Positions 1-64,000 of a DNA stretch of 64,000 nt are shown here, piece by piece. Positions within the stretch are counted from its first letter, which is position 1, and each line of letters opens with the position of its first letter. The notes under the pieces are model-generated. The model worked only from the letters and a program-made list of their open reading frames with translations, did no database searches and had not been told where the DNA came from. Position numbers and translations under genes: made by a program. The DNA comes from Candidatus Micrarchaeota archaeon (GTDB lineage Archaea > Micrarchaeota > Micrarchaeia > CABMEP01): assembly GCA_964358895.1 (NCBI GenBank), contig CAYHPR010000003.1, positions 14,473 to 78,472 on the forward strand, in the 5' to 3' direction.

Positions 1-111
1 GCCAAAATAGGAATGACTGAAATTGTAATAAGTTTTTTTCTTAGTCCTTCGTGTTTCATTAAACTAGTAGTCTAAACACTTATTTATTGATTATCTCTCA
101 ATCATTTATGT

Positions 112-471
112 TTAGCTTATACTACTTTTTGCTTTTGTTTTGCTTTTTCGTATTGTTCCCGAGGTATATGTTGTTTGTAGATGAACTGGTACATTATCTA
201 GATTGGTGATAATAGGAAGAGCTTGTTTAGCAAGTTCAATAGCATCCCTTCTCACTCTGATAATGGCCAAATCTTTATCGAAAGTAATAACTCTAGCAAT
301 AATCTGTGAATAGCCAATTTCACCAACGAGTTTGAGTAAAGCAGCCGTTAGACCTCGTTCAAACTGTTCTTTAGTGAACGAATGTTCACAGTGGACTTTT
401 ATTGTAATATAACGCCATTTTTCTTTTAGAGTTGCTTTCATTAGCTCCCTTTTCTTAGATATCAAATCCAA
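112..471 (-). CDS. pop5: RNase P protein component 2 (Pop5/Rpp14 family)
   Basis: 119-aa ORF with the Pop5-type N-terminal motif (LKEKWRYITIKV resembles the RxRYL signature). Size and position beside Rpp30 and L15e match the archaeal superoperon context. The true start may be the internal Met at MKATLKEK. Confidence 0.6.
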   Translation of the reverse strand: MDLISKKRELMKATLKEKWRYITIKVHCEHSFTKEQFERGLTAALLKLVGEIGYSQIIARVITFDKDLAIIRVRRDAIELAKQALPIITNLDNVPVHLQTTYTSGTIRKSKTKAKSSIS

Positions 472-739
472 GCTGTTCTTTTATTAGTTTCTTTATTTCT
501 TGTGATTTTTCTGGATTCAGCGACACCTGTGTACCATAATGTGTTGGTTTTCTAAGAATAAATCTCTCTTTTATTAGTTTTTCAGCTAAGTCTTTAGCTA
601 GAGCTAGCCCATGTTTTCCTAATGATTGTGACTTGAATACTTTGAAAATATTTTCATACGCTGTATGACTTCCGCCCCATTTGCGTTTTCTAGCAAGTGA
701 AAATAAAAGTTGTGAACGGAGTCGGTCTTCATTATCCAT
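455..739 (-). CDS. hypothetical basic 94-aa protein
   Basis: Sits between Rpp30 and Pop5 on the same strand. No recognisable motif. The ORF is clean and lysine-rich. Confidence 0.35.
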   Translation of the reverse strand: MDNEDRLRSQLLFSLARKRKWGGSHTAYENIFKVFKSQSLGKHGLALAKDLAEKLIKERFILRKPTHYGTQVSLNPEKSQEIKKLIKEQLGFDI

Positions 740-789
740 TTGTTTACATCGATGTAAATATTTATATAGCTATAGGTTGTAAAGTAATA

Positions 790-1119
790 ATGGAAAAATC
801 ACCATTGTTGGAAGTTATAGGATATTCTGTAGAGAACAGAGTCATAGATTTTCTTATAGAAGGAAAGGGGACAGATTACACCAAAAAGGATATAGCAGAA
901 GGTTGCGATATAGCAAGACCTACGCTTTATAAAATACTTCCAAAATTAATAACAGAGGGAATAGTCAAACACACCAGAACTATAGGTAGAGCAATTTTGT
1001 ATAGTCTGGATGAAGAAAATGAAAAAGTGCAATTATTATTACAGTTAGAAACAATGCTACTTAAGAAGTCATTCGAAGAAGTAGAAAAATCAAAAGTTAA
1101 GGCACATGTTAGACATTAG
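790..1119 (+). CDS. winged-helix transcriptional regulator, opposite strand to the flanking genes
   Basis: About 110 aa from the ATG at 790 (MEKSPLLEV...). The pattern resembles small archaeal wHTH regulators (DIAEGCDIARPTLYKILPKLITEGIVKH...GRAILYSL). The upstream extension to 697 given by the ORF track overlaps the minus-strand gene and is probably spurious. Confidence 0.5.
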   Translation: MEKSPLLEVIGYSVENRVIDFLIEGKGTDYTKKDIAEGCDIARPTLYKILPKLITEGIVKHTRTIGRAILYSLDEENEKVQLLLQLETMLLKKSFEEVEKSKVKAHVRH

Positions 1120-1603
1120 GCCGAATTGACTTTAATGTCTCTTTATTGTCAGGATCTACAAGAGAACAAATTGCAACAATTTCTTCAGGAGTTCTTACGT
1201 TTATTTCGTTTTTAGCTAAAGTTGCAACACGTATTGCAACTTTGTAAGATTTGCAGAATTTTATGAACCTGCTTATCCGATTGATTGTGACTGCTCTCTG
1301 CAATCCTTCTTTTTCAAAGATATCTGAAAGTGCAATGAGCACTGGTTTTTCTTTATCATGTGCAGCAGCAAGAAATGCAACGTCCGTTTCATATGTTGTT
1401 AGGTAGAGAAGGTCAAAGAACCTAGCAGTTCTTTTCAGTTCCTCCGGGTTGTCTGATTTGGAAATTGCCGGTTTCTTCGTTATTCTGTCGGTCGGAGAAT
1501 AGATGTGAATGTCTTTACCGATTACCTGAACAGAAGAGAAGCCGTATTGATTAAATTTTTCAAAATTAAAGGAAACGATATCAGCAAATTTCGATTTAGG
1601 CAT
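1109..1603 (-). CDS. rnp3: RNase P protein component 3 (Rpp30/Rpp1-like TIM-barrel), short form
   Basis: The C-terminal 100 aa align by eye to Pyrococcus Rpp30: DVAFLAAAHDKEKPVLIALSDIF...RAVTINRISRFIKFCKSYKVAIRVATLAKNEINVRTPEEIVAICSLV against [23 protein letters not shown]...[47 protein letters not shown]. It lies between L15e and Pop5 as in the canonical superoperon. Confidence 0.55.
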   Translation of the reverse strand: MPKSKFADIVSFNFEKFNQYGFSSVQVIGKDIHIYSPTDRITKKPAISKSDNPEELKRTARFFDLLYLTTYETDVAFLAAAHDKEKPVLIALSDIFEKEGLQRAVTINRISRFIKFCKSYKVAIRVATLAKNEINVRTPEEIVAICSLVDPDNKETLKSIRPNV

Positions 1604-2117
1604 AAAGGCCCCTTGTCTTCCTTCCTAACCTTGTCATACCTCTAAATACACGTCCTTTTGGTAGAGTCAGACCCGTGAGTTTAGTGTCGACTAGAATAAT
1701 TTCAAAAAATTTGAGCATACCGTCAGAACCAACAAAGTATGAGTTAAGAACTTCAAGGTTTCTGAATGCTCTGGAAGCTCTCTCTTCAGCAATTAGTTGA
1801 AGTGATTTGTGTCTTGAGAAGAAACGACCCGTCTTTGACGGTTTCCTTCCTCTAAGCATCTTGATACGTTTGCGTTTTCCTCTCTTTACACGTACTCGGA
1901 CAACCACGTAACCTTTCTTTGCCTTGTAGCCCAGCGTGTGTGCTCTTGCGATATTTGTCGGTCTCTCAACACGTACCATCGGAGCTTCTTTTCTCCACTT
2001 AACGATTCTCTCCCGATAAATAGGCGAGCGTTCAGCATATTCGCTCTGGAACGTTTGTTGTATATGTTTATAAGAAGACATAATTATCTTTGATCCTTTA
2101 ACTGTGATTACTTTCAT
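1596..2117 (-). CDS. rpl15e: 50S ribosomal protein L15e
   Basis: Strong match to the archaeal L15e pattern (RPTNIARAHTLGYKAKKGYVVVRVRVKRGKRKR...EERASRAFRNLEVLNSYFVG...RVFRGMTRLGRKTRGL). Confidence 0.9.
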   Translation of the reverse strand: MKVITVKGSKIIMSSYKHIQQTFQSEYAERSPIYRERIVKWRKEAPMVRVERPTNIARAHTLGYKAKKGYVVVRVRVKRGKRKRIKMLRGRKPSKTGRFFSRHKSLQLIAEERASRAFRNLEVLNSYFVGSDGMLKFFEIILVDTKLTGLTLPKGRVFRGMTRLGRKTRGLYA

Positions 2118-2152
2118 CTAAAAGAATATAAGTCTAACGAATAAGCCTATAA

Positions 2153-3385
2153 CTAAAATTCTACGTGTTTACCAGTTCCAACTGTTTCATCAGTCGATTC
2201 TTTCTTTTCTTCGCTTATCCTTCTTTCAATTATTTCTCTCTTTTCAACTTTTTTTTCTTTTTCCTTTGGTTTTTTTTCTTCTTTCTGCCTTTTTTCACCG
2301 CTTATTTCATAAGATTGTTTTCGTTTTCCAATTTGTGTTTCGTAGAACTCATTGACTAGCCTGCTTGCTTCAGCAGCAATTTGGCTAGACCTATCTTTTT
2401 CTTCTTGCTCACTAAGCCATTTATTAAATTTAGTCACATATCTGTTCAAAATATCGTTTAACTTACTTTTTTCTCCGTAGTCTACAATGTCCTGAGGTTT
2501 CTTAGTCTTCTTTTTCTTGACCCATTCGTCCATAAACTCTTTTTTGAGTTGTTCGACTGTTTTTTCTTTTGGTCTTTGTGAGTCTATAAATGCAAGATAT
2601 TCCTCAATTGTTTTGTTTCCGCTCACTTTTCCTATAACTGCTTGAAATAAATTTTTTGCGTATCCCTCTGCGTCATTTCGCCATTTATCTTCGTCAGTTT
2701 GTGGCTCTATCTTTATCTCCTTTACATTTATTGTACGTACTTCATCCAATTTCTGATCAGTCAAGAATGCAAGGCAACTCGCTTGGCGGTTCATTTCAGT
2801 TATTGCATTTTCATATTCTGTCAATTCTTTAGGTTTCGGATAAGTGTTTTGATCACATTCTCTAAGTTTCCATCCGTTCGGCCCCCAATCCTCTTTATCC
2901 CATCTAGCTTCTTGTTTCCATTTCGAGTTAGCTAATGTAGTTCCTTTAGTATACTCTTCAATAACTGGTTTCATTCCAAGTTTTTCTATTATCCTACTTA
3001 TCGCCCCATATTCTGATTCTGTGAGAATAAGCATCAATTTTGCATCTTTATTTTCATCGATAAGAAGCTTGTTTAGTTCTCGGTATTGATTGACATCTAT
3101 CGATCTATCCTTTTGTTGATAGTCTATTTGTTTTAAACATACTTTTGTTTTATCAATCAGTGTCATTGTTTCTTTGTAATCGTGATTAAGTTCTTTGTTT
3201 TTTTTCTGAGCTTTTTTTTCAACTTCGTAATATACTGCCATTACTTTTTCTTTCGTTTCTGCAGGTAGGCTTTCTGTCATTTTGTTAACGATTGCGTTCC
3301 GTAGTTCCTGGCGTTTTCTGAAGGCTTCTTTTTCTGTATCTATTTTCGGTGTTAGTAGTCTCGACACTCCCATTTTATCGCTCAT
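2153..3385 (-). CDS. hypothetical highly charged K/E-rich protein (410 aa)
   Basis: Long clean ORF lying just upstream of L15e on the same strand. Low-complexity KEKEKK tail. No recognisable catalytic motif. Confidence 0.5.
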   Translation of the reverse strand: MSDKMGVSRLLTPKIDTEKEAFRKRQELRNAIVNKMTESLPAETKEKVMAVYYEVEKKAQKKNKELNHDYKETMTLIDKTKVCLKQIDYQQKDRSIDVNQYRELNKLLIDENKDAKLMLILTESEYGAISRIIEKLGMKPVIEEYTKGTTLANSKWKQEARWDKEDWGPNGWKLRECDQNTYPKPKELTEYENAITEMNRQASCLAFLTDQKLDEVRTINVKEIKIEPQTDEDKWRNDAEGYAKNLFQAVIGKVSGNKTIEEYLAFIDSQRPKEKTVEQLKKEFMDEWVKKKKTKKPQDIVDYGEKSKLNDILNRYVTKFNKWLSEQEEKDRSSQIAAEASRLVNEFYETQIGKRKQSYEISGEKRQKEEKKPKEKEKKVEKREIIERRISEEKKESTDETVGTGKHVEF

Positions 3386-3524
3386 ACATCAATATCCAGT
3401 TTTCATTTATAAATTAATGTGTTTTACAACTTATTCGGGAAAATTTCAATCCCAAAGGTATTTATATGAGAAACGCATAACGTATTTAGTTAAGGACGAG
3501 GCGTGTGGGCGCCAGAGGGATTAT

Positions 3525-4994
3525 ATGGTTTCGATATTTGGAAGAAAGAAAAATACTAATCAAACAGATGATTCGGATAAGGATCAAGTCCGTTCAATCG
3601 TTACGCGACTGAGTGAGCGAATAAATAGTTCTAAGACAGATCTTGCAGCAATACAGCCCCTTATCTCAAATAAAGTGGCTGAAAAAGAAGATCTTCTAAG
3701 ACAACAGGCAGAAGCTAGACTTAAGCAAGAAGGCATTGAATACGATATAGTTTATACTGTAAGAACGGTTAATGCAGAAGTAGATCAAAATAAAAAAGAT
3801 CAAACATTAGTGGAAGAGTTGGGAGCACGTAAAGCGCTTCTAGAAGTAAAATGCAAGGCTCTGCAAACTAATCTTGATGAAGAAGCAGCATATTTCGCTG
3901 ATTTGCAAAAAAAGCACGAAGCAAACGTGAAAGAACTTTCTGGTAAACTTAAAAAAGCAGAAGCAGCTCTTTCTGACATTAATTCAAAGGAAACAAAAGA
4001 GCTTGTCGATGCAATTGAGAGACGTTCAAAAGAAGTGAATGAGGCACGTGATCAATTGAAGTTGCTTAAAGTACTTGATGATAAATCTGAAAAGAAAGAA
4101 CAGGCACCTCTCTTTTCAGATTCAACAAAGAGAAAAATACGTAAATCTATTGTAGGCGTAGCCGTTGTAGCTGCTGTATTTGGTCTCTATAAATTAGTCG
4201 AATGGGGTACTAATAAGAAGCTAGAAAGCATAAGAAACGCTGCGAGAGAGGAGTTATTAATTGAAAATGCTAAACAACGGAAAGAAGAACGAAGAAAACT
4301 TGCTGAGCAGACGGCGAAAGAGGAACAAGAAAAGCAGGCAAGCTTAAGTGAAAAAGAGCGAAATATGTTGAAGTATAATGCTAGAATGCCATTACTTATA
4401 GAGGAGCTTAATAAGATTGCATCAGATAAGAAAAATTCAAGGAACAAATTAGCTAAAAGAATAATACAATTAATCAATGAAACAAGCCAAGATGAGTATA
4501 GAACCTTGGTTTTGTTCATAGGTCACGCAGAAAGAGACCTATACAAGCAGGGCTGGAATGGAGATTATAATCAAGACAATTCTCTTAACGATCTAAAAAA
4601 GTATATTCTTAAAGAAAGAGAAGTCGCACAGGAACGTGCTAAGCCAAAAAAGATAACCGAGACAAAAGAGGCGCCTAAACAAGAGTACACGGATGCCCAA
4701 ATACAAAATTCTAAAGAGGTTATGGCTCGTTTATTGGTCGATGTCGTAGAATTAAAAGGGCAAGTGCCAGTCATTAGAACTGCTGACAATGCCAATGAAG
4801 TACTGAAGATTTTGACCAATATCTATCAGGGATCCCTACAGTCAGATGGTGTCGAGTTCATTCCAAACGTAGAAGTTAGAAAAGACGAGAACTCAGAAAC
4901 AACTAATATCAAAAATTATCTTGGTAAGCGCAAGGTTGTTCGTATCAGAGTTGTGGGCGACAGCAAGCTTGAAGCACAGATAGTTAAAAGATAG
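3525..4994 (+). CDS. coiled-coil protein with one central TM helix and a conserved C-terminal module (paralog A)
   Basis: The ATG at 3525 avoids overlap with the upstream minus-strand gene. Heptad-rich, charged sequence. Central hydrophobic helix SIVGVAVVAAVFGLYKLV. The C-terminal 90 aa are about 50% identical to the C-terminus of the next gene (KEVM..KG..DNA..VL..LT..YQGS..GV.F.P....VR.RVVGDSKLEA). Confidence 0.6.
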   Translation: MVSIFGRKKNTNQTDDSDKDQVRSIVTRLSERINSSKTDLAAIQPLISNKVAEKEDLLRQQAEARLKQEGIEYDIVYTVRTVNAEVDQNKKDQTLVEELGARKALLEVKCKALQTNLDEEAAYFADLQKKHEANVKELSGKLKKAEAALSDINSKETKELVDAIERRSKEVNEARDQLKLLKVLDDKSEKKEQAPLFSDSTKRKIRKSIVGVAVVAAVFGLYKLVEWGTNKKLESIRNAAREELLIENAKQRKEERRKLAEQTAKEEQEKQASLSEKERNMLKYNARMPLLIEELNKIASDKKNSRNKLAKRIIQLINETSQDEYRTLVLFIGHAERDLYKQGWNGDYNQDNSLNDLKKYILKEREVAQERAKPKKITETKEAPKQEYTDAQIQNSKEVMARLLVDVVELKGQVPVIRTADNANEVLKILTNIYQGSLQSDGVEFIPNVEVRKDENSETTNIKNYLGKRKVVRIRVVGDSKLEAQIVKR

Positions 4995-5079
4995 TAGTTA
5001 AATCAATTTTACTATCTTTTATTTTCATGCCTTCCCGTAAACATTTAAAAGGGAGGAGTGATCTAATACTCGTGAGGTC

Positions 5080-6756
5080 ATGGGTGATCGTACGCCAGTG
5101 CAAGCACAAAAAAAAGTTGAACCAAAAGTTAGCGATGTGCATAAAGTTGATGCGTCACTAGACCTTCTGTCGCTTTGGGTTGAACAAGGAAGAGGACAAA
5201 AAGGAAAGTTGGAACCTAATCGAGTTGTCAGTGCGTTGCTAATCTCAGATGATTTAAAGAAAGGTAATCAGTCCGACAGTGGCTTTAGAAGCGAAAAAGA
5301 TGCAGAAAAAATATTCTCTACCCTAAAAAATGTCGTCGGGATAACAGAAAAAGGAACAGTGTTCGAATTTAAAACCCGAGACGATATTATGTATCGTACA
5401 CGTTTATTTTTAAATGGTGAAAAAAGTTTTGTTCAGATTACACCTCTGCTTTCTCCACCGTTGGATCTTGCAGATCTCGAAGTTCGTATGAACGGCAAGG
5501 GATCTACCTATGAAGATGCAGCATTCGCAGTCCGCTTTTTGGCCGAAGGTAAAGGAGCAAGTACAATTCTTGTTTTTGACAGCCGAGAAACAGCCGAGAA
5601 ATTTGCTGAACGTTTTTCTACTATTGCAGGCGTTACTAATTTCGAACAGAATAAAATAATCAAGGTCACTCCTCAAATGGGACGGCCGGTAAGTGTTAGG
5701 CAGGGTGGTAATAAAGTTATGTTTGCAGGAGATATCCGACTTATTTACAAAGAAATTTGGAACGAACTAAAAACGCAGTTTGGCCGTGATGAAAGCGATT
5801 TCAAGAGTAAACCATTCGATATTCAGTTAACTGTCAGAAATAAGAACGCATTGGATGTCGCATTAGATGCAATTATTTTGGCCGGTTTCATGTCTACCAA
5901 CCAGAAAGTAGAATACTTGAGAGACGTTAATGACAAACTTACTAATATTTCAGCTGTAATAAGGACGGATCCGAAGGAGTATAAGAACCTTCTTAATAAA
6001 ATGCTAAATCAGCAAAAAATTTGGATTAATACATTTGATAAGGCAGACAGGTCAACCAAAGAAAGAATTATTTTTGAACTTGAAGATGAGTGGCGTAAAG
6101 CAGCTCAAGAACTAATAATCGAAGGGCCAGCCCATTATCTATACAAAGATTTACGAACACTGCGAGGGAAGGACCTTAGGGAGCTAAGGAATACTTTCGC
6201 TCTTAAATTAGGGATGAAAAAATTAGAATCTCCTCCGCAACCCGAACCTTCAGTTAAGAAATCGACAGCCAAAACTGATGAACGGGAAGTCGAAAAATTC
6301 GTAGACATCAAAGGTAAAAATGAGGAGAAAATTTTGGAGCTGCAAAAGTCTGGAAAGGATGTTCCAGTCCTAGAAGTTTCAGAAAAAGAAGCAGATAAAA
6401 TATTACAAGGGCTTATGACATTTAGAAAAACAGAAGAAAAGAAGGGCGTAAAAGAAAAAGTAGAAGAAAAGGCAGAAAAACTAAAGTATTCCTCTGAGCA
6501 GGTTGAGTCAGCTAAAGAAGTCATGAGTCAATTAAAGAAAGATCTTGTGGATATGAAAGGTATTTCGGTTACAAGAAAAGTGGATAATGCATCTGTCGTT
6601 TTAAGTGTTTTGACGGATCTTTACCAAGGATCAGTTAAGCAAGAAGGAGTCACATTCACCCCCTCAGATCTGCAGAAATTTCTAAAGAAAAAAGTTATGC
6701 GTGTCAGAGTCGTTGGCGACAGTAAGCTTGAAGCAGAAGTCATGAAAGCAGATTAA
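5080..6756 (+). CDS. soluble coiled-coil protein with the same C-terminal module (paralog B)
   Basis: A GGGAGGAG ribosome-binding site sits 8-10 nt upstream of the ATG. 558 aa with no TM helix. The C-terminal 90 aa are conserved with paralog A (MRVRVVGDSKLEAEVMK). Confidence 0.65.
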   Translation: MGDRTPVQAQKKVEPKVSDVHKVDASLDLLSLWVEQGRGQKGKLEPNRVVSALLISDDLKKGNQSDSGFRSEKDAEKIFSTLKNVVGITEKGTVFEFKTRDDIMYRTRLFLNGEKSFVQITPLLSPPLDLADLEVRMNGKGSTYEDAAFAVRFLAEGKGASTILVFDSRETAEKFAERFSTIAGVTNFEQNKIIKVTPQMGRPVSVRQGGNKVMFAGDIRLIYKEIWNELKTQFGRDESDFKSKPFDIQLTVRNKNALDVALDAIILAGFMSTNQKVEYLRDVNDKLTNISAVIRTDPKEYKNLLNKMLNQQKIWINTFDKADRSTKERIIFELEDEWRKAAQELIIEGPAHYLYKDLRTLRGKDLRELRNTFALKLGMKKLESPPQPEPSVKKSTAKTDEREVEKFVDIKGKNEEKILELQKSGKDVPVLEVSEKEADKILQGLMTFRKTEEKKGVKEKVEEKAEKLKYSSEQVESAKEVMSQLKKDLVDMKGISVTRKVDNASVVLSVLTDLYQGSVKQEGVTFTPSDLQKFLKKKVMRVRVVGDSKLEAEVMKAD

Positions 6757-6855
6757 TGGCTCGTTCCGTTTATCCTATCTTCTAATTATCCGTTAGCCGT
6801 CGTCTATTGCATTGTATATTGAAAGACTTAAATAGGTAAAACGCACTAAATATTC

Positions 6856-9800
6856 ATGTACACAACGAGTTTCAGGTCTATTAAAGCAATTAAGAAGTTT
6901 ATACTGCATCCTGTACGTAAGTTCATCACTTATCCACTAGTTTCTACTTTTCTTATGTATAATACTGTTCTTGGAACAGATCTGTCCCAGGAGAATGACA
7001 AATATTTAAAAAGAACAATTGATGCTACTATTATGGGAAGTGAAAAGGATATGGGTGGAGTCGTTGCGCAGAAAAAAGAAGAGGTAAAACCAATTACTTC
7101 AGCTCCTACTGTTGTCGGTATTATTGAAAAAGAGATCTATTCTTATCATCAAGCGAATGAAGAAATAAATGGTTTCAAAAGACAAGGATTAGAAACGTTA
7201 AATCAGTTCGATTCCTTATTTAACAGATCAAAAAAGTTTAACAAAGAAAAATCTTCTCAATTTATCGATGCAGACGGTAAGCCACAGTTAAGAAAAGCAT
7301 TAGATTGGTTAAACAAGAATATTGCAAAATTTGAAGATGCTCCAAGAACTGATGCTTATTTTTTACAGCGTTCTCTTGAAATTTTGGGTAAGTTTGAGGC
7401 ATCGGAAGAAAAAGTATTGGATTTACTTAAAAAAGTAGACAAAAGTTTTCAAGAAATCGGAATGGTTGAAGAGGTTCGTACAGCCATAATTGAGCATTAT
7501 CTGCCCATTTTTTATCAGGCTGGAAATATAATTGCAAGTCAAGCAGACAAACGTTCCTATGATGTAGCCGAAGGTAATGCCGATAATTTAACTAAATCCA
7601 TAGATAGGTGGCACACATTCATAAGCAAGTCAGAGTTTACCAAAGAGGATGTTGAAAGTTTCGTTAATGAACAGGATAACTTAGAAAAAGAAAATAAGAA
7701 AAATCATAACCTAGAAATTGATTTGACTAATCCTAAAAATGATATCTCAGGCTTCACGGATTATTCTAAATTCAAGAGAGTACCATTCGACCCAGGCCTT
7801 AATTACATTGGCAAATACTATTCAGCTTTGTTCTCGATACAATTTGAGAAACCAGAAAAACTGAGGAATATTAACTGGTACTATTTAAGTCAGACAGATT
7901 TTGGGTACGCAACCAACGTTACATTCCAATTAATGGATCAAGTTTACCAAGAAGGACTTCAAAGTGTAACTATTGTTAAAAAAGCACTCGAAGATTCGGT
8001 AGGTAAAAAAGTCAAAAAAGAAGAATTCAGATCAAATGCATTCTTACCTGAACGATTTGGCACGATAAGCGATTATTACAAAACTCAGCACAGAGATCTC
8101 AAAAATTTTGTAGGGCAGAGTTTTGATGAGTGGGTCGACATGTATAATCCGCCATATCCTCTTTTAGTCAAACTTAGACTTAGATTAGGAGAGCTTTATA
8201 CAAAAAGCATTTATCATGCAGTTAGAAATGAGAAATCAGAATTCGACCGTAACAAGAAAAGTTCAGAGCAGTTAGTCGCTGTTTTTGAAGAGACACTAAA
8301 ATCTTCTAAAAAATATACTATTGAACAACTTAAGAAATTGAACGGCGTTATGTTGACAGCTAGATCCGCTTCAGGATCTGAGCTTAGAGACATATTGCAC
8401 GATCAGTACGGTCTTGGAAATTTTTACGATTGGTTGGTCTTAAACAAAATCGATGTTGCCAAACTTCTTCTAACTATTCCTATAATTGAACCAGGTAGCA
8501 AAGAAGAGGTTTATCTGCGACACCCTCTTTATGGAAAACTCATGGACGTTTTTGTTACTTCCGTTTTTTATCCTCTTTCGAAAGAGCAAAAACCAAATAT
8601 GCCTTACTTATCAAAGGAAGGCGAACGTTATCCTCTTTTTGGTAATGTTCCTTTTCGTGAATTCATAGTTGGATCTGATAAAAAGATTACTGAAAAGACA
8701 AAGGTATCTGAAGTTGACAAAATAATTGAAGAGAAAAATAAAACATTAATTCCACTGCCGCGTGATATAATCCTAAATGCGAGACAAAGTAAAGAAGATA
8801 TTTCATTCTCACCTGGAGACTCATCAGTTAATACAAAGGTTGCGATCCAACCATACACTTTCGATCTAGTTTCGCACAAATATTCTAAAACAGACAAGGT
8901 TCATGATGAAGAAGCAATCTCCTTTACACCTGGAGTAAGAACAACAATCTTCGGAGTTCCAGTCAATCTGACTATGTCAGACGAGTGGGGTGCAGATATC
9001 CCTGCGTATCTATTGAGAAATCCATTCGAAAAAGACTTTAGGAATCAGAGATGGGATGCATCCTATGAACAGGTTAAATTCACAAAAGATGATCAAACAA
9101 TCGAAATAACTTATTCAGACATAAGTAGTTTCGATCAATTCGTTCTCCAAAATAAAGGATGGAATAAAGAAGGAAATATATATTCCAAAGGGAAGTACAA
9201 GTTGACAATAGGTGAAAATGATTTCGTTTTGAGCGATACAAAGCAAGAAGTTTCCATTAAGATTCCAAAAGATTTTTCAGAGTATGCTAGACCAGAAGAT
9301 AAGGATAAAAAAAGAATTCGATACGGGACAGAGGGTGTTAAAGTAGACATGCCTAGATACTATGCAACTTTCAAATCAAACAAAGCACCCGTATCTGCTG
9401 AGATACCGTTGACATCTGCCCACGGAGATGTGCGTTTCATTAAGAGCTGGTTTTGGTTAAACAGATCTATTGTATCTGTGCCAGGAGACGGACTGAAGGC
9501 AGGACAGGACTTCCATGTTAAATCAATAGTTTCAAGAGAACCAACTCAAAGAACATTTTCTTTAGGTGTTAGAACTGGAGGATATTCAGCATATCAGACA
9601 AAAAGTGAGATTGAAACTAACTTACCTCCTTCTCTTTCAATTCAACCTCCAGTTTCTGTTTCTAGGACGATCAATCAGCAGCTTTCTTTTGTCAATACTG
9701 CATTTATTCCAAATCCGATAGTCTTGAAGAATTTGGGGATTAAAGCAGGAGATATTTTATCAGCTGCAGATTCATTGAAGAATTATGTAGATGTAATGCA

Positions 9801-10926
9801 ACAGAATGCTACAAATATTAATCACGGAAATGCAGAGCTTGAAGCATATCAGTTATCAGTTCACGAATTATTCACAAAACTTTATCCAAAAGCAAAGGTG
9901 TCTGGTGAAATTAAGAACGTACTTGATCAGTATGCAAGAGATGGGCTTCTCACTGACAAAGTGGTTAACGCGCTCAAAGATGCAAATCTGATCGCAATAC
10001 CAAACGGATCAACAACAGAAAGGACGGTTAAGCAGGACGTAAGTTTCAATATTCAATCATTCCTGCTTCGATTTACAAAAGTTAAAGGAGTTGTATTAGG
10101 TGCAGGTGGAGGATTCGGTGATGTTAAATTTGACTATGAAATAACTGCACCAGTTCCAAGAATGAAACAAGAGTATTCTTCACTATTGAAGAGAGACGTG
10201 TTCCTGCCAGAAACAGACAACGAAGGAAGGCCAATACTGGACAAAAAGACATTCAATTTTTCAACTTCTGAAAAGATTAAAGGGCCAATAATCCAGATTG
10301 AGGGCAAACGTACAGCTGCTAGAATGGAATGGTTATTTTCGGAATCTGTTGATGTAAAGAATCTTATCAAGTCCGGTCCAGCTGTTGCAGATGTTCCGAT
10401 CGATCTTTTCAAAAAGAAATACAACAGTATTCTCGATCTTGCACAATTGATAACTCTCCCGTTGGTTCCAACAATTAATTCAGTCAAAGTAACTGGCCAG
10501 CTCGGAGAAATGAGTTCATTAAGACTTGCTTGGGATGTTGCACACGTTCCTATGTCCGAACTTCCATTCTACGGACAAAAAATAGGCGAACAGGTATTGG
10601 ATCGATTCCCAAACTGGCTTAGAAGAATGATTCCAGAAGTTAAGGAGATTCCTTTTGGTGCAACAATCGGATTTGTTGCTGAGAAACAAAAGGCAGGAAG
10701 TATTGAGGTTGATTTTGAAAAATATGCGAATGCAAAGATCCAGTTTGGTCCAGAAGCTATCCGATTCTGGTGGATGACGACAGTCGGAAGAAAGGATCAA
10801 GAGATTAGGCAATATGGAATGTCTGTCGACCTTCAGCAAGCATTCCAAAAGAAATGGCTTCCACTCAGAGCATTTGCGTCTAAGGGACAAGACAATACGC
10901 ATATTGGTGTTGAACTAACTTGGTAA
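6856..10926 (+). CDS. giant orphan protein (about 1300 aa), no signal peptide, no P-loop
   Basis: Uninterrupted 4-kb ORF co-directional with and tightly spaced after paralogs A and B. No TM segment, no Walker A motif and no recognisable enzymatic motif. Ends in IGVELTW. The true start may be an internal Met, since the first 60 aa are odd. Confidence 0.6.
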   Translation: MYTTSFRSIKAIKKFILHPVRKFITYPLVSTFLMYNTVLGTDLSQENDKYLKRTIDATIMGSEKDMGGVVAQKKEEVKPITSAPTVVGIIEKEIYSYHQANEEINGFKRQGLETLNQFDSLFNRSKKFNKEKSSQFIDADGKPQLRKALDWLNKNIAKFEDAPRTDAYFLQRSLEILGKFEASEEKVLDLLKKVDKSFQEIGMVEEVRTAIIEHYLPIFYQAGNIIASQADKRSYDVAEGNADNLTKSIDRWHTFISKSEFTKEDVESFVNEQDNLEKENKKNHNLEIDLTNPKNDISGFTDYSKFKRVPFDPGLNYIGKYYSALFSIQFEKPEKLRNINWYYLSQTDFGYATNVTFQLMDQVYQEGLQSVTIVKKALEDSVGKKVKKEEFRSNAFLPERFGTISDYYKTQHRDLKNFVGQSFDEWVDMYNPPYPLLVKLRLRLGELYTKSIYHAVRNEKSEFDRNKKSSEQLVAVFEETLKSSKKYTIEQLKKLNGVMLTARSASGSELRDILHDQYGLGNFYDWLVLNKIDVAKLLLTIPIIEPGSKEEVYLRHPLYGKLMDVFVTSVFYPLSKEQKPNMPYLSKEGERYPLFGNVPFREFIVGSDKKITEKTKVSEVDKIIEEKNKTLIPLPRDIILNARQSKEDISFSPGDSSVNTKVAIQPYTFDLVSHKYSKTDKVHDEEAISFTPGVRTTIFGVPVNLTMSDEWGADIPAYLLRNPFEKDFRNQRWDASYEQVKFTKDDQTIEITYSDISSFDQFVLQNKGWNKEGNIYSKGKYKLTIGENDFVLSDTKQEVSIKIPKDFSEYARPEDKDKKRIRYGTEGVKVDMPRYYATFKSNKAPVSAEIPLTSAHGDVRFIKSWFWLNRSIVSVPGDGLKAGQDFHVKSIVSREPTQRTFSLGVRTGGYSAYQTKSEIETNLPPSLSIQPPVSVSRTINQQLSFVNTAFIPNPIVLKNLGIKAGDILSAADSLKNYVDVMQQNATNINHGNAELEAYQLSVHELFTKLYPKAKVSGEIKNVLDQYARDGLLTDKVVNALKDANLIAIPNGSTTERTVKQDVSFNIQSFLLRFTKVKGVVLGAGGGFGDVKFDYEITAPVPRMKQEYSSLLKRDVFLPETDNEGRPILDKKTFNFSTSEKIKGPIIQIEGKRTAARMEWLFSESVDVKNLIKSGPAVADVPIDLFKKKYNSILDLAQLITLPLVPTINSVKVTGQLGEMSSLRLAWDVAHVPMSELPFYGQKIGEQVLDRFPNWLRRMIPEVKEIPFGATIGFVAEKQKAGSIEVDFEKYANAKIQFGPEAIRFWWMTTVGRKDQEIRQYGMSVDLQQAFQKKWLPLRAFASKGQDNTHIGVELTW

Positions 10927-10982
10927 CCTGCGAAGAGCAGACATTAAAAAGATAAGTTACTTGATCTATAGATCCTGATTGT

Positions 10983-12755
10983 ATGTCGAAAAGTATCAAA
11001 GCTATAACGTGTATAAACACGAGATTATCCCAACGTTTTTCCTATCTATCAGTCTTCATTCTATTTCTAACATTTTTTTCGTTTTCAGGAACAGTTTCTG
11101 CACAATCCCGTACTCAAGTATACGTCGCACATTACGGCGATGTAGAGTATTACGGTATTTCACTTGGAAACAACTTCGCAGTTTCGCAAAATGCTAGTGT
11201 CGGAGGAACTGCAGTTACAAATGGATCAAATGTTTGTACAGGTTCTTCGTTGGACGTCACAGTGCTTAATGCCTCTACAACCACTGAACTGTCAAATTCA
11301 AAAGTATCCTGTGCTCTTGACTGTACAAGTCCTGATACCACTTCCGCTTTGACAGCGTTTCCTCTTCCGATATTATGGCAAAGTTCCGGTACATATTCAT
11401 CTAATGTTAATAGTTACTCTCCTCCGAATGCAGGGGATAGCTTTTGTAAGGGTCCGTTCGATACGCCACAGCCTCCAAATCCATTGGCACCCAACACAGA
11501 AAATGTGAATTACGATATAATAGGGATCGATAAAGGAACTGCACGTGCTAATTTAGGACTTTTCTGTTACGGAAGTACACAGACTTCACTTGATGGCTCT
11601 TCAGTTAGTTCACCAGTTGGTCTTAACACTAATGGATCAAAAACCTTGTTAAGTTCTATGATTGTCAACGAATGCTCCATGTTAGTTCGATCTTATGAGA
11701 ATCCAGGGTTCCAAGGCAAACCCTGGACTGCTGATTGTTTATATTCACCAGTTGGAGGATTTTTTCCTTTAACTACAGCGTCTACAACCACATTCAACGT
11801 TGTCAGAGGAGTTAATCTCACCGGCCCTTTTGGCAGTTACACTGCAAATCCAAGCAGCACAATGATCATCACTTTGCCAGTTACAAATACAGGCGATTTA
11901 GGTGCATCCGTTACAGGTATTTCACTTTCAGCAGGGTTCACAGTCAATAGTATTGTACCCGCACTTCCTGTAACCGTGGCTGCTGGTACTTCTACATCCT
12001 TCACAATTAATGCATCAACGCCCGCAGTAGCAGGAAATTACACTCCAAATGCCACAGTAACCTTCACTCCAACACCAGCAGCGATTGGTGCGTGTGGTGT
12101 GGCAGGTTCAACTGCAAGCGTATCGATCGGCAACATAGTAGTTGCGCCGGGTGTTGTGCCAGGCGGTGGCCCGAGTGGCGGTGGCCCTGGTTGCGTATCA
12201 GGTATCACTACTCCGCTCAGCATAACGATGCGAGCAACTCCAGCCTCTCTCCTTAATACACTACTTCTTTCTTCTCCACCAAATGTCAACAATGTTACAC
12301 TTGTTGCAGAAATAAGCAGGCCAAACAGCGGTTGCATCGGAAACGACATAAAAGCAAATATAACGGTTTACAGTTACAACGCATCCGGTCAACGCAATAT
12401 AGTGAGGTATAAATCTACAGATTTTTCATGCATTGATGCAGGCGTGTCTAGGAAGAATGCGAAAACATGTTATCCAGCATCCTCAGTTGATGGCAGCAAC
12501 TGTATTTATTCAATGTCACCGTCAAATAGTCCTGGTGTCAGTTCAGCATTTAATTTCACAGTCATACAGCCATTCCTTTATTCAGCAACACAATCTTCAG
12601 TTTGTCCGGCAGATCAATACGGAATATTCAACTCTCCTTTTTCCGATTCTATCTATGAGGCTGAGATTAGCATATCTGATCCAATCGCCTCTTCCACTCA
12701 GACACGTTCAACTTTCTTCGGAATCTACGGATTAACATGCCAAGAAAGAGCATAA
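10983..12755 (+). CDS. secreted Cys-rich, sequon-rich surface glycoprotein candidate
   Basis: N-terminal signal peptide (FSYLSVFILFLTFFSFSGTVSAQS). More than 25 N-x-S/T sequons, S/T/G/N/P-rich, and a GGGPSGGGPG linker. Locally GC-rich, about 60% in the 12.1-12.2 kb stretch. Confidence 0.6.
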   Translation: MSKSIKAITCINTRLSQRFSYLSVFILFLTFFSFSGTVSAQSRTQVYVAHYGDVEYYGISLGNNFAVSQNASVGGTAVTNGSNVCTGSSLDVTVLNASTTTELSNSKVSCALDCTSPDTTSALTAFPLPILWQSSGTYSSNVNSYSPPNAGDSFCKGPFDTPQPPNPLAPNTENVNYDIIGIDKGTARANLGLFCYGSTQTSLDGSSVSSPVGLNTNGSKTLLSSMIVNECSMLVRSYENPGFQGKPWTADCLYSPVGGFFPLTTASTTTFNVVRGVNLTGPFGSYTANPSSTMIITLPVTNTGDLGASVTGISLSAGFTVNSIVPALPVTVAAGTSTSFTINASTPAVAGNYTPNATVTFTPTPAAIGACGVAGSTASVSIGNIVVAPGVVPGGGPSGGGPGCVSGITTPLSITMRATPASLLNTLLLSSPPNVNNVTLVAEISRPNSGCIGNDIKANITVYSYNASGQRNIVRYKSTDFSCIDAGVSRKNAKTCYPASSVDGSNCIYSMSPSNSPGVSSAFNFTVIQPFLYSATQSSVCPADQYGIFNSPFSDSIYEAEISISDPIASSTQTRSTFFGIYGLTCQERA

Positions 12756-12848
12756 TCTACTACTTTTATGCGGTGTGAAACCACCGCTCTATTTTAACTA
12801 GAAATAAGTGCAAAACTTGTAAGCAGCACAATCATTAGATCAGATCAA

Positions 12849-13142
12849 GTGGGAACAGATATACTTATAAATAAGTGGGATGATATTATTAATATGACAA
12901 GTGGGGCCGAATATATTTTATTGCCGGTTGACAAAAAAGGCAGGATACATCTTCCAAAAAAGCTACGTGAAGACTTAGGCATTAGTGAGCACGTTGTTGC
13001 TGAAAAAGAATCAGATATGTTAATTCTTAAACCTACAAAGAAGATTTCAGATCCTCTAACATTTCTTACATCTTTTCAGATAAAAACAAAAAAGACTCCT
13101 GTCGAAATGAAGCGAGAGGCTGAGGAAGGATTTGGGAGATAA
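12849..13142 (+). CDS. AbrB/SpoVT/MazE-family antitoxin (VapB-like)
   Basis: Swapped-hairpin motif ILLPVDKKGRIHLPKKLREDLGISEH. Overlaps the downstream PIN gene by 11 nt. Confidence 0.55.
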   Translation: MGTDILINKWDDIINMTSGAEYILLPVDKKGRIHLPKKLREDLGISEHVVAEKESDMLILKPTKKISDPLTFLTSFQIKTKKTPVEMKREAEEGFGR

Positions 13143-13536
13143 GATGCGTTACTATCTTGATGCCGACATATTACTTGCTTTACTAAAGCAAAATGACCAT
13201 TTAAAGCAAAAAGCTAACAGATGGATTGCAGACAATAAAGACAAAAATGAACTAATAACTTCATCATTATCCTGTTTAGAAGTGTTATTCTATCTCTATA
13301 AAAACGGTCTGTCCGAAAATGCATTGGACATCATAAGGGCCATATCCATATTGTGCAAGGTTACTTATTTCAATTTTCAACATATAGAACAATCCATCAT
13401 TCTTTCTGAACATCACTCTCTTAGTCCAGCAGATTCTATACATGCAGTTCTGGCTATGAACTATGATGCAATTATTAGTAGTGATAAGTCATTTGATAAA
13501 GTTCATAATCTAACTCGGATCGATTTCACAGCTTAA
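13132..13536 (+). CDS. vapC: PIN-domain nuclease (VapC-like toxin)
   Basis: N-terminal YLDADILL with an acidic residue, a later SSLSCLEV, and a C-terminal DAIISSDKSFD. Acidic-residue spacing is typical of PIN domains. Translationally coupled to the upstream AbrB-like gene. Confidence 0.6.
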   Translation: MGDKMRYYLDADILLALLKQNDHLKQKANRWIADNKDKNELITSSLSCLEVLFYLYKNGLSENALDIIRAISILCKVTYFNFQHIEQSIILSEHHSLSPADSIHAVLAMNYDAIISSDKSFDKVHNLTRIDFTA

Positions 13537-13579
13537 GGATAAATTTAAAAGACCTCTATGAATATCTAGAGTAGATAGT

Positions 13580-14308
13580 ATGTTTGAAACATTCGGACAC
13601 TCATTGCAGGTTTATTTCAAGTACCTAACTATGATTCTTTTCTTTTCCATTCCTTTCGTTATTGCTCTCTTGCTTCCATATCTGTCGCCAGCACCAGTTT
13701 TCAGCGCGCTAGGAGGATACTTCTTAAGATCTGGAAGCCTTCCAGAGCTCCAATTAGCTGACTCTTTGATTATTATCGTTATTTCCCTTCTCTCCCTAGC
13801 CTTCCTTTCACTAGCACTCGTGGCAATCAATCTAGTAGTCAAGTCCAGCAGAACAAGAACAAAAGTAAGCGCAGAAGCCTTGAAAAGTTTAGGTAAATAC
13901 ACGGCAGTTGTACTTGCTATTTTTGTGGCTGTTAAGGTCGTTGAGACGCTGATCCTTCTTTATGTAATAGGTTCAGGTGTTTCAGAATTGCCAGTTTTCA
14001 TTTTCTCTTTCCTTTCCACATTAGGCCTTTTCTATGTGGCACCGGCAGTCGTTCTTGAGGAAAAGAAGCCGGCGCCTGCCTTTATCGCAAGTTACAAAAA
14101 TATCCTTATCAAGCCACTTCATTTCATCCTCTGGCTAGTAGTCGCATTCCTTCTGGTATATGTTGTTTCTTCAATCTCATTTGCACTTTTCACAGAAACA
14201 GCCCTTAGGCAAGGATTCATTGTTTTAGTCAATTCCTTATTCGTCCTGCCATTTCTAGTAATCCTTCAGGCACAGATGTATATCGCGAAGTATACGCTGA
14301 TAAAATAA
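13580..14308 (+). CDS. hypothetical polytopic membrane protein
   Basis: Six or more hydrophobic helices. No recognisable motif. Confidence 0.4.
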   Translation: MFETFGHSLQVYFKYLTMILFFSIPFVIALLLPYLSPAPVFSALGGYFLRSGSLPELQLADSLIIIVISLLSLAFLSLALVAINLVVKSSRTRTKVSAEALKSLGKYTAVVLAIFVAVKVVETLILLYVIGSGVSELPVFIFSFLSTLGLFYVAPAVVLEEKKPAPAFIASYKNILIKPLHFILWLVVAFLLVYVVSSISFALFTETALRQGFIVLVNSLFVLPFLVILQAQMYIAKYTLIK

Positions 14309-14338
14309 CTTAACCGAAATGACTAGTCTTAGTTTCAT

Positions 14339-15844
14339 TTATTTGGAGTCTATTTGTGTATGAAAAGTTACTTCACCTGTTTTATACTTCTGTTCTAACC
14401 AACTATATACTGTTTGCAAGTAAAATAATTTAGGACCTTTAGTAATCATCAACGGAAAATAATGTTCTATCAAAGGAACGCCTAGGGGCTCTTTCCATTC
14501 TCTCAATTCCTGGTAATACTGTTCAGTTTTATAAATTGAGTTATAAATTGGCCAAGGCGTAAATTGGTGTGATGAAAACATTACGGCTGTTGACAAAAGG
14601 AGAGTAATTACTATCAATTGTGTGTTTTGTTTATTTAATATTACGGACAACGGTAATGCTAGAAAAGGAAGCGTAGGGATAAGGTATCTCAAGCCAAAAT
14701 AATCTCCATGCCAATGATCTATGCCGCCAATAACTATTAAGAATGTAACAAATATCCCTAGGATAATAAATGTTAAGTTAGGGTCAATTTTATAAAAATA
14801 AAAAAAGCCAAATAATGCAAAAATAAGGATCGGCGAATAAATAAAAAGACCCTTATATGGGAAAATTAACATCCTGGTCATAATATTAAATAAATCTGGA
14901 CTTGTATATCTTCGATCAAAGATATGTGCGCTTTTTTCTATGATCTGGCCAATTATTTGAACCGGAGGGTTATAATCAATACTATTTTTTTCTTCGCAAA
15001 CATAGCTATAGCAATGGTAAGAGTAAGAAAGTGCTAATGGATTATCAAACGTATCAAAGTTGTAAATTAACAAGGGTAACACGCCTACGAAAATTCCGAT
15101 CAAGAAAAAAGACCAACTATTTTTGAATTTCAAGATTATATATCCAATCAAAAAGAAAGCAACAATCAGCTGCAAGTAATCAACAAAAATTGAAAACCCA
15201 ATTAATCCTCCAGTAAAAAGTTGCAGACTTATCTTTCTTTTAATCTCTTCAAATCTTGTATAAATTAAATAAAAGGCAAAAAACGAAAAGAAAACACCAA
15301 CATTATGAACTAATCCTGTCGAAGCATAATAAAAGAAAGAAGTGCCAGCTCCTATACTTATTGCTGTCAGCACAGCTGCAGATTGTGAATTGGTTATTTT
15401 TTTTGCTATTCTAAAAATTAAAATTAAGGTTAATGCACTTAATGGTGCTACTATCAGTGCTACCACAAAGCTATGTAGTATGAATTTTTTAAGATATTTA
15501 TAATAATCAGGTTGCTCTGTTTTTATTTTTTCAAATGAATTTTTGTCAAACCATGGAAGAATTTGATCAGATTGGATTATGGCGTATAACGGTACGGCCA
15601 TAAACGAAAGTCCAGGTGCTTTATCAGAGTAATAATTTCCGTTGTAGTAGGATTTATCAACTGCATTCCAAATAAACGAATTGATAACAAATGTATTTTT
15701 TTCTACGACTCCTTGAGTTAAAGCGTAGATAGTTTGTTCTTCTACCAGACTGGTTGTAAAAATTACGTAAACTAACCAAAAAGAAAGAGATATCAGAAAT
15801 TCTAGTTTTTTATCGGGAAAATTTAATCGACGCATGACTATCAA
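14339..15844 (-). CDS. GT-C fold glycosyltransferase (PMT/ArnT-like, GT39/GT83-type)
   Basis: About 12 TM helices. First-loop motif YSDKAPGLSFMAVPLY resembles the DKPPL motif of ArnT/PMT enzymes. Confidence 0.55.
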   Translation of the reverse strand: MIVMRRLNFPDKKLEFLISLSFWLVYVIFTTSLVEEQTIYALTQGVVEKNTFVINSFIWNAVDKSYYNGNYYSDKAPGLSFMAVPLYAIIQSDQILPWFDKNSFEKIKTEQPDYYKYLKKFILHSFVVALIVAPLSALTLILIFRIAKKITNSQSAAVLTAISIGAGTSFFYYASTGLVHNVGVFFSFFAFYLIYTRFEEIKRKISLQLFTGGLIGFSIFVDYLQLIVAFFLIGYIILKFKNSWSFFLIGIFVGVLPLLIYNFDTFDNPLALSYSYHCYSYVCEEKNSIDYNPPVQIIGQIIEKSAHIFDRRYTSPDLFNIMTRMLIFPYKGLFIYSPILIFALFGFFYFYKIDPNLTFIILGIFVTFLIVIGGIDHWHGDYFGLRYLIPTLPFLALPLSVILNKQNTQLIVITLLLSTAVMFSSHQFTPWPIYNSIYKTEQYYQELREWKEPLGVPLIEHYFPLMITKGPKLFYLQTVYSWLEQKYKTGEVTFHTQIDSK

Positions 15845-16055
15845 ATTATTGATAATATCCTTGTATAAACGTATCTAACATGCTCTCAAATACGGTCGGC
15901 AAATCTATCCTATCTGTCACCTTCCTCCTTAATCTAATTGTATAAGTGCAGTATACGCTAGTTATATGCTGATATAATACTCAGGTACATTATAATGTTT
16001 ACGCAGTCTACTTTAGATATCTATTAATAAGTTATATTCTTCTTAATAATCTCAT

Positions 16056-17735
16056 ATGCGTTTTATTTTTTTTAAACATCTAAGTAAGATTAATATGACT
16101 ATACTGCTAAGTCTTTTTTTATTTATTTTTTTGATACTAGGCTTGATTGAGATAAACAGCCTATCTTTTACAGTTGATGAACCTGCACATATAATTTCAG
16201 GGTTTTTATATAATACTGAAAAAGATTTTAGTTTTGAAAAAACACACCCTCCTTTAATAAAATTAATGGCTACAGCTATTCCTGCCGTTTTATTAGATCT
16301 AAAACGATCAGATACTGGAGAATATAGCATATCCAGATTTTTCTTTTATAACGAAGAAAACTTCGAAGAGTTAGTTTTTTTTTCTAGAGCATTTATTTTG
16401 TTATTGTCTATCTCTCTTATTATTTTTATTTATAAATTTTCCTCAGAACTTTCTAATTCTAAAATTGGGCTTTTTGCAGTATTTTTATATATCTTCGAAC
16501 CGACCATAATGGCTAATTCAACTTTAGTTACTACTGATTTCGGAGTAGTTATTTTTGTTTTTTTATCTATTTATTTTTTATATTACTTCAAAAAAAACTT
16601 ACATAAATGTGTCTCCTGGAAATTTTTATTCGCGTCATTTTTTTCGGTCGGACTTGCTATTACATCGAAATTTTCTGGGTTGCTGGTTATGCCTATCTGG
16701 TTAGTATTATTTTTTTATAAAAACAATTTAAGTCTATATAAAAAATTTTTTATTATTTTCATTTTTTTATTTACAATTCTACTCACTATTAATTTTTTAT
16801 ATTCTTTTGATCGAGATTATAAATTTGCATATGACTGTAATGAAAATAAAAGCAATTGCCTTATAATATTTAATACTCCTGTTTTTGTTCCATTACCTGA
16901 AAAATTTGTAGAAGGTTTAAATTTAGTCAGAATCCATGCTCAAACTGGACATCCAGCATATCTATTTGGTGAGTATTCAGAAAAAGGTTGGTGGTATTAC
17001 TATCCGATTGCCTTTTTTATAAAAACACCAATTCCATTATTATTATTTATATTTTTTGGAGTTTTATTTATACTTAGAAGAAAGCGTCCCGTCTTTTTAT
17101 TTTTAGTTGTACCCATACTTTTATTTCTATTCTTTTTTATGTTTTTTAATAAAATTAATATTGGAATTAGACACATATTACCCATATACCCTTTTCTAGT
17201 TATTCTAGCAAGTCATTCATTCTATCTTATTAAAAATAAATATATTTTTTTCTTACTTTTAATCTGGTATTTTCTTGCTTTTATTTCTGTTTTTCCATTT
17301 AATTTAACTTATTTTAATGAATTAATAGGTGGGCCTATTAATGGGCCGAAAGCTTTACTTGATTCAAATATAGACTGGGGGCAGGACCTTAAATTCACAA
17401 GAGATTACATAAATAATAATCAAATAAAAGAGTTCTATTACGGACGAGCTATTGAAGAAAATAGTATCTACCCTTTTTTACTATATATTGATTCTAATAA
17501 AATAATCAATAAGCCATTCTGTTATCAAAAGAAGATTGGAACCTATATAGTTAATGTTAACACACTATATGCGTTGTATGGTGTAGGTCCTGATGCAAAC
17601 TATTCTCACCAGACTAAAATTCCCCCCGATTTAACTATCTATCGTCCACCTGAAGACTGTTATATCTGGCTTCGCAATGAGACTCCAATTCATATTATAG
17701 GGAATTCGGTCTATGTATATAATTTAACCGAATAA
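16056..17735 (+). CDS. GT-C fold glycosyltransferase (PMT/ArnT-like)
   Basis: Motifs FTVDEPAHIISGF and KTHPPLIKLM match the DE...HPPL signature of GT39/ArnT. Many TM helices. An alternative start is the ATG at 16095. Confidence 0.6.
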   Translation: MRFIFFKHLSKINMTILLSLFLFIFLILGLIEINSLSFTVDEPAHIISGFLYNTEKDFSFEKTHPPLIKLMATAIPAVLLDLKRSDTGEYSISRFFFYNEENFEELVFFSRAFILLLSISLIIFIYKFSSELSNSKIGLFAVFLYIFEPTIMANSTLVTTDFGVVIFVFLSIYFLYYFKKNLHKCVSWKFLFASFFSVGLAITSKFSGLLVMPIWLVLFFYKNNLSLYKKFFIIFIFLFTILLTINFLYSFDRDYKFAYDCNENKSNCLIIFNTPVFVPLPEKFVEGLNLVRIHAQTGHPAYLFGEYSEKGWWYYYPIAFFIKTPIPLLLFIFFGVLFILRRKRPVFLFLVVPILLFLFFFMFFNKINIGIRHILPIYPFLVILASHSFYLIKNKYIFFLLLIWYFLAFISVFPFNLTYFNELIGGPINGPKALLDSNIDWGQDLKFTRDYINNNQIKEFYYGRAIEENSIYPFLLYIDSNKIINKPFCYQKKIGTYIVNVNTLYALYGVGPDANYSHQTKIPPDLTIYRPPEDCYIWLRNETPIHIIGNSVYVYNLTE

Positions 17736-18818
17736 TCAATATTTTATGATTTGTTCATAAAATATTTGTTGGTTTAAGGCTATTTTATCCCAGGTAAGTT
17801 GTCTTGCAAAAGTTCTAGCAGAATCTCCGAGTTTTTTTCTTAATTTTTTATTTTCGGACAGTAGTAATATTTTTTTTGCAAGATTATTTGAATTTAAATT
17901 TTTTAATATAATGCTTCTTTCAGATGATGCATTTGTTATTGCAGAGCTTGCAATAATCGGTTTACCGCATGCAAAACTTTCAAGTGATACTATCGGATCT
18001 CCTTCAAACCTAGACGGACAACATAAAAACATTGAATTTGAAATAAATGACAACTTTTTGTCACCATTCATACGGCCTACCATCCTTATTCTTTGTTCTA
18101 GCTTCATCTGTTTAATCATTTTTTCCAACTTATACTTCTGTAAACCGTCCCCTATAATTATAAGATTTAAATCGGTTTTATCTTTTATTTTTGCAAATGC
18201 ATCAATAAGAACATCCAATCCTTTTTGATATATGTCCAATCGTCCAATGTACAATATATAATCTTTTTCACTCCGTTTTAAATTTAAGAGTGTCTTGTCT
18301 ACTCCATTAGGTATTACCTTAATATTGGTTTTTTTACCTTTTCTTACTTGACATATCTTATTTTTAATATCCTCAGATACTACTATATAATTATCGTAAA
18401 ATTTAGGATAAATTTTTTCATAAAATTTTGCAATAATGCCTACGGGGCCATAAGCTAGGGCATGATTTTCATATATGTTGCAAATTGAACACACAGTCGG
18501 AATATCAGTTTTTTTAGGAAAAAATGGTGAGAATGCAGATACATCCTTTACCAATAAATCACAATCATTCGAATAGTTCATACTTTCAAGTGAAAAGGAT
18601 ATCTTATTTAAAATAAAATTAGAAGAAGGCCATCCCAGAAATTTATAACGGATATTCTCTAATTTTTTTTCTTTGGGCGAATAAGGATATCTCCCGCTAT
18701 AAACTGTTATTTCATTATTATTATTTAAACGTCTATAAATCTCATGCGTTCTAGACGCTTGTCCTCCATCAAGCCATGGGTTATTAAAACTATCATAAAT
18801 AAAATGTTTTATTCTCAT
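17736..18818 (-). CDS. GT4 family glycosyltransferase (GT-B)
   Basis: C-terminal RFEGDPIVSLESFACGKPIIAS matches the EX7E motif of retaining GT4 enzymes. Confidence 0.7.
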   Translation of the reverse strand: MRIKHFIYDSFNNPWLDGGQASRTHEIYRRLNNNNEITVYSGRYPYSPKEKKLENIRYKFLGWPSSNFILNKISFSLESMNYSNDCDLLVKDVSAFSPFFPKKTDIPTVCSICNIYENHALAYGPVGIIAKFYEKIYPKFYDNYIVVSEDIKNKICQVRKGKKTNIKVIPNGVDKTLLNLKRSEKDYILYIGRLDIYQKGLDVLIDAFAKIKDKTDLNLIIIGDGLQKYKLEKMIKQMKLEQRIRMVGRMNGDKKLSFISNSMFLCCPSRFEGDPIVSLESFACGKPIIASSAITNASSERSIILKNLNSNNLAKKILLLSENKKLRKKLGDSARTFARQLTWDKIALNQQIFYEQIIKY

Positions 18819-19082
18819 TGAATTATTTATACTTTAATTTATATAAACTTACTTTAATTAATTTGTAATCCCATTATTCAATGTTTCTCAGCGATAAAAA
18901 CGAAATCCGAAGAAAGAACCCATACAGTAAGTTTACCGAAGTGAAAAAGAAGGAAATGAAGCTAAAACTCATTGTTCACAATCTTATACTAAACTACGGA
19001 AAAACTTATTTTTCAGTCGTGAGGAGTTTTAACAGAGCCTACTAAAACAAATATTTAAATAGTAGTTAATCATATTATTCCT

Positions 19083-20402
19083 ATGAATAAATCCGTGAAA
19101 AAAGCAGTTATAGGGTTGTCAATTCTTTCTATTAGTTTTTCTTCATATCTATTAACCGAAACATTTAGGAGTAAAACTAATAAATTCGTCAAACAGGAAA
19201 ATATTATTGAACAGGCAGAAAAAAATATTGAAAAGATAAGAAAAGGAAAATTTATAATTAATTTTATAAATAAATCTGGTCAGCCAATAAAAAATACAGA
19301 CATTTCCGTTAATCAGTTATCGCATAATTTTAAATTCGGAGGAGCACTTAGTTTATATAACGATAAAAATTATGATAAATATAAAGAAGAATTCTTAAGT
19401 TTATTTAATTATGCAACTTTTGAAACGGCATTAAAATGGAAAATTTTAGAACCAACAATTAATGAATACGATTATGGCTGGGCGGATAATCTATTGGATT
19501 GGTGCAAAAAAAATAACATTGCAGTTAAAGGCCATGCTGTTTTATGGGGGAATAAAAAATGGGGTTTACCTGATTGGTTACAACATTTAGATAATAAAAA
19601 AGTTGAACAAAGAATTGATTTACATATTAAATCCATAATGAATAGATACAAAGATTACATTAAAATATGGGATATTATCAATGAACCATTGACGGATGAA
19701 TTTTTTGGAAATATTGCTAAAGATTATGCTGAAAACGCACTCATTACGGCACGTAAAATTGATCCTAAGGCTAAATTAGTTATTAATGAATTCGGAGTTA
19801 TACATAATAGAGCTAAAAGAGAAAGATTTTATACATACCTCAATAAACTAAAAGAAAAAAATATACCGTTCGATATTATTGGTTTACAAGCACATGAACC
19901 AGTCAATGGTTTTTTCGATTTTAATGAGGTTGCCAATACTTTAAATTATTTCGGAGCATTGGGAAAAGAAATACATATAACTGAATTTGCAGTTCAAACA
20001 AAAAATATTGATGGTTCTTATACTAATGTAGCCGAAAGCCTAATTCAAGGAAATTGGAACGACGATTTACAAGCGTATTATTATGAAAATTTTTATAAGA
20101 TATGTTTTGGTAATGAACATGTTAGTTCTATAACTCTCTGGGCTTTATTCGATGATCGATCATGGTTACTTGGAAGCGGCTTATTTGATAATTATTATAA
20201 GCAAAAAAAAGCATATTTTGTATTAAACAATCTAATAAATACAAAATGGAAAACCAAGGGGTTATATAAGACAAACAAAGAGGGTCAAATAAATTTCAAT
20301 GGTTTTTTTGGAAAATATTCAATAAAAGTTGAGGGATTTAAAACGGAGCACTTTATTAATTTAGAATCGGCCAACTTAACTTATAATCTCTCTATCGAAT
20401 AG
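19083..20402 (+). CDS. GH10-like glycoside hydrolase (beta-1,4-xylanase fold) with N-terminal signal anchor
   Basis: ALKWKILEP, WDIINEPL (acid/base Glu), LQAHEP and EIHITEFAV (nucleophile Glu) follow the order and spacing of GH10 catalytic motifs. Hydrophobic N-terminus. Confidence 0.6.
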   Translation: MNKSVKKAVIGLSILSISFSSYLLTETFRSKTNKFVKQENIIEQAEKNIEKIRKGKFIINFINKSGQPIKNTDISVNQLSHNFKFGGALSLYNDKNYDKYKEEFLSLFNYATFETALKWKILEPTINEYDYGWADNLLDWCKKNNIAVKGHAVLWGNKKWGLPDWLQHLDNKKVEQRIDLHIKSIMNRYKDYIKIWDIINEPLTDEFFGNIAKDYAENALITARKIDPKAKLVINEFGVIHNRAKRERFYTYLNKLKEKNIPFDIIGLQAHEPVNGFFDFNEVANTLNYFGALGKEIHITEFAVQTKNIDGSYTNVAESLIQGNWNDDLQAYYYENFYKICFGNEHVSSITLWALFDDRSWLLGSGLFDNYYKQKKAYFVLNNLINTKWKTKGLYKTNKEGQINFNGFFGKYSIKVEGFKTEHFINLESANLTYNLSIE

Positions 20403-20658
20403 AATAAACTAACGGGCGGCATTTAGACTTTTAAATAGTTTTCTTTCAAGAAGAAGAAAAAATTTGGATGAGCGTTTTTTTTTAATATTTAATTTTAGTT
20501 AAATTACCTCAGCAACTATCCAATTAACGTTAATTTTCTATGATAATTCAAAGAATATGTAATAAATCTAGTTAATTCATTTTCCATAATCTCTTATATT
20601 TTTATATTATCTTTAATACAGGAAACTATTAAAAAACATAAGTCTATCAAGTACTCTA

Positions 20659-21591
20659 ATGAATAAAAAAAAAATAATTTCAATAATAATTCCAACATAC
20701 TATTCCTCAGAAGTTATACTTCGTTGTTTAGAATCTCTTAAAAGTCAAACTTACAAAAATTTTGAAGTAATTATTGTAGATGGGCATTCTAACGATCATA
20801 TCGAAAAGATAATAAAAAATATTAACAACATAAAACTAAAGTTTATTGATATGGGGAAGAATGTTGGCTTTTCTAAGTTATCGAATTTTGGAAGAAAATT
20901 TTCTGAAGGTGATTATCTCTTTTTTCTTAATCCTGATACTGAACTAATTAATAAGAATACTCTTTCCGAGTTGATGGAGAAATTGAAGGAAAACCCTACG
21001 TTTGGAACAATTGGGCCGATTCAAATTCAGCATCATTCTGATCCATATCTAGTTAAATGGATTTATTCAATCCCTAAATTCGGTTTATTTAAATTTTTAC
21101 CAATTAACCAATATGTTCGTAATTTTTCTAAGGTTTTTTCAAGAGTGAAAGATAAACATAATATTCTATATGTTGATTATGTCCCTGGTTGTGCACTCCT
21201 GATAAAGAAATCAATTTTCGATTCGATAGGGGGATTTAATGAAACGTTTTTTCTATATTTTGAGGATACAGATTTATGTTTAAAGCTTTGGAAAAAAGGT
21301 TACACTCCTGTTTTATTAAAAAATTTATATATATTTCATCAAAGTGGACATACTGATAAATTTGTATCTTCTGATTTAAAGTTATTTCATTTTTGGAGAA
21401 GCAAAACAATATTTTATAGAATTTGGGGAATGGCTGCGATCCCTTTACAGATAGCTATCCTTTTAACCGATAGTTTAAGCTATCTTCTTTTAGGAAATAA
21501 GTTAAAAAGTATATTCGGAGCTGTTTTTGGTTTTTTTTATGGGTTATTTAATCTAAACGATTACAAACCAATAAATAAACTATTAAATTAA
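20659..21591 (+). CDS. GT2 family glycosyltransferase with C-terminal TM
   Basis: ISIIIPTYYSSEVILRCLESLKSQTY, VIIVDGHSND and FFLNPDTEL are typical of a GT2 N-terminal Rossmann half. Confidence 0.7.
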   Translation: MNKKKIISIIIPTYYSSEVILRCLESLKSQTYKNFEVIIVDGHSNDHIEKIIKNINNIKLKFIDMGKNVGFSKLSNFGRKFSEGDYLFFLNPDTELINKNTLSELMEKLKENPTFGTIGPIQIQHHSDPYLVKWIYSIPKFGLFKFLPINQYVRNFSKVFSRVKDKHNILYVDYVPGCALLIKKSIFDSIGGFNETFFLYFEDTDLCLKLWKKGYTPVLLKNLYIFHQSGHTDKFVSSDLKLFHFWRSKTIFYRIWGMAAIPLQIAILLTDSLSYLLLGNKLKSIFGAVFGFFYGLFNLNDYKPINKLLN

Positions 21592-21614
21592 AATAATCTT
21601 GGAAAAGTTTTACA

Positions 21615-22859
21615 ATGAACATATTAAGGATAATGCTTAACGCCCCTCCTTTTAAAGGTGGTGCAGAAAATAGAATACACGAAATTAGCAAAGTTCTTGC
21701 TAAAAAACATAAAATAACTGTATTAACTGGGGGTATTCCGGAAGGAAAAGAAAAAGTAGTAGACGGTATCAGATATATTTATTTTGGGGATATGAATATT
21801 TTTACAGGTTTTAAAAACGATTCTCTATCTGAAATGATAAAATGGTTAATCGATGTAAGTAGATACATCTTTTTTAAAAATATTAATATAAAACGATTTG
21901 AAGGTACTTATCTAAGGGCTATGGCAGATTGGTTAAACAAAAATGGAAAAGATTACGACATTATAATAAATGAATTTACGCCTGGGGCAATACGGCCAAT
22001 TTCCAATTACCCTTATAGTCTTAATGTAATACACTTAAGATATTCTTTATTTGATACATTCGAAAAGTCAACTAAATTTGGATGGAAATTTAATTGGTTA
22101 GAAGTCCCGTATTATTATCTATTTCAGCAATTTCTTTTTTTAACAAATAAAAATTTTATAGTTTGTAAGACTGATGATGCAAATGCAATACACTTTCTAA
22201 ATAAAAATGCAAAAATTAAAGTTATTCATCCTGCGGCTGATCCCAGCTTAAGGAAAGCAAAGACCGAAGAAAAAAATTTTATCTTATATATGGGTAGAAT
22301 AGATAAATACCAAAAAGGATTAGATCTACTTTTAGAAGCATTTGCTGAATTAAACTGCAAAGAAAAACTTGTTGTTGCAGGAGATGGTTATGATTTACTA
22401 GAACTTAAAGAAAAAGTTAAAGACTTAGATATAAAAAACAGAGTAAAGTTTGTTGGTTGGGTTGCTGGGAACAGTAAGAGGAAACTATTAACTAAATGTA
22501 AATTTGTTGTTATGCCTTCTAGAATAGAAGGATTAAGCCTCACATCTTTGGAGGCAGCTTATTGTGGAAAAGCAATTTTAGGCACTAATGCAGTTGCACA
22601 TGGCCTTCCAAACGTGTATTTAATTGAGTTGAATAAACAGGATATCTATCGGGGTTTAATTACTCTACTTAATAACTCCAAATTAAGGAAGAAATTAGGA
22701 AATAAAGGTAGAAAAGCAGCGAATAAATTTTCGTGGGAGAGTTCAGCAGGATTAGAAGAAGATTCATATAATCAAATTTTTAATAATAACAAATTAAAGA
22801 GCGAGATAACTGGTTTCGATGAAAATCTTAAGAATATTTTTAAACGCCCCTCCTTTTAA
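21615..22859 (+). CDS. GT4 glycosyltransferase, tandem copy 1 with junction-encoded C-terminus
   Basis: EX7E-type motif SRIEGLSLTSLEAAYCGKAILG. The body is identical to the downstream copy. The last 31 aa are encoded by the duplication junction and overlap the start of copy 2. Confidence 0.65.
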   Translation: MNILRIMLNAPPFKGGAENRIHEISKVLAKKHKITVLTGGIPEGKEKVVDGIRYIYFGDMNIFTGFKNDSLSEMIKWLIDVSRYIFFKNINIKRFEGTYLRAMADWLNKNGKDYDIIINEFTPGAIRPISNYPYSLNVIHLRYSLFDTFEKSTKFGWKFNWLEVPYYYLFQQFLFLTNKNFIVCKTDDANAIHFLNKNAKIKVIHPAADPSLRKAKTEEKNFILYMGRIDKYQKGLDLLLEAFAELNCKEKLVVAGDGYDLLELKEKVKDLDIKNRVKFVGWVAGNSKRKLLTKCKFVVMPSRIEGLSLTSLEAAYCGKAILGTNAVAHGLPNVYLIELNKQDIYRGLITLLNNSKLRKKLGNKGRKAANKFSWESSAGLEEDSYNQIFNNNKLKSEITGFDENLKNIFKRPSF

Positions 22860-23963
22860 AGGTGGTGCAGAAAATAGAATACACGAAATTAGCAAAGTTC
22901 TTGCTAAAAAACATAAAATAACTGTATTAACTGGGGGTATTCCGGAAGGAAAAGAAAAAGTAGTAGACGGTATCAGATATATTTATTTTGGGGATATGAA
23001 TATTTTTACAGGTTTTAAAAACGATTCTCTATCTGAAATGATAAAATGGTTAATCGATGTAAGTAGATACATCTTTTTTAAAAATATTAATATAAAACGA
23101 TTTGAAGGTACTTATCTAAGGGCTATGGCAGATTGGTTAAACAAAAATGGAAAAGATTACGACATTATAATAAATGAATTTACGCCTGGGGCAATACGGC
23201 CAATTTCCAATTACCCTTATAGTCTTAATGTAATACACTTAAGATATTCTTTATTTGATACATTCGAAAAGTCAACTAAATTTGGATGGAAATTTAATTG
23301 GTTAGAAGTCCCGTATTATTATCTATTTCAGCAATTTCTTTTTTTAACAAATAAAAATTTTATAGTTTGTAAGACTGATGATGCAAATGCAATACACTTT
23401 CTAAATAAAAATGCAAAAATTAAAGTTATTCATCCTGCGGCTGATCCCAGCTTAAGGAAAGCAAAGACCGAAGAAAAAAATTTTATCTTATATATGGGTA
23501 GAATAGATAAATACCAAAAAGGATTAGATCTACTTTTAGAAGCATTTGCTGAATTAAACTGCAAAGAAAAACTTGTTGTTGCAGGAGATGGTTATGATTT
23601 ACTAGAACTTAAAGAAAAAGTTAAAGACTTAGATATAAAAAACAGAGTAAAGTTTGTTGGTTGGGTTGCTGGGAACAGTAAGAGGAAACTATTAACTAAA
23701 TGTAAATTTGTTGTTATGCCTTCTAGAATAGAAGGATTAAGCCTCACATCTTTGGAGGCAGCTTATTGTGGAAAAGCAATTTTAGGCACTAATGCAGTTG
23801 CACATGGCCTTCCAAACGTGTATTTAATTGAGTTGAATAAACAGGATATCTATCGGGGTTTAATTACTCTACTTAATAACTCCAAATTAAGGAAGAAATT
23901 AGGAAATAAAGGTAGAAAAGCAGCGAATAAATTTTCGTGGGAGAGTTCAGCAGGATTAGAAGA
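21639..23963 (+). repeat. tandem direct duplication of two 1121-bp units (period 1204 bp, 83-bp junction) of a GT4 gene
   Basis: Every position I compared matches between the copies: 21657 with 22861, 21721 with 22925, 22621 with 23825 and 22751 with 23955. Divergence occurs only in the first 25 nt (MNILRIM against MKILRIF) and after ggattagaaga. Confidence 0.8.
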
Positions 23964-23991
23964 GGTCTATTATGCCGCATTACGCAAATGA
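22819..23991 (+). CDS. GT4 glycosyltransferase, tandem copy 2 with native C-terminus
   Basis: Same protein as 21615-22859 over about 373 aa. Ends EVYYAALRK. Confidence 0.7.
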   Translation: MKILRIFLNAPPFKGGAENRIHEISKVLAKKHKITVLTGGIPEGKEKVVDGIRYIYFGDMNIFTGFKNDSLSEMIKWLIDVSRYIFFKNINIKRFEGTYLRAMADWLNKNGKDYDIIINEFTPGAIRPISNYPYSLNVIHLRYSLFDTFEKSTKFGWKFNWLEVPYYYLFQQFLFLTNKNFIVCKTDDANAIHFLNKNAKIKVIHPAADPSLRKAKTEEKNFILYMGRIDKYQKGLDLLLEAFAELNCKEKLVVAGDGYDLLELKEKVKDLDIKNRVKFVGWVAGNSKRKLLTKCKFVVMPSRIEGLSLTSLEAAYCGKAILGTNAVAHGLPNVYLIELNKQDIYRGLITLLNNSKLRKKLGNKGRKAANKFSWESSAGLEEVYYAALRK

Positions 23992-23994
23992 ATT

Positions 23995-25137
23995 CTATTT
24001 TCTTTTTATCTCTTCATAGACTGCGAGCGTTTCATAAGCAGTTTTTTCCCAACTAAATTTTTTAGCTTGAGAGACGCCCATCTTTGACATTTTTTTTCTT
24101 AATTTTGTTGAGGACAGAACGTCTTCTATAGCATTAACAATTGAATCAATGTTGTGTGGATCCATATAATACGCTGAATTACCATAAATTTCCGGTAAAC
24201 TTGCAACATTAGAAGTTACAACAGGACATCCATACTGCATTGCTTCTAATACTGGCAGTCCAAAACCTTCATAGAATGAAGGATACACAAATAGATCGGC
24301 AGTATTATAAAATTCAGATATGTCTTCGTCTGAGAGGTACCCTAAATGAATGATTTCTTTATTAAGGTTATATTTTTTAATCAAATAAAATATTTCATTA
24401 TAAAGCCAACCTTTATCTCCAATAATTATAAGTTTATGCGGATATCGTTTCTTTTTTAATTTATAAAACGCTTTTATAAGCCCCGGAATATTCTTTCTTG
24501 GTTCAAGATTACCAACATACAATAAAAACGGAGAGTTTATTCCATACTTTTCTTTAATTGTTGAATTTTTTATAATTGATTTCGAAATTTTATTTACACC
24601 TAAATAAATTACAACAATTTTTTCTTCAAGTTTATTAATCTTTTTTCCGAATAGGTTAATTATGTCTTTTTTTGTTGCTTCCGATATAGCAATTATTTTC
24701 TTTGCTTTTTTTATTGAGCTAGTTCTTGCTCCATCTAAATAAATATTCTTATTCCATGAGGCGTGTAATCTAGGGTATAATAAGGTTGTAAGATCATGAA
24801 CTGTAAAAATTGCAGGCGTATAATTAATACAAGGGATATTATAAAAAGTCGAATGTAAAATGTCAACATCATATTTTAGATATCTAATAGGCATTACTAT
24901 TTGTTCCCAGATTGGACGTAGATAATTGTTTTCAATATTCCAGTTTGTCAAGTGTGTTGTAAAATTTTTTTTATCAAACTCTGATCGATAACTCTCACGT
25001 TTTACGAATACGTGGTATTCATTCTGTTTATCTATCTTAGATAATCCTCTTAAAAGATTGTAGGTAGTTCTACTGATGCCACTATTTTTAAATGTCGGTT
25101 CAAAGTACATAAGATGTGCATCAATGGCTATTCTCAT
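23995..25137 (-). CDS. GT4 family glycosyltransferase
   Basis: YPSFYEGFGLPVLEAMQYGCPVVTS is the canonical GT4 EX7E motif. Confidence 0.8.
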   Translation of the reverse strand: MRIAIDAHLMYFEPTFKNSGISRTTYNLLRGLSKIDKQNEYHVFVKRESYRSEFDKKNFTTHLTNWNIENNYLRPIWEQIVMPIRYLKYDVDILHSTFYNIPCINYTPAIFTVHDLTTLLYPRLHASWNKNIYLDGARTSSIKKAKKIIAISEATKKDIINLFGKKINKLEEKIVVIYLGVNKISKSIIKNSTIKEKYGINSPFLLYVGNLEPRKNIPGLIKAFYKLKKKRYPHKLIIIGDKGWLYNEIFYLIKKYNLNKEIIHLGYLSDEDISEFYNTADLFVYPSFYEGFGLPVLEAMQYGCPVVTSNVASLPEIYGNSAYYMDPHNIDSIVNAIEDVLSSTKLRKKMSKMGVSQAKKFSWEKTAYETLAVYEEIKRK

Positions 25138-26068
25138 GTTTTACTCCTCTTATACACATACTGTTTTGGATATCAATATCTTTAAATTCGTGCGGTCTTA
25201 AAAGTATATATAAAAATAAATATATTAGTTTCGAAAGCAAATTAACGATCCTTAATTTTAGAATTTTTTTAATATAATATAACGACAAATTAATCCCAGA
25301 AAATATCCCTTCTTTTACGCCGCCCCATTTATACGCAAATTTTGTACCTGTGACTATTAAATTAATAATTTTATTTAAATTTTTAGTCGGTTGAACTGCA
25401 ACATTAGTTAAATTTTTGTGTATAACCGCTACTTTAGAGTCGCAAAATATGTATTTCCCTTCTCTTCTTATTTTTAATGAGAGATCTATGTCTTCATGAA
25501 ACAAGAAGTATTGTTCATCAAATCCATCTAATTTATTAAATAATTTTTTACTGATTAAAAAATGCCCCCCAATAAGCGCATCAATTTTATGATATCTACC
25601 TGTTAGCTTTTTAAAAAATTTGATAAAACCTAAATAGCTCGCCTTTTTGATCTTGATACCATATACATAAACGGTTCTACCATTATGCATGGTAACTAAG
25701 CTTACTGGACTTATAGCACCTATACTCTCATTTTTATTAATCATATTTATAAGTTCCGTAGTAGTATTTCTTGAAATAAAAAAGACATCAGGATTTACAA
25801 AAAATAAAAATTCACCGCTTGATGCTTTAACTGCTTTGTTGCATCCCTTTCCAAAACCAATATTTTTATTAAGTTTAATGAGTTTATCTACTTTTTTTAT
25901 ATTGTCTACAATTTTTATTGTTTCATCCTGAGAATTATTGTCTAGTATGATAATCTCTTTTTTTGGATAGCTATCATTTACTATTCCAGCTATGCATCGC
26001 TCTATTGTTTCCTGAGAGTTATATGTAATAATAATATAGGAGATTTTTGGTAAAATTTTTATCACCAA
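25121..26068 (-). CDS. GT2 family glycosyltransferase
   Basis: ISYIIITYNSQETIERCIAG, IIILDNNSQDET and FFVNPDVFF. Confidence 0.7.
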   Translation of the reverse strand: MVIKILPKISYIIITYNSQETIERCIAGIVNDSYPKKEIIILDNNSQDETIKIVDNIKKVDKLIKLNKNIGFGKGCNKAVKASSGEFLFFVNPDVFFISRNTTTELINMINKNESIGAISPVSLVTMHNGRTVYVYGIKIKKASYLGFIKFFKKLTGRYHKIDALIGGHFLISKKLFNKLDGFDEQYFLFHEDIDLSLKIRREGKYIFCDSKVAVIHKNLTNVAVQPTKNLNKIINLIVTGTKFAYKWGGVKEGIFSGINLSLYYIKKILKLRIVNLLSKLIYLFLYILLRPHEFKDIDIQNSMCIRGVKHENSH

Positions 26069-27054
26069 TCTTTTAGTTTATTCTTATAGTAATTATAATA
26101 ATATACAAAAGATAACGTTGCACCGATTAAGTATGCATATTCATATGCAGGTATCAAAATTAAACCATAGATCCTCTTTTTAATATCTTTATTTTTTTTC
26201 ATAAAAATTTTTATTAAGTGTATTAAATAGAAAATATTTGAGAAAAATTTATTTAATAGCCAGGATAAGTTGTTTAATAGGCCATCCCTTTTCAAATTGA
26301 AATGGATAGGTACCTCCTGTTTATATCCATTGTAAGGATAAAAAAATCTTATATACTTTATTTGAGTAGGCATTGTATGGACTCCATACGTAAAATATTG
26401 TTTTAGGAATTTAAATACACGACCATTTTTAAGATGAGTAACTAACATCTGCTCATTTTTATAAAATACATAACCTCTTTCCATTAGTTTGCAATTGAAT
26501 TTTACATCCTCCCCTGCAGCATATCTCATTCTTTCGTCAAACGCATGCGTATCAAATATTTTTTTCTTGAATGCAATATTGCATGCTGGGCTTACAGCTA
26601 ATGAACTTTCTATAGCTTTAGTAATAAAAAATGCGTTTACTAATGTTTCTAAACTAGCTCGTTTGTTATAACGAGTTATGCCTACAATTGCTGAAGCATT
26701 TTTATAATTAGAAAATCCTTTTGAAATTTCATATAACCAATTAGAATGTGCAATGCAATCATCGTCTATAAATGCAACATATTTAAATTTTGCTTTTTTA
26801 ACACCAAAATTTCTTGCTGTAGCTGGACCTCTGTTTTTTTCTAATTTAAAATAGGAAAGTTTTAAAGAGTTATATCTCTTTAAAAAGTTTGGTAAATCTT
26901 CATATCTAGAATCGGTAGATCCATCATTCACAATAATAACTTCATAATGCTTTTTTTTATAAGTTTGTGAATTTATCGATTTAATACATCTTTTTAGTAA
27001 ATCATAATTATTGTAAGTAGGTATAATTACCGAAAGTTTATGCATATTAATCAA
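26062..27054 (-). CDS. GT2 family glycosyltransferase
   Basis: LSVIIPTYNNYDLLKRCIKSINSQTY, IIVNDGSTD and FIDDDC (DxD). Confidence 0.75.
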   Translation of the reverse strand: MINMHKLSVIIPTYNNYDLLKRCIKSINSQTYKKKHYEVIIVNDGSTDSRYEDLPNFLKRYNSLKLSYFKLEKNRGPATARNFGVKKAKFKYVAFIDDDCIAHSNWLYEISKGFSNYKNASAIVGITRYNKRASLETLVNAFFITKAIESSLAVSPACNIAFKKKIFDTHAFDERMRYAAGEDVKFNCKLMERGYVFYKNEQMLVTHLKNGRVFKFLKQYFTYGVHTMPTQIKYIRFFYPYNGYKQEVPIHFNLKRDGLLNNLSWLLNKFFSNIFYLIHLIKIFMKKNKDIKKRIYGLILIPAYEYAYLIGATLSFVYYYNYYKNKLKDW

Positions 27055-27163
27055 GAATTGTTATAATTGTTCAATAGTAGATAGTTTAGTTAATATATGT
27101 TTTATGCAGCTATAGTTATTAATAATCCTATGGAGTCTATAACATACAGTTTATGGTTTATTA

Positions 27164-27937
27164 GTGAGGATAATGGTCGATATCAATAAATATTTGGACG
27201 CATTGATTGAATTAGTCTTAGCCGAGTTTAAATTGGTATACCATAAGTCTATCCTCGGGCTCCTTTGGGCGTTCCTTAGTCCGCTATTAACTATGTTAAC
27301 TTTTTTTGTTATATTCTCTTTTTTTATTAATCTTGATATATTGAACTATCCGTTTTTTTTATTGCTTGGAATTCTAACTTGGAATTTTTTCAATAGTTCA
27401 ACTACTGCATGTGTTAATGCATTGGAACTGCGAAAAAGTTTGATTAAAAGCATTAATTTTCCAAGAGAGTTAATTATATTTAGTATTATAATAACCTTTA
27501 TTTTATCTTTGATATTTTATATATTAATATTCTTTGTATTAATGTTATTATTCAACCTGAATGTAGAACTAATTACGCTCATCCAATTTCCTTTGTTGGT
27601 AATTCCTTTAATCATATTCGCAACGGGTATTTCTTTAGCGTTGTCAGTTTTACAAACAAAGTTTAGAGATATTCAATACATATGGGGGTTTATATCTGGT
27701 TTGTTGTTTTTTATTACTCCCGTATTCTATTCTGTCTCAATGGTTCCCAATTGGTTAATGCCCTTATATTTATTAAATCCTTTAGCTGTAATAATAACTG
27801 AGTTACGAAATATAACTCTATTTGAAGCAAATATAAATCTGAGTAGTTTATTTTTAGTTTATGTCATAGTTTTAGTTACTTTATTTCTTGGCCATATCAT
27901 ATTTAAGAAGATTGAACCATCATTGGGTGAAGAATGA
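27164..27937 (+). CDS. ABC-2 type polysaccharide/O-antigen export permease (Wzm/TagG-like)
   Basis: Six TM helices and a size of about 257 aa. Immediately upstream of and overlapping a Wzt-like ATPase, the typical Wzm-Wzt arrangement. Confidence 0.65.
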   Translation: MRIMVDINKYLDALIELVLAEFKLVYHKSILGLLWAFLSPLLTMLTFFVIFSFFINLDILNYPFFLLLGILTWNFFNSSTTACVNALELRKSLIKSINFPRELIIFSIIITFILSLIFYILIFFVLMLLFNLNVELITLIQFPLLVIPLIIFATGISLALSVLQTKFRDIQYIWGFISGLLFFITPVFYSVSMVPNWLMPLYLLNPLAVIITELRNITLFEANINLSSLFLVYVIVLVTLFLGHIIFKKIEPSLGEE

Positions 27938-28662
27938 TCGAAATAAAAAATTTAAATAAAATATTTAAAGTGCCACATGAACGAAGAAAAACGTTATTTG
28001 AAACATTAGTAGGTGGAGTTAAAAGAGATTATGAACTAATCTATGCGTTGAAAGATATTAATCTACGTATATCTAGCGGTGAAGCGATAGGAATCATCGG
28101 TCCAAATGGATCTGGAAAAAGTACGTTATTAAGAATTATTTCTGGGATATACAAATCAACAAATGGGTCAATAAGTGTAAACGGTTCCGTGACACCTATC
28201 TTAGATCTAGGTGCAGGTTTACAGGATGATCTTAGCGGTAAGGAGAACATATATCTATATAGCACTCTTCTCGGTGTTCGTAGAAAGGAAATTGAAGAAA
28301 AGTTCGAGCACATAGTAGAATTTTCGGATATTAAAAAGTTTATCGACACTAGGGTGGAATATTACTCATACGGCATGAGGGCACGGCTTGCATTTTCTAT
28401 AGTTGCAAGTATTAATACAGATATACTTGTAAGCGATGAAATATATGCGGTTGGTGATATAAACTTTCAGCAAAAATGTCATAAAATGTTTAAAGAATTA
28501 AAAGAAAACGGTAAAACACTTATACTTGTATCTCATTCAACTTCAGATATACAAAATCTCTGTGATCGAGTGGTTCTTTTAGAGAATGGTCGGATTACTA
28601 TGGTAGATAAGCCAAAAAAAGTTATCAATTATTATACTAACAAATATCTAGTCAAAAAATAA
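27934..28662 (+). CDS. ABC transporter ATP-binding protein (Wzt/TagH-like)
   Basis: Walker A GIIGPNGSGKSTLL. The signature region is LSGKENIYLYSTLLG. Walker B ILVSDEIYAVGD. Confidence 0.8.
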   Translation: MIEIKNLNKIFKVPHERRKTLFETLVGGVKRDYELIYALKDINLRISSGEAIGIIGPNGSGKSTLLRIISGIYKSTNGSISVNGSVTPILDLGAGLQDDLSGKENIYLYSTLLGVRRKEIEEKFEHIVEFSDIKKFIDTRVEYYSYGMRARLAFSIVASINTDILVSDEIYAVGDINFQQKCHKMFKELKENGKTLILVSHSTSDIQNLCDRVVLLENGRITMVDKPKKVINYYTNKYLVKK

Positions 28663-28773
28663 TTAAATTTTATAAAAATGTAAAGGTATGGATTTTAAGT
28701 AGACGGAATGCTTAAAAATTAAACCGCCAGTATTAATGTGTGGCATATCCAGATTGTTTTTGAGTTGAGAGTT

Positions 28774-29643
28774 ATGAAGCCCGAAATATCTGTTCTAATA
28801 GTTACATATAATTCGGCAGGGTACATAGTTAACTGTCTAAAATCATTAGTTTCTTCAAAAAAAATAAATTTCGAAGTCATATTAATCGATAATAATTCAA
28901 CAGATAACACTTTGACCTTAATCAAAAATTATCCCGTAAAAATCATTAAAAATAATAAGAATATAGGTTTTGGTCCTGCAAATAACCTCGCCGCTAGACA
29001 CGCAAAAGGCGAGTATTTTTTTTTCCTTAATCCCGATTGTATATTAACTGATCAAAATCTTTTGTATAAACTTTATATAAAAATGGTGAAGAATAAACAT
29101 CTAGGCGTTGTTTCACCAAATTCATTTATGGATATTAATAATAACAAAGTACATTATTCTTTACCTTATGTTAATAGGTTTGGTGTGATTTATCATAATA
29201 TCAAATTTGAAGATTATAAAGGAAGAGGAATTACTGCGTATTCTAAAATAAATGGGCGTTCTGATCCGGAGTTATTATATACGGACTCAGTACGTGGAGC
29301 ACATCTATTTGTAAAAAAAGAACTTTTTGATAAATTGGGCGGTTTTGACGAATCATTTTTTTTGTATGGTGAGGAAACAGATCTATGTCTGCGCACTTGG
29401 AAAGCAGGTTATTCAGTTGGTATTTATCTAAACTGTTCAATCTATCATAAGGGGCTTTCAAGTCCAGGAATTTTTAATCGATATATTAGTTGGGTCAGTA
29501 GTCAAACAACCTTTATTAAAAAATGGGTCCCCTATGCTTTACCTTTGTGGTTTTTATTTTATCTTCCAATACGTACCTGGGAGAATACACTGGATTTGTT
29601 AAAATTTAAAAAAATGTGGAATACTAAAGTCAGTATTACCTAA
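28774..29643 (+). CDS. GT2 family glycosyltransferase
   Basis: ATG at 28774 (MKPEISVLIVTYNSAGYIVNCLKSL...ILIDNNSTDNT...FFLNPDC). Confidence 0.7.
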   Translation: MKPEISVLIVTYNSAGYIVNCLKSLVSSKKINFEVILIDNNSTDNTLTLIKNYPVKIIKNNKNIGFGPANNLAARHAKGEYFFFLNPDCILTDQNLLYKLYIKMVKNKHLGVVSPNSFMDINNNKVHYSLPYVNRFGVIYHNIKFEDYKGRGITAYSKINGRSDPELLYTDSVRGAHLFVKKELFDKLGGFDESFFLYGEETDLCLRTWKAGYSVGIYLNCSIYHKGLSSPGIFNRYISWVSSQTTFIKKWVPYALPLWFLFYLPIRTWENTLDLLKFKKMWNTKVSIT

Positions 29644-29742
29644 AGTAATCTAAGCATAACTCTCCTAGTTATTCATCTGTATAAATTAACATCTACTGGA
29701 AGCAATTTAAACTTACTTATTCGAAGAGCAAATAGTGAGCGA

Positions 29743-31035
29743 TTGGTAAATAAATTATTACATAATAACTTTAAAAAGTTTAAGAAAATATTTATTGAAC
29801 CTAGTGGTAATTTTATATTTTTATTTTTTGTAGCATTACTACTCTTTCTTACTATAAAAATAAGTTGTGCAGGTTTAAATGCAGATGAATATTCTTATTA
29901 TAATTTACTTAGATCTCTAATTGATTACGGAGATCTTACTCACCTTCCTAGTGAACTTTCCAGATTTATTTATCTGGCACAGCCCGGATATCCTATATTT
30001 ACTTACCCGATTTATTTACTAACTAATGAAGTTTATACTGTTTTTAACATATCTCTCAAGGAGATTGATAAAGATATTTGGCCAATAAATTACACTTTAG
30101 AACAGTTATACGATAAAGAAAAATTTTATGACAGTACGAACAAATTATTAGACGGTCGCCTCATAGTTAGTTTGTATGTGGTAAGTATACTCTTTTTTCT
30201 AATAGGTTTATATTTTCTTAGTCGAACTCTTCAGAATAAACTATTATTATTCTTATTTTTCTCAAGCCCAGGTCTTGTCGCACATTTTTTATATAATTTT
30301 ACTTATCCAACTTTTGTAGTTATAGGTTTAAATTCTTTGATAGTATTCTTATGGGTAAACAGCGCTAATAAAAACAACTATTTTTTACTTGGATTTATTC
30401 AAGGTCTTGCAGGCTTGGTAAGATATTCTACGTTAATCTTCTTACCTTTCTTTATTTTATTGCTCTTACAAGAAAAGAAAAAAAAGGAAGCATTGTTTTT
30501 AATTTTAGGATTTATCTGCGTTGCTTGGGTTTATTTATATATAAACTACGTATTTAGAGAAAATCCTATTGATTTAGGACAAAACTTTATTATTGAACGA
30601 TCAATAGTAAGCACAATTAATTCCGACCTATTAGAAAGTATAATTAAATTAACTAATCTTCAATATATTCTGGTTATTCCTGCGGGTTTCTTGTCCTTTT
30701 TCTATATTAAAAAAATGAACAGTAAATTTAAAATTTTAAAGCAGACTATGTTAGTTTATTTTTTAATTTTCTTTTTGATTTTAAGTGGATCTTATTATTA
30801 TTCTGCATTAAATCTTACATACGACACCAGTAGATATTTTAGTGAATTACTCCCAATAAGTTTATTATCGATCGATAAATTACCTACGCGCATACAGAGA
30901 TTAGTTTTGTTCGGAATACTTATCTTGACACCATTTAGTTATTTTTCATTTCCTTGGTTGGACAACGGCGGAAATAGTTGCATCTCATCTATTTTGGGAA
31001 ATTTAGGACATATGTTCGGATTAGTTCCTGAATAA
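29743..31035 (+). CDS. polytopic membrane protein, GT-C-like
   Basis: More than 10 TM helices. An acidic first loop (NADEYSYYNL) resembles the GT-C DE/DD motif. Confidence 0.4.
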   Translation: MVNKLLHNNFKKFKKIFIEPSGNFIFLFFVALLLFLTIKISCAGLNADEYSYYNLLRSLIDYGDLTHLPSELSRFIYLAQPGYPIFTYPIYLLTNEVYTVFNISLKEIDKDIWPINYTLEQLYDKEKFYDSTNKLLDGRLIVSLYVVSILFFLIGLYFLSRTLQNKLLLFLFFSSPGLVAHFLYNFTYPTFVVIGLNSLIVFLWVNSANKNNYFLLGFIQGLAGLVRYSTLIFLPFFILLLLQEKKKKEALFLILGFICVAWVYLYINYVFRENPIDLGQNFIIERSIVSTINSDLLESIIKLTNLQYILVIPAGFLSFFYIKKMNSKFKILKQTMLVYFLIFFLILSGSYYYSALNLTYDTSRYFSELLPISLLSIDKLPTRIQRLVLFGILILTPFSYFSFPWLDNGGNSCISSILGNLGHMFGLVPE

Positions 31036-31040
31036 TTTAT

Positions 31041-32561
31041 TTAGTTTCTTATCAATACAGAGTATCCCTTCATCCCAGTTATTTTTTCTGGTATTTCAGA
31101 GTTTATTACCTCTTTATACTTTTTTAAGCAGTCCCTATTAACGCCATTATAGCTTAAAAAATTTCCAGGTTTTAATTTTATTATAATATCGAACTCAATG
31201 TTTTCGCATTTGTTAACAACAATCTGTTCATCCCATAAACCTACTTTATCCAGATTCTGAAGGGTATAAGGATCGCCATACTCTATATCCTTATTTTTGT
31301 TAATACCCACAGAATATCCCTCTATGAAACTACTATTCTTATCTATGAGATACTCTTCGGTTTTTTTCATAATATCGGAATATTCCTTCAAATTTTCTTC
31401 GACATAATGATAAAAATTAAAAAAATTTGTCGGATCTAAACTTTCAATTAATGTGCTTTTTTCATATACATTAAACGGATAACCCTCTGGAGTGTCTTTT
31501 CCGAGAGGAGATGGGAAGATCACAAGAAAAATGAACACAAATACTAAGAGCATTTTCATATTCTGCCATTTATTTTTATTTTTTATTATTTCATAAATTA
31601 ATAAGGCAGTTCCGATAGTTAGTACAAACATTAATTCAAGATAATAATTTGTGTCGCTGCCAGTTTTACCGATTTTAATAAGTGAAATTAATATTAATAT
31701 TAGATAAATGCAAAGGAAAGGAGGTTTTCGCTTTATCAGTATATATGTGCCGCCAATTATAAATAATAAATTTTTCTGGAAAAATAAGAAGATTTTTTCA
31801 AAAAAGAACTCAAACGAATAGTTAATTCCAGGTATCGAATAGATTAAGGTGTGTAATACGTACTCTGATCTAGTCATATTCTCTAAAATCAATATAAATG
31901 CAGTTAGACTAATCATATATATAAAAATAATTTTTGTTAGACTTCTTTCATGGTTTAAAAATAAGTATATACATGCAGCTATGGGCCCAAGGATAAGCTC
32001 AGATTTAGTAAAAATCGCCAATATAAAGAAGATAATAGAAAAATAACAATTATTTTTACTCTTTTTATAATATAATATAAAATAAACACCTAATGCGGTA
32101 AATAAAATACCAAGCATATCAACTCTAAATAATGTTGACCATCTGAACACATACTCAGAAACGAAGAATAATAAAAATGAAATCAGACTTATACTTCTAT
32201 TTGAAGTTTCATTGTGAATAATTTTATATATAATTAATCCAATTAAAAGTGCGCTTATGAAGGATACTGCTCTTCCAACTATCAAGGATTTACCAATGAA
32301 AAGCATCGGTAGAGCCGAGAAGAGATAATAGACTGGGGGATAGAGCGTTACAGTAAACGGGCGTTCAAAAATATCAGTGTATAATCGGGATTCTTCATAC
32401 ATGCGTACGGTGTCCTGAAAGACATATGGTTCGATATAATTAATGTTATATTCAAATCCAAGAATCAATCCGGAATAAGCTAAAAATGCCATAAAATTAA
32501 CTAAAAGAATAGACAATACAATAATTATAGGAAACAAATACAAAAAATCTAAGCGTTTCAT
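31041..32561 (-). CDS. polytopic membrane protein with C-terminal soluble domain (GT-C or oligosaccharide-polymerase-like)
   Basis: About 11 TM helices followed by roughly 150 aa of hydrophilic C-terminus. No WWDYG motif, so probably not AglB. Confidence 0.4.
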   Translation of the reverse strand: MKRLDFLYLFPIIIVLSILLVNFMAFLAYSGLILGFEYNINYIEPYVFQDTVRMYEESRLYTDIFERPFTVTLYPPVYYLFSALPMLFIGKSLIVGRAVSFISALLIGLIIYKIIHNETSNRSISLISFLLFFVSEYVFRWSTLFRVDMLGILFTALGVYFILYYKKSKNNCYFSIIFFILAIFTKSELILGPIAACIYLFLNHERSLTKIIFIYMISLTAFILILENMTRSEYVLHTLIYSIPGINYSFEFFFEKIFLFFQKNLLFIIGGTYILIKRKPPFLCIYLILILISLIKIGKTGSDTNYYLELMFVLTIGTALLIYEIIKNKNKWQNMKMLLVFVFIFLVIFPSPLGKDTPEGYPFNVYEKSTLIESLDPTNFFNFYHYVEENLKEYSDIMKKTEEYLIDKNSSFIEGYSVGINKNKDIEYGDPYTLQNLDKVGLWDEQIVVNKCENIEFDIIIKLKPGNFLSYNGVNRDCLKKYKEVINSEIPEKITGMKGYSVLIRN

Positions 32562-32596
32562 AATTTATTTATCATATGCTATGTTTTAAACATAGT

Positions 32597-35266
32597 TTAT
32601 ATTATTCTTATAATCCGAATAATTTTTACTTTATCTTTTTCAAGTTCTGTTTCAAAATCTATTATTTTATCAATATTTAGTTGTACTTCAAAACCAAAAA
32701 ACCCAATCCCTTCTATAAGATTAATGATTCCTCCAGTTCTTTCCTGACCTATTAAGTTAATATCTATGGGCAAACGGTTGTTTAGGTTCCAGATTCTTTC
32801 ATTTCCTTCAATCTCTTCTGAGAATTCAATTTTTCCAGAAACATACATGCGCTCATTCAGATTGTTATATCCGTTTAGATCATTTATAGTAATGCTTGCA
32901 TTAATCCATGTCCAATTGGATGGAAGTTTCGGTTTAAGCATTAACGTGTTTGTTAAAGCATTGTAATCTGGGTCAGCAAATTTAAGATAAGCATCAGCAA
33001 AGAATGTTTCCGATTCCCAAGTATTTGGCCAGGCTGCTTCAAAAATAAATGGTTTAATTCCTGGTTTTTCTATTAAGCTAAACGTTGTATTGTCCTTCGG
33101 CTTAGCAATCTGCTCGGCCATTAAACCAAGGTGATCTGTGTGGTCTGCAATAAATTTAAGATAATTATGAGCTTCATCAATGTCATTTCCATTGTTTCTA
33201 TCAAACAGATACTGTGCAATCCAAACGCTACTTAATGTCCATGGGCCTCCATCATAATATACGTCCGCAAAGTCAGGACTATTGTCAGGTTTCTGTATGT
33301 CTCCCCATATATTAGTAAATCTATCCTGGCTATAATCTGTACTCTCTTCGTTGTAAATCCACGGATCCGTCCTGTATCTTATCGCCGAATAAGGTCCAAA
33401 ATAATCCATTTCATTATTAACCATTTTGAATTTGTTTTTTGGATCTTCAACAACACTTAAATCCGGGTTATTAAGATAATACTTTATTGCTTCAAACGTT
33501 TTTATTATTTTATCTTCGTTAGGTGCAAAAACATTTAGGGGGGTAACTGCGCCTAGCATAGAAATGTCAAGCACCTTTGATCGAGTAATATTATTACTAT
33601 ATCGAAAACTTCTTTTATGATTTATAGCGTGTAAATACCTTCCTTCTTTTTCTTCCCACATCTGTTCAAGACCTTGCTTGATCAATGTTTTTCTCTGTTG
33701 TCCTATATCTGCATCCTTTTTCTCTCCCTTTTCATTCGCTAAATTCTCTAATGCCTCAAGCCCTGCATAAACTGCTGCATTTGTATAGAAAAATGCACCA
33801 AACTTATCTTCCCATAATTCTTGTGAAAACATAAGACTTTCATTTTCCATAAAGTCAATCTGTCTACTCCAATACGTATCCTGATCATCATTTTCACTAG
33901 CTCCAAATGCCAAACTTTTTATTTGCTCATAATAACTAAAAATCAAATTATTTCCAGTTCGTTCATAATATTTCCATGTTGACCAAGGTATAAGCGCACC
34001 AGAATCTACTTGAACGTTTATCCAATCACTTTTCATTCCATCAGCATAGTACCGTTGTAAAAAATAAGTATTTCCCTGTCTGTTTATTATTTTCTCCGAT
34101 TTATTTACCCATTTTAGAAGTTCCACGAAATTATTCTGACCGTATTTCGACATTGTATCAAATACAAACGCTTCATCTCTTAGCCAAATACCTCTATACG
34201 CCCCACCAATAAGTCCTGCTAGATAAACTCCTCTTTCTTCATCAAAAAGTAAATTCGTTAGGATAAGAGCTCTTTTTGCAATGGCATCCATGTCTTTATC
34301 TGGTGTAGTCAAAGACGTTAGCGTTAATAAGAAATTTTTCCAATGTTTTTTAGTCAATTCTTCGAGTACATCTACTGACTGATTAACTAGCCACGTCTTG
34401 ATAGGAACTTCCCAGTAATAATATGCTTGAAAATCATCTTTATAAGGTCCATATGCTCCAATAACAAATAAAGTTACATCTTTAGTTTCATTAGGTTTTA
34501 GCTCTCCGATAGGCCAGGTTATTATTGTTAACGAATCATTTTGTTTCTTAATAACTGAATGTTTCTGAAAACTTAAAGTTTCAAAAAATAATGAAGCACC
34601 ATTTGTTTCAACATCATACCTAAGTATCGAATTGTTAGAAATCACTAACTGATCTTTATCTTTACCACCATTTATTGACCAATCTTCGAAGTAAAATAAA
34701 CTCACGTTTTTTATAGTAATCTCTCTCTCATTTTTTACTTGTATTTTTCTAATTATAAAATTAGTCAGCCTTTTGTTATCTGAATTTATCGGAAAGTTAA
34801 TCTCATCAGATTTTGGAGCAAAATCATTTATTTTTATACTGATCCCATTTTTATTTGCGTTGGTTTCCAAGATTGCCGTATCTTTAACGTACTCCTGTTT
34901 GTGGTTCCATTCGTCCGTGTTTAGCCAGTCTATATCTGGATTATTTTCATTAGTTTCGCTATAACCAAAAAAGTTTGACCAAATATTGAATTTCGCATAA
35001 CTAAATGTACTCTCTAAAGGCGTAGATCTCCCGTACATACTATTTTTTGAGGTCACCCCTAAATGTGGTGCAAAAATATCATATAATGTGCCGCGTTTAT
35101 CAATTATTGCCAGAATCTGACCATTTCCAATTATTCCATCTGGATTTCTTATATCCTCAGTATTTTTTGGCCATAAGTTTGTGTCATTATTTTCTTTCAA
35201 CTGCATTGCATTATTTAACGAAAAATTTAAAATCACAAAGATTATCAGCACACAGTACATTCTCAT
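32597..35266 (-). CDS. secreted GH15-like glycoside hydrolase (glucoamylase/glucodextranase superfamily), 889 aa
   Basis: N-terminal signal peptide. YRGIWLRDEAFVFDT resembles the GH15 W-x-RD-A/S motif. ELWEDKFGAFFYTNAAVYAGLEAL resembles the GH15 LWEE general-acid motif. Catalytic (alpha/alpha)6 barrel in the middle, flanked at both ends by roughly 300-400 aa of non-catalytic sequence. Confidence 0.5.
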   Translation of the reverse strand: MRMYCVLIIFVILNFSLNNAMQLKENNDTNLWPKNTEDIRNPDGIIGNGQILAIIDKRGTLYDIFAPHLGVTSKNSMYGRSTPLESTFSYAKFNIWSNFFGYSETNENNPDIDWLNTDEWNHKQEYVKDTAILETNANKNGISIKINDFAPKSDEINFPINSDNKRLTNFIIRKIQVKNEREITIKNVSLFYFEDWSINGGKDKDQLVISNNSILRYDVETNGASLFFETLSFQKHSVIKKQNDSLTIITWPIGELKPNETKDVTLFVIGAYGPYKDDFQAYYYWEVPIKTWLVNQSVDVLEELTKKHWKNFLLTLTSLTTPDKDMDAIAKRALILTNLLFDEERGVYLAGLIGGAYRGIWLRDEAFVFDTMSKYGQNNFVELLKWVNKSEKIINRQGNTYFLQRYYADGMKSDWINVQVDSGALIPWSTWKYYERTGNNLIFSYYEQIKSLAFGASENDDQDTYWSRQIDFMENESLMFSQELWEDKFGAFFYTNAAVYAGLEALENLANEKGEKKDADIGQQRKTLIKQGLEQMWEEKEGRYLHAINHKRSFRYSNNITRSKVLDISMLGAVTPLNVFAPNEDKIIKTFEAIKYYLNNPDLSVVEDPKNKFKMVNNEMDYFGPYSAIRYRTDPWIYNEESTDYSQDRFTNIWGDIQKPDNSPDFADVYYDGGPWTLSSVWIAQYLFDRNNGNDIDEAHNYLKFIADHTDHLGLMAEQIAKPKDNTTFSLIEKPGIKPFIFEAAWPNTWESETFFADAYLKFADPDYNALTNTLMLKPKLPSNWTWINASITINDLNGYNNLNERMYVSGKIEFSEEIEGNERIWNLNNRLPIDINLIGQERTGGIINLIEGIGFFGFEVQLNIDKIIDFETELEKDKVKIIRIIRII

Positions 35267-35278
35267 TTTATCTTGCTC

Positions 35279-35968
35279 TCATTTTTTATTAACACGAAAT
35301 ATTAATAGTTTTAAGAAAGTTTCAACCATGGCAATTAAGCTAAGTTTTGAGCCTGATTTTTCTTTCCAAATTATTGGGATAGAGGTTATGGTATAACCTT
35401 TATTCTTTGCTTTCCAAAGAATCTCTGCATCAAAACCCCAGCGTTCATTTTTTAAATTTTTAAATAACTCTCCTGCAATCTTTCTTTTAAAACCTTTTAT
35501 TCCAACTGCAACGTCATAATCAATCTCAAATAATATTTTGCTATACGCTCTATATATCTTACTAAGTTCCATTCTTAAAAACGATCGTTCCGTTTTCGAA
35601 TCTTTATGCATTCTATCTCCCAAAACTAAATCAAACGCAATAAGGCGACTTATCACGTTTTTGATTATTTCGGGGGAAATCGCGCCATCGGCATCTATAA
35701 AAATAATATTCTTTCCACTACTTAATTCTATCCCGGTTTTTATAGCGGCACCTTTGCCTTTATTTTTTTTATAATTATATAACTGTATATCTCGTTCTTT
35801 TTTTATAATTGATTTTATAATTATTTCAGTCCTATCCGTCGATCCATCATTAATTATTAAAATTTCCTTATCCTTTATTCCTTTTACAAATTTAATAAGT
35901 TTTATTAAAAATGGTTTTATTCTTTTTTCTTCATTATAAGCTGGTACGATTATAGTTAAGTTTTTCAT
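35279..35968 (-). CDS. dolichyl-phosphate glycosyltransferase (DPM1/AglD-like GT2)
   Basis: LTIIVPAYNEEKRI, IINDGSTDRT, GKGAAIKTG, FIDADGA, and a C-terminal FDAEILWKA typical of DPM synthase-like enzymes. Confidence 0.75.
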   Translation of the reverse strand: MKNLTIIVPAYNEEKRIKPFLIKLIKFVKGIKDKEILIINDGSTDRTEIIIKSIIKKERDIQLYNYKKNKGKGAAIKTGIELSSGKNIIFIDADGAISPEIIKNVISRLIAFDLVLGDRMHKDSKTERSFLRMELSKIYRAYSKILFEIDYDVAVGIKGFKRKIAGELFKNLKNERWGFDAEILWKAKNKGYTITSIPIIWKEKSGSKLSLIAMVETFLKLLIFRVNKK

Positions 35969-36054
35969 TTGTCACATTTAAGTGTTCATCTTTATCTATT
36001 TAACTAAGTACTTAATGGACATAGCCATAGACATAGAAACCTTTTTAAGTCTCA

Positions 36055-36312
36055 TTGAATTGTTATAACATGGCAAAAAAGACCAAGAGGGCGACAAAAA
36101 TGGCGAAAAAAGATTCAAGTCAACGAAACCAAGCAATCGGTATACTTATCTTAGCACTTATTGTGGCAGCTTTATTTGTGATTGTGGCAACAATTCCTCA
36201 GAGAACAACTCCGCAGACCGGAGCAGTTATCACAGGTGGTCAAGTTCAGCCACAAGTTACAAACGTATCTAAGCCATTGACAACGCTGCGCGTTGTTTAT
36301 ACTAAGTCGTAG
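36055..36312 (+). CDS. small single-pass membrane protein
   Basis: 85-aa ORF with a basic N-terminus and one TM helix (GILILALIVAALFVIVATI). Confidence 0.3.
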   Translation: MNCYNMAKKTKRATKMAKKDSSQRNQAIGILILALIVAALFVIVATIPQRTTPQTGAVITGGQVQPQVTNVSKPLTTLRVVYTKS

Positions 36313-36393
36313 AATTAGTTTTTAGAATTAGATTTTCGTTCTAGCTATCAGATCAACTTAAATATTATTTCTTTTCTTATTCTATTCTCAGGT

Positions 36394-38442
36394 ATGTTTA
36401 TGAAAGTTCCTAGGCTCCCTTATCCATTCATAGTAATATCTATTCTAGAATTATTCACACTGTTTGCTTATATAATCCCTTTTGTAGAAAAAAATAACCT
36501 TTACATCTGGGACATGGTCGGTCATTATTATTTGGCAGATTATTACAAAACAACTCTTTGGCCTCGTTTTGTAGGTTGGAACCCGCATTTTTTTGGAGGC
36601 TTTCCGCAAGGACAGTTCTATCCTCCATTATTCCATTGGTTAGTCGGAGGGATTGGTCAATTGACGGGTACATTCTGGGCATTTAAGCTGCTGACAGTTA
36701 TCGGGTTGCTTCTACCACCGTTCGCATTTCTTTATTTTGTTAGAAAACTCGGATTCAACGACAAAGAATCGGCACTTGCTGTGCTTTTCATGTTTCTTCC
36801 AATGATTTACGGATTTCATGGTGGCGGGTTCGAATCCACATTTAACATAGGTTTAGTAACTCAAGGTTTTTCTATTTCAATTTTATTTTTTTATTTAGGT
36901 GCTTTTATAAGTTCGTTAAGAAATAAGCGTTTCATATCATCAAGTATCTTTTTCGTATTGTTAGCACTCTCTCATTTTTACAGTACTTTTGCTGGAATCG
37001 TAGCAGCATTTGTAATTCTGTCGACCTTTTCTTTTACACAAACGCAGTTTGCTAAAGACTATTTTATTACGAGTTTTAAACATGCCTGCTTATCTTTAGC
37101 CCTTTTGAGTTTTTGGTTAATTCCGTTCATAGTTAATCTTCCATTCATTTCATCTTCTTATATCTCTGGTGAATTGCAGCCAATCTCCTCTGTAACGTTT
37201 TTTCTTTTATTGATCTCAATAATTGTCATAGCCAAAAATCAAGATAACCGGGCGTTTCTTGCGTTAGTCATTGCATTAGTCTTTCTTTTGTTATACGTTT
37301 TAGAATCAGTATTGACTAAATATCTGCCAATACAGTTGTATAGATTTTCTCTTTATCCGAGTATTTTTATTTCCGTTCCAGTGGGTATCTTGGCAGTTTA
37401 TCTAACGGGCAAAACGATTTCAAAATATTTTGGTCCATTTATAGAAAAAATAAAAATTTCAATAAATGAAGAAAAAATTTATCCATACCTGTCTGTTTTT
37501 TTTGTAGGCTTAACATTGTTTTTACTCTTTTCCGTACGTATATTTAATGTAGCAAATCCAGTCGGAACATTTGACATGAAACTCAATCTTCCTCTCGAGT
37601 TCGATTTTAGTTCAGGAAGAGTTCTAACAAATCCAATACAAAGCGATACAGGAGGACTTAATCCGATGTATCATATCGCTTCGCATCAAGTTGCATGGAA
37701 CGGAGCTGAGGAAGTCGGGGGACTTTTTGTTGAATCGACTCCGAATGCGGGTTACATTCAGCATATTAAACGTGAAATTGATCCAAGAGCGGCTAGCTGG
37801 GGCATCCCTACCTCATATATAACTGAAAATAAAGATGTTCTTTTGCCTTATCATGCAAAATATCTCGGAATCAGCTATATTTTGACAAATATAGACCCTA
37901 CATACTTCGAATCAATTTTTGGTAGATTATATTACTGGTATATAGATACGAATTCCGTATTCGGCATCTATAGATTAATTCATATCGCAGATAACAATGT
38001 GTTCGAAGTTCTTGATTATCAACCTGTCAAAGTTAATGGAGATTGGAGAGATGAGCAATTTGGTTGGTTCTTCGATGATCAAAGAATATCGAAGTTGATA
38101 ACTCCAGACGATGTCCCTTCAGTTGTAGGATCAAAAAATGTCACCGTTACGGTTTTGAGAAAAGAACCAGAACGAATAGAGTTGTTCATTAATTCTATGT
38201 CTCTTGTCCCAATTCATATTAAGATTCCCTATTATTCAAATTGGAATGCATACGTAAACGGCGTTAAGACGCAGATATATAAAGTTCCAGTAAATATGAT
38301 GCTTGTTTATGGAAGCGGAGTGGTTGAATTACGTTATGAACCAACTGCTTCAGATTATCTAGGTATGTTTATTAGTGCAATAGCAATTAGTTATTTGGCC
38401 TACGGTGTTATATTTGAAAAGAAAAATAAAAAAATTAAATAA
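36394..38442 (+). CDS. large polytopic membrane protein (GT-C/YfhO-like), 682 aa
   Basis: About 12 TM helices followed by a roughly 250-aa soluble C-terminal domain. No STT3 WWDYG motif. Confidence 0.4.
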   Translation: MFMKVPRLPYPFIVISILELFTLFAYIIPFVEKNNLYIWDMVGHYYLADYYKTTLWPRFVGWNPHFFGGFPQGQFYPPLFHWLVGGIGQLTGTFWAFKLLTVIGLLLPPFAFLYFVRKLGFNDKESALAVLFMFLPMIYGFHGGGFESTFNIGLVTQGFSISILFFYLGAFISSLRNKRFISSSIFFVLLALSHFYSTFAGIVAAFVILSTFSFTQTQFAKDYFITSFKHACLSLALLSFWLIPFIVNLPFISSSYISGELQPISSVTFFLLLISIIVIAKNQDNRAFLALVIALVFLLLYVLESVLTKYLPIQLYRFSLYPSIFISVPVGILAVYLTGKTISKYFGPFIEKIKISINEEKIYPYLSVFFVGLTLFLLFSVRIFNVANPVGTFDMKLNLPLEFDFSSGRVLTNPIQSDTGGLNPMYHIASHQVAWNGAEEVGGLFVESTPNAGYIQHIKREIDPRAASWGIPTSYITENKDVLLPYHAKYLGISYILTNIDPTYFESIFGRLYYWYIDTNSVFGIYRLIHIADNNVFEVLDYQPVKVNGDWRDEQFGWFFDDQRISKLITPDDVPSVVGSKNVTVTVLRKEPERIELFINSMSLVPIHIKIPYYSNWNAYVNGVKTQIYKVPVNMMLVYGSGVVELRYEPTASDYLGMFISAIAISYLAYGVIFEKKNKKIK

Positions 38443-39916
38443 TTTAAATAATTTAAATGTAGGGAGTTCTTTTAATCTCATAAATTTTTTGTTCAGTTTT
38501 TTTGATGCAAAAAAGATTGCATTTTTTTCATTTATCTTTTATTTTTTATTAATTCAGATTTATCCTTATAGGACATTTTTAGTGGGAGATGAAGTATTCT
38601 ATTATGATCAAGCTATAAAATTGCGCCAAGGTGTTATTGAAAACTTTCAAAATACTCAACCCTTCGCATATCCTGTATTTCTTGCAATAACTTTCATTTC
38701 TGATCTTACTATTCTTAGAATTATTAATTCAGCTATTGTATCTATCTCGGTCTACTTCCTATTTTTATATACTGAAAAGTTTTTCAGCAAAAAAACTGCA
38801 ACGTTATCTACCTTAATCTTTATAGTAAATCCTTGGACAGTTCAGATCGCTACGATATTATACACGGAATCTTTATTTCTTCTTTTTCTAATCCTCTCCT
38901 TCATCTTATATGAAAAATTTAAAGAAAAAAACGAGATCAAAATTTCGTTGTTGCTCGGATTATTTTTAGGACTTGCAATTGAAACTAGAATCGTAGGTAT
39001 CTTTTTACCCGCATTCTTCTTAATAAGATCTATTTTTGATCGGCGATTAACTAAATTTTTGCCAGCACTGGTTTTATCAATTTTAATTTTCTTACCGTAT
39101 CAAATACTAACTTCCGGAAAATTTATTCAAGAAAAAGTATACTGGACAGGATTTGACAGATACTTGTTCTCTTCCGCATTAGTAGAACTTTTTACAATTC
39201 CATTTGCTGAAAATCTACTTTTAGGTCCAGCAGTTATATCTATCGGAGTTTTTATGTTCGGTTTAGTCATTTTTTATGGAAGTTACTACCTATTTTATAA
39301 AAAATCAGATATAGTGTTTTTTATAATTTTGTTCACTACTGCGTTCACATTTACATCGAATTACCTATGGGGCAGATATTTTCTTCCACTGCTGCCCTTT
39401 TTTAGTATAGCAATCGTTTACGGTTACGAATTATCTAAAAAACTGAAAGAAAAGATTATCGAATACGGTTATTTGTTCTTCTTTATAATCTACTTTTCTA
39501 CTTCATTTATCGATGCGACAGGTGTATTATTCGGTTTCGAGAGGCCAATATTTTTATCATTTAATCGTTTTTATACAGTTCCTCCTTCAGGTTGTATGTT
39601 ATTAGATAAAGACTGGACGTTATATCACGGAGATATAAATTCAACAATTAATCTACCAAAATTTGATCAGTATGGAAATGCAGACTATCTAAAATCTGTT
39701 AGTATAAATGATTCTTATTCAAAGATTGTTGTATCAAACGGTGACGACGGTTATGAACTTTTTATCAATGATAATTTCATAGATAAAACACAAGATTCAG
39801 TTTTTAAGCCACATACAACTTACTATCAATTAAATCCCGGGGAGTATAACTTCAGATTTTTTGTATATAACCGTTACAATATAGGCGGGATAGGACAAGT
39901 GATGTTATGCAAGTGA
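38405..39916 (+). CDS. polytopic membrane protein, GT-C-like
   Basis: Acidic first loop (VGDEVFYYDQ). More than 10 TM helices. C-terminal soluble domain. Confidence 0.4.
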   Translation: MLYLKRKIKKLNNLNNLNVGSSFNLINFLFSFFDAKKIAFFSFIFYFLLIQIYPYRTFLVGDEVFYYDQAIKLRQGVIENFQNTQPFAYPVFLAITFISDLTILRIINSAIVSISVYFLFLYTEKFFSKKTATLSTLIFIVNPWTVQIATILYTESLFLLFLILSFILYEKFKEKNEIKISLLLGLFLGLAIETRIVGIFLPAFFLIRSIFDRRLTKFLPALVLSILIFLPYQILTSGKFIQEKVYWTGFDRYLFSSALVELFTIPFAENLLLGPAVISIGVFMFGLVIFYGSYYLFYKKSDIVFFIILFTTAFTFTSNYLWGRYFLPLLPFFSIAIVYGYELSKKLKEKIIEYGYLFFFIIYFSTSFIDATGVLFGFERPIFLSFNRFYTVPPSGCMLLDKDWTLYHGDINSTINLPKFDQYGNADYLKSVSINDSYSKIVVSNGDDGYELFINDNFIDKTQDSVFKPHTTYYQLNPGEYNFRFFVYNRYNIGGIGQVMLCK

Positions 39917-39920
39917 GTTT

Positions 39921-40019
39921 ATGAAAATGAAAAATAAAACTCAAATCAAAATTTCTATTGTTGTTCCAGCACACGACGGTCAAAGTTTTTTAGGAATAAC
40001 CGATTGTACGTGTTTATAA
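39921..40019 (+). pseudogene. truncated N-terminal remnant of a GT2 glycosyltransferase
   Basis: 32-codon ORF MKMKNKTQIKISIVVPAHDGQSF... carries the GT2 Rossmann start motif (compare VSIIVPAHNEE in the intact GT2 at 41024) and then stops. Confidence 0.5.
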
Positions 40020-40052
40020 CATTTACGGTATATATCCACCATACTTGGTAAT

Positions 40053-40652
40053 ATGTTCGGACGTTCGATAGTTCTTTCGGTTATCGGAAAGGGATACCGA
40101 ATAGAGCTTTTAGCTGTGCTTTTTGATTATCCAAGTAGAAAGTTTACTATCAATGAGCTAGCTAAGACGGCAGGAGTGCCAGTAATGACTGCACATAGGG
40201 CTGTAAGAGAATTTCAGAGATTAGGCCTCGTCGAAATAGAATCGATAGGCAAATCATTTGTTGTTACTTTGAACAAAAAGTCTAAGTTGGTTGAATCGTT
40301 AAAAAAACTTAGTCTCCCAGATCCATTTGTAGACGCAGCTAAAAAGTTTGCAAAAGAGATGTCAACTACCAAAGGGGTTGAAGAGATATATCTGTTTGGG
40401 AGCGTGGCTAAGAGAAAACATAAATTGACCAGCGATGTTGATCTCGCAGTAATTTACAATTCTGAAAAAATCACAAAAAAGGAAATTGAAACTAAATTGT
40501 CTGAAGCTGTCAGTAACATTTTATTAACTAATGCAATTAGGATAGTGCCATTGGCCATTACAAGAAGAGGAATGAAAACAGCTGCAGAAAGAGAATTTAT
40601 GAAAAGCGTATATGCCGGTGAATTGATATGGAAGGTTACGATCAAGCGTTAG
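40053..40652 (+). CDS. wHTH-fused minimal nucleotidyltransferase (MNT-type antitoxin)
   Basis: N-terminal winged helix. NTase motif LFGSVAKRKHKLTSDVDLAV (GS...D.D). Confidence 0.6.
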   Translation: MFGRSIVLSVIGKGYRIELLAVLFDYPSRKFTINELAKTAGVPVMTAHRAVREFQRLGLVEIESIGKSFVVTLNKKSKLVESLKKLSLPDPFVDAAKKFAKEMSTTKGVEEIYLFGSVAKRKHKLTSDVDLAVIYNSEKITKKEIETKLSEAVSNILLTNAIRIVPLAITRRGMKTAAEREFMKSVYAGELIWKVTIKR

Positions 40653-41023
40653 AGGAAGCAGAGGAATGGCTTTTATCCGCAAGAAATCTTTATTCAGTTG
40701 AAGTCAAAAAAGGAAGGAGAAGATATGCAGTTGTTGCAGCCCAGTGCATTCATTCAATTATAAGAGCTAACGACGCCTTATCTCTAAAGTTTTTGAATCA
40801 ACGAGCTAAGCAGCATTCTGATGCAGCAGTTCTTTTTTTGGAGCTCATCAAACGCAACAAGATAAAAAGTTCAGAAGCAAAATTCAGAGATATTCTTATC
40901 AAGACAGCAAGAGAAAAATCATCAATTGAATACTACGGAGAAGCAATAACTTCTGCAGAAGCTTCGAAATGGCTGGAGAATACTGAAAATTTTCTTAAGA
41001 TGACGAGGGAGTATTTATCATAG
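40628..41023 (+). CDS. HEPN-domain protein (toxin partner of MNT)
   Basis: All-helical, about 130 aa. QRAKQH is an R-x3-H motif, close to the HEPN Rx4-6H signature. Overlaps the upstream MNT gene by 25 nt. Confidence 0.5.
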   Translation: MEGYDQALEEAEEWLLSARNLYSVEVKKGRRRYAVVAAQCIHSIIRANDALSLKFLNQRAKQHSDAAVLFLELIKRNKIKSSEAKFRDILIKTAREKSSIEYYGEAITSAEASKWLENTENFLKMTREYLS

Positions 41024-41725
41024 TTGAAAAGATTTGATCTTATGCAAAATGTATCTATTATTGTTCCTGCGCATAATGAAGAAGCAAACATTCCAAACCT
41101 AGTACAGCAGCTTCATCGTTATCAGCCAGGCGCAGAAATAATAATTGTTGACGATCATTCAACCGATAAAACTGCAGAGGTTGTTAAAAAACTGGAGAAG
41201 AAGTACGAATTTCTTCGTCTTATCAAAAAGAAAGGTCCAAAGGGAAAGACAACTGCCTTACTTCAAGGTTTTACGGCCGCTAAGGGAGAGATCATCGGAA
41301 TGATTGATGCAGATCTCCAGTATCCTCCTTCAGCAATTCCGAAGATGGTGAAACTGATAAGAGAAGGTAAAGCAGATTTAGTAATAGGGAAAAGAATCTT
41401 TAAGGATCCTAACCTGTTCCGTAGATTTCTCTCCTTAGGTTTCACTTGGTTCTTCGGAAAATTTTTACTTGGAATTCCCGCGACAGACATTCAATCTGGG
41501 GAAAAAGTTTTCAGGAAGGAAATTCTTGATGACGTTGATGTTAAGGCAAGGAGATGGGGTTTTGATGTTGAATTTTTATTCAAGGCTAAGCAAGCAGGTT
41601 ACGGGATAGCAGAAGTACCTATCGTTTTTTCTGAAAGAAAGGCAGGAATGACTAAAATTAATGTGGTTAATACAATTATCGATCTTACAGCAACTGCTCT
41701 GAGACTTTTCGTTTTCAGAAGATAA
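41024..41725 (+). CDS. dolichyl-phosphate mannosyl/glucosyl-transferase-like GT2
   Basis: VSIIVPAHNEEANI, IIVDDHSTDKT, GMIDADLQYPP and FDVEFLFKAK. The track start is TTG; an alternative ATG lies at 41042. Confidence 0.75.
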   Translation: MKRFDLMQNVSIIVPAHNEEANIPNLVQQLHRYQPGAEIIIVDDHSTDKTAEVVKKLEKKYEFLRLIKKKGPKGKTTALLQGFTAAKGEIIGMIDADLQYPPSAIPKMVKLIREGKADLVIGKRIFKDPNLFRRFLSLGFTWFFGKFLLGIPATDIQSGEKVFRKEILDDVDVKARRWGFDVEFLFKAKQAGYGIAEVPIVFSERKAGMTKINVVNTIIDLTATALRLFVFRR

Positions 41726-41792
41726 ACTTATAAAAAATCAAAAAATTACAAAAAAATCGAAGAATTTTTAAAAAATGAAACAGGAGAAATGT

Positions 41793-41802
41793 TTATAAAT
41801 AG
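41793..41802 (+). promoter_or_regulatory. TATA-box-like element upstream of the large surface-protein gene
   Basis: TTTATAAATA lies about 50 nt upstream of the ATG at 41851 and is preceded by an A-rich stretch. Confidence 0.3.
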
Positions 41803-41850
41803 TAAAGGAACTAAGTTCTAATACAGTTTGGCAGAGCTAATGTGAATTGA

Positions 41851-44800
41851 ATGAAACAAAATAACGGCAAGTCAGATTTAGTGGTAAGAAAAATTAATCT
41901 TTTTTATCTTGCTGTCGGTTTGTTCACAGTTCTTATTATTGCAGGGCTTGTCAAGCTAACAGATTTTGCTTCATGTACAACTGGTTATGGTTACGGATAT
42001 GGGTTGGGTGCAGCATGTAAGTTAGGTGCATTTATCCTTGATACGTTGGCTCCAAGCATATCAAACCCACGCCTAGATATTAATAATAATATACTATTTG
42101 ATGTTAACGATCCTTACCAACAGTTCGAACAGCACGAATTCAATCCAACCGGCGTCTCCCAAGGTAAAACAACAAGTGATGCAAGTTTCAGGCCAACAAA
42201 CCGAATATTTATTAATGAATTATGGATCCCTGTAGGCGCACGTCCAACTGGATTGGCGAGCATACAATTTAAACCATTTCCGGATGCGCCAACGATAGGT
42301 TACGGTGTTACTGTGTCTGTAGTTGATGCATTAACTGGGCAAACATTAGCAACCCGTGATTTCGGTGTTATAAGTGGAGATGTAGTGGATATCAGTACTG
42401 CTTTATTATCTATTCTGCAATCTATAATGAGCAATAAGCAATGCAAAGAGAATGAATTCCATTTCTGCGTATTGAATTTTGTTTCTAGTGAAGGAAGAGT
42501 TGAGGTAAGAACAGGAGAAGAATTTATCGGCCGACAATTTACACTCATTTACGATTACGCATCCGGCCTTAACTACCCAGAAACACTTGATTTCAGCGGA
42601 ATCAATGCGTTCCTCAACCCAAGAACAATCAGCACATTCAGTGATGGAAAAAGCAGCAAAGAAATAGCGTTTCAATCTGAACTAGGCGAAGATATCGTTA
42701 ATGTTAATATTCCGAAGGATTCTCTTGTTTATGACTTAACATTACTATTCAAGAAAACAATAATTGATCAGCCAGCTCTTGGATCAACTGTAACGCTGCG
42801 ATCTGCAGATGCATTCGGAGTAGTTCAAAGCGGTGTTATTCAAAGTTTCACTATAACTGAGCCAACAACAATTGACAGATTAGTATTATACAGTCTTTCC
42901 AGACAATCAGGTACTGGTGGGCCATTAGCCATTGCATTGTATGATGGATCTCCATTTGCTTCTAGTAATACTTATATGACTACATCAGTTGCACCAACCG
43001 AAGTTGGAAATACGATAAAGAATTATGCTATTGACTTTTCACCTGTTACTCTGCAGCCAGGTACATATTACATAAGAGCAACTGCAGGTCCAACCGCTGA
43101 TGGTAAATGGGTGTTAAGTATGTCAGGAGACGCAATAGATGCGTATACGGGTGGTGTAGCATATTTCATTCAACCAGATGTTGGCAGTGTACAAATTACT
43201 AAGGATCTTTCATTTTCACTCCGAGGATCCGGGGCACCTCCAAATCTTAAGGTTGACATAGGTAACGATGGAACAATTGAATCAGGCCAATTTGATCTGA
43301 GTTCATACCTCTCCAACTGTTTTGTTGTTGATGTAACTGAAGAAGGGAAGGTTTGTCAGATTCCAATAGGAATTTCTGCCGATGGTGGAGCAGCAGAGGT
43401 TAGTGTTAGTATCTCTTATCAGAATGTCCCAATAATCTATAGAGGATGTGAACTCCTAACTGTGTTAGGTGGACGAGACATCTTTGAGCCAGTCGGCGAC
43501 AGAAATGGGGGCGCATCAAGTTATCTTTATTCAGACGGCGAAGTCAATGTTGTTAGAACTTGTAAAGCTATAGGCTTTGATCCATCCACCGTTAAAGGAC
43601 TTCGTGTGAAGGACAGAGCACTCAATACAAGAGATGTCGGCGTTCAACTTATAATTGACAGGACACCTCCTGTTACTACTGCAACAGTAGATCCAACTGC
43701 ACCAGGAAGTGGATGGTATAATTCAGCTACAACTTCCGGATTCGGTGCTCAGACAATCGCCGTATTACTTACTTCTGTCGATCCAATCGTACAAGGTGAA
43801 ACAACAACTGGAGTCAAACAAGTCAATTATATTGTTGATGCAGGACCAACTCAAACGTCACTTACTTCCGTAGTTTCGTTCCCAATCAGTGGTGAAGGAA
43901 TTCATTCGGTTCAGTTTTATGCAACTGATAACGCAAACAATGCAGAGCAGACAAAGACACTTGTACCTGCAATTAAGATTGATACCAGATCGCCAATTAC
44001 AACTGCCAACAATCCACAAACAAGTGGTAGCTGGAGCAACGTGCCTGTTACAGTTACATTCAGTTCTGCTGACGACACAGCTGTAACAAGTGATGTTTCA
44101 GGATTCGCAGGCACATTCGCATGTGTTGATCAAACTAATACTTGCGATCCATTCGCAAGTGTGACAAACGTAGTCCCAGGATCAACAACTGTATCTGCTG
44201 AAGGCAGAAACTATGTTAGATACGGGTCAGTGGATGTAGCAGATAACAAAGAAGTAGTCAAGTCAACAACTGTTCAGATCGATTACACAGCACCTGTCAC
44301 AACTTCATTAACAACTGGAACAGTGCAAGGTTCTCCATTCAACCTTGAGCCAAACTTATACTACTTAGACAGCGCAACTGTGACTTTGACAGCCACAGAT
44401 CCATTGCCAGTCGGTGTTAACCTCCAGTCCGGTGTAGCTGATACGCAATATTGTGTTGATCAAACCGATACGTGCACTCCATCAACAAGCGGCACATCTG
44501 TAGGTGTCACAACACAAGGAATCAATTACGTCAGATTCAACTCTGTTGACAATGCAAACAACGCTGAAACAGTCAAATCGATTGTAGTTAGAATTAACAA
44601 GGATAGTGACGGAGACGGTGTTTACGATAATTTTGATGCATGTCCAACCACAACCGGACCATATCAGGGATGTCCAGTTGGAGACAAGAACCATGTTGAC
44701 TTACACATCATAGACCAAGCTAAACGTGGTGACTGCAATGGAGCAGGAAGCTGTAAGTTCCCAATTGAGGGTGCAACAGTCAAAGTATTCAACAGAAATG

Positions 44801-45627
44801 ATGCAACATTCCAATCATTATACGGTGGAAAGAACCCATCTGGAACATTATACCCAACCATATACGAGGGTTCAGCTGGTTGGATAGGTGCAAACGTACC
44901 ATTATACAGCCTGTTAGGTTACAGCTGCAAGACTAACGCAGCAGGTGACTGTACAGCTGGTGAAGCAGCAGTTGGTGACTATTTGGTTATAGTTAAGCAT
45001 GTTGATCCAGAGACCAACACAAAGGTATACAGCGGCAAGCCGAAGAGCCCAGGTGACTTTATCAGTGGAGTAGCCACAAAGGAATTCCAGATCATTAAGA
45101 CAATCACAAAGACAGGTACGATTGACTTCAAAGGTGGCAGTAAGACACAATTCGTAGGATCTTTGCTTGAAGTTGTTTATCCGGATTACGCAATCTGGCA
45201 AAATTCATTGGAGTTCTATCCATTCATCTTCACATCCGACAGCGCATGGACAGCTGATGTTTGTGTGATGGTTCCAGAAGGATACAAAGTCGTTTCACCT
45301 GGTGAATGCACACAAGTCTTTGTAGCTGGTGAGACAAAGGAAATTGTATTCGAAGTTACTCACGTCGCTAGCCCAGAACCAAATGTCGAAGTATCATTGA
45401 AGGCAAAGGCACCATCTGGAAAGGTTACTGAACAAACATTGTCAATCAGTGGAGTAAGAGTTGCAACACTTGAAGGTCAAGTCAGACAGATCCAGGAGCA
45501 GTCAAAGGTTGGCGCAGTTTCAACAACTGCTCTGATTGCAATAGCAATCTTCGTAGTTCTAGTCGTAGTTAGCATTGTATTGCTAATGAGAAGAGAGAAG
45601 GGTGAAGAAGGCACTGAGACACAGTAA
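41851..45627 (+). CDS. large cell-surface protein (1258 aa) with N-terminal signal anchor, repeated beta-domains, a Ca-binding-like DxDxDG motif and a C-terminal TM anchor
   Basis: N-terminal hydrophobic segment and a GYGYGYG stretch. Three repeats of about 100 aa ending in ...NYVR(Y/F).SVD.A(N/D)N.E..K. DSDGDGVYDN. C-terminal TM VSTTALIAIAIFVVLVVVSIVLL plus a charged tail. Thr-rich. Confidence 0.65.
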   Translation: MKQNNGKSDLVVRKINLFYLAVGLFTVLIIAGLVKLTDFASCTTGYGYGYGLGAACKLGAFILDTLAPSISNPRLDINNNILFDVNDPYQQFEQHEFNPTGVSQGKTTSDASFRPTNRIFINELWIPVGARPTGLASIQFKPFPDAPTIGYGVTVSVVDALTGQTLATRDFGVISGDVVDISTALLSILQSIMSNKQCKENEFHFCVLNFVSSEGRVEVRTGEEFIGRQFTLIYDYASGLNYPETLDFSGINAFLNPRTISTFSDGKSSKEIAFQSELGEDIVNVNIPKDSLVYDLTLLFKKTIIDQPALGSTVTLRSADAFGVVQSGVIQSFTITEPTTIDRLVLYSLSRQSGTGGPLAIALYDGSPFASSNTYMTTSVAPTEVGNTIKNYAIDFSPVTLQPGTYYIRATAGPTADGKWVLSMSGDAIDAYTGGVAYFIQPDVGSVQITKDLSFSLRGSGAPPNLKVDIGNDGTIESGQFDLSSYLSNCFVVDVTEEGKVCQIPIGISADGGAAEVSVSISYQNVPIIYRGCELLTVLGGRDIFEPVGDRNGGASSYLYSDGEVNVVRTCKAIGFDPSTVKGLRVKDRALNTRDVGVQLIIDRTPPVTTATVDPTAPGSGWYNSATTSGFGAQTIAVLLTSVDPIVQGETTTGVKQVNYIVDAGPTQTSLTSVVSFPISGEGIHSVQFYATDNANNAEQTKTLVPAIKIDTRSPITTANNPQTSGSWSNVPVTVTFSSADDTAVTSDVSGFAGTFACVDQTNTCDPFASVTNVVPGSTTVSAEGRNYVRYGSVDVADNKEVVKSTTVQIDYTAPVTTSLTTGTVQGSPFNLEPNLYYLDSATVTLTATDPLPVGVNLQSGVADTQYCVDQTDTCTPSTSGTSVGVTTQGINYVRFNSVDNANNAETVKSIVVRINKDSDGDGVYDNFDACPTTTGPYQGCPVGDKNHVDLHIIDQAKRGDCNGAGSCKFPIEGATVKVFNRNDATFQSLYGGKNPSGTLYPTIYEGSAGWIGANVPLYSLLGYSCKTNAAGDCTAGEAAVGDYLVIVKHVDPETNTKVYSGKPKSPGDFISGVATKEFQIIKTITKTGTIDFKGGSKTQFVGSLLEVVYPDYAIWQNSLEFYPFIFTSDSAWTADVCVMVPEGYKVVSPGECTQVFVAGETKEIVFEVTHVASPEPNVEVSLKAKAPSGKVTEQTLSISGVRVATLEGQVRQIQEQSKVGAVSTTALIAIAIFVVLVVVSIVLLMRREKGEEGTETQ

Positions 45628-45630
45628 TTC

Positions 45631-45700
45631 TTTTTTTCATTTTTTTATTTTTATTTTTTGTTTTTTCTTTTCGTTTTTCAATTCGTTTTTCATTCTTTTG
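45631..45700 (+). terminator. T-tract transcription terminator region
   Basis: Oligo-T runs (TTTTTTT, TTTTTTTATTTTTATTTTTTGTTTTTT) begin immediately after the stop codon, the typical form of archaeal intrinsic termination. Confidence 0.5.
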
Positions 45701-45762
45701 TATAAGCTTAGTATAACTCTCTGAGCCATAAGGTTTAAAATATTATACTATAGCATATTGTA

Positions 45763-46302
45763 TTGATCTATATGGTTCAATTATTTAAACTATTAAATAG
45801 TGCGGTAGCAAGCAGAGTTCTTTTGTTTTTCTTAAAAAGCCCTACAAAAAAAGCCTACGCAGGAAAAATACTAAAAGAGATGGAGATATCGAAGAAGAGC
45901 CTTTTCGATTCCTTAGTTAAACTCAAAGGAGAGGGATATCTGGATGCAACACAGATAGGTAGAACTATTTCCTACTCATTGAATCGAAACAATCCGGTCG
46001 TTAAACAATTAAAAATTCTTTTGACACTTTCTGAGTTAGTTCCAAAGATTAAGCATTTTGAAGGCAAGGCAGAAGCCTACTTATACGGTTCTGCTGCAAG
46101 AGGCGAAGATACAGAAAGCAGCGATTTAGACCTTTTGATTATAAGCAAAATGGGGAAGGTAGAACTCATGCATAGCGTAAGGGAGATGTCTAAAGAAAAA
46201 ACAAAGTTTGTGATTCTGACTCCAATAGAATATGCAAGGCTTGCGCATAGCGATACACCGTTTTACGAAAGAATAGAAAAAGACAAGATAAGGTTGGTTT
46301 AA
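45763..46302 (+). CDS. wHTH-fused minimal nucleotidyltransferase (MNT-type antitoxin), second copy
   Basis: NTase motif YLYGSAARGEDTESSDLDLLI. N-terminal wHTH. Confidence 0.6.
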   Translation: MIYMVQLFKLLNSAVASRVLLFFLKSPTKKAYAGKILKEMEISKKSLFDSLVKLKGEGYLDATQIGRTISYSLNRNNPVVKQLKILLTLSELVPKIKHFEGKAEAYLYGSAARGEDTESSDLDLLIISKMGKVELMHSVREMSKEKTKFVILTPIEYARLAHSDTPFYERIEKDKIRLV

Positions 46303-46721
46303 TGGATGTAGAAAAATTTATTGAAAAGGGATTTATCAAGAAGATAGAGCCATCAAAAGATCTGGTGATCAAAGAGTTTAAAGAAGCAGATTACGATCTG
46401 TCAAAGGCAAAAAAGGCAATTATTGACGAAGATTTTAAATGGGCTACGGTTAAAGCATATTATGCTATCTTCCATTCTGCAAAGGCAATCTTATTCAGTT
46501 TAGGATTACAAGAGAAAACACATTTCATTGTAGGAGAAGTTTTGAAAGAACTTAGTAAAGATGGTAAATTAGAATCAAATTATACCGATGTATTCAATGC
46601 AGCATTAGCCGCAAGAGAGGACGCCGACTATCATTACGAATATTCCGATAAAACAGCAAAAGAATTGGTGACAATGGCAGTAGATTTTGTCAAAAGGATG
46701 AAGAAAATGGACTTGATGTGA
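46302..46721 (+). CDS. HEPN-domain protein
   Basis: REDADYH is an R-x5-H HEPN motif. All-alpha. Start overlaps the MNT stop. Confidence 0.55.
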   Translation: MDVEKFIEKGFIKKIEPSKDLVIKEFKEADYDLSKAKKAIIDEDFKWATVKAYYAIFHSAKAILFSLGLQEKTHFIVGEVLKELSKDGKLESNYTDVFNAALAAREDADYHYEYSDKTAKELVTMAVDFVKRMKKMDLM

Positions 46722-46727
46722 TGATTT

Positions 46728-47714
46728 ATGCTTAAAATATTTTTATTCCTTTTTAGTTTAGCAATCATCGGAGTGCTTGTTTACCTTAGCGATCCAACGA
46801 AGCTATTAGGTTATTTGTCAAAGGTTGACCTATCAACTATATTCATACTTCTAGTTATTAGTCTTCTAGCCTTGTTTATCCGTGTCTACAGACTTCAGTT
46901 CCTGCTTAGTAAAAAATACAAAATTAGCTATCGTTCACTGTTTCCAATTTACATGTACGGTCTCGCATTAAGCAACATTATTCCAGGCCGCGTATCTGAA
47001 CCTGTAAGGGCTTTGTTGCTTAAGATTATCGATAAAATTCCTCTTTCTTTCTCTCTTGGAGCTGTTTTTCTGGAGCGTCTTAGCGATATGATAGTTATCC
47101 TTCTCTTTTCGTTGCTAGCTTTCTATTTCGTTAATGCATCAGTCTTCATTATTCCTTTTGCAGTCATCCTAGCCTCAATTTTGATAGTCATCTTTACGTC
47201 TCAGCATCCATTGACAAAACAGGGTGTCTTCATTATCCTTGATACATTAAAGATGGGGAAACATAAAAAGATCTTCTCAACTCTTCTTACCGAGGTCAAG
47301 GTCTCAAAAGCCTTTATTTATCCATTGGCCATGTCTTTCGCAGTCTGGTTGATAGACGGGTATATGTTTTACTTCGCACTTCAGGCAGTTGGGGCCGAAG
47401 TCAATTTCTTTGCGGTTCTCGGCTTTTTCACTCTCTCACTTATTGTAGGTTTAGTTAGCTTCCTTCCGGGCGGATTAGGTTCATTTGAAGCTGCAATGGC
47501 ACTGTTGTTATCCTATACAGGTACAGAATACTCATTAGCATTAGCCGGTGTCATTTTGGCACGTCTATTCTTTGTATGGCTTGTTGTACTCGGTGGCGTT
47601 CTATCTTCTTTAGCAATCAAACAAGAGAATCTCAAAGAGATGCAAAAGCAGTCAATGAGCTTCTTAAACCATGGAAAGAATAGCAAAAATAGCAGCAAAA
47701 AGAACAAGCGATAA
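46728..47714 (+). CDS. flippase-like membrane protein (UPF0104 / LPG-synthase-TM family)
   Basis: Eight TM helices. Signature LPGGLGSFEAAMALLL matches the PGGxGxxE motif of the family often paired with GT2 dolichyl-phosphate glycosyltransferases. Confidence 0.55.
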   Translation: MLKIFLFLFSLAIIGVLVYLSDPTKLLGYLSKVDLSTIFILLVISLLALFIRVYRLQFLLSKKYKISYRSLFPIYMYGLALSNIIPGRVSEPVRALLLKIIDKIPLSFSLGAVFLERLSDMIVILLFSLLAFYFVNASVFIIPFAVILASILIVIFTSQHPLTKQGVFIILDTLKMGKHKKIFSTLLTEVKVSKAFIYPLAMSFAVWLIDGYMFYFALQAVGAEVNFFAVLGFFTLSLIVGLVSFLPGGLGSFEAAMALLLSYTGTEYSLALAGVILARLFFVWLVVLGGVLSSLAIKQENLKEMQKQSMSFLNHGKNSKNSSKKNKR

Positions 47715-47785
47715 AACCTAATTCTTCATCCGACAGCGTCGACAGAAAGCCATATATATCTTTTCTACTTAGTAAACTGATTCAA

Positions 47786-48892
47786 ATGTTTGTTAATTCG
47801 ACCAAAGCAGGGCAGACAGATAACAACATAGTCTCTTCTGCTTCTTCTGTTTTTATCAAAAAACAACCCGCCAGTCTACCCTGTATTCAGGCTGATTTTC
47901 TAACTAAGTCAAAATCATTTGTTCTGCACAAAAAAACTAAATCAAATGGGATTGAAAAGGAGACAATTCTGCTTAGGCCTGCCTCAGAATCCGATAGTAT
48001 GGAGATAGTCCGAGTTCATAATGAAGCCTGGAAGAATGAGCAACTTTTTGCAACAGTTCAACAGTTTTCCTCCCGCTTTAAGATTTTTCCAGAAGGCCAA
48101 ATAGCCGCGTATAACGAACGCGGAGACTCGATCGGAGTTATAAGTTCTTTTATAGCTGATTGGACATTTGACAGATCCAGTTTGTTTGTCACGCAAAATG
48201 ACAAGTTCGAGCTTACGTGGTCCAACGCCACAGGAAACGGGTTTCTCACAACTCATGATCCAAACGGAAACACGCTTGTTTGTCCATCTGTTGCAGTTAG
48301 GCAAGATTATCAAAAATATGGGATTGCCAAACAGTTAGTCCTTTTTCAAAAAGAGCTTGCAATCTTTTTAGGCGTCAAGCAGCTTGTTGCATACAGCCGA
48401 CCAGCTTCTTATGACGAGTATTGTAAACTTACCAACAGTGGTGTTTCGATAGATATGAATTATTACATCTATGTTACGCGTAAGGCAGAAAAAGTGTCAG
48501 AACTGGTTGAAAGGTATAAACAAACGAATCCTTCGGCAAATGCTGGCGAAATAGAAGAATATACGCAAGAAATCAAAAAGGAAACTGGTGCAGCACCATA
48601 TTTTGAATGGGCTGAGCGGAAAGGGAAAAGCGTAGGTAGAGGTTCTTTTCTAGATTATACTAAGATAAGAAAGCCTTACGATACTGCATTCGGTCTTATC
48701 CATATTCAAAATGGTGCGTTTCCAATAAAACTGATTCCGAATGGCAGGCCAGCCGACTGGGAAGCAAGAGGATGGATAGTTATTACTGAATATCCGTTAC
48801 CTGTGAGAGGTTCGGATGGAAATGAAGGAATCACTGCATTAGAAATGCAACCTAAAGAAAGTAGTACGATTTTTCAACAGCAGCAACAATGA
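47786..48892 (+). CDS. GNAT-like N-acetyltransferase domain protein with about 150-aa C-terminal extension (start uncertain)
   Basis: LLRPASESDSMEIVRVHNEAW resembles the start of GNAT motif C/D. VAVRQDYQKYGIAKQLV resembles the motif A Q/RxxGxG/A pattern. The first roughly 55 codons given by the ORF track may be untranslated. An AAAGGAG lies at 47957. Confidence 0.4.
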   Translation: MFVNSTKAGQTDNNIVSSASSVFIKKQPASLPCIQADFLTKSKSFVLHKKTKSNGIEKETILLRPASESDSMEIVRVHNEAWKNEQLFATVQQFSSRFKIFPEGQIAAYNERGDSIGVISSFIADWTFDRSSLFVTQNDKFELTWSNATGNGFLTTHDPNGNTLVCPSVAVRQDYQKYGIAKQLVLFQKELAIFLGVKQLVAYSRPASYDEYCKLTNSGVSIDMNYYIYVTRKAEKVSELVERYKQTNPSANAGEIEEYTQEIKKETGAAPYFEWAERKGKSVGRGSFLDYTKIRKPYDTAFGLIHIQNGAFPIKLIPNGRPADWEARGWIVITEYPLPVRGSDGNEGITALEMQPKESSTIFQQQQQ

Positions 48893-48985
48893 ATCACCTG
48901 CTGGAGTAAAGAGTTATAAAGCTTATTTGATAACATATTTACAGATAGAAACGAAAAAGACTAATTAATTATTCGAGGTTTTATT

Positions 48986-49699
48986 ATGTATCCAGTGCAA
49001 CCATCAGCTTATGATCGAGCCATTACTGTTTTCTCACCTGATGGTAGACTATTTCAGGTTGAATATGCAAAAGAAGCAGTCCGAAGAGGAGCAACGGCCA
49101 TCGGTTTAGCAAGCAATGATGGTATTGTTTTGATTGCACATAAAACAAAACCATCAAAACTTATTGTTCCTATTTCACTAAAGAAAATTTTCGAAGTTGA
49201 TGATCACGTAGCTATAGTGGCATCTGGTCTAGTTGCGGATGCAAGAAGACTTATTGATATGGCAAGAATAGAAGCACAACGATACCGCTACACCTACAAT
49301 GAGGCTGCAGATGTTGAATATTTGGCTAAGCACATAGCAGATCAAATGCAGCTTTACACCCAATACGGTGGTGCAAGACCATTCGGTGTCTCACTTATCT
49401 TTGGAGGAGTTGATTCAAATCCAAAGCTTTTCGAAGCTGAACCAAGCGGTGCATTAATTGGTGCCAAGGCATCTGTTATCGGTGCAGGAAAAACTGAGGT
49501 AACTGAATATCTTGAGAAAGAATACAGCGAATCAATGTCAGTCGAAGAACTTACTACTTTAGGATTCAAAGCAATGAAGCAAGTGCCAGAGATGAAGCTT
49601 AAGACAGACATATTTGATGTTGGAGTTATACCTACATCTTCGAAGAAATTCGAACTTCTTCCAATGGAAAAAGTAAATTCTTATGTTTCTAAAGCATGA
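48986..49699 (+). CDS. psmA: proteasome subunit alpha
   Basis: AYDRAITVFSPDGRLFQVEYA and VASGLVADAR...YTQYGGARPFGVSLIFGG show near-identical blocks to the Thermoplasma acidophilum PsmA sequence. Confidence 0.95.
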   Translation: MYPVQPSAYDRAITVFSPDGRLFQVEYAKEAVRRGATAIGLASNDGIVLIAHKTKPSKLIVPISLKKIFEVDDHVAIVASGLVADARRLIDMARIEAQRYRYTYNEAADVEYLAKHIADQMQLYTQYGGARPFGVSLIFGGVDSNPKLFEAEPSGALIGAKASVIGAGKTEVTEYLEKEYSESMSVEELTTLGFKAMKQVPEMKLKTDIFDVGVIPTSSKKFELLPMEKVNSYVSKA

Positions 49700-49742
49700 T
49701 TAATTAGCTTTTGTTGAAATAAATAATAAAAAGAAGGAGATA

Positions 49743-49762
49743 CTAAGAACCTTGGTTCTTAG
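49743..49762 (+). promoter_or_regulatory. perfect palindrome CTAAGAACC-TT-GGTTCTTAG immediately 5' of the SBDS ribosome-binding site
   Basis: Nine-bp perfect arms, followed by GGGTGAG and 5 nt later the ATG at 49773. The same core recurs at 53604. Confidence 0.5.
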
Positions 49763-49772
49763 GGTGAGTTGA

Positions 49773-50468
49773 ATGGGTTCTTTAGAAAAGTCTGTAGTAG
49801 CCCGTATAGAAATTAAAGGAGAAAAATTTGAGATTTTCGTAGATCCGAATCTTGCGTTAGATTTCAGACTCGGAAAGAAAACAGATTTCGCTAATGTTAT
49901 GGTTGTAGAAGAGATATTCTCTGATGTGAAGAAAGGTGAACATCAATCTGACGAGAAATTGAAAAAGTTTTTCGGAACTACAAATGTACTCGATGTTGCT
50001 AAGAAAATTGTAAAAGATGGTGACGTTCCAATAACAACCGAACAACGAAAACAGATGGTTGAAGAGAAAAGAAAAAAAATAATTGCAATTCTTTCACGTG
50101 AAACAATTGATCCGCGAACGGGTGCACCGCATCCGCCGCAGCGGATTGAGAGAGCGTTGGAAGAAGTAAGAATTCACGTTGATCCGTTCAAGCCTGCTGA
50201 AGCCCAAGTTAATGAAGCTTTAGCAGCACTTCGGCCGATTCTGCCGATGAAGTTTGAACATGCGCGTTTCGCAGTGAAAATTCCTTCAGATGTTGCTCAG
50301 AAAGTTTATGGAGCATTGAAGGAATATACTATTCAACAGGAAGAATGGGCAAGTGACGGTTCGCTGATGGTTGTGGTCGAAATGCCTGCGGGAATGCAAT
50401 CGGATTTTTTCGATCGCATCAACAGGTTAACTGCTGGTCGAGCTCAGACAAAAGAAATGAAAAAATAA
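49773..50468 (+). CDS. sdo1: SBDS/Sdo1 ribosome maturation protein
   Basis: Characteristic start [18 protein letters not shown]. Size 231 aa. Conserved position after psmA. Confidence 0.85.
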
Positions 50469-50509
50469 AAATAAGAAAAAAAATAATGATTTTACGGAGA
50501 TGAGTTTAT

Positions 50510-51199
50510 ATGACAAAATTAGTTATTCCAGGAGATATGTTAACTGAAAAAGTTATAAGAAGTCCTTACGTATTTATACGAGAAGGAAAAAGCTTTGCAG
50601 CTGTTATCGGAACATTTGATTCTGAAAATGAGAGATTTGTTCCGCTCAAAGGTGCATACTTGCCTCAACTTGGAGATGTAGTAATAGGTGCAGTTGAAGA
50701 AGAAAAAGTGATTGGTTACCAGATTGATTTATTCGCACCATACAAAGGTTTAATTTTTTCAAGAGGACTTAGATCAGCACTTTCTCAGGGAGATATCATA
50801 TCCGCAGAGATTTCAGAAGTTTCAGAAGTCAAAGATGTGATTCTTGACAGACCGCGCACATTGCGCGGAGGACAAATTGTATTTATTCCACCAACAAAGG
50901 TATCGCGTATTATAGGAAAGCAGATGTCAATGTTGCAGTTGTTGCAGAGAGGAACAGGTTGTGAAATCTTTGTAGGAAAGAATGGAGTAGTTTGGGTTAA
51001 AGGACAAAATGCTAGTAAAGCAATTGAAACGATTCTAAAGATTGAACGTGAATCACACACGCGAGGATTGACAGAAAGAATACAAAAATATTTAGGTGTT
51101 GAGTCAATGCCAACAATGAGTCAAGCTTCTAGTGTGTCAGAAACACGACAGGAGCGAGCACCACCAAGAGAAGGAAGAGAGTCTAGTTCCTTTGATTAA
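50510..51199 (+). CDS. rrp4: exosome RNA-binding cap subunit Rrp4 (S1 + KH)
   Basis: N-terminal domain, then an S1-like region, then a KH GxxG (GKNGVVWV). No Zn-ribbon, so Rrp4 rather than Csl4. Operon position fits. Confidence 0.75.
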   Translation: MTKLVIPGDMLTEKVIRSPYVFIREGKSFAAVIGTFDSENERFVPLKGAYLPQLGDVVIGAVEEEKVIGYQIDLFAPYKGLIFSRGLRSALSQGDIISAEISEVSEVKDVILDRPRTLRGGQIVFIPPTKVSRIIGKQMSMLQLLQRGTGCEIFVGKNGVVWVKGQNASKAIETILKIERESHTRGLTERIQKYLGVESMPTMSQASSVSETRQERAPPREGRESSSFD

Positions 51200-51247
51200 A
51201 TAGGAGATATATTTGTTAAGAAATTATGATTTTATAGAGGTGAAATT

Positions 51248-52027
51248 ATGGTAGGCGGAGAAAGTCCAATTCCATTGTTTGTAAATGGAAAGAGACTGGA
51301 CGGAAGAAGTCCAGATGATATGAGAGAAGTAAGTATTGTTGCAGGACCACTGAATAAAGCAGATGGTAGTGCTTATCTGGAACTTGGTAAGAATAAGGTA
51401 CTTGTTGGAGTGTTTGGACCACGTGAAGTGTTTCCAAAGCATCAGACAGATCCATACAAAGCAGTTGTCAGATGCATATACAGAATGGCACCATTTTCAA
51501 CTGAAGAACATGGAAGAACTAGACCAAACAGAAGATCGATAGAAATTTCAAAAGTTATCCGTGAAGTGTTTGAAAATGTGATCGTGCGCGAAATTTATCC
51601 AAAGACGGCAATCGAAATCTATATAGAAATTCTTGAATCGAACGGCAGTACGCGTGTAGCAGGTCTCACAGCTGCATCAGTAGCTCTTGCAAATGCAGGA
51701 ATTCCAATGAAAGACTTGCCTGTAGCTGTATCTGTTGGAAAGATCGACGGTAAGATTGCAGTTGATATGATGAAAGAAGAGGATAATTTTGGTCAGGCAG
51801 ATATGCCAATAGCAATTAAGCCTACAACTGGTGAAATCCTTTTGCTTCAAATGGATGGGAAGATGACGGGCGAAGAGTTTGCGAAAGCCATTGATATGGC
51901 ATTCAAGGCATCTGTAGGTGTTCATGAGAAACAGATTGCAGCACTGAAATCATACTACGAAAAAATCGAATCAGAGATTTCAGAGAACGGAGCAAGCGGA
52001 CAGATCGGACCGATCGAAAAAGTATAG
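51248..52027 (+). CDS. rrp41: exosome RNase PH subunit Rrp41
   Basis: RLDGRSPDDMREV at the N-terminus and an RNase PH fold length of 259 aa. Follows rrp4. Confidence 0.85.
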   Translation: MVGGESPIPLFVNGKRLDGRSPDDMREVSIVAGPLNKADGSAYLELGKNKVLVGVFGPREVFPKHQTDPYKAVVRCIYRMAPFSTEEHGRTRPNRRSIEISKVIREVFENVIVREIYPKTAIEIYIEILESNGSTRVAGLTAASVALANAGIPMKDLPVAVSVGKIDGKIAVDMMKEEDNFGQADMPIAIKPTTGEILLLQMDGKMTGEEFAKAIDMAFKASVGVHEKQIAALKSYYEKIESEISENGASGQIGPIEKV

Positions 52028-52064
52028 ACTGTGTAACGGCTATGAATTAAAATTATAGAATAAG

Positions 52065-52841
52065 GTGATATGCATGATATCAGATGAATTGAGAAAAAGT
52101 ACGGTTGTTGAGTTTGCAAAAACCGACAAAAGACTTGATGGAAGAGGTTTGAAAGATTATAGAACTATCACAATTGAAAGAAATGTGATTGGTACTGCAG
52201 AAGGTTCTGCACGTGTCAAGATTGGGGATACAACTGTTTTAGCAGGTGTTAAAATTGATCCGATCGAGCCATACGAGGACAGACCAAACGAAGGAACATT
52301 GGCAGTTGACGCTGAATTCCTTGCACTAGCACATGAAACATTTGAACCTGGCCAACCAGGTGAAGATGCGATTGAACTTGCTAGAATAGTAGATAGAGGA
52401 ATCAGATCAGCCGAGGCAATCGATGTTAAGTCACTATTTATTGAAGCTGGTAAGGCTTGGGGCGTATACGTTGACCTTTACGTGCTTGACAACGATGGAA
52501 ACTTAATAGATGCAGCCGCCTTAGCAGCTGTAAACGCTCTGCAAGGAATGAAAGTACCAAAACTAGTTGATGGTAACGCTGTTAGAGTTAAGCCAACGCC
52601 AATGAATCTTAAGACAATACCAACTTATTGCACATATGTTAAAGTTGGTGATAAGATTCTCTCCGATCCAACTTACACTGAAGAGGCTGCTGCGGATGCA
52701 AGAATAACCTTTTCAGTAGGAGACAATATGCTATATGCGATTCAGAAGTCTGGCAGCGGTGCATTCACAAAGGCTGAAATCTTAGGTATGTTCGATCAAT
52801 CCTTGACAATCAGGAAACAATTATTAACCTATATCAAGTAA
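52065..52841 (+). CDS. rrp42: exosome subunit Rrp42
   Basis: RLDGRGLKDYRTITIE and RNase PH-like domain organisation. Follows rrp41. Confidence 0.85.
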   Translation: MICMISDELRKSTVVEFAKTDKRLDGRGLKDYRTITIERNVIGTAEGSARVKIGDTTVLAGVKIDPIEPYEDRPNEGTLAVDAEFLALAHETFEPGQPGEDAIELARIVDRGIRSAEAIDVKSLFIEAGKAWGVYVDLYVLDNDGNLIDAAALAAVNALQGMKVPKLVDGNAVRVKPTPMNLKTIPTYCTYVKVGDKILSDPTYTEEAAADARITFSVGDNMLYAIQKSGSGAFTKAEILGMFDQSLTIRKQLLTYIK

Positions 52842-52910
52842 TATATCTAGAACAAGCTATAGTGTTAATCTAGTACAAATAACTAAAATCTAGTACAAAC
52901 AAATGATATT

Positions 52911-53153
52911 ATGACATCCTACGCGGTTCGTGGTGGAAGATCTGTCAAGATAAGGCTTCAAGCAGTAGCCAAGCTTCTTAGGACAAAGCAGAAGTGTCCT
53001 AGATGCGAAAAGAAACTGCTGAAGCGAATAAATACAGGTGTTTGGAAATGCAAGTCTTGTGGTAGTACATTCGCAGGAGGCGCTTACGCCCCAACAACCT
53101 CTGCAGGAGAAGTAGGTGCTAGAATTATTTCAGATTTTAATAAGAATAAGTGA
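52911..53153 (+). CDS. rpl37ae: 50S ribosomal protein L37ae
   Basis: CPRC...CKSCG zinc ribbon, 80 aa. RTKQKCPRCEKK...TGVWKCKSCGSTFAGGAYAP is the canonical L37ae sequence. Confidence 0.9.
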   Translation: MTSYAVRGGRSVKIRLQAVAKLLRTKQKCPRCEKKLLKRINTGVWKCKSCGSTFAGGAYAPTTSAGEVGARIISDFNKNK

Positions 53154-53181
53154 AGATATAGTTTATGGAGATGATGATGTT

Positions 53182-53310
53182 ATGTATACATGTGCAAACT
53201 GTAGTAAGGAAATAGAGTCGATAGACAATTTCGTTAGATGCCCATATTGCGCATGGCGCATTCTTTACAAACCTTCATTACCTATCTCTAGGACAATCAA
53301 GACAGATTAG
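53182..53310 (+). CDS. rpoP: DNA-directed RNA polymerase subunit P (Rpo12/RpoP)
   Basis: MYTCANCSKE...VRCPYCAWRIL is a CxxC...CxxC zinc ribbon of about 43 aa. The ORF-track start at 53116 overlaps L37ae and is likely an artefact. Confidence 0.75.
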   Translation: MYTCANCSKEIESIDNFVRCPYCAWRILYKPSLPISRTIKTD

Positions 53311-53340
53311 ATTGTCACAGGAGTCTGAAGATAGTTTCGG

Positions 53341-53580
53341 ATGACAGAGATGAAAACAATTATAGAAATTCCTTTTGAAGATAGTAAGCTGGCAAAAAAT
53401 GCTTACAAAGTTCTGCAAGGGGAGCTCACATTCAAAAAAAGAGCAGCACCAAGTGTAAAAATCGTAGGAAAAAGTATTGTAGTAACGATAAATGCTGATG
53501 ACATATCTGCATTGCATGCAGCAACTGGATCGTTCATGCGTGCATTGAAAGTAATATTTTCTGTTCAATCAACGAAATAA
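53341..53580 (+). CDS. pcc1: KEOPS complex subunit Pcc1-like
   Basis: 79 aa, predicted alpha/beta. Sits in the conserved superoperon slot between rpoP and prefoldin beta where Pcc1 (COG2892) lies in most archaea. Confidence 0.5.
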   Translation: MTEMKTIIEIPFEDSKLAKNAYKVLQGELTFKKRAAPSVKIVGKSIVVTINADDISALHAATGSFMRALKVIFSVQSTK

Positions 53581-53603
53581 ATTACAGATGTAGGAAGGAG
53601 ATA

Positions 53604-53624
53604 GTAAGAACCAATGGTTCTTAC
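53604..53624 (+). promoter_or_regulatory. perfect palindrome GTAAGAACC-AAT-GGTTCTTAC immediately 5' of the prefoldin-beta ribosome-binding site
   Basis: Nine-bp perfect arms share the core AAGAACC...GGTTCTT with 49743-49762. Followed by GGTGAC and 4 nt later the ATG at 53634. Confidence 0.5.
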
Positions 53625-53633
53625 GGTGACGAA

Positions 53634-53958
53634 TATGGCTCAAGAAAGAGAAGAAATGGAAAATTATCAAGTGGCACAACAGCAACTTCAGTTTCTTATG
53701 TTACAAAAGCAACAGATGAAGATGCAGTCGGAAGAAATTGATCACGCTCTTAAAGAAATTGAGAAGGCGAAAGGAGATTCTTACAGAATTGTAGGTCCAA
53801 TCCTAATGCAATCGTCAAAAGATGAGATAGTTAAAGATCTGCAGGAAAAGAAATCATTGTTCGAGTCTAGGATTGAGATTCTTAACAAGCAAGAAGACAG
53901 GCTAAAGAAATCTTTAATGGATGTACGAAAAGCAATGGAAAAACCTGACAGAAATTAG
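53634..53958 (+). CDS. pfdB: prefoldin subunit beta
   Basis: Coiled-coil, beta-hairpin, coiled-coil organisation (QQLQFLMLQKQQMKMQ...RIVGPILMQSSKDEIVKDLQEK...EILNKQE), about 108 aa. Start moved from the track value 53614, which lies inside the palindrome, to the RBS-preceded ATG at 53634. Confidence 0.8.
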
Positions 53959-53983
53959 TCCAATTCACTAGTTAATTCCATTC

Positions 53984-54283
53984 TTACTTAAACCTGTATT
54001 CGTACGTCTTTAGATCTATTTTTTCATTTTTTATTTTTATTCCGTCCCTTTTAAGAAGTTCTACCTTCTTTTTCAGACCTTCAGAATATCCTCCAAGTCT
54101 TCCATCAGAGTTTATCACTCTGTAACATGGAACTCTCTTAGGATGCTTATTCTTATTCAGTGCATTTCCAACTGCCCTATACGCTTCTGATCCAATCGAT
54201 TTTGCAAGTTCCTTGTAAGTTGTAACTTTGCCTCTTGAAACCTTCATTAGATTTTGGTAGATCCTATCAGAGAAACTTTGCAT
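53984..54283 (-). CDS. MGMT/Ogt C-terminal-domain-only protein (alkyltransferase-like), active-site variant PCYR
   Basis: 99 aa. Aligns with the Ogt C-terminal domain (YRAVGNALNKN...VPCYRVINSDGRLGGY). The canonical motif is PCHRV, and here His is replaced by Tyr. No N-terminal domain. Confidence 0.6.
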   Translation of the reverse strand: MQSFSDRIYQNLMKVSRGKVTTYKELAKSIGSEAYRAVGNALNKNKHPKRVPCYRVINSDGRLGGYSEGLKKKVELLKRDGIKIKNEKIDLKTYEYRFK

Positions 54284-54330
54284 ACTTTATCAAAACAGTG
54301 TATATTTTTAAAGATCAGCGAAATCTATTT

Positions 54331-55134
54331 ATGACTGTCCAATTGGAGATAATATTTATACAATCATTTTTCTTATTTGCTATCACACTTTTGATTTGGT
54401 TGTTTCAGTCATATTTTGTTCTGAGATTTGCTAGAAAATACGTTTATCCCACTCTTTACAAAAACAAACTTACAGAATGGTTTATAGCAGAAGCATCTAT
54501 CCTTCTTCATGAGGCAAGTCATTTTCTCTCAGTCTTTTTCACAGGTTCAACAGTTGAACTGAAGGAATCGTACATTACGTCTAGAGCCGGCCGAGTAGCT
54601 GCAGTTAGAGAAGAATCTATCTTTGGTTGGATCTCTTCAGTAATAGCTGCGTTTTCACCATCAGTCCTTCCTCCATTATTTTTCTCCATTCTTCTCATTC
54701 TCATAACTGGACAGCAACTGAATATTGCTGATTTATTTCTCTATCAAGATACTTTAGACCAAACACTTCAGGATTTAGGGAAAACAATACAGACAACTTT
54801 ATTACCTGCCATCAAGCTCCTTTACTTTTCTTTGTTTCGTTTTGATGTGATAACGATTGTTCTTTTTTATCTTCTCATCATCTGTTCGATTGCAGCAGGA
54901 CCAAGCGAAGGGGATTGGCAAGCAGCCGTAGAGCTTTTTGCATCTCCATTATCCATGCTGGCAATGTTAGGTGTATTCATTCTGTTAAACTATCTTTTTG
55001 CTTATTTTAATATAGGGTTCTTTGTGCCAGCAATAATCTTACTACTATTCCTTTTAGTTGTTGTTTTAACTGGTATTTTTATTGCATTTATTGTTGTAAA
55101 ATTATTAGAATTAGTTTTTCAAAGAATTAGTTAA
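54331..55134 (+). CDS. polytopic membrane protein with HExxH motif (putative intramembrane zinc metalloprotease)
   Basis: LLHEASHFL lies within or near a TM helix. About seven TM segments. The ATG at 54331 avoids overlap with the MGMT-like gene. Confidence 0.35.
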   Translation: MTVQLEIIFIQSFFLFAITLLIWLFQSYFVLRFARKYVYPTLYKNKLTEWFIAEASILLHEASHFLSVFFTGSTVELKESYITSRAGRVAAVREESIFGWISSVIAAFSPSVLPPLFFSILLILITGQQLNIADLFLYQDTLDQTLQDLGKTIQTTLLPAIKLLYFSLFRFDVITIVLFYLLIICSIAAGPSEGDWQAAVELFASPLSMLAMLGVFILLNYLFAYFNIGFFVPAIILLLFLLVVVLTGIFIAFIVVKLLELVFQRIS

Positions 55135-55161
55135 GCATGGCAAAGATAGTTGTAACCTAAT

Positions 55162-56091
55162 TTACGTTTGGTCTACGTATGTCTTTATTCCTTTGACAAA
55201 TTTAATTGCACTAACTCCTGCATTGCAACCTTCTCCAACAGATTTTGCAACCTGGACATTCCCGCCCGTACAGCTTCCAGCTGCATAAACTCCTTCAAGA
55301 TTTGTTTTTCCATCTCTATCGATAACAAGAAATCCTTCATCCATTATTATTCCAAGTTTGTTTGAAAAATCAAGACCTGTCGCTGTGCCCATTGCAACAA
55401 AAACAGCATTTATACTCATCTCAGATCCGTCAGCCATCTGAAGTGATTCAACCCTTTCCTTACCTTTGATAGAAACAGCCTTTCCAGTTATCATCTTTAC
55501 ATTTTTCTTTTTGAGTTCTTCCATAAGCTGCGGTGTAATTTCAAATGCTGTTCTCTGAGAGATTAATGCCACATTCGGTGTCAGGCCAGTCATTTCTATT
55601 GCTTCTTCAGCAGCTAGGTTGCCGTGGCCAACAATGGCAACAGTCTTTCCCTTATAGAAAAAGCCGTCACAACTTACGCAGTAATGTACTCCCTTTCCTT
55701 TGAATGCTTCTTCTCCTTCAGCACCAGATTTCTTGTATTGTGTTCCTGTCGCGAGTATTAATGTCTTTGTTCTGAATTCCCTTGCGTCTGAAGTTTTAAT
55801 CTTGAAAGTTTTTGTTTCTTCTTCCTGAACAGAATTAACAATTTCACCTGGCATAATCACTTCTGCCCCATATTCCTTTACTTGCTCGATTCCTCTTTCA
55901 AGTATATCGATTCCTGTTTTATGATTTAGTCCAATATAATTACCAACATTCTCTGCATCAGCAAACATGCTGTCTTTTATGTCACCAATAACCAGTGTCT
56001 TAAGTCCAGCTCTTGCAGTATAAACTGCAGCGGTCAAGCCAGCCATTCCAATTCCAATTACAATTGTATCATAAATCGGTAGTTCTACCAT
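55162..56091 (-). CDS. trxB: thioredoxin-disulfide reductase
   Basis: FAD-binding GIGMAGLTAA. Redox-active CVSCDG. NAD(P)-binding GHGNLAAEEA. About 309 aa. Confidence 0.85.
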   Translation of the reverse strand: MVELPIYDTIVIGIGMAGLTAAVYTARAGLKTLVIGDIKDSMFADAENVGNYIGLNHKTGIDILERGIEQVKEYGAEVIMPGEIVNSVQEEETKTFKIKTSDAREFRTKTLILATGTQYKKSGAEGEEAFKGKGVHYCVSCDGFFYKGKTVAIVGHGNLAAEEAIEMTGLTPNVALISQRTAFEITPQLMEELKKKNVKMITGKAVSIKGKERVESLQMADGSEMSINAVFVAMGTATGLDFSNKLGIIMDEGFLVIDRDGKTNLEGVYAAGSCTGGNVQVAKSVGEGCNAGVSAIKFVKGIKTYVDQT

Positions 56092-56125
56092 ATTTGCTTT
56101 TGGTATAATGTATTTAATTATTTAT

Positions 56126-56428
56126 CTAAAAGCTGTCTGCAGTTTTATGCAGCATTTTTTTGGCAGTTTGTAGAGCTTGTTTTCCTTCCTTAGTAATAGT
56201 ATAATATATCCGTCTTCCTTTCTCAGTTTTTTTGACATATCCTTCATTTTCTAATTTGTAAAGTACGACGTAAGGTGTGATAAAACCAGGGATCCACCCA
56301 AATTCTTTTTCTATTTCATCTGCCACAGTGTATCCGTGCAGTTTTCTTTTCGAAACCAAGGATAAGATATATATCCACGTATTTGAGCGTGTTAAGCTGT
56401 CCTCTAAACGTTCGAGCGGTTTTACCAT
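56126..56428 (-). CDS. PadR-family transcriptional regulator
   Basis: ILSLVSKRKLHGYTVADEIEKEFG...YVVLYKLENEGYV is the PadR wHTH signature. Confidence 0.75.
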   Translation of the reverse strand: MVKPLERLEDSLTRSNTWIYILSLVSKRKLHGYTVADEIEKEFGWIPGFITPYVVLYKLENEGYVKKTEKGRRIYYTITKEGKQALQTAKKMLHKTADSF

Positions 56429-56481
56429 ATCTGAATGTTGAGAGGTAGGCTTATATATTTTATGTCCGTGAAGTATTTTAC

Positions 56482-57780
56482 GTGTATAAAACAGTTATAG
56501 AAAAACCTAACGGCAAACTCGGCGTGTTACTTGTAGGACTTGGTGCAGTGAGCACTACATTTATTGCAGGAGTTGAATCTATCAAGAAAGGACAAGCCAA
56601 ACCTTTTGGCAGCCTTACACAGATGCAGACCATTCGTATAGGCAAACGTACCGAAGGAAAATCACCATTGATTAAAGATTTTGTTCCATTAGCTAAACTT
56701 GATGATTTAGTTTTCGGAGCATGGGACCCAATTCCTGACGATGCTTATACTGCTGCATTAAAGGCAGGAGTTTTAGAGGAAGAATTGCTGAAAAAGGTGA
56801 AAACTGAGCTCATTAAAATAAAACCAATGTCTGCAGTATTTGATAGCAAGTATGTTCGCAATTTATCTGGCAGCAATATAAAGAAAAATAAAAATAAGTT
56901 CGAATTAGCTGGAGCCTTGATAAAAGATATTAAAGCATTTATGAAAAATAGCAGATGTGAGAGAGCAGTCATGGTTTGGTGTGGTTCTACAGAAATTTAT
57001 GTTGAACAAAAGGACTGTCACAAATCTATCAAATCCTTTGAAAATGCTATGGAAAGAAATGCCGAAGAAATTACACCTTCAATGATCTATGCCTATGCAG
57101 CAATAAAGTGCGGAGTTCCTTTTGCAAACGGCTCACCAAATCTTACAGTTGATGTTCCTGCAATTGTTGAATTAGCTAAACTACATAATGTGCCAATTGT
57201 AGGAAAAGATTTCAAAACAGGTCAGACTCTTATGAAAACTGTATTAGCACCTGCATTGAAGGCAAGAATGCTTGGTTTGAATGGATGGTTTTCAACAAAT
57301 ATTCTGGGGAATCGCGACGGTCTTGTTCTTGAAGATCCAGAAAGTTTTAAGACAAAACAAAAATCAAAGTTATCTGTTTTGGATAACATTCTGCAGCCTA
57401 AAATCTATCCGGATCTGTATGGAAAATTTAAGCATATTGTAAATATTAATTATTATCCTCCCCGTGGTGACAGCAAGGAAGGTTGGGATAATATAGACAT
57501 CTTCGGTTGGTTAGGATACCCTATGCAGATCAAAATCAATTTTCTATGTCGCGATTCAATTCTTGCAGCTCCAATTGTACTAGATCTTGTTCTTTTCATG
57601 GATCTCGCAAAGCGAAGTGGTATGAGCGGAGTTCAGGAGTGGTTATCATTCTATTTCAAAAGTCCTATGACTTCGGGTAGTTATCCTGAACATGACCTTT
57701 TTATTCAACACATGATGCTCAAAAACAAGTTACGCAGTTTGATGAGTGCACCTTTAGTCACACATCACGAGTTAGATTAG
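56482..57780 (+). CDS. ino1: myo-inositol-1-phosphate synthase (archaeal type), GTG start
   Basis: N-terminal Rossmann segment LGVLLVGLGAVSTT. Conserved FSTNILGNRDG and GKDFKTGQTLMKTVLAPAL blocks resemble the archaeal MIPS core. Confidence 0.65.
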   Translation: MYKTVIEKPNGKLGVLLVGLGAVSTTFIAGVESIKKGQAKPFGSLTQMQTIRIGKRTEGKSPLIKDFVPLAKLDDLVFGAWDPIPDDAYTAALKAGVLEEELLKKVKTELIKIKPMSAVFDSKYVRNLSGSNIKKNKNKFELAGALIKDIKAFMKNSRCERAVMVWCGSTEIYVEQKDCHKSIKSFENAMERNAEEITPSMIYAYAAIKCGVPFANGSPNLTVDVPAIVELAKLHNVPIVGKDFKTGQTLMKTVLAPALKARMLGLNGWFSTNILGNRDGLVLEDPESFKTKQKSKLSVLDNILQPKIYPDLYGKFKHIVNINYYPPRGDSKEGWDNIDIFGWLGYPMQIKINFLCRDSILAAPIVLDLVLFMDLAKRSGMSGVQEWLSFYFKSPMTSGSYPEHDLFIQHMMLKNKLRSLMSAPLVTHHELD

Positions 57781-57810
57781 TATTTAACTATTTCTCTGCA
57801 ACTTTATTTC

Positions 57811-58953
57811 ATGCAAGTTGAAGCAAGCCCTCTTTGGCCGCATAATACTGATTTTCCGAAGCTAGCAGGAGACCTTAAAGTTGATGTAGCGATAGTCGGC
57901 GGAGGAATAGCCGGAATTTCTTCTGCGTTTTTTCTTGGATTGAGAGGTTACAAAGTTGCACTTGTTGAATCGGAACAAATAGCATCTGCAGCAACAGGTG
58001 CCAGTTCTGGTACACTTTTTTATGGAAGTGAAACAGATTTTCAGGAATCCATTAAGCGCTATGGTATTGATTCTGCTAAAGCACTTTTCAGTGAAACAAA
58101 GAGTGGAATAGAATTCATGATTGATCTGATCAAGAAAGAGAATATTTCTTGTGGGCTGCGAGAACCCGGGATAATATTCGCAGCGAAAAATGAAGCAGAA
58201 GCTGCTTATTTAGAAAAAGAACAGGAAACTGCTAAGCAGTTTGGAATAAATGGGAAAATTCTTGATAGCAATGAAATTGCAAATGTGTTCAAAGGTAAAC
58301 AGTTCATTTCTGGAGCAGAATATTACTGTGGACAAATTCATCCTGGTCAATTTGTTGGAGCTATTAGTCAGATAATCAATCCAAGATTTGGCGTCCAGAT
58401 TTATGAGAATACTCCTATGTTGAGCTACAGTGATAACGGGGCGAGTGCGATAGTTAAGACAGAGAACGGTAGCATAAAAGCTGACAAAGTTATTGTAGCT
58501 ACAAACATCAAACCATTCTACGGACTTGAAAAACACTTTTTTGTTGAGAACAGCACAGTTATCCCTAGCAAACATCTTGGCGACAGAGTCAAAGAGATTA
58601 TGCCAGTTGACAAAATAATCGAAACTCTTGAAGAGAAATACGATATTATGTATCTGCAAGAAGGTCGTCTTTTCTTAGAGCTTTACAGTGCAAAAGGAGC
58701 CCAGGAAAAGATAAAGGAATATTTTCCTTCTTGGTTGGAATTCGATATCAATGGCCAGTGGGGTGATTCTTGGTCTAAGACAAAGGATATGCTACCTATC
58801 GTTGGTCATGTCACATCAAATATTATCGCACAGGTTGCAATGGGTGATCAAGGAATAGTTATGGGATTCACTACGGGCAGACGAATGGCAGACATAATAG
58901 AAAAGAAATCCGATCCATTTATCGAAATGCTTTCACCTAAACGTTTTGGCTAA
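57811..58953 (+). CDS. FAD-dependent oxidoreductase (DadA/glycine-oxidase-like)
   Basis: Dinucleotide-binding motif VDVAIVGGGIAGISSAFFL...VALVE. About 380 aa. Confidence 0.65.
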   Translation: MQVEASPLWPHNTDFPKLAGDLKVDVAIVGGGIAGISSAFFLGLRGYKVALVESEQIASAATGASSGTLFYGSETDFQESIKRYGIDSAKALFSETKSGIEFMIDLIKKENISCGLREPGIIFAAKNEAEAAYLEKEQETAKQFGINGKILDSNEIANVFKGKQFISGAEYYCGQIHPGQFVGAISQIINPRFGVQIYENTPMLSYSDNGASAIVKTENGSIKADKVIVATNIKPFYGLEKHFFVENSTVIPSKHLGDRVKEIMPVDKIIETLEEKYDIMYLQEGRLFLELYSAKGAQEKIKEYFPSWLEFDINGQWGDSWSKTKDMLPIVGHVTSNIIAQVAMGDQGIVMGFTTGRRMADIIEKKSDPFIEMLSPKRFG

Positions 58954-59024
58954 CATTCCCTCTCTAATAAAAGGCTTTTCTTGCAATTATTACTGAGAGT
59001 ATTTGAATACATATTAGTGATTTT

Positions 59025-60209
59025 ATGGTTAAATCAGGTAAGAAAATTCACGTTATTTCTGAACGAACGGCTGAACTTCCGCGCACAATCTTTTCACGGT
59101 TTATCGGCATGCGAGACAAAAATATTATTTCACTTGGTCCCGGTGAGCCTGATTTTTCAACACCTGCTAATGTTAATGCAGCTGCAAAACGTGCAATAGA
59201 TAAGGGATATACTGGTTACACGAGGTCTGAAGGTCTTATCGAACTAAGGGAAGCTATTTCAAGGAAAATTAAGCGAGAAAATAATCTTAGATTAGATGAT
59301 CCAGAAAAGAATATCCATGTGACTACTGGTTCTACTGAGGGAATCCTAATGTCTGTCCTTGCAGCGATAGATCCGACCGAGGATGTACTTGTTCCAAATC
59401 CAGGTTTCCTTGCTTATACTCCTACAATAGAACTTGTTGATGTGCAAGCAACCAGTTACATGCTAAACGATGAATCTGGTTTCCAGATTGATGTCGATAA
59501 GCTAAAAAAATTAATTACCCCAAAAACGCTTGGAATTATAGTTAACACTCCTTCAAACCCTACTGGCACAGTTCTTTCTAGAAAAGTACTTGAGGAAATT
59601 GCAGACATGGCAATTGAAAACGACTTAACAATTATCAGTGACGAAGCATACGAAGCTTTTGCGTTTGGAAAATCTAAGCATATTTCTATTGGTTCCTTCA
59701 ACGGACTTGAGAACCACGTCATCAGCCTTTATTCAGTTTCTAAGACCTATGCAATGCCTGGCTGGCGTATCGGTTATGTGGTTGCACCTGAAAAAGTAAT
59801 TGAAAGTATGAACAAAATGCACACTTACACCACGCTTTGTGCACCGTCTATCTCTCAGTTTGCAGCTATTGAAGCGCTAACTGGTCCCCAACAGATTGTA
59901 AAGAAAATGAGTAATGAGTATGATAGAAGAAGAAAATTTATTTTGAAGCGAATTAAAGAGATAAATGGTCTCGAAGTGAAAGTTGAGCCAGAAGGAGCAT
60001 TCTATGTATTCCCAAGATTCGATATCGGAAAGAAAATGACTTCAGAACAATTTTCACTCTGGTTGCTGGACAAGGCTAAAGTCGTAACGATTCCAGGTAC
60101 GGAATTCGGATCAGGGGGTCAAGGTTTCATCAGATTAAGTTATGCAACTAATATGAAAAAGATTGAAATTGCAATGGACAGAATTGAGAAACTTCTTGGA
60201 AGTAGTTAG
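59025..60209 (+). CDS. PLP-dependent aminotransferase class I (aspartate aminotransferase-like)
   Basis: SVSKTYAMPGWRIGY is the PLP-lysine motif SxSKxxxxxGxRxGY. TPSNPTG. About 394 aa. Confidence 0.8.
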   Translation: MVKSGKKIHVISERTAELPRTIFSRFIGMRDKNIISLGPGEPDFSTPANVNAAAKRAIDKGYTGYTRSEGLIELREAISRKIKRENNLRLDDPEKNIHVTTGSTEGILMSVLAAIDPTEDVLVPNPGFLAYTPTIELVDVQATSYMLNDESGFQIDVDKLKKLITPKTLGIIVNTPSNPTGTVLSRKVLEEIADMAIENDLTIISDEAYEAFAFGKSKHISIGSFNGLENHVISLYSVSKTYAMPGWRIGYVVAPEKVIESMNKMHTYTTLCAPSISQFAAIEALTGPQQIVKKMSNEYDRRRKFILKRIKEINGLEVKVEPEGAFYVFPRFDIGKKMTSEQFSLWLLDKAKVVTIPGTEFGSGGQGFIRLSYATNMKKIEIAMDRIEKLLGSS

Positions 60210-60224
60210 GAAAGAAGTGATAAT

Positions 60225-60983
60225 ATGGCAATTCAAATTAAACAAGAACAACCGCAAGCATCTGATAAACTTCTAATGGTATTCGGTATAGCTATTGTGC
60301 TTTTTGTGTTTGTATTGCTGCTTTTGATTTTTCTAGGAAAACCCTCTGCACAAAAAATTACAAATGATACTAATGCAACAACCCCGGCGGTTGAAGTTAC
60401 TAATCAAACTTCTTCAATATCAACTTCACCTTTTGGCAGCAGCAGTTCAAAAACGCCTGTCAGTATTGCAGGTAAACCAATTTATGGTGCATCAAATCCA
60501 AAAGTTTTACTTGTTGTTTTCGACGATTTTCAATGTCCATTCTGCTCACGTTTTCATCCTTCTGTTAAGCAAGCACTTTCAGATCATCCTTCATCACTTG
60601 GTTTGGTTATCAAAAATTTTCCATTAAGTATTCATGAAAATGCAAGAAAGGCGGCAGAAGCTTACGAATGTGCTCTTGATCAAGGAAACGAATTCGGTCT
60701 CAAAATGGCAGATACACTCTTCCTCAGTCAATCGGATTTATCCGAATCAGCGTTGAAAAGTTATGCTAAAAATATAGGTTTAGATCCAATTAAATTTGAT
60801 TCTTGTTTGGCTTCTGGAGTAAAAGCATCACTTATTGAAACAGATTATCAAGAAGGTATTTCTTTAGGTGTTTCAGGAACTCCGACCTCATTTATCGGTA
60901 ATCAAAAGATTGTTGGCGCTCAGCCTTATTCTGTCCTTAAGCAGGCCATTGACGCTGAATTGGTAAAAGCTACAGCAGATTAA
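60225..60983 (+). CDS. membrane-anchored DsbA-like thiol-disulfide oxidoreductase
   Basis: N-terminal TM anchor. FQCPFCSRFHP is a CxxC motif in a thioredoxin fold. Thr/Ser-rich linker. Confidence 0.65.
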   Translation: MAIQIKQEQPQASDKLLMVFGIAIVLFVFVLLLLIFLGKPSAQKITNDTNATTPAVEVTNQTSSISTSPFGSSSSKTPVSIAGKPIYGASNPKVLLVVFDDFQCPFCSRFHPSVKQALSDHPSSLGLVIKNFPLSIHENARKAAEAYECALDQGNEFGLKMADTLFLSQSDLSESALKSYAKNIGLDPIKFDSCLASGVKASLIETDYQEGISLGVSGTPTSFIGNQKIVGAQPYSVLKQAIDAELVKATAD

Positions 60984-61650
60984 ATGCCCACACTAGTGCA
61001 GCATAAAGAAGAACTCCATAAAAGAACCATGACGGCCTTCCTTTTTTACCAGATGGGATTTCATCACGTACTACGACATAGAATATTGCCCCAACTGCGA
61101 AGGCAAACAAATAATTGAAGACTGAAGAATAATCTGGAAGAAGAGAAGGTGCAACCGCGCCAAATATTGGTGCCGATGCAAGAAGTACAGCTGCAACTGT
61201 AGATCGTTGTAAAACGGAAGGTAACTTTTCAAGCAGTGTAGTGCTGAATAATGTATGGACAGCGACAGGGATCAAGAAGAGTAAAAGTGCTACGGGATTC
61301 GCCTGAAAGAAATAGAATGCAACTCCGCTGAGGAAGTTGTAAATCAAGAACACTATGGTATGTATGGCATACACTTTTTCTGCTGCACTGACCGAATAAC
61401 CTCTTTGGCTGAAATATTTTTCTACCATGTGAACTAGCACAAAACCTGCAAGGACAATATAAAATTCTAGTGGAAGTCCCTTTACGTTACCATAAACTGC
61501 TGGAAAAAGAGTTAGAAACATGTACGAAACCATCATTCCTGCAGCAAATGAAATAAGTGTAGGTTTCTTCGGTATTTTTTCTGTTATTTTTTCAGAGAAA
61601 AAAGTAATAAGTGTTAGTATTACTGCTGCAATAAATCCAAACACTCTCAT
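60970..61650 (-). CDS. hypothetical polytopic membrane protein
   Basis: About seven TM helices. No confident family motif. ZIP-transporter motifs were checked and are not present. Confidence 0.35.
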   Translation of the reverse strand: MRVFGFIAAVILTLITFFSEKITEKIPKKPTLISFAAGMMVSYMFLTLFPAVYGNVKGLPLEFYIVLAGFVLVHMVEKYFSQRGYSVSAAEKVYAIHTIVFLIYNFLSGVAFYFFQANPVALLLFLIPVAVHTLFSTTLLEKLPSVLQRSTVAAVLLASAPIFGAVAPSLLPDYSSVFNYLFAFAVGAIFYVVVRDEIPSGKKGRPSWFFYGVLLYAALVWAFNLL

Positions 61651-61712
61651 CGCCCCATTTCTTTTTGTAGTTGTGTTTTAAACATTTATCTTCTATACTC
61701 TTACATAAGACT

Positions 61713-62375
61713 ATGGTACATTTATTAGCATTAGCGTTTCCTGCTGGGGTTGCAGCATTTTTTAACCCCTGTGGATTTATCGTCCTTGTTGCTTACGTAA
61801 CTAATTATCTTAAAGAAAAAAACTTTAAGGAAGGAAGTTGGAAAGCGATGGTCGAGGGGGCAAAAGCAGGGATACTCGCAACAATTGGATTTGTCTTACT
61901 TTTTGTTTCAGTTGGTATGGCGTTCACATTTTTAGGAAGAGGGTTGGCGCTTTTTATTCCTCAATTCATTTCTTTGGTTGGAGTTGGACTTATTCTGCTC
62001 GGAATAGGCTACTGGTTCGGCAAGATATATCTATCCGTTCCAACAGCTACACCAACTGAGAAAAGACCTTCATTTGTATTCTATGGCATATTCTACGCAA
62101 TAGCTTCATTAGGTTGCGTTCTTCCGATATTTTTAGCAGTTCTTTCTGCTTCTCTCACTGAATCAGTTCAAGATGCATTTCTGGTTTTTGTTACGTATGC
62201 CATTGGAATGGGAACTGCAATGATCACTGTGACTTCTATTCTTGCGTTTTCAAAAGAAACTATTATCGGCTACACAAAGAAAATAGAACCACACATAGAT
62301 AAGCTCAATGCAGTCGTACTTATCCTTGTCGGGACTTATCTCATACTAAGAAACTATTTCGGAGTACCGATCTAA
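61713..62375 (+). CDS. CcdA/DsbD-family transmembrane thiol-disulfide transfer protein
   Basis: FFNPCGFIVLVAYV and a later SLGCVLPIF carry the two TM cysteines typical of CcdA. ATG at 61713. Confidence 0.55.
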   Translation: MVHLLALAFPAGVAAFFNPCGFIVLVAYVTNYLKEKNFKEGSWKAMVEGAKAGILATIGFVLLFVSVGMAFTFLGRGLALFIPQFISLVGVGLILLGIGYWFGKIYLSVPTATPTEKRPSFVFYGIFYAIASLGCVLPIFLAVLSASLTESVQDAFLVFVTYAIGMGTAMITVTSILAFSKETIIGYTKKIEPHIDKLNAVVLILVGTYLILRNYFGVPI

Positions 62376-62391
62376 TACAGGTAGGGATTAG

Positions 62392-63126
62392 ATGAAAAAG
62401 GTCCGGAAGGTATCTATAGTATTGTTTTTAATTATCTTCATATATGGTTGTATTCAGTTAGAGCAGAACATGAATGCAGGTGAAATAGATATGACAAGTT
62501 CAGATATTGATCTTACAACTTCCGATGGGGTAAACATAAAGGCAACCTACTACAAGGGAAATTCTTCAAATGGCATAGTTCTTTTACACATGTTATCTCG
62601 GACAAGAAAGGACTGGGAACCATTCGCAAATGAGCTTCAGGGAAAAGGATACAATGTAATCTCAATTGATCTTAGAGGACATGGCCAATCGAATCTTAAT
62701 TGGCAGTCCTTTAATTCTAGAGATTTCAATAATATGATTGAAGATGTCAGGGCATCAAAAGATTTTCTTAATGCAAAAGGAGCAAGAGTAATAGCAATAA
62801 TCGGTGCGAGTGTAGGTGCTAATGTTGCACTTAACTATGCTGCAACAGATTCAGAGATTAAGACAGTCATAATGCTTTCACCAGGTCTTGATTACAGAGG
62901 AGTTAAAACAAACGAGACAATCCGTAACTTTAATGGACCTACCCTTCTTGTAACTAGTTCAGAAGATCTTTATTCTGTAGAGAGTGCATCTAAACTGCAT
63001 AAACTTTCTGTTTCAAAAGATACGAAGCTAGAAACATATGACAATGCAGGTCATGGGACCGAGATGCTTAAGGAAAAGAAACTTCCAACGTTGATATTTA
63101 ATTGGCTGTCTAAACATCTTAAGTAG
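62392..63126 (+). CDS. alpha/beta-hydrolase fold protein with signal anchor
   Basis: IAIIGASVGANVAL is the nucleophile elbow GxSxG. A His lies near the C-terminus (AGHGTEM). Confidence 0.55.
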   Translation: MKKVRKVSIVLFLIIFIYGCIQLEQNMNAGEIDMTSSDIDLTTSDGVNIKATYYKGNSSNGIVLLHMLSRTRKDWEPFANELQGKGYNVISIDLRGHGQSNLNWQSFNSRDFNNMIEDVRASKDFLNAKGARVIAIIGASVGANVALNYAATDSEIKTVIMLSPGLDYRGVKTNETIRNFNGPTLLVTSSEDLYSVESASKLHKLSVSKDTKLETYDNAGHGTEMLKEKKLPTLIFNWLSKHLK

Positions 63127-63142
63127 AGTCATTCAAATTTAG

Positions 63143-63859
63143 GTGTCATACATGTCAATGATGGAGCTTAGTTTTTTAGCTGCATTTATTGGGGGATTAA
63201 TTTCTTTCTTTTCTCCATGTGTTGTTCCATTGATGCCAATATTCATTGCCTATCTCTCTGGCATAAAGCCAACAGAAATTGAAAAGAAAAAGGGTAAGAG
63301 CCAGAAAACAAAAGTATTCTCAAATGCTGTAGCATTCGTTATTGGTTTTTCCATCGTCTTTATTATGCTGGGAACGATCGTTGGACTGTTGAGCCAAAGT
63401 TTTCCTGGCTTTAGATCAATTCTCTCAAAAGTAGGGGGTGTCATTATTATTGCGCTAGGTCTGCAGACTCTTGGTCTTATCAATATTCCATTTCTGTCTA
63501 CGTCCTATAGAGTTAACGTAGAACGAATAACACCTTCTTATCTCAGTTCAGTTCTTATAGGTGGAGCTTTTGCGATTGGCTGGACACCTTGTGTCAGCGG
63601 AATTCTTGCATCAATATTTGTGCTAGCAAGCGTTAGTGCGTCAGCAATAGACGGAGCAGTGTTATTGGCAGTATATTCCGCCGGATTCGCCATCCCCTTT
63701 CTTATTTTAGGTTACTTCACATCTGAAGCAACTTCTTACATCAACAAATACAACAAATATCTGGGCATAGCAAACATAATAGCTGGAATCTTACTGATAA
63801 TCTTAGGAATTATTGTTTTTACTGAAAGATTTCAGGAACTTATCAGCAGATTAATCTGA
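63143..63859 (+). CDS. ccdA: cytochrome c-type biogenesis / thiol-disulfide transfer protein CcdA
   Basis: FFSPCVVPLMPIFIAYLSG and GWTPCVSGILASIF are the classic CcdA paired-Cys TM motifs. Confidence 0.75.
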   Translation: MSYMSMMELSFLAAFIGGLISFFSPCVVPLMPIFIAYLSGIKPTEIEKKKGKSQKTKVFSNAVAFVIGFSIVFIMLGTIVGLLSQSFPGFRSILSKVGGVIIIALGLQTLGLINIPFLSTSYRVNVERITPSYLSSVLIGGAFAIGWTPCVSGILASIFVLASVSASAIDGAVLLAVYSAGFAIPFLILGYFTSEATSYINKYNKYLGIANIIAGILLIILGIIVFTERFQELISRLI

Positions 63860-63881
63860 TGAGAGTATCGAGTCGGATAGA

Positions 63882-64000
63882 ATGTCTAAAAATTTTAAGA
63901 TTACCAAACGTCTTATAACTCTTATAGTAGTACTGATAATAATCGGTTTAACCATTTTCTTTTTGGAAAGTACTAAGCCTAGTAATTTTCAAACAAAGCA
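63882..64000 (+). CDS. membrane-anchored protein, 5' partial (runs off the window)
   Basis: ATG at 63882. MSKNFKITKRLITLIVVLIIIGLTIFF is a signal anchor. This position after ccdA is often occupied by a TlpA/ResA-like thioredoxin. Confidence 0.3.
   Translation, partial: MSKNFKITKRLITLIVVLIIIGLTIFFLESTKPSNFQTK

What the first reader, a model, noticed from the sequence alone, without database searches (positions are those of the whole stretch)
112..54000. Exosome/RNase P/proteasome superoperon is split into two divergent halves separated by about 47 kb of accessory DNA
In most archaea L15e, Rpp30, Pop5, PsmA, Rrp4, Rrp41, Rrp42, L37ae, RpoP and prefoldin beta form one co-directional superoperon. 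Here L15e, an Rpp30-like gene, an extra 94-aa gene and Pop5 are on the minus strand at 0.1-2.1 kb. PsmA through prefoldin beta are on the plus strand at 49.0-54.0 kb. An inversion plus the insertion or expansion of a surface-glycan island appears to have broken the ancestral unit. An opposite-strand wHTH regulator (790-1119) is also wedged between the Rpp30-like gene and Pop5, and a 410-aa K/E-rich protein now heads the L15e operon. So this genome has an unusual breakpoint and a marker of where the accessory region was acquired.
Basis: partly seen in the sequence, partly recalled or inferred. Interest (0 to 1): 0.5.

Follow-up and report, generated by a model that had tools for sequence, protein, structure and literature searches.

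The report
Split archaeal exosome–RNase P gene cluster
In this groundwater Micrarchaeota (DPANN) genome, the conserved ribosomal/RNase P/proteasome/exosome gene string really is split into two divergent halves 47 kb apart, but the split built up in several ordinary steps shared with relatives, and such breaks are common in this phylum.

Summary
L15e, a short Rpp30, a 94-aa gene and Pop5 lie on the minus strand at 0.1-2.1 kb. PsmA, SBDS, Rrp4, Rrp41, Rrp42, L37ae, RpoP, Pcc1 and prefoldin beta lie on the plus strand at 49.0-54.0 kb. Between them are surface-protein genes, toxin-antitoxin pairs and a low-GC glycosylation island.

- The organism is a Micrarchaeota MAG from Hainich groundwater, not a Thermoplasmata.
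- The break was not one event. Distant Micrarchaeota have a contiguous Pop5-PsmA. The Micrarchaeum-like clade already carries a co-directional cassette of about 8 kb at that junction.
- The inversion flips little more than the roughly 2-kb L15e-Rpp30-Pop5 block. At least two other metagenomic relatives share it.
- Only the low-GC island of about 26 kb is missing from the sister lineage.
- L15e and PsmA each keep a conserved TATA-like box.
- Independent per-sample assemblies reproduce the junctions that I tested.
- Of 60 Micrarchaeota loci, 49 lack a contiguous Pop5-PsmA.

This is ordinary genome plasticity and of low novelty.

The parts
1..59 (-). First 19 codons (MKHEGLRKKLITISVIPIL...) of a large secreted or surface protein ('giantA') lying directly downstream of Pop5. 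It forms the left flank of the inverted block.
   Evidence: Translation. The independent contig L109 extends 1.4 kb further left. Its product matches the L082 giantA at 47% and 82% identity in two segments. The L083 giantA is homologous to the L084 gene that lies divergently upstream of L15e, E 2e-37.
112..441 (-). Pop5 (RNase P subunit Rpp14/Pop5), 109 aa.
   Evidence: Pfam PF01900, E 1e-16. 67-72% identical to L082 and L083. Called as a 109-aa gene in L109.
455..739 (-). orf94, a small winged-helix protein ending 13 nt upstream of Pop5, with a GGGAG ribosome-binding site before the Pop5 ATG. It is one half of an inserted two-gene module.
   Evidence: No Pfam, NCBIfam or PDB sequence match. 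The family has 94 members and is 60-76% identical in Aenigmarchaeota and Micrarchaeota. AF2 model with pLDDT 90.6 and an HHH-beta-beta-H fold. Best fold matches are SSV1 F-93, PadR-like proteins and AspA.
740..789 (.). Divergent spacer between orf94 and the wHTH gene, with an AT-rich palindromic TATA-like sequence at 745-776.
   Evidence: Sequence; inverted repeat I12. A promoter or operator role is inferred.
790..1119 (+). A 109-aa winged-HTH regulator, the other half of the inserted module. It is convergent with Rpp30 and overlaps its 3' end by 11 nt.
   Evidence: Weak HTH hits in Pfam and NCBIfam. 73% identical to the 108-aa neighbour of the orf94 homologue in an Aenigmarchaeota genome, L114. 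The same divergent pair occurs in L028.
1109..1603 (-). A short (164 aa), divergent Rpp30 (RNase P component 3).
   Evidence: Pfam PF01876, 20.7 bits, below the gathering score. NCBIfam RNase P component 3, E 5e-7, below its cut-off. The only PDB hits of the family profile are Rpp30 chains. Its position between L15e and Pop5 is conserved in 21 loci.
1596..2081 (-). Ribosomal protein L15e, 161 aa. The start MSSYKHIQ matches relatives.
   Evidence: Pfam PF00827, E 4e-46. 83-84% identical to L081-L083.
2115..2141 (-). Conserved TATA-like element TTCGTTAGACTTATATTCTTTTAGATG upstream of L15e. It lies between the stop codon of the 410-aa gene and the L15e start.
   Evidence: Near-identical in the window, L081, L082 and L083. 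The core GCTT(T)ATAT also occurs upstream of L15e in uninverted relatives. The function is inferred.
2153..3385 (-). K/E-rich 410-aa protein with no detectable homologues among the loci fetched.
   Evidence: No Pfam match. No similarity to the K/E proteins that occupy the same position in relatives.
3522..12755 (+). Four large genes with no Pfam match (490, 558, 1356 and 590 aa). The last is the orthologue of the protein of about 500-540 aa found two genes upstream of PsmA in relatives; the L002 protein of this family carries many Asn-X-Ser/Thr motifs.
   Evidence: No Pfam match. p490 and p558 are homologous to L083 genes. p590 is 25-31% identical, with E down to 8e-44, to L001-3, L006 and L084.
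12849..13536 (+). VapB-like (MazE/AbrB fold) and VapC (PIN) toxin-antitoxin pair, absent at this place in relatives.
   Evidence: Pfam PF04014 and PF01850. No hits in related loci.
13580..14308 (+). p242, a conserved protein without annotation. It lies directly upstream of PsmA in the co-directional relatives.
   Evidence: 55-66% identical to the gene directly upstream of PsmA in L001-L006, and 63% identical to the L084 orthologue. 47 homologues in the protein database.
14339..40000 (.). Low-GC (26-32%) glycosylation island. It holds four PMT_2-type transferases, GT4 and GT2 glycosyltransferases, an ABC-2 permease plus ATPase, and GH10 and GH15-like hydrolases. It includes an exact 1.12-kb tandem duplicate of a GT4 gene.
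   Evidence: Pfam. GC profile. Absent between p242 and p328 in the sister lineage L097/L098 + L100/L101. The left junction is reproduced in the independent contig L108. No tRNA, integrase or flanking repeats.
40053..48892 (+). Segment of native-like GC. It holds a MNT-type nucleotidyltransferase plus a 131-aa partner, a GT2, a 1258-aa protein ('giantC'), a MNT + HEPN pair, the flippase-like p328 and the 368-aa protein directly upstream of PsmA.
   Evidence: Pfam and NCBIfam. GT2 (68%), giantC and p328 (74%) flank p242 in the sister L097/L098. p328, with or without a p368 homologue, precedes PsmA in L100-L103.
48913..48933 (+). Conserved TATA-like element GTTATAAAGCTTATTTGATAA about 55-75 nt upstream of PsmA.
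   Evidence: Conserved in the window, L100 and L102, while the surrounding spacer differs. The function is inferred.
48986..53958 (+). PsmA-SBDS-Rrp4-Rrp41-Rrp42-L37ae-RpoP-Pcc1-prefoldin beta string, the proteasome/exosome half.
   Evidence: Pfam. Same order in 35-40 related loci. Window 47829-51748 is reproduced in independent contigs L104-L107.

Best explanation
The window comes from a Micrarchaeota (DPANN) MAG from Hainich H52 groundwater. The L15e-Rpp30-Pop5 / PsmA-SBDS-exosome-L37ae-RpoP-Pcc1-PfdB neighbourhood is broken at the Pop5|PsmA junction. The break accumulated in steps.
1. The ancestral state, kept in distant Micrarchaeota, is a contiguous co-directional string.
2. In the ancestor of the Micrarchaeum-like clade, about 8 kb was inserted between Pop5 and PsmA. 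It comprised K/E-rich proteins, a giant protein, a roughly 500-aa protein with many Asn-X-Ser/Thr motifs and the protein p242, all co-directional with PsmA except the first K/E-rich gene, which is convergent with Pop5.
3. In the subclade holding this genome, L082 and L083, a short segment carrying L15e-Rpp30-Pop5 and the L15e promoter-like box was inverted in place. It lies between the left-flank gene giantA and the cassette. This made the two halves divergent.
4. The gap then kept growing in this lineage. It gained a low-GC glycosylation island of about 26 kb between p242 and the flippase-like gene, a VapBC pair and two MNT/HEPN-type pairs, and the GT2 and giantC genes were rearranged.
5. Separately, a two-gene module of small winged-helix proteins (wHTH + orf94) landed between Rpp30 and Pop5. 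In L083 a VapBC pair sits at the same spot.

The split is probably neutral for expression. L15e and PsmA each keep a conserved TATA-like box, and a similar box sits in the Pop5-PsmA spacer of unsplit genomes, so the two halves were probably separate transcription units already. Pop5 is now probably transcribed with orf94.

Steps 1-5 are shown by comparative synteny. The transcription statements are inferred.
For: Gene identities.

Taxon and source:
- All 80 best PsmA loci are Micrarchaeota.
- Proteins 100% identical to window proteins are recorded on a 90,269-bp contig and on Hain_H52 contigs.

Step 1. 11 loci have L15e-Rpp30-Pop5 directly upstream of PsmA.

Step 2.
- L001-3, L006 and L084 have Pop5, then about 8.3 kb, then PsmA.
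- The p590 and p242 orthologues lie just upstream of PsmA.

Step 3.
- L083 has p558 and p490 homologues divergent from L15e, and giantA downstream of Pop5.
- That giantA is homologous, E 2e-37, to the gene divergently upstream of L15e in L084.
- Window positions 59-1 and contig L109 show the same giantA downstream of Pop5.
- On an L15e neighbour-joining tree, the inverted genomes form one subclade, sister to L084.

Step 4.
- The sister lineage has giantC-87aa-GT2-p242-83aa-p328 (L097/L098) and p328-406aa-PsmA (L100/L101), with no island.
- GC drops at 14.3-40 kb.

Step 5.
- L081 and L082 have Rpp30 and Pop5 adjacent.
- L083 has VapBC there.
- The wHTH/orf94 pair occurs in unrelated contexts in L028 and L114 at 38-73% identity.

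Assembly. Per-sample contigs are 99.8-100% identical over window 1-1816, 1911-5188 and 47829-51748, and another carries the identical p242 gene followed by the PMT gene, i.e. the p242|PMT junction. Coverage is similar at 3-4x.

Promoter-like boxes.
Against: - The genes between L15e and p590 (KE410, p490, p558, p1356) show no detectable homology to the K/E, KE2 and giantB genes of the uninverted relatives. The right breakpoint of the inversion therefore cannot be placed gene by gene. Replacement of that segment cannot be separated from simple inversion.
- No inverted repeats flank the block.
- Linking L083, L097/L098 and L100/L101 to one sister genome rests on a shared sample and on the p328 gene being split across contig ends. 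There is no single contig.
- The polarity of the island (gain here or loss in the sister) rests on GC deviation and one sister lineage. No mobility genes, tRNA or border repeats were found.
- The L15e tree uses one 160-aa protein and has no support values.
- The independent contigs come from the same site and may share reads with the MAG.
- No transcription data exist.
Confidence: 0.78

Rival explanations
1. One reading: in this genome one inversion, together with insertion of a glycan island, broke a previously intact superoperon. The breakpoint would then mark where the accessory DNA was acquired.
For: The halves are divergent, and a low-GC glycosylation island lies between them.
Against: - Relatives without the island and without the inversion already have about 8.3 kb between Pop5 and PsmA.
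- Relatives with the inversion (L082, L083) show that it involves only the short L15e-Rpp30-Pop5 segment, with the flanks conserved.
- The island sits more than 12 kb from the inverted block, between p242 and the downstream GT2/giantC/p328 segment.
Confidence: 0.04
2. An assembly or binning artefact. The contig would be chimeric at the L15e block or at the borders of the low-GC region.
For: - The source is a low-coverage MAG; the per-sample contigs report 3-4x coverage.
- There is an exact 1.12-kb tandem repeat inside the island.
- GC shifts sharply at 14.3 kb.
Against: - Contigs from five separate H52 sample assemblies and from Logan assemblies reproduce four junctions at 99.8-100% identity. 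These are giantA|Pop5..Rpp30|L15e, L15e|KE410|p490, p242|PMT and p368|PsmA.
- The inverted arrangement also occurs in other species from other sites (L082, L083).
- A homologue (46-47% identity) of the small gene that flanks p242 in the sister lies inside the island at 36055-36312.
Confidence: 0.03
3. The L15e block was not inverted in place. It was excised and reinserted, or the whole segment from L15e to upstream of p590 was replaced by recombination with a divergent relative that happened to carry the opposite orientation.
For: - KE410, p490, p558 and p1356 have no detectable homologues in the uninverted relatives.
- KE410 is not even similar to the L083 protein in the same position.
Against: - Both outer flanks keep their orientation and adjacency: giantA on the left, p590/p242 on the right.
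- The L15e promoter-like core is retained.
- Fast divergence of low-complexity K/E-rich and surface proteins explains the missing similarity equally well.
Confidence: 0.12
4. The low-GC glycosylation region is ancestral to the subclade and was deleted in the sister lineage. Its low GC would reflect the usual composition of glycan-synthesis clusters rather than foreign origin.
For: - No integrase, tRNA or border repeats.
- Homologues of island-adjacent genes (GT2, 85-aa protein, giantC, p328) surround p242 in the sister.
Against: - L001-L006 also lack the island between p242 and PsmA.
- Among the fetched loci the island genes have no hits, or only distant hits of at most 39% identity to the common glycosyltransferase families.
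- The GC difference is about 10 points.
Confidence: 0.15

Closest known systems
Archaeal exosome/proteasome/RNase P 'superoperon' (Koonin, Wolf & Aravind 2001, recalled from my own knowledge; described as a partially conserved neighbourhood of overlapping operons in PMC2588523; SBDS membership in PMC2695463)
   Same: - All expected genes are present: L15e, Rpp30, Pop5, PsmA, SBDS, Rrp4, Rrp41, Rrp42, L37ae, RpoP, prefoldin beta, plus Pcc1.
- Order within each half is canonical.
   Different: - The string is cut at Pop5|PsmA. The halves are divergent and 47 kb apart.
- The L15e half is itself interrupted by an opposite-strand gene.
- Such disruption is expected for this neighbourhood and is the majority state in Micrarchaeota.
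Flexible genomic islands for surface glycosylation, such as O-antigen or S-layer glycan clusters lodged between conserved housekeeping genes (recalled from general knowledge)
   Same: - Low GC.
- Dense glycosyltransferase content with an ABC-2 exporter and a flippase-like gene.
- Absent from the sister lineage at the same locus.
- Toxin-antitoxin pairs lie nearby.
   Different: - No integrase, tRNA or direct repeats.
- The host is a DPANN archaeon with a small genome.
- The function of the glycan is unknown.
Small winged-helix proteins of archaeal viruses and plasmids (SSV1 F-93, STIV F93, pNOB8 AspA) and PadR-like regulators
   Same: The orf94 model has the same HHH-beta-beta-H winged-helix fold (TM 0.60-0.65). 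The gene is small and is paired with another wHTH gene.
   Different: - Sequence identity is only 8-18% and Foldseek E is at best 8e-3.
- No family model matches.
- DNA binding and any mobile-element origin are untested.

Membership tests
Archaeal exosome superoperon | Orthologues of L15e, Rpp30, Pop5, PsmA, SBDS, Rrp4, Rrp41, Rrp42, L37ae, RpoP and prefoldin beta are present | tested here: met
   Pfam hits for all of them. Rpp30 is only a weak match.
Archaeal exosome superoperon | The genes form one contiguous, co-directional string | tested here: not met
   The halves are on opposite strands and 46.9 kb apart. This state is shared in part with relatives.
Chromosomal inversion | An internal segment is flipped while both flanks keep their order and orientation relative to an outgroup | tested here: met
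   - Left flank: giantA is homologous between the inverted L083 and the uninverted L084, E 2e-37. It is also present in the window and L109.
- Right flank: p590 and p242 are on the same strand as PsmA in both states.
- The genes immediately to the right (KE410 to p1356) are not alignable.
Chromosomal inversion | Inverted repeats or IS elements at the breakpoints | tested here: not met
   No significant inverted repeat pairs window 60-111 with 2082-2152. The event predates about 17-30% protein divergence, so any repeats may have decayed.
Horizontally acquired genomic island | Composition differs from that of the host genome | tested here: met
   GC is 26-32% at 14.3-40 kb against 36-43% in the flanks.
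Horizontally acquired genomic island | Absent from the same locus in close relatives | tested here: met
   The sister lineage L097/L098 + L100/L101 and L001-L006 lack it. The sister's linkage across a contig break is inferred.
Horizontally acquired genomic island | Integrase or transposase, a tRNA target, and flanking direct repeats | tested here: not met
   No tRNA genes, no flanking repeats and no recombinase domains in Pfam scans.
RNase P protein component 3 (Rpp30) | Match to the family model above its curated threshold, with a full-length TIM-barrel | tested here: inconclusive
   - Pfam 20.7 bits against a cut-off of 35; NCBIfam 29.7 bits against 200.
- Only the C-terminal 70-80 residues align.
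- The profile hits only Rpp30 chains in the PDB, E 0.011-0.1.
- The protein is 164 aa, against 212-232 aa in solved homologues.
- Its position between L15e and Pop5 is conserved.
VapBC and HEPN-MNT toxin-antitoxin pairs | Adjacent small genes carrying the two characteristic domains | tested here: met
   - MazE-like + PIN at 12849-13536.
- NTP_transf_2 + HEPN at 45763-46721.
- At 40053-41023 only the nucleotidyltransferase half is recognised.
- Activity was not tested.

The most novel reading that the evidence does not exclude
The Rpp30|Pop5 spacer and the Pop5|PsmA gap are recurrent landing sites in Micrarchaeota. As a result, expression of the essential RNase P subunit Pop5 has been rewired. 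Pop5 is now driven from the promoter of an inserted, horizontally spread pair of winged-helix regulators in this genome, and from a vapBC promoter in L083. This would couple RNase P assembly to a mobile regulatory or addiction module. The growing gap would also act as a dedicated variable surface and glycan locus for host attachment in these symbionts.
Probability: 0.12. Interest if true: 0.4.

Novelty: new member of a known kind. Interest (0 to 1): 0.2.

Why it matters
The result matters mainly as a correction.
- The window is DPANN, not Thermoplasmata.
- The 'unusual breakpoint' is a common and old feature of the lineage, assembled from ordinary events: cassette insertion, a small inversion and island accretion.
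- It gives a dated series of states for one locus across Micrarchaeota.
- It suggests that the two halves of the classical superoperon are independent transcription units.
- It flags a low-GC glycosylation island that could bear on the cell surface of an episymbiont.

None of this changes what is known about these systems.

Tried and rejected
- Two exact-sequence look-ups of the window's L15e (173-aa and 161-aa versions) found nothing. The 90-kb source contig itself was never returned, so the region left of the window was reached only through L109, which adds 1.4 kb.
- HMMs of the K/E, KE2 and giantB families from uninverted relatives did not detect KE410, p490, p558 or p1356. Orthology of the right flank next to L15e therefore stays open.
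- Searches for inverted repeats at the ends of the block and for direct repeats or tRNA genes at the island borders were negative.
- orf94 has no match in Pfam, NCBIfam or PDB sequences. Only the predicted fold was informative.
- I tested whether the Pop5|PsmA gap generally hosts surface genes and rejected the idea. Inserts in other Micrarchaeota are heterogeneous, judged by eye and not scanned against Pfam: what look like tetratricopeptide (TPR)-type repeat proteins, a probable TnpB-like gene, and an unrelated 660-aa + 372-aa pair.
- The original superoperon paper (Koonin et al. 2001) is not in the held library, so it is cited from memory only.
- The sigma-70 promoter scanner was not used because it does not cover archaeal promoters.

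Full report
**1. What is in the window**

On the minus strand, in transcription order:
- A K/E-rich 410-aa ORF at 2153-3385, with no family match.
- L15e at 1596-2081.
- A short Rpp30-like gene at 1109-1603.
- A 94-aa ORF at 455-739.
- Pop5 at 112-441.

A weak winged-HTH gene sits on the plus strand at 790-1119. It overlaps the 3' end of Rpp30 by 11 nt.

On the plus strand from 48986 to 53958 lie PsmA, SBDS, Rrp4, Rrp41, Rrp42, L37ae, RpoP, Pcc1 and prefoldin beta.

The Rpp30 call is weak. It scores below the Pfam and NCBIfam cut-offs and only its C-terminal part aligns. Two points support it:
- A profile of the protein and its relatives hits nothing in the PDB except Rpp30 chains.
- Its position between L15e and Pop5 is conserved in 21 related loci.

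The 47 kb in between holds the following:
- Four large proteins with no Pfam match at 3.5-12.8 kb.
- A VapBC pair at 12849-13536.
- A conserved 242-aa protein of unknown function (p242) at 13580-14308.
- A glycosylation region with four PMT_2-type transferases, ten GT2 or GT4 genes, an ABC-2 permease/ATPase pair, and GH10 and GH15-like hydrolases.
- Two MNT-type nucleotidyltransferase pairs, one of them with a recognisable HEPN partner.
- A 1258-aa protein, a flippase-like protein (p328) and a 368-aa protein next to PsmA.

GC is 26-32% from about 14.3 to 40 kb and 36-43% elsewhere. There are no tRNA genes.

**2. Whose genome it is**

The 80 best PsmA loci among species-representative genomes are all Micrarchaeota/Micrarchaeia, apart from one contig filed under a Mycoplasmatota bin; the best is 78% identical.

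Proteins 100% identical to window proteins are on record for a 90,269-bp contig and for contigs named Hain_H52 from Hainich groundwater well H52.

**3. Is it an assembly artefact?**

Per-sample assemblies of five H52 filter samples, plus Logan assemblies of the runs, give contigs 99.8-100% identical to:
- window 1-1816 (L109-L113)
- window 1911-5188 (L096)
- window 47829-51748 (L104-L107)

A further contig (L108) carries the identical p242 gene followed by the PMT gene, i.e. the p242|PMT junction.

All report similar 3-4x coverage. Both ends of the L15e block, the left edge of the island and the p368|PsmA junction are therefore reproduced. These contigs come from the same site as the MAG, so they may not be fully independent of it. 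However, other species from other sites also show the inverted arrangement (section 4).

**4. Comparative synteny**

I mapped all window proteins onto 10-kb flanks of 80 PsmA loci and 15 L15e loci. I then repeated the search for Pop5, Rpp30 and L15e with iterated HMMs.

Of the 60 PsmA loci that were informative about what lies upstream (all but three with at least 3 kb of upstream sequence):
- 11 have L15e-Rpp30-Pop5 directly upstream of PsmA.
- 10 have it co-directional but separated by 0.9-8.3 kb.
- 39 have none of the three genes in the 3-10 kb available.

The unsplit string is thus the minority state in this phylum.

The closest relatives in genome collections are L001-3 and L006 (PsmA 72-78%) and the metagenome locus L084 (L15e 77%). 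They share one arrangement:
- L15e, Rpp30 and Pop5 forward.
- A K/E-rich gene on the reverse strand, then a second K/E-rich gene forward.
- A protein of 1052-1308 aa.
- A protein of about 500-540 aa; the L002 copy, read by eye, has many Asn-X-Ser/Thr motifs. This is the orthologue of window 10983-12755, with E down to 8e-44.
- The p242 orthologue at 55-66% identity (63% in L084).
- PsmA. L084 ends just after the p242 orthologue, so PsmA itself is not seen there.

The superoperon was therefore already split by about 8.3 kb, co-directionally, before this genome's lineage arose.

**5. The inversion**

Three closer metagenomic relatives, L081-L083, have L15e 83-84%, Rpp30 65-70% and Pop5 67-74% identical to the window.

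In L083, homologues of window p490 and p558 lie divergently upstream of L15e, as in the window. A 1279-aa gene follows Pop5 on the same strand. That gene is homologous (E 2e-37 over 930 residues) to the 1234-aa gene that lies divergently upstream of L15e in the uninverted L084.

The window's first 59 bases, read on the minus strand, encode MKHEGLRKKLITISVIPIL. This matches the N-terminus of the L083 and L082 proteins. Contig L109 continues 1.4 kb further and matches the L082 protein at 47% and 82% identity.

So the left flank (giantA) and the distant right flank (p590, p242, PsmA) keep their orientation, while L15e-Rpp30-Pop5 is flipped. The inversion is local, about 2 kb. L082 and L083 share it, and L081 probably does too. 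It has nothing to do with the island.

On a rough neighbour-joining tree of L15e, the inverted genomes form one subclade, sister to L084 and nested among the genomes with the 8-kb cassette. Contiguous genomes fall outside.

Caveats:
- The genes next to L15e on the right (KE410, p490, p558, p1356) show no detectable similarity to the K/E, KE2 and giantB genes of uninverted relatives.
- KE410 is not even similar to its positional counterpart in L083.
- The right breakpoint therefore cannot be placed exactly, and replacement of that segment cannot be excluded.
- No inverted repeats flank the block.

**6. The island**

A sister lineage was sampled in JGI 3300032053 and ENA ERZ27247916, the same JGI sample that gave L083. 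It has two relevant contigs:
- L097/L098: giantC (more than 3000 aa), an 87-aa gene, GT2 (68% to window 41024-41725), p242 (74%), an 83-aa gene and p328 (74%).
- L100/L101: the end of p328, a 406-aa homologue of the window's 368-aa protein, PsmA (88%) and the complete exosome string.

The two contigs end and begin inside the same p328 gene. In the sister, p242 is therefore about 3 kb from PsmA and there is no low-GC region. In L102/L103 (PsmA 83%), p328 directly precedes PsmA.

In the window, p242 and p328 are 32 kb apart. The low-GC 14.3-40 kb stretch is extra, and GT2 and giantC lie on the other side of p242.

A gain in this lineage is the simplest reading, for two reasons:
- The GC deviates by about 10 points.
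- Among the fetched loci the island genes have no hits, or only distant hits of at most 39% identity to the common glycosyltransferase families.

Against a gain, there are no integrase genes, tRNA genes or border repeats. Loss in the sister is a live alternative.

**7. The insert between Rpp30 and Pop5**

Rpp30 and Pop5 are adjacent in L081, L082 and all other relatives. L083 has a VapBC pair there, and the window has wHTH + orf94.

Findings on orf94 and its partner:
- orf94 belongs to a family of 93-94-aa proteins. It is 60-76% identical in Micrarchaeota and Aenigmarchaeota and 40-47% in Bathyarchaeia and Nitrososphaerales.
- In the Aenigmarchaeota genome L114, orf94 is again divergently paired with a 108-aa protein that is 73% identical to the window's wHTH. 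That pair sits in an unrelated context, between Ogg and NUDIX genes. L028 has the pair too.
- An AF2 model of orf94 (pLDDT 90.6) is a winged helix with a C-terminal helix. It is closest to SSV1 F-93, PadR-like proteins and AspA, at TM about 0.6.

The pair is much more conserved across phyla than Pop5 is within the family, which fits a horizontally spread module.

orf94 ends 13 nt before the Pop5 ATG, which is preceded by GGGAG. Pop5 is therefore probably co-transcribed with orf94 from the 50-nt AT-rich palindromic spacer at 740-789. This is inferred.

**8. Promoters (inference only)**

- A 21-nt element, GTTATAAAGCTTATTTGATAA (48913-48933), lies 55-75 nt upstream of PsmA. It is conserved in L100 and L102 although the surrounding spacer differs.
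- Unsplit genomes L010-12, L015 and L018 carry a conserved TATTTTAAACCTTAGATG in the Pop5-PsmA spacer.
- Upstream of L15e, TTCGTTAGRCTTATATTCTTTTAGATG is near-identical in the four genomes of the inverted subclade (window, L081, L082, L083). Its core GCTT(T)ATAT is also present in uninverted relatives.
- In the window this element starts 11 nt after the stop codon of the 410-aa gene. Its terminal ATG is the start of the longer 173-aa L15e ORF; the equivalent ATG is followed by an early stop in L082 and L083.

From this I infer three things. The true L15e start is at 2081. L15e carried its own promoter through the inversion. The 410-aa gene does not 'head' the operon. The PsmA half was probably a separate transcription unit even before the split, which would explain why this junction breaks so often.

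**9. Comparison with what is known**

The exosome superoperon is described in the literature as a partially conserved neighbourhood of overlapping operons, not a fixed unit (PMC2588523). SBDS is listed as a member (PMC2695463). The original 2001 paper is not in the held library.

Low-GC glycosylation islands and the accumulation of toxin-antitoxin pairs in variable regions are well-known kinds of feature; this rests on general knowledge. The inserts at the same junction in other Micrarchaeota are heterogeneous, judged by eye and not scanned against Pfam: probable TPR-type repeat proteins, a probable TnpB-like gene and others. The gap is therefore not a dedicated surface-gene locus across the phylum.

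**10. Verdict**

The split is old, stepwise and common in the phylum. The inversion is small and shared with relatives. Only the island appears lineage-specific.

Novelty: a new instance of known kinds of rearrangement. Interest: 0.2.

Noticed in passing
window 21639-22759 and 22843-23963: Two tandem copies of a GT4 glycosyltransferase gene are 100% identical over about 1121 nt, with unit spacing of 1204 nt. This is either a very recent duplication or an assembly artefact in a low-coverage MAG.
   Followed up: partly
window 455-1119; L114 3538-4282; L028 18160-18777: A divergent pair of small winged-helix proteins (93-94 aa and 108-109 aa) is conserved at about 70% identity between Micrarchaeota and Aenigmarchaeota, in unrelated genomic contexts. 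Neither protein has a family annotation. The orf94 family has invariant W21, G22, H25, T26 and a KPTxYGxQVSLNP wing.
   Followed up: partly
window 12849-13536, 40053-41023, 45763-46721; L083 5061-5704: Three toxin-antitoxin-type pairs lie in the gap: VapBC, MNT + HEPN, and an MNT with a 131-aa partner that has no recognised domain. An unrelated VapBC sits between Rpp30 and Pop5 in L083.
   Followed up: partly
window 19083-20402 and 32597-35266: The island encodes a GH10 glycoside hydrolase (E 8e-61) and an 889-aa GH15-like protein, which is unexpected cargo for a DPANN archaeon with a small genome.
   Followed up: no
window 13580-14308 and homologues P0001-P0047: p242 is an unannotated protein family of 242-264 aa. 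It lies directly upstream of PsmA in the Micrarchaeum-like relatives L001-L006, and more distant members occur in genomes labelled Gugararchaeum and Marsarchaeota.
   Followed up: partly
window 1109-1603; L002 851-1297; L084 10531-11058: Rpp30 is reduced to 147-175 aa throughout this clade, against 212-232 aa in solved archaeal Rpp30. Only the C-terminal part aligns to family models.
   Followed up: partly
window 41851-45627; L097 1-8704: A 1258-aa protein with no Pfam match has internal repeats about 330 nt apart at 44122 and 44452. Its homologue in the sister lineage exceeds 3000 aa. Together with the 1356-aa and giantA proteins, this makes a set of fast-evolving giant genes around the split.
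   Followed up: no
L041 8791-9954: In another Micrarchaeota genome the Pop5|PsmA gap holds a 387-aa gene whose N-terminus (MRSYKFRLYPSK...) looks like an IS200/IS605-type TnpB. I judged this by eye and did not scan it.
   Followed up: no
window 53116-53310: The listed 64-aa RpoP ORF starts with GTG inside L37ae. Relatives call a 42-aa product, so the real start is probably the internal ATG (MYTCANC...) near 53180.
   Followed up: no
L084 9880-10000: The divergent spacer between giantA and L15e in the uninverted relative contains a near-palindromic AAAGCTTTATAT / ATATAAAGCTTT element. It could serve both genes as a bidirectional promoter.
   Followed up: no

Follow-up and report, generated by a model that had tools for sequence, protein, structure and literature searches.

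Gene content and genomic setting

In the window (the whole 64,000-nt stretch of DNA analysed here), four co-directional genes of the forward strand, p1 to p4, are separated by gaps of 85, 99 and 56 nt and lie between a Pop5/Rpp30/L15e block and a VapBC pair (Table 1). The preliminary description had reported this arrangement, which stands, except that a fifth orphan gene, pU, intervenes before p1 and is divergent from it. This gene, overlooked in that description, is possibly part of the orphan block as well.

The reading frames cannot be chance products, since at the GC content of the window (34.7%) stops make up about 7% of random codons by simple arithmetic, and a 1356-codon open frame would arise with P ~1e-44. 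GC1 exceeds GC3 in the cluster genes, the same as in the neighbouring genes, and the GC3 of the block (0.30-0.32) matches that of the core genes, which argues against its recent import.

The host of these genes, sampled from Hainich groundwater well H52, is a DPANN archaeon related to Micrarchaeota. The best matches of its L15e protein are found in LFW-242_1 (81% identity) and in Micrarchaeota (50-60%), with 80 L15e loci collected, and they contradict the Thermoplasmata host assumed at first. The same early account called the archaeon wall-less, which is wrong because a cultivated Micrarchaeon has an S-layer in addition to its one membrane (bioRxiv 10.1101/2021.04.28.441871), and because homologues of its S-layer protein are also held by other Micrarchaeota genomes.

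The locus breaks into the customary archaeal exosome/RNase P/proteasome gene neighbourhood and is bordered by a surface-glycan island of ~25 kb and low GC content that encodes four PMT-like GT-C enzymes, GT4, GT2, GH10 and GH15. Neither tRNA genes nor Rfam families nor att-like flanking direct repeats were found at the locus. The only other sightings of the cluster genes (loci L081 and L082) come from the same Hainich sample, and an apparent p3 frameshift there is a scaffold gap of 10 N.

Table 1. Coordinates of the genes and sequence features of the locus; the last three rows refer to the L15e locus of LFW-242_1 (L001) and all others to the window
Feature	Position	Strand	Description
Pop5/Rpp30/L15e block	112-2117		flanks the cluster on the L15e side
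HTH_7/resolvase-like ORF	697-1119		small; near the cluster
pU	2153-3385	-	410-aa K/E-rich orphan, pI 8.7; between L15e and p1, divergent from p1
Intergenic region pU / p1	3386-3524	.	divergent, with TATA-like boxes
p1	3525-4994	+	489 aa; heptad-rich helical N-part, TM-like helix, K/E-rich helix, shared C-terminal domain
TM-like segment of p1	4146-4202	+	residues 208-226, SIVGVAVVAAVFGLYKLVE; Kyte-Doolittle 19-residue window, 1.85
Shared C-terminal domain, p1 copy	4686-4991	+	residues ~388-489, ..YQGS..RVVGDSKLEA..; BLASTP, hhalign, DNA repeat D1
Hairpin after p1	4986-5025	+	AAAAGATAGTA..TACTATCTTTT then T-run; putative, from reading of the sequence
Signals ahead of p2	5044-5063	+	TATA-like TTTAAAA (36 nt before ATG) and SD-like GGGAGGAGTGATC
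p2	5080-6756	+	558 aa, soluble, Cys-free, mixed alpha/beta, no TM segment or signal peptide
Shared C-terminal domain, p2 copy	6487-6747	+	residues ~470-556
p3	6856-10926	+	1356 aa, 155 kDa, pI 8.75, Cys-free orphan
Hydrophobic stretch of p3	6922-6981	+	residues 23-42, moderately hydrophobic, after a basic n-region; putative, from the translation
p4	10983-12755	+	590 aa, secreted
Signal peptide of p4	10983-11102	+	residues 1-40, cleavage ..FSGTVSA|QS
Hairpin after p4	12770-12797	+	GC-rich, with T-run; terminator-like end of the cluster
AbrB/MazE-PIN (VapBC) pair	12849-13536		flanks the cluster beyond p4
1258-aa surface protein	41851-45627		with C-terminal anchor; farther along the window
LFW-242_1 ORF	6128-9988	-	beside L15e
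LFW-242_1 ORF	2997-4427	+	beside L15e
LFW-242_1 ORF	4420-5964	+	beside L15e

Transcription signals

A separate promoter-like TATA box precedes every gene at a distance of 28-39 nt from the start, as illustrated by TTTATAAA, 28 nt ahead of pU; ATTTATAT lies 64 nt ahead of the p1 ATG (one gene caller places the p1 start at ATG 3417, giving a product of 525 aa). Across the genes of the window such motifs are concentrated at this distance, with 31 of them in the bins from -40 to -21 compared with 3.4 expected per bin. The strong ribosome-binding site described before the second gene corresponds to an SD-like element that is indeed present but lies 16 nt from the ATG. The hairpin and T-run after p1 form a possible terminator. 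Because of the separate TATA-like boxes and this terminator-like hairpin, co-expression of the four genes is not implied, and what is demonstrated is that they are neighbours rather than that they make up one operon or one system.

Features of the encoded proteins

The first two proteins had been taken for coiled-coil paralogs. In fact they have in common only a C-terminal domain of ~100 aa (44% identity, E 4e-22 by BLASTP; 98% by hhalign), outside which they are unrelated, and heptads exceed the shuffled controls in p1 alone, where segments 13-44, 115-183 and 292-319 comprise 129 residues against 32+-27 in shuffles; the heptad-like content of p2 is not above shuffles. The codon-position identities of the shared domain between p1 and p2 (0.61/0.78/0.42) indicate that it is under protein-level selection. 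The proposed pairing of a membrane-anchored with a soluble paralog reduces to this one domain; p1 has a single TM-like helix (above the mean hydropathy threshold of 1.6) and p2 is soluble.

An AlphaFold2 model of p2, for which the p1 domain supplied the alignment, reached a pLDDT of 35 and is unusable; Foldseek comparison of it with the PDB gave no match at E<=0.001. A Wzz-like polysaccharide co-polymerase was considered for p1 and p2 and rejected, as no Wzz profile of Pfam was matched and p1 has one TM helix and p2 none, compared with two in Wzz; the Wzz rows among the Foldseek results for p2 (E 0.8-5) are meaningless for a model of pLDDT 35. The N-terminus of p1 (MVSIFGRKK followed by helices) recalls those of ESCRT-III and PspA. 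This identity was likewise rejected, since Snf7 and PspA_IM30 are absent from the Pfam matches of p1 at E<=1 and no PDB sequence matches at E<=0.1. Chains of ESCRT-III, PspA and Vipp1 are present in the PDB, so a relative of these proteins should have appeared in that search.

The giant protein p3 has a helical N-half and a non-helical, beta-type C-half with the terminus ..HIGVELTW. Inspection by eye suggests that its last ~90 residues form an amphipathic beta-meander ending in G-V-E-L-T-W, a terminus of the type G-x-x-L-x-W. Single-sequence AlphaFold2 modelling of residues 157-1356 gave a pLDDT of 31 and no usable structure. According to the preliminary description p3 has no P-loop, TM helix or signal peptide. 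No P-loop and no TM segment above the threshold are found, but residues 1-42, in which a basic n-region is joined by a stretch of moderate hydrophobicity (mean hydropathy below 1.6) and a VLG|TD site, may constitute a weak signal peptide or anchor.

The assignment of p4 as a secreted, cysteine-rich protein is supported by a classic signal peptide and 16 Cys. It contains 25.6% Ser+Thr and 8.6% charged residues, has a pI of 5.3 and a Gly/Pro linker, and is devoid of a C-terminal anchor. Two further properties ascribed to it were not reproduced. Instead of more than 25 glycosylation sequons there are 12 N-X-S/T sites, compared with 10.3+-2.7 when the p4 sequence is shuffled, which amounts to no enrichment. 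The locally high GC content is 0.43 overall but only 0.31 at third codon positions, like the neighbours, and is explained by the codons for Ser, Thr, Gly, Ala and Pro; a foreign origin of p4 on GC grounds was rejected accordingly.

The four proteins lack P-loop, HExxH and CxxC motifs, in agreement with the earlier statement that no enzymatic motif is recognisable, and internal repeats beyond those of shuffles were found in none of them. Basic, K-rich composition is common to p1, p2 and p3, as is a depletion of cysteine: one Cys in 2403 aa against a background of 0.70%, the probability of finding none in the 1356 aa of p3 being 8e-5. By contrast, p4 is rich in Cys and Ser/Thr. Cysteine depletion is frequent in exported proteins without disulfides. 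It has also been reported for S-layer proteins (bioRxiv 10.1101/2021.04.28.441871).

Homology searches

The proteins remain uncharacterised, as had been proposed: searches for protein families, defence systems, phage proteins and PDB sequences all failed to identify them. Scans of all five proteins against Pfam, NCBIfam, PHROGs and PADLOC returned chance-level matches only, and when PDB sequences were compared with p1 to p4 and with the profile of the shared domain, no E-value fell below 0.29. A role in anti-phage defence was rejected, the sole PADLOC match being a chance-level Cmr1 hit in p2 (E 0.037, 11 bits).

A full phmmer search with p3 residues 157-1356 against 1.84 billion representative proteins recovered only a 50-aa fragment of p3 itself. 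A word-indexed search of 5.8 billion proteins found nothing for p3 and only the queries themselves for p2 and p4; these negatives are weak, since the positive control failed (p2 did not retrieve p1, which is present in the collection). Nothing was found in GTDB genomes with p3, in JGI metagenomes with p3 and the shared-domain profile, in IMG/VR with p1-p4, pU and the shared-domain profile, among GenBank phages with p2, p3 and p4, or among PLSDB plasmids with p3. At the 80 L15e loci, tblastn, phmmer and the domain HMM detected no homologue of the module; other Micrarchaeota have different genes beside L15e, and an analogous giant ORF occurs only in LFW-242_1. No cluster member was thus found in another genome or metagenome searched. 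The preliminary description named a lack of co-conservation in any other genome as a refutation of its module. In form this is the outcome, but it arises solely from the absence of every single gene from other genomes, and co-conservation is not disproved by it. The block fits no known family and is new sequence space; a new system is not demonstrated by it.

Comparison with known systems

The S-layer protein of Ca. Micrarchaeum harzensis, SLP_Mh, which has PF05123-type domains, recalls the cluster proteins in several respects: it is large and Cys-poor, has an N-terminal signal or anchor, comes from the same phylum-level group and is glycosylated, as p4 could be (bioRxiv 10.1101/2021.04.28.441871). 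However, p3 and p4 match no S-layer domain of Pfam or NCBIfam even at E<=1, the pI of p3 (8.75) is outside the typical 4-6, and a C-terminal anchor is absent. By the published S-layer criteria, which are a signal peptide, a pI of 4-6, few sulfur amino acids and membrane anchoring (bioRxiv 10.1101/2021.04.28.441871), p4 has the signal peptide and a suitable pI (5.3) but 16 Cys and no anchor, and p3 is Cys-free and basic, its N-terminal signal is weak and an anchor is likewise lacking. The 1258-aa surface protein encoded farther along the window is a better S-layer candidate than either.

The SPEARE proteins of Nanohaloarchaeota (3,300-8,500 aa) are likewise lineage-restricted, very large proteins of DPANN symbionts that were proposed to act in host contact, and they combine a TM anchor with recognisable domains of the serine-protease, laminin-G adhesion and type III restriction types (PMC6642349). 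In contrast, no domain can be recognised in p3 and none of its segments exceeds the TM threshold, and Pfam scans found the SPEARE domains in none of p1-p4.

A comparable locus occurs in the nearest relative, LFW-242_1, where the same site beside L15e holds a giant protein of ~1225-1286 aa together with two orphans of ~500 aa that are poor in Cys and lack export signals. The giant protein is basic and Cys-poor and has a signal peptide, a helical N-half, a beta C-half and an aromatic C-terminus. Nevertheless, none of these proteins shows sequence similarity to p1-p3 (BLASTP, phmmer and hhalign scores are at null level, those of BLASTP and hhalign equalling reversed-sequence controls), gene order and strands differ, and no p4-like gene is seen on the contig, which stops at L15e.

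The outer-membrane beta-barrels and autotransporters of bacteria have a C-terminal beta-signal ending in an aromatic residue, and many autotransporters are Cys-free. The Cys-free p3 with its G-V-E-L-T-W-terminated beta-meander recalls them. On the other side, the host is archaeal and the cultivated Micrarchaeon has one membrane and an S-layer (bioRxiv 10.1101/2021.04.28.441871), p3 matches no outer-membrane protein family of Pfam or NCBIfam, and a barrel could not be modelled (pLDDT 31).

Functional interpretation

We tentatively regard the locus as a lineage-restricted, fast-evolving block of proteins of the cell envelope or host contact rather than of enzymes, a reading that we hold at somewhat less than even chances. 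It is suggested by the adjacent glycosylation island, by the signal peptide and TM helix, and by the contrast in cysteine content between p1-p3 and p4. The envelope link proposed earlier is reasonable for p4, with its signal peptide, and for p1, with its TM helix, and it fits the neighbouring glycosylation island; localisation and function are judged from composition and context. The export or assembly system proposed with it is not supported, as there is no ATPase, polytopic membrane protein or secretin-like match.

By the envelope reading, p4 would be exported by Sec, given the signal peptide seen in its sequence, and could be disulfide-bonded and glycosylated on many Ser, Thr and Asn residues, possibly by the neighbouring PMT-like GT-C transferases; at the surface it would serve as an adhesin or as some other soluble or peripheral protein. 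The 155-kDa Cys-free p3, helical in its N-half and beta-rich in its C-half, would have a structural role and is possibly exported by its weak N-terminal signal. A single-pass membrane protein with coiled-coil arms is envisaged for p1, and the common C-terminal domain of ~100 aa might dock p1 and the soluble p2 onto one partner. The DPANN affiliation of the host and the comparable set beside L15e in LFW-242_1 count in favour of this reading. Counting against it are the missing export signal of p2 and the weak one of p3, the lack of a homologue, fold or motif for any of the proteins, the basic pI of p3 (typical S-layer proteins are acidic), the separate TATA-like boxes and the p1 hairpin, the lack of a second genome with these genes, and the LFW-242_1 analogy, which has a different gene order and no sequence support.

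A somewhat less likely alternative is that the genes are just adjacent, functionally unrelated ORFans of a variable region, among which an old partial duplication connects p1 and p2 alone. ORFans abound in DPANN genomes, the TATA-like boxes are separate for each gene and lie at the distance enriched in the window, p1 is followed by a hairpin and T-run, and no co-conservation was seen that would argue otherwise. Co-direction and tight spacing of the genes speak against such independence, as do the likeness of p1-p3 in cysteine depletion and basic, K-rich composition, the domain common to p1 and p2, and the comparable set at the same locus of the nearest relative.

We consider it quite unlikely that p1-p3 constitute an intracellular, membrane-tethered structural or remodelling assembly, with p4 as an unrelated secreted neighbour. 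Such a scaffold would account for the missing export signal of p2, the N-terminus of p3 falling under the TM and signal threshold, the long heptad helices of p1 on both sides of its single TM segment and the N-terminus of p1, which recalls ESCRT-III/PspA, and basic, K-rich proteins would suit acidic membranes. It is opposed by the negative Pfam (Snf7, PspA_IM30) and PDB searches with p1, by the strong cysteine depletion, which is generally more typical of exported proteins, and by the beta-rich C-half and aromatic last residue of p3.

An integrated virus or mobile-element remnant, whose spike-like glycoprotein would be p4, whose membrane protein would be p1 and whose large structural protein would be p3, is improbable: all five genes are ORFans, a toxin-antitoxin pair adjoins, a resolvase-like ORF lies nearby and the exosome/RNase P/proteasome neighbourhood is interrupted, but the hallmarks of viruses and plasmids are missing (an integrase, a capsid and a packaging ATPase are all lacking, as are tRNA genes and att-type direct repeats), the composition is not foreign (GC3 equals that of core genes), and no match came from PHROGs, from IMG/VR with p1-p4 and pU, from GenBank phages with p2, p3 and p4 or from plasmids with p3.

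The reading of the block as envelope or host-contact proteins can be extended to a bolder and improbable scheme of a hitherto unseen host-contact apparatus. Here the secreted p3 would use its aromatic-terminated beta C-half to bind to a membrane or surface layer or to insert into it, would be held by p1 and the cytoplasmic p2 via the docking domain, and would be decorated by p4 as a disulfide-rich, O-glycosylated adhesin; the LFW-242_1 locus would then be a hyper-diverged counterpart. DPANN archaea are reliant on physical contact with host cells, and we know of contact-mediating proteins for almost no DPANN lineage. None of these roles is established by sequence alone, and the cluster may be merely a set of neighbouring ORFans; still, since its exported and membrane proteins have no relatives and it adjoins a surface-glycan island, this compact block is a sensible starting point in the search for contact factors. 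If the parallel with LFW-242_1 is real, the site beside L15e would anchor a hyper-variable contact locus.

Gene content and coding status of the block

The ORF map bears out four co-directional genes, p1-p4, separated by gaps of 85, 99 and 56 nt, and reveals a fifth orphan gene, pU, which was overlooked in the first reading. The flanks are also as originally described, with the RNase P genes Pop5 and Rpp30 and the ribosomal protein gene L15e on the left, and an AbrB/MazE-type antitoxin and a PIN toxin on the right.

Coordinates of the orphan genes and of the ORFs compared with them at the L15e locus of uncultured archaeon LFW-242_1 (L001)
Feature	Position	Strand	Length (aa)	Remarks
pU	2153-3385	-	410	K/E-rich; separates L15e from p1, with which it is divergent
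p1	3525-4994	+	489	525 aa with ATG 3417 in one gene caller
p2	5080-6756	+	558	
p3	6856-10926	+	1356	
p4	10983-12755	+	590	
L001 giant ORF	6128-9988	-	1286	directly adjoining L15e, opposite strand
L001 first orphan	2997-4427	+	476	Cys-poor, without export signals
L001 second orphan	4420-5964	+	514	Cys-poor, without export signals

The ORFs of the block are certainly genes and not chance frames, because three lines of evidence agree. First, at the 34.7% GC of the window ~7% of random codons are expected to be stops, so that a 1356-codon frame would stay open by chance with P ~1e-44. Second, GC1 exceeds GC3 in the block ORFs, a pattern also seen in the neighbouring genes. Third, nucleotide identity in the common domain of p1 and p2 is 0.61/0.78/0.42 at the three codon positions, the hallmark of selection at the protein level. 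In base composition the block is native, its GC3 of 0.30-0.32 being like that of L15e and of the genes at 40-64 kb.

TATA-like motifs are strongly enriched 21-40 nt before start codons throughout the window (31 hits in two bins vs 3.4 expected per bin), which suggests that mRNAs are mostly leaderless. Since such motifs precede the individual genes (p1 at -64, p2 at -36, p3 at -28 and p4 at -39), and a hairpin with a T-run lies 3' of p1 and a GC-rich one 3' of p4, the block is, on these predicted signals, a tight gene neighbourhood and not a demonstrated operon.

Features of the encoded proteins

The description of p1 and p2 as two coiled-coil paralogs holds for a common C-terminal domain and for the heptads of p1, but neither for full-length paralogy nor for a coiled coil in p2. 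The two proteins are similar over this ~100-residue domain only (44% identity, E 4e-22 in BLASTP, hhalign probability 98%; pattern ..AKEVM..DNA..VL..L..YQGS..GV.F.P..RVVGDSKLEA..), and neither BLASTP nor hhalign aligns them outside it. Both appear to carry a docking-type domain, the sharing itself being shown by these alignments. Heptad-patterned helices cover 129 residues of p1 vs 32+-27 in shuffles, and one TM-like helix is found at residues 208-226, as had been noticed; p1 is thus predicted to cross the membrane once and to have coiled-coil arms. The heptad signal of p2 shows no excess above shuffles, and p2 reads as soluble, with a mixed alpha/beta structure.

The giant protein p3 lacks P-loop, HExxH and CxxC motifs, and none of its helices scores above the TM threshold. 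Its reported lack of a signal peptide is uncertain, because residues 1-42 combine an extended basic n-region with a stretch of moderate hydrophobicity and a VLG/TD site. AlphaFold2 without alignments gave pLDDT of 31 for p3 (residues 157-1356) and 35 for p2, so only a coarse map is usable; in this map, and in agreement with a Chou-Fasman window profile, p3 is helical at ~160-540 and then mostly non-helical, with a helical patch at ~945-1040. Proteins p1-p3 combined contain one Cys in 2403 residues vs 0.70% in the remaining proteins of the window, and the probability of finding no Cys in 1356 aa is 8e-5.

In contrast, p4 is rich in cysteines (16 Cys), as claimed, and its signal peptide is unambiguous (..FSGTVSA/QS). 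Ser and Thr make up 25.6% of its residues and charged amino acids only 8.6%; it has a Gly/Pro linker, lacks a C-terminal anchor and is all-beta by propensity (Chou-Fasman window profile). The density of N-glycosylation sequons proved illusory: instead of more than 25 we counted 12 N-X-S/T sites, compared with 10.3+-2.7 in shuffles of the p4 sequence. The locally high GC is real for the overall value (0.43), but GC3 (0.31) is as in p1-p3 and the core genes, the rise originating in codon positions 1 and 2.

Searches for relatives and comparison of L15e loci

None of the five proteins has a better-than-chance match in Pfam, NCBIfam, PHROGs, PADLOC or PDB sequences. No homologue of p3 was found by word-indexed search of 5.8 billion proteins, nor in GTDB genomes, JGI metagenomes, IMG/VR, GenBank phages or PLSDB plasmids, and full phmmer of residues 157-1356 against 1.84 billion cluster representatives returned only a 50-aa fragment of p3 itself. 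In the word-indexed search p2 and p4 retrieved only themselves; these negatives are weak, because the p2 query missed p1, which is in the same collection and shares an 86-bit domain with it. Negatives for K/E-rich proteins are similarly weak, as such queries seem to saturate the 8000 candidates of this search. The shared-domain profile had no match in metagenome or viral contigs, p1, p2, p4 and pU had none in IMG/VR, p2 and p4 none in GenBank phages, and the p2 model (pLDDT 35) none in Foldseek at E<=0.001. The two ENA contigs on which p4 and pU also occur represent the same assembly data (100% identity except for a 10-N gap) and hence provide no independent second sighting.

Exact sequence matches assign the contig (90,269 bp) to the 0.2-um fraction of Hainich groundwater from well H52. 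The closest relative of its L15e is that of LFW-242_1 (81%), followed by Micrarchaeota MAGs at 50-60%. Among the 80 best loci pulled via L15e with 10-kb flanks, none belongs to Thermoplasmata and none holds a detectable relative of pU or p1-p4; in other Micrarchaeota different genes adjoin L15e. In LFW-242_1 (GC 57% vs 35% here) a giant protein and two ~500-aa orphans mirror p3 and p1/p2 in architecture, but gene order differs. Read from an internal Met, this giant protein has a textbook signal peptide (..RPRSVLSVCLASALLAEGLILPGGRLAYA/ED). It is poor in Cys and basic (pI 9.1); its N-half is helical, its C-half is not, and the C-terminus reads ..LLGGYKF. Because BLASTP, phmmer and hhalign scores of the L001 proteins against the block are at null level, equal to reversed-sequence controls, and gene order differs, the parallel is a suggestive lead and not evidence of homology.

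Interpretation of the block

We tentatively prefer to view the block as a rapidly evolving gene set, restricted to one lineage, that encodes envelope or host-contact proteins in a DPANN symbiont. Here p4 is exported, as shown at the signal-peptide level, and is probably disulfide-bonded and glycosylated, its Ser/Thr richness beside PMT-like enzymes suggesting O-glycosylation. The large Cys-free protein p3 would be structural and may be exported, and is the obvious candidate partner of the predicted docking-type domain of p1 and p2. That the block constitutes one system is weakly indicated. It is unlikely, albeit less so than the remaining alternatives, that p1-p4 are unrelated neighbouring ORFans; ORFan blocks are common in DPANN genomes, and in this one two members share a domain. 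That the block is a membrane-tethered scaffold in the cytoplasm, p4 being a bystander, is improbable. We give little credence to the idea of a new apparatus for host contact whose hyper-diverged counterpart lies in LFW-242_1, and as little to a degraded mobile element; the natively composed block has no integrase or capsid gene, no tRNA gene and no att-like repeat at its flanks.

The wall-less archaeon originally assumed is a premise that fails, because the cultivated Micrarchaeon has an S-layer and other Micrarchaeota genomes encode homologues of its S-layer protein (bioRxiv 10.1101/2021.04.28.441871). The block does not fit archaeal S-layer families, as judged by domain profiles, nor does it show the defining features of SPEARE proteins (PMC6642349), ESCRT-III/PspA, Wzz-type co-polymerases, defence systems or proviruses; on these comparisons it belongs to no known family and is new in this narrow sense only.

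Genomic surroundings

The neighbourhood usual in archaea, with genes for RNase P subunits, L15e, proteasome alpha and the exosome RNase PH subunits, is split into halves at 112-2117 and 48986-52841, ~47 kb apart on opposite strands, with the orphan block, VapBC and a surface-glycan island in between, which suggests a hyper-variable locus. A small HTH_7/resolvase-like ORF (697-1119, +), with weak terminase-small and invertase HTH matches, is wedged among the RNase P subunit genes on the strand opposite to them. Between VapBC and the first PMT-like gene lies a 242-aa polytopic membrane protein (13580-14308, +) with ~6-7 hydrophobic helices, an orphan singleton in the protein collection without Pfam, PHROG or PADLOC match.

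The low-GC island (14339-39916; GC 0.27-0.31, GC3 ~0.21 vs 0.30 in core genes) encodes four PMT-like GT-C transferases, four GT4, two GT2, and GH10 xylanase-like and GH15-like proteins. Two overlapping ORFs (21615-22859 and 22819-23991, +) have near-identical Pfam GT4 tables with the same match coordinates (215-367) and may reflect tandem duplication, a gene with a frameshift or an artefact of ORF calling. A 682-aa orphan without Pfam match (36394-38442, +) shares its 90% cluster with six ENA fragments of ~47 aa that come from other short contigs; in contrast to p1-p4, this gene may thus have been sighted in further assemblies. Finally, a 1258-aa orphan without Pfam match (41851-45627, +) is encoded beyond the island. 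This protein starts with a signal anchor and ends in a TM helix plus a basic tail, and it also has repeats of an Ig-like module (IDxxxPxTT..) and several Cys pairs; no other protein of the window is as likely to be an S-layer or surface protein, p3 and p4 being weaker S-layer candidates.

Follow-up and report, generated by a model that had tools for sequence, protein, structure and literature searches.

In the cohesin–dockerin systems of cellulosomes, archaeal ones included, a short C-terminal module is found on dissimilar proteins, and a very large surface scaffold, its partner, is encoded nearby. The dockerin profile consists of two Ca-binding repeats of 22 residues. Domains at the extreme C-terminus of unrelated proteins, encoded in surface-protein clusters, are also found in the T9SS CTD and PGF-CTERM/archaeosortase systems. 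The locus described here, from a groundwater Micrarchaeota (DPANN) archaeon, is like both in these respects, with a giant protein as the candidate partner. Small alpha+beta two-layer sandwiches (the R3H/KhpB-Jag domain, AcrID1 and AFV1 ORF99) are likewise among the closest known systems. DPANN archaea rely on direct contact with their host cells and, to our knowledge, almost all of their host-contact proteins are unannotated, fast-evolving ORFans. For DPANN symbionts, among them Nanoarchaeota, Jarett et al. [quoted passage not shown] The genes of our locus are like such surface ORFans in being lineage-specific, in encoding predicted membrane or secreted proteins and in evolving far faster than housekeeping genes.

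The window, i.e., the whole stretch of 64,000 nucleotides that was analysed, contains two adjacent, otherwise unrelated genes—ORF1 and ORF2—ending in similar modules. The features considered below are as follows (W-type denotes the module version of the window):

2153..3385, minus strand: K/E-rich protein of 410 aa, divergent from ORF1; a conserved positional neighbour
3525..4994, plus strand: ORF1, 489 aa (ORF list)
4686..4994, plus strand: module 1, W-type; ORF1 aa 388-489, including the stop codon
5080..6756, plus strand: ORF2, 558 aa (ORF list)
6487..6756, plus strand: module 2, W-type; ORF2 aa 470-558, including the stop codon
6856..10926, plus strand: ORF3, the giant, 1356 aa, with an N-terminal signal-anchor-like segment; candidate partner
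10983..12755, plus strand: ORF4, 590 aa, S/T/P/G-rich, with a signal peptide, secreted; a conserved cluster member

We took ATG 3525 as the most likely start of ORF1, since a GAGGG and a TTTATAT box lie upstream of it and it aligns with the starts of the orthologs; public gene calls begin at ATG 3417 and yield 525 aa. The 1356-aa protein claimed to follow ORF2 is indeed there (6856-10926), and a terminator-like hairpin (12770-12787) lies 3' of ORF4. Neither Rfam families nor tRNAs were found in the window. The locus adjoins a large glycosylation island. An independent assembly from Hainich well H52 (ENA ERZ1292622) is 100% identical to window positions 1911-5188, including the whole of ORF1, and thus the ORF1 module copy is not an assembly artefact; the ORF2 module falls outside the independently assembled stretches.

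The similarity between ORF1 and ORF2 is confined to their last 102 and 89 residues, respectively, with an identity of 44–51%. In BLASTP, ORF1 aa 388-488 aligned to ORF2 aa 470-556 (E = 4e-22), with 44% of positions identical and 72% positive; MAFFT gave 50% identity over the aligned columns. The Smith–Waterman score of the module pair was 211 against 28.9 +/- 5.3 in 2000 shuffles (z = 34), whereas the N-terminal bodies turned out to be unrelated (z = 1.4); the similarity is therefore not compositional. These results agree with the original prediction of a C-terminal module of about 90 aa, common to the two proteins at about 50% identity and preceded by dissimilar N-terminal parts, and they dispose of the purely compositional resemblance against which it was to be checked. 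All of the blocks it had listed (KEVM, KG, DNA..VL, LT..YQGS, GV.F.P and R[IV]RVVGDSKLEA) reappeared in the MAFFT alignment. Both of its end points, 4994 and 6756, stand, while its start at 4710 is about eight codons late, module 1 beginning at 4686. The expectation of a discrete C-terminal domain holds as well: a K/E/P/T low-complexity linker lies ahead of the module in all six proteins from the window and its relatives L163 and L165 (see below), which suggests a tethered domain. A search of all six frames of the window revealed no third copy, nor were any copies hidden within the N-terminal bodies (z below 1.6).

As had been supposed, the module corresponds to no named domain, no credible match to it being found in Pfam, NCBIfam, PHROGs, PADLOC or PDB. 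Pfam was scanned with the full proteins at E up to 0.1 and with the isolated modules at E up to 10, neither of which matched the dockerin type I profile (PF00404), and the full proteins matched no T9SS CTD or PGF-CTERM-type model in Pfam or NCBIfam. In PHROGs, none of ORF1-4, the 410-aa protein and the two modules had a family. The sole PADLOC match was a weak one of module 2 to a Cmr1/RAMP profile (PDLC01111; E = 0.0015, 15.9 bits, 55 profile positions), which we rejected; module 1 was unmatched, and the window contains no cas genes. In a word-index search of 5.8 billion proteins, the module alignment found nothing and full-length ORF2 found only itself. Pattern scans of GTDB genomes, JGI metagenomes and IMG/VR yielded no relative of the module, and a faint likeness by eye to the C-termini of L001 proteins was dismissed as not significant (0.7 bits). 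A HMMER scan of 1.84 billion representatives recovered ORF2 itself and one Calx-beta protein, but it missed ORF1, which the underlying collection holds, so that absence from this library is not airtight. The Calx-beta protein—the only non-self match among the 1.84 billion (E = 8.8e-5, summed over six repeats)—owes its place to a 17-residue strand-turn-strand motif, KKVxRVRVVGDSKLEA, resembling VIRVPVIGDTKVEPDE. Calx-beta is an all-beta sandwich of about 100 aa. We rejected this assignment (PF03160): only profile positions 81-97 match, there is no Pfam match, and the module model has three helices.

That model, an AlphaFold prediction of isolated module 1 (pLDDT 84, pTM 0.76), has the topology a1-b1-a2-b2-b3-a3-b4-b5 and is moderately reliable, pLDDT exceeding 80 in two of five models and staying below 50 for the same region in the full-length run. 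The most conserved stretch, RVVGDSKLEA, forms an exposed beta-hairpin (strands b4-b5 of the model), and an alternating hydrophobic strand, with K/R after it, closes the module. An assignment to the R3H/KhpB-Jag RNA-binding domain was rejected, an R-x-x-x-H motif together with a convincing fold match not being found. The structure prediction for full-length ORF2 was unusable (pLDDT 35).

ORF1 has a coiled-coil-like K/E-rich N-terminus and one central TM helix (aa 207-227, nt 4143-4205 by hydropathy); beyond a stalk that is helical and charged come a small helical domain bearing the motif GWNGxY, the K/E/P/T linker and finally module 1. ORF2 is soluble and carries the conserved motif MGDRTP.QAQK at its N-terminus, along with an alpha/beta body, a K/E-rich linker and module 2. 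By hydropathy, a C-terminal hydrophobic helix is absent. The TM flanks of ORF1 show a slight preference for an N-in/C-out orientation, which would put its module outside the cell, where a giant bearing a signal peptide would be found. In that case modules 1 and 2 may occupy different compartments, since ORF2 has neither a signal peptide nor a TM helix. For ORF3, the word-index search of 5.8 billion proteins gave no homolog, and Pfam and NCBIfam at E up to 0.1 gave no family and no cohesin modules, apart from one chance-level DUF762 match.

The gene order of the window—K/E-rich protein, ORF1-type, ORF2-type, giant—recurs in two relatives, L163 (ENA ERZ27247916) and L165 (JGI Ga0373628_0000782), hereafter R and S in comparisons with the window (W). 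The K/E-rich neighbour has 345 aa in L163 and 295 aa in L165. The ORF1 orthologs (514 and 512 aa, respectively; 26% identity, E about 1e-19 to 5e-20) each possess one central TM helix, and the ORF2 orthologs have 583 aa in L163 (27% identity over 453 aa, E = 1e-27) and 548 aa in L165. The L163 sequence ends inside the giant; in L165 the giant is followed by a truncated ORF4-type gene, which is whole (577 aa) in the near-identical L171. ORF4 shares 38–43% identity with its L171/L165 counterpart (E = 2e-95) and 28% with that of the outgroup L084. In the outgroups L084, L085 and L086, a single mid-size protein is accompanied by a giant that belongs to a further type, and recognisable homologs there are limited to those of ORF4 and the downstream membrane protein. 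Within each relative, the ORF1-type and ORF2-type proteins again end in a common module: 38% identity over 95 aa in L163 (E = 6e-11 in a two-sequence comparison, z = 18–19) and 46–53% in L165 (E = 4e-21, z = 33).

Across the three lineages, the modules and the giant behave differently from everything around them. For the pairs W-R, W-S and R-S, in this order, identity was.83,.84 and.83 for L15e;.70,.66 and.63 for p30;.70,.68 and.73 for Rpp14;.30,.29 and.30 for the ORF1 body; and.30,.25 and.27 for the ORF2 body. W, R and S are thus equidistant in housekeeping genes and in the two bodies. For module 1, module 2 and the first 510 aa of the giant, both comparisons with the window were at noise level, while R-S identity reached.44,.47 and.59, respectively. 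Each window module scored z below 2 against each R or S module; profile–profile comparison of the two types gave a probability of 0.2%, an HMM of the R/S type found nothing in the window, and ORF3 showed no similarity to its positional counterparts in L163 and L165. Since the bodies, ORF4 and the flanking genes remain orthologous, what has switched is precisely the two modules together with the giant. With three known lineages and two types, the data contain a single switching event. It could also be that the W-type and R/S-type modules represent one fold diverged beyond detection, in which case the switch would reflect a burst of divergence instead of a replacement.

Such a joint change of type across three lineages lends indirect support to the link with the downstream giant that the original prediction had put forward as an example. 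As the best reading, with close to an even chance, we regard the module as a cognate association (docking) domain linked to the giant. The last 90–100 residues would fold autonomously as an alpha+beta domain, flexibly tethered, and mark a conserved pair of unrelated proteins: ORF1, which spans the membrane once and has a long stalk, and ORF2, a soluble alpha/beta protein. In a family of Micrarchaeota from groundwater and sediment, both are encoded directly upstream of a giant, presumably secreted protein. ORF1 and ORF2 would need a matching module type, itself matched to the neighbouring giant. Most likely, the module would bind the giant or a complex built around it, ORF1 tethering the giant to the membrane and ORF2 joining the same assembly. 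What the data show is the common domain, its purifying selection, the arrangement kept in three lineages and the joint switch of both modules with the giant; that the module physically binds, with which partner and in which cellular compartment, we infer. More doubtfully, the locus might be an archaeal type-switching docking system, in which a conserved membrane anchor (ORF1) and a conserved accessory protein (ORF2) would each end in an exchangeable adaptor for mounting the giant surface protein currently encoded at the locus.

Another possibility, to which we give some but limited credence, is that the modules bind each other, ORF2 being recruited to membrane-anchored ORF1. The giant would then be irrelevant and would co-switch since its gene adjoins module 2, with module 1 following to keep the pairing. 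What all three genomes require, after all, is a match between the two modules. Module 2 is contiguous with the giant in one DNA segment (6487-10926), so that a single recombination could replace both in the absence of any functional link. Exposed beta-hairpins often form edge-to-edge dimers, paralogous domains often keep a dimer interface, and in the predicted model the most conserved stretch is just such a hairpin. This reading, however, leaves the constant giant directly downstream unexplained, and the predicted topology, albeit weak, places the ORF1 module outside and ORF2 inside the cell. A C-terminal recognition domain for secretion or surface-attachment machinery, by analogy with the T9SS CTD, is less well supported and seems improbable. 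It would account for ORF2 reaching the surface with no signal peptide, the module is strictly C-terminal in 6/6 proteins with its final strand and K/R, and the rest of the cluster encodes secreted or membrane proteins. Nevertheless, there are only two carriers per locus, ORF4 and the giant are secreted without the module, neither a known sorting family (Pfam/NCBIfam) nor a C-terminal hydrophobic helix is present, and general machinery needs no type switch matched to an adjacent giant.

We also hold it unlikely that the module is an evolutionary by-product of partial duplication or gene conversion between neighbouring 3' ends, devoid of a common function. The two genes are neighbours on one strand, and the L165 modules hint at some homogenisation, their paralogous pair (dN 0.36) being closer than orthologous pairs (0.48–0.52). 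Against this, the window pair shows a pN of 0.30 with a saturated pS of 0.75, i.e., long-term purifying selection on both copies, and its identical codons are no commoner than codon usage predicts (z = 1.2), with no sign of recent gene conversion. The module copies are thus old and kept by selection, not recently duplicated. All module pairs in the relatives are likewise under purifying selection (dN 0.36–0.64, dS at least 1.45 or saturated), and in L163 the orthologs are at least as close as the paralogs, which argues against ongoing conversion. The 3' flanks of ORF1 and ORF2 have in common only a short CTATCTT-like T-rich stretch. Furthermore, the arrangement of two bodies, one module and then a giant is kept in three lineages at about 17% L15e divergence, and the modules have changed more slowly between R and S (44–47% identity) than the bodies have (27–30%).

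Overall, the locus yields a concrete, testable hypothesis for three ORFans, in which the anchor and the accessory protein are conserved, the giant varies, and a small matched module that switches type together with the giant links all three; it also defines two new orphan domain types. If the docking interpretation is true, it pinpoints the region of each protein to test for binding and explains how a surface giant could be exchanged without rebuilding the anchoring machinery. If the module only pairs ORF1 with ORF2, it still marks a conserved complex in an uncharacterised gene cluster. Should type switching prove true, DPANN episymbionts could swap a host-facing giant as a cassette while keeping the anchoring machinery.

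Coming back to the known systems, our module differs from dockerin in its predicted alpha+beta fold, which is not a Ca-binding duplicated helix, and in having only two carriers per locus. The number of carriers also separates it from C-terminal sorting domains, as do the lack of a C-terminal TM helix and a type that co-varies with a neighbouring gene and not with conserved machinery. Compared with the surface ORFans of PMC6142677, matched C-terminal modules co-switching with a giant are a feature of the present locus, not described there. As in cohesin–dockerin cognate specificity, the module type is matched to the type of its candidate partner, here as sequence co-variation only; were type-switching docking true, the locus would be a functional analogue of cohesin–dockerin built from unrelated folds.

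Four same-strand ORFans in a row, followed 3' of ORF4 by a terminator-like hairpin, hold the finding:

3525-4994, same strand as the other three: ORF1
5080-6756, same strand as the other three: ORF2
6856-10926, same strand as the other three: ORF3, the giant (1356 aa)
10983-12755, same strand as the other three: ORF4, secreted and S/T-rich

According to the original prediction, the proteins ending at 4994 and 6756 share a C-terminal module but are dissimilar N-terminally, and both parts of this claim were confirmed. ORF1 residues 388-488 and ORF2 residues 470-556 are 44% identical (BLASTP, E 4e-22), and module 1 (in ORF1) and module 2 (in ORF2) are 50% identical in a MAFFT alignment, where every predicted conserved block was recovered. 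The similarity is not merely compositional, the local alignment score of the modules lying 34 SD over shuffles; the N-terminal parts, or bodies (387 residues in ORF1, 469 in ORF2), gave z 1.4. In both proteins, a low-complexity, K/E-rich linker leads into the module. ORF1 has a single central TM helix (aa 207-227), with a coiled-coil-like N-terminal region before it and a charged stalk after it; ORF2 has neither a TM helix nor a signal peptide. No third copy of the module was found in any frame of the window, and no hidden copies were found within the two bodies.

Identity between the modules by codon position is 0.62, 0.78 and 0.40, with pS 0.75 (saturated), pN 0.30 and dN 0.38 (Nei-Gojobori); identical residues share codons without excess over codon-usage prediction (z 1.2). 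Saturated pS, lower pN and expected codon sharing indicate that the two copies are old and kept by purifying selection, and on the same values we reject recent duplication, and likewise an error of assembly, as their origin.

The module is a new, orphan domain: as anticipated, it is not a named one, since Pfam, NCBIfam, PHROG and PADLOC gave no credible family and PDB no sequence relative. When 1.84 billion representative proteins were scanned in full with HMMER, only ORF2 itself and one Calx-beta repeat protein matched; the scan missed ORF1, although a 525-aa ORF1 gene call sits in the underlying collection, so that absence of homologs in this library should be read with caution. The Calx-beta likeness is confined to 17 residues of the terminal hairpin, and we judge it a motif coincidence because Pfam Calx-beta is unmatched and an all-beta fold is not what structure prediction shows. 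AlphaFold2, run on the two-sequence alignment, gave a model of moderate confidence (best pLDDT 84, pTM 0.76; two of five models confident) with the topology a1-b1-a2-b2-b3-a3-b4-b5, i.e., a ferredoxin-like beta-alpha-beta-beta-alpha-beta unit with a helix before and an extra strand after it. Prediction of ORF2 at full length reached a pLDDT of just 35, too low for use. The invariant RVVGDSKLEA block forms the b4-turn-b5 hairpin of this model; judging from strand periodicity, its R, R, K and E side chains would lie on the exposed face of the sheet.

Direct searches for the module in protein collections, GTDB genomes, JGI metagenomes and IMG/VR returned no relatives, and related genomes were located via the neighbouring L15e gene as an anchor. 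The metagenome contig L083 carries orthologs of both bodies (26-27% identity, E about 1e-19) and ends inside ORF2. An exact-sequence look-up with its ORF1 ortholog led to L163 (ENA ERZ27247916), a 23-kb contig with the complete pair and the beginning of a giant. The third lineage, L165 (JGI Ga0373628_0000782; variant L171), was reached through the L15e of L082. Its cluster is complete and comprises a K/E-rich protein (295 aa), an ORF1-type (512 aa), an ORF2-type (548 aa), a giant (1129 aa) and an ORF4-type protein. In both lineages, the ORF1-type and ORF2-type proteins have a common C-terminal module of ~93 aa (L163: 38% identity, E 6e-11, z 18-19; L165: 46-53%, E 4e-21, z 33), and in L163 their bodies are unrelated (z 0.6). 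The modules of L163 and L165 are homologous to each other (37-48% identity, z 16-30) but do not resemble those of the window (z < 2; profile-profile probability 0.2%), where their HMM had zero matches. The two types may nevertheless share a fold, as we infer from a secondary-structure order that is colinear by eye.

Pairwise identities among the window (W), L163 (R) and L165 (S)
L15e: W-R.83; W-S.84; R-S.83
p30: W-R.70; W-S.66; R-S.63
Rpp14: W-R.70; W-S.68; R-S.73
ORF1 body: W-R.30; W-S.29; R-S.30
ORF2 body: W-R.30; W-S.25; R-S.27
Module 1: W-R noise; W-S noise; R-S.44
Module 2: W-R noise; W-S noise; R-S.47
Giant, first 510 aa: W-R noise; W-S noise; R-S.59

The three lineages are mutually equidistant for the conserved genes and the bodies, but not for the modules or the giant: ORF3 has no detectable similarity to the giant of L163 or L165, while those two are 59% identical. 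Since R-S modules evolve more slowly than bodies, a module of the same type in the window would have been recognised. Thus, in a comparison of three lineages with one switching event, both modules and the giant switched type jointly. The ORF1 and ORF2 bodies, the flanks and ORF4, which is still 38-43% identical between the window and L165/L171, took no part in the switch. Outgroups L084, L085 and L086 have one mid-size protein and a giant of still another type.

An N-terminal motif is also common to cluster proteins of the window, L163, L165, L001 and L084:

5080-5130: motif in the ORF2 N-terminus; ORF2 starts MGDRTPVQAQKKVEPK
3371-3385, minus strand: motif in the N-terminus of a 410-aa protein, the K/E-rich neighbour
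7033-7095: ORF3 aa 60-80, MGSEKDMGGVVAQKKEEVKP, at the position equivalent to the giants' motif

ORF2-type proteins start MGDHTPAQAQK (L163) or MGDRTPAQA (L165), and the K/E-rich neighbour opens with MSDKM or MSDRM. In all related giants, a signal peptide and a leader ('IKHLKT.RE.IIQ.S') are immediately followed by MADKMPAQAQ..EPK or MGDRKMAGAQK. At the sequence level, the motif is a second link of ORF2 with the giants. An additional giant family (1080-1286 aa) lies beside the L15e/RNase P operon in related genomes; it is seen in relatives only, the window beginning too near Rpp14 to show one:

L165 11372-14614: directly downstream of Rpp14
L163 2764-6603: directly downstream of Rpp14
L001 6128-9988: upstream of L15e, divergent
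L084 6202-9906: upstream of L15e, divergent

Its members have a signal peptide and aromatic C-terminal residues (e.g., ...TFGYSF, ...LLGGYKF) that recall beta-barrel ends.

The source of the window is a DPANN archaeon of Micrarchaeota, its nearest L15e sequences coming from Micrarchaeota MAGs. RNase P subunits p30 and Rpp14 and a proteasome, SBDS and exosome operon are also encoded, and parts of the window recur at 100% and 99.8% identity in independently assembled contigs of Hainich groundwater well H52 (ENA ERZ1292622). Beyond the hairpin come an AbrB/VapC pair and a ~27-kb low-GC glycosylation island:

1596-2117, minus strand: ribosomal protein L15e
12849-13536: AbrB/MazE-like antitoxin and PIN (VapC-like) toxin pair, between ORF4 and the membrane protein
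13580-14308: conserved membrane protein, downstream of the pair
14339-41725: low-GC surface-glycosylation island, directly adjoining the ORFan cluster
19083-20402: GH10 xylanase-family protein (E 8e-61), inside the island
21615-23991: tandem pair of GT4 glycosyltransferase genes (414 and 390 aa), 41-nt overlap
40053-40652: nucleotidyltransferase, upstream of the second giant
40628-41023: unannotated ORF, next after this nucleotidyltransferase
41851-45627: second giant ORFan (1258 aa)
45763-46721: nucleotidyltransferase/HEPN (MNT-HEPN-like) pair, downstream of the second giant

In L084, the ORF4-type gene directly adjoins the membrane-protein gene; the AbrB/PIN pair is an insertion in the window. 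GC falls to 27-32% over about 16-36 kb, against 35-41% elsewhere, and the island holds many GT2, GT4 and PMT_2 glycosyltransferases, an ABC-2 exporter pair and a GH15-like protein. The 99% identity of the GT4 pair across 385 aa means that the genes duplicated in tandem very recently or that the assembly contains a repeat. The second giant matches no Pfam family and does not resemble ORF3. Between window positions 8359-13628 and L161, an independent Hainich assembly, there are 10 mismatches and one indel; ORF3 is gene-called there as two pieces (805 and 50 aa), which reflects variation between strains or else a frameshift that sequencing introduced into the giant gene.

In all three lineages, both proteins carry the same module, and their switch is joint with that of the giant, which is the pattern expected of a cognate association domain. 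We rank first, if tentatively, a module that would dock to the giant or to a giant-containing complex. Such co-variation lends partial support to the docking side of the originally proposed docking or targeting role; the targeting side, a secretion tag, fits the data less well and seems improbable. In the main rival, somewhat less probable than docking, the two modules would pair with each other and the giant would hitch-hike with module 2. In the DNA, the giant adjoins module 2, and the 1.4-kb ORF2 body separates module 1 from both, so that the switch took at least two events, or one replacement followed by conversion. The star-like distances among the four R/S-type modules make homogenisation inside L165 possible without requiring it. 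That the shared module is a functionless by-product of conversion is about as doubtful as a secretion tag, and likewise agrees with the data less well than docking or pairing.

In the docking model, the tether to the membrane would be ORF1, whose TM flanks speak weakly for an N-in/C-out orientation; signal peptides are clear in the relatives' giants. Overall, the locus represents an uncharacterised DPANN surface-protein cluster, while modular cognate docking domains are an idea already known.
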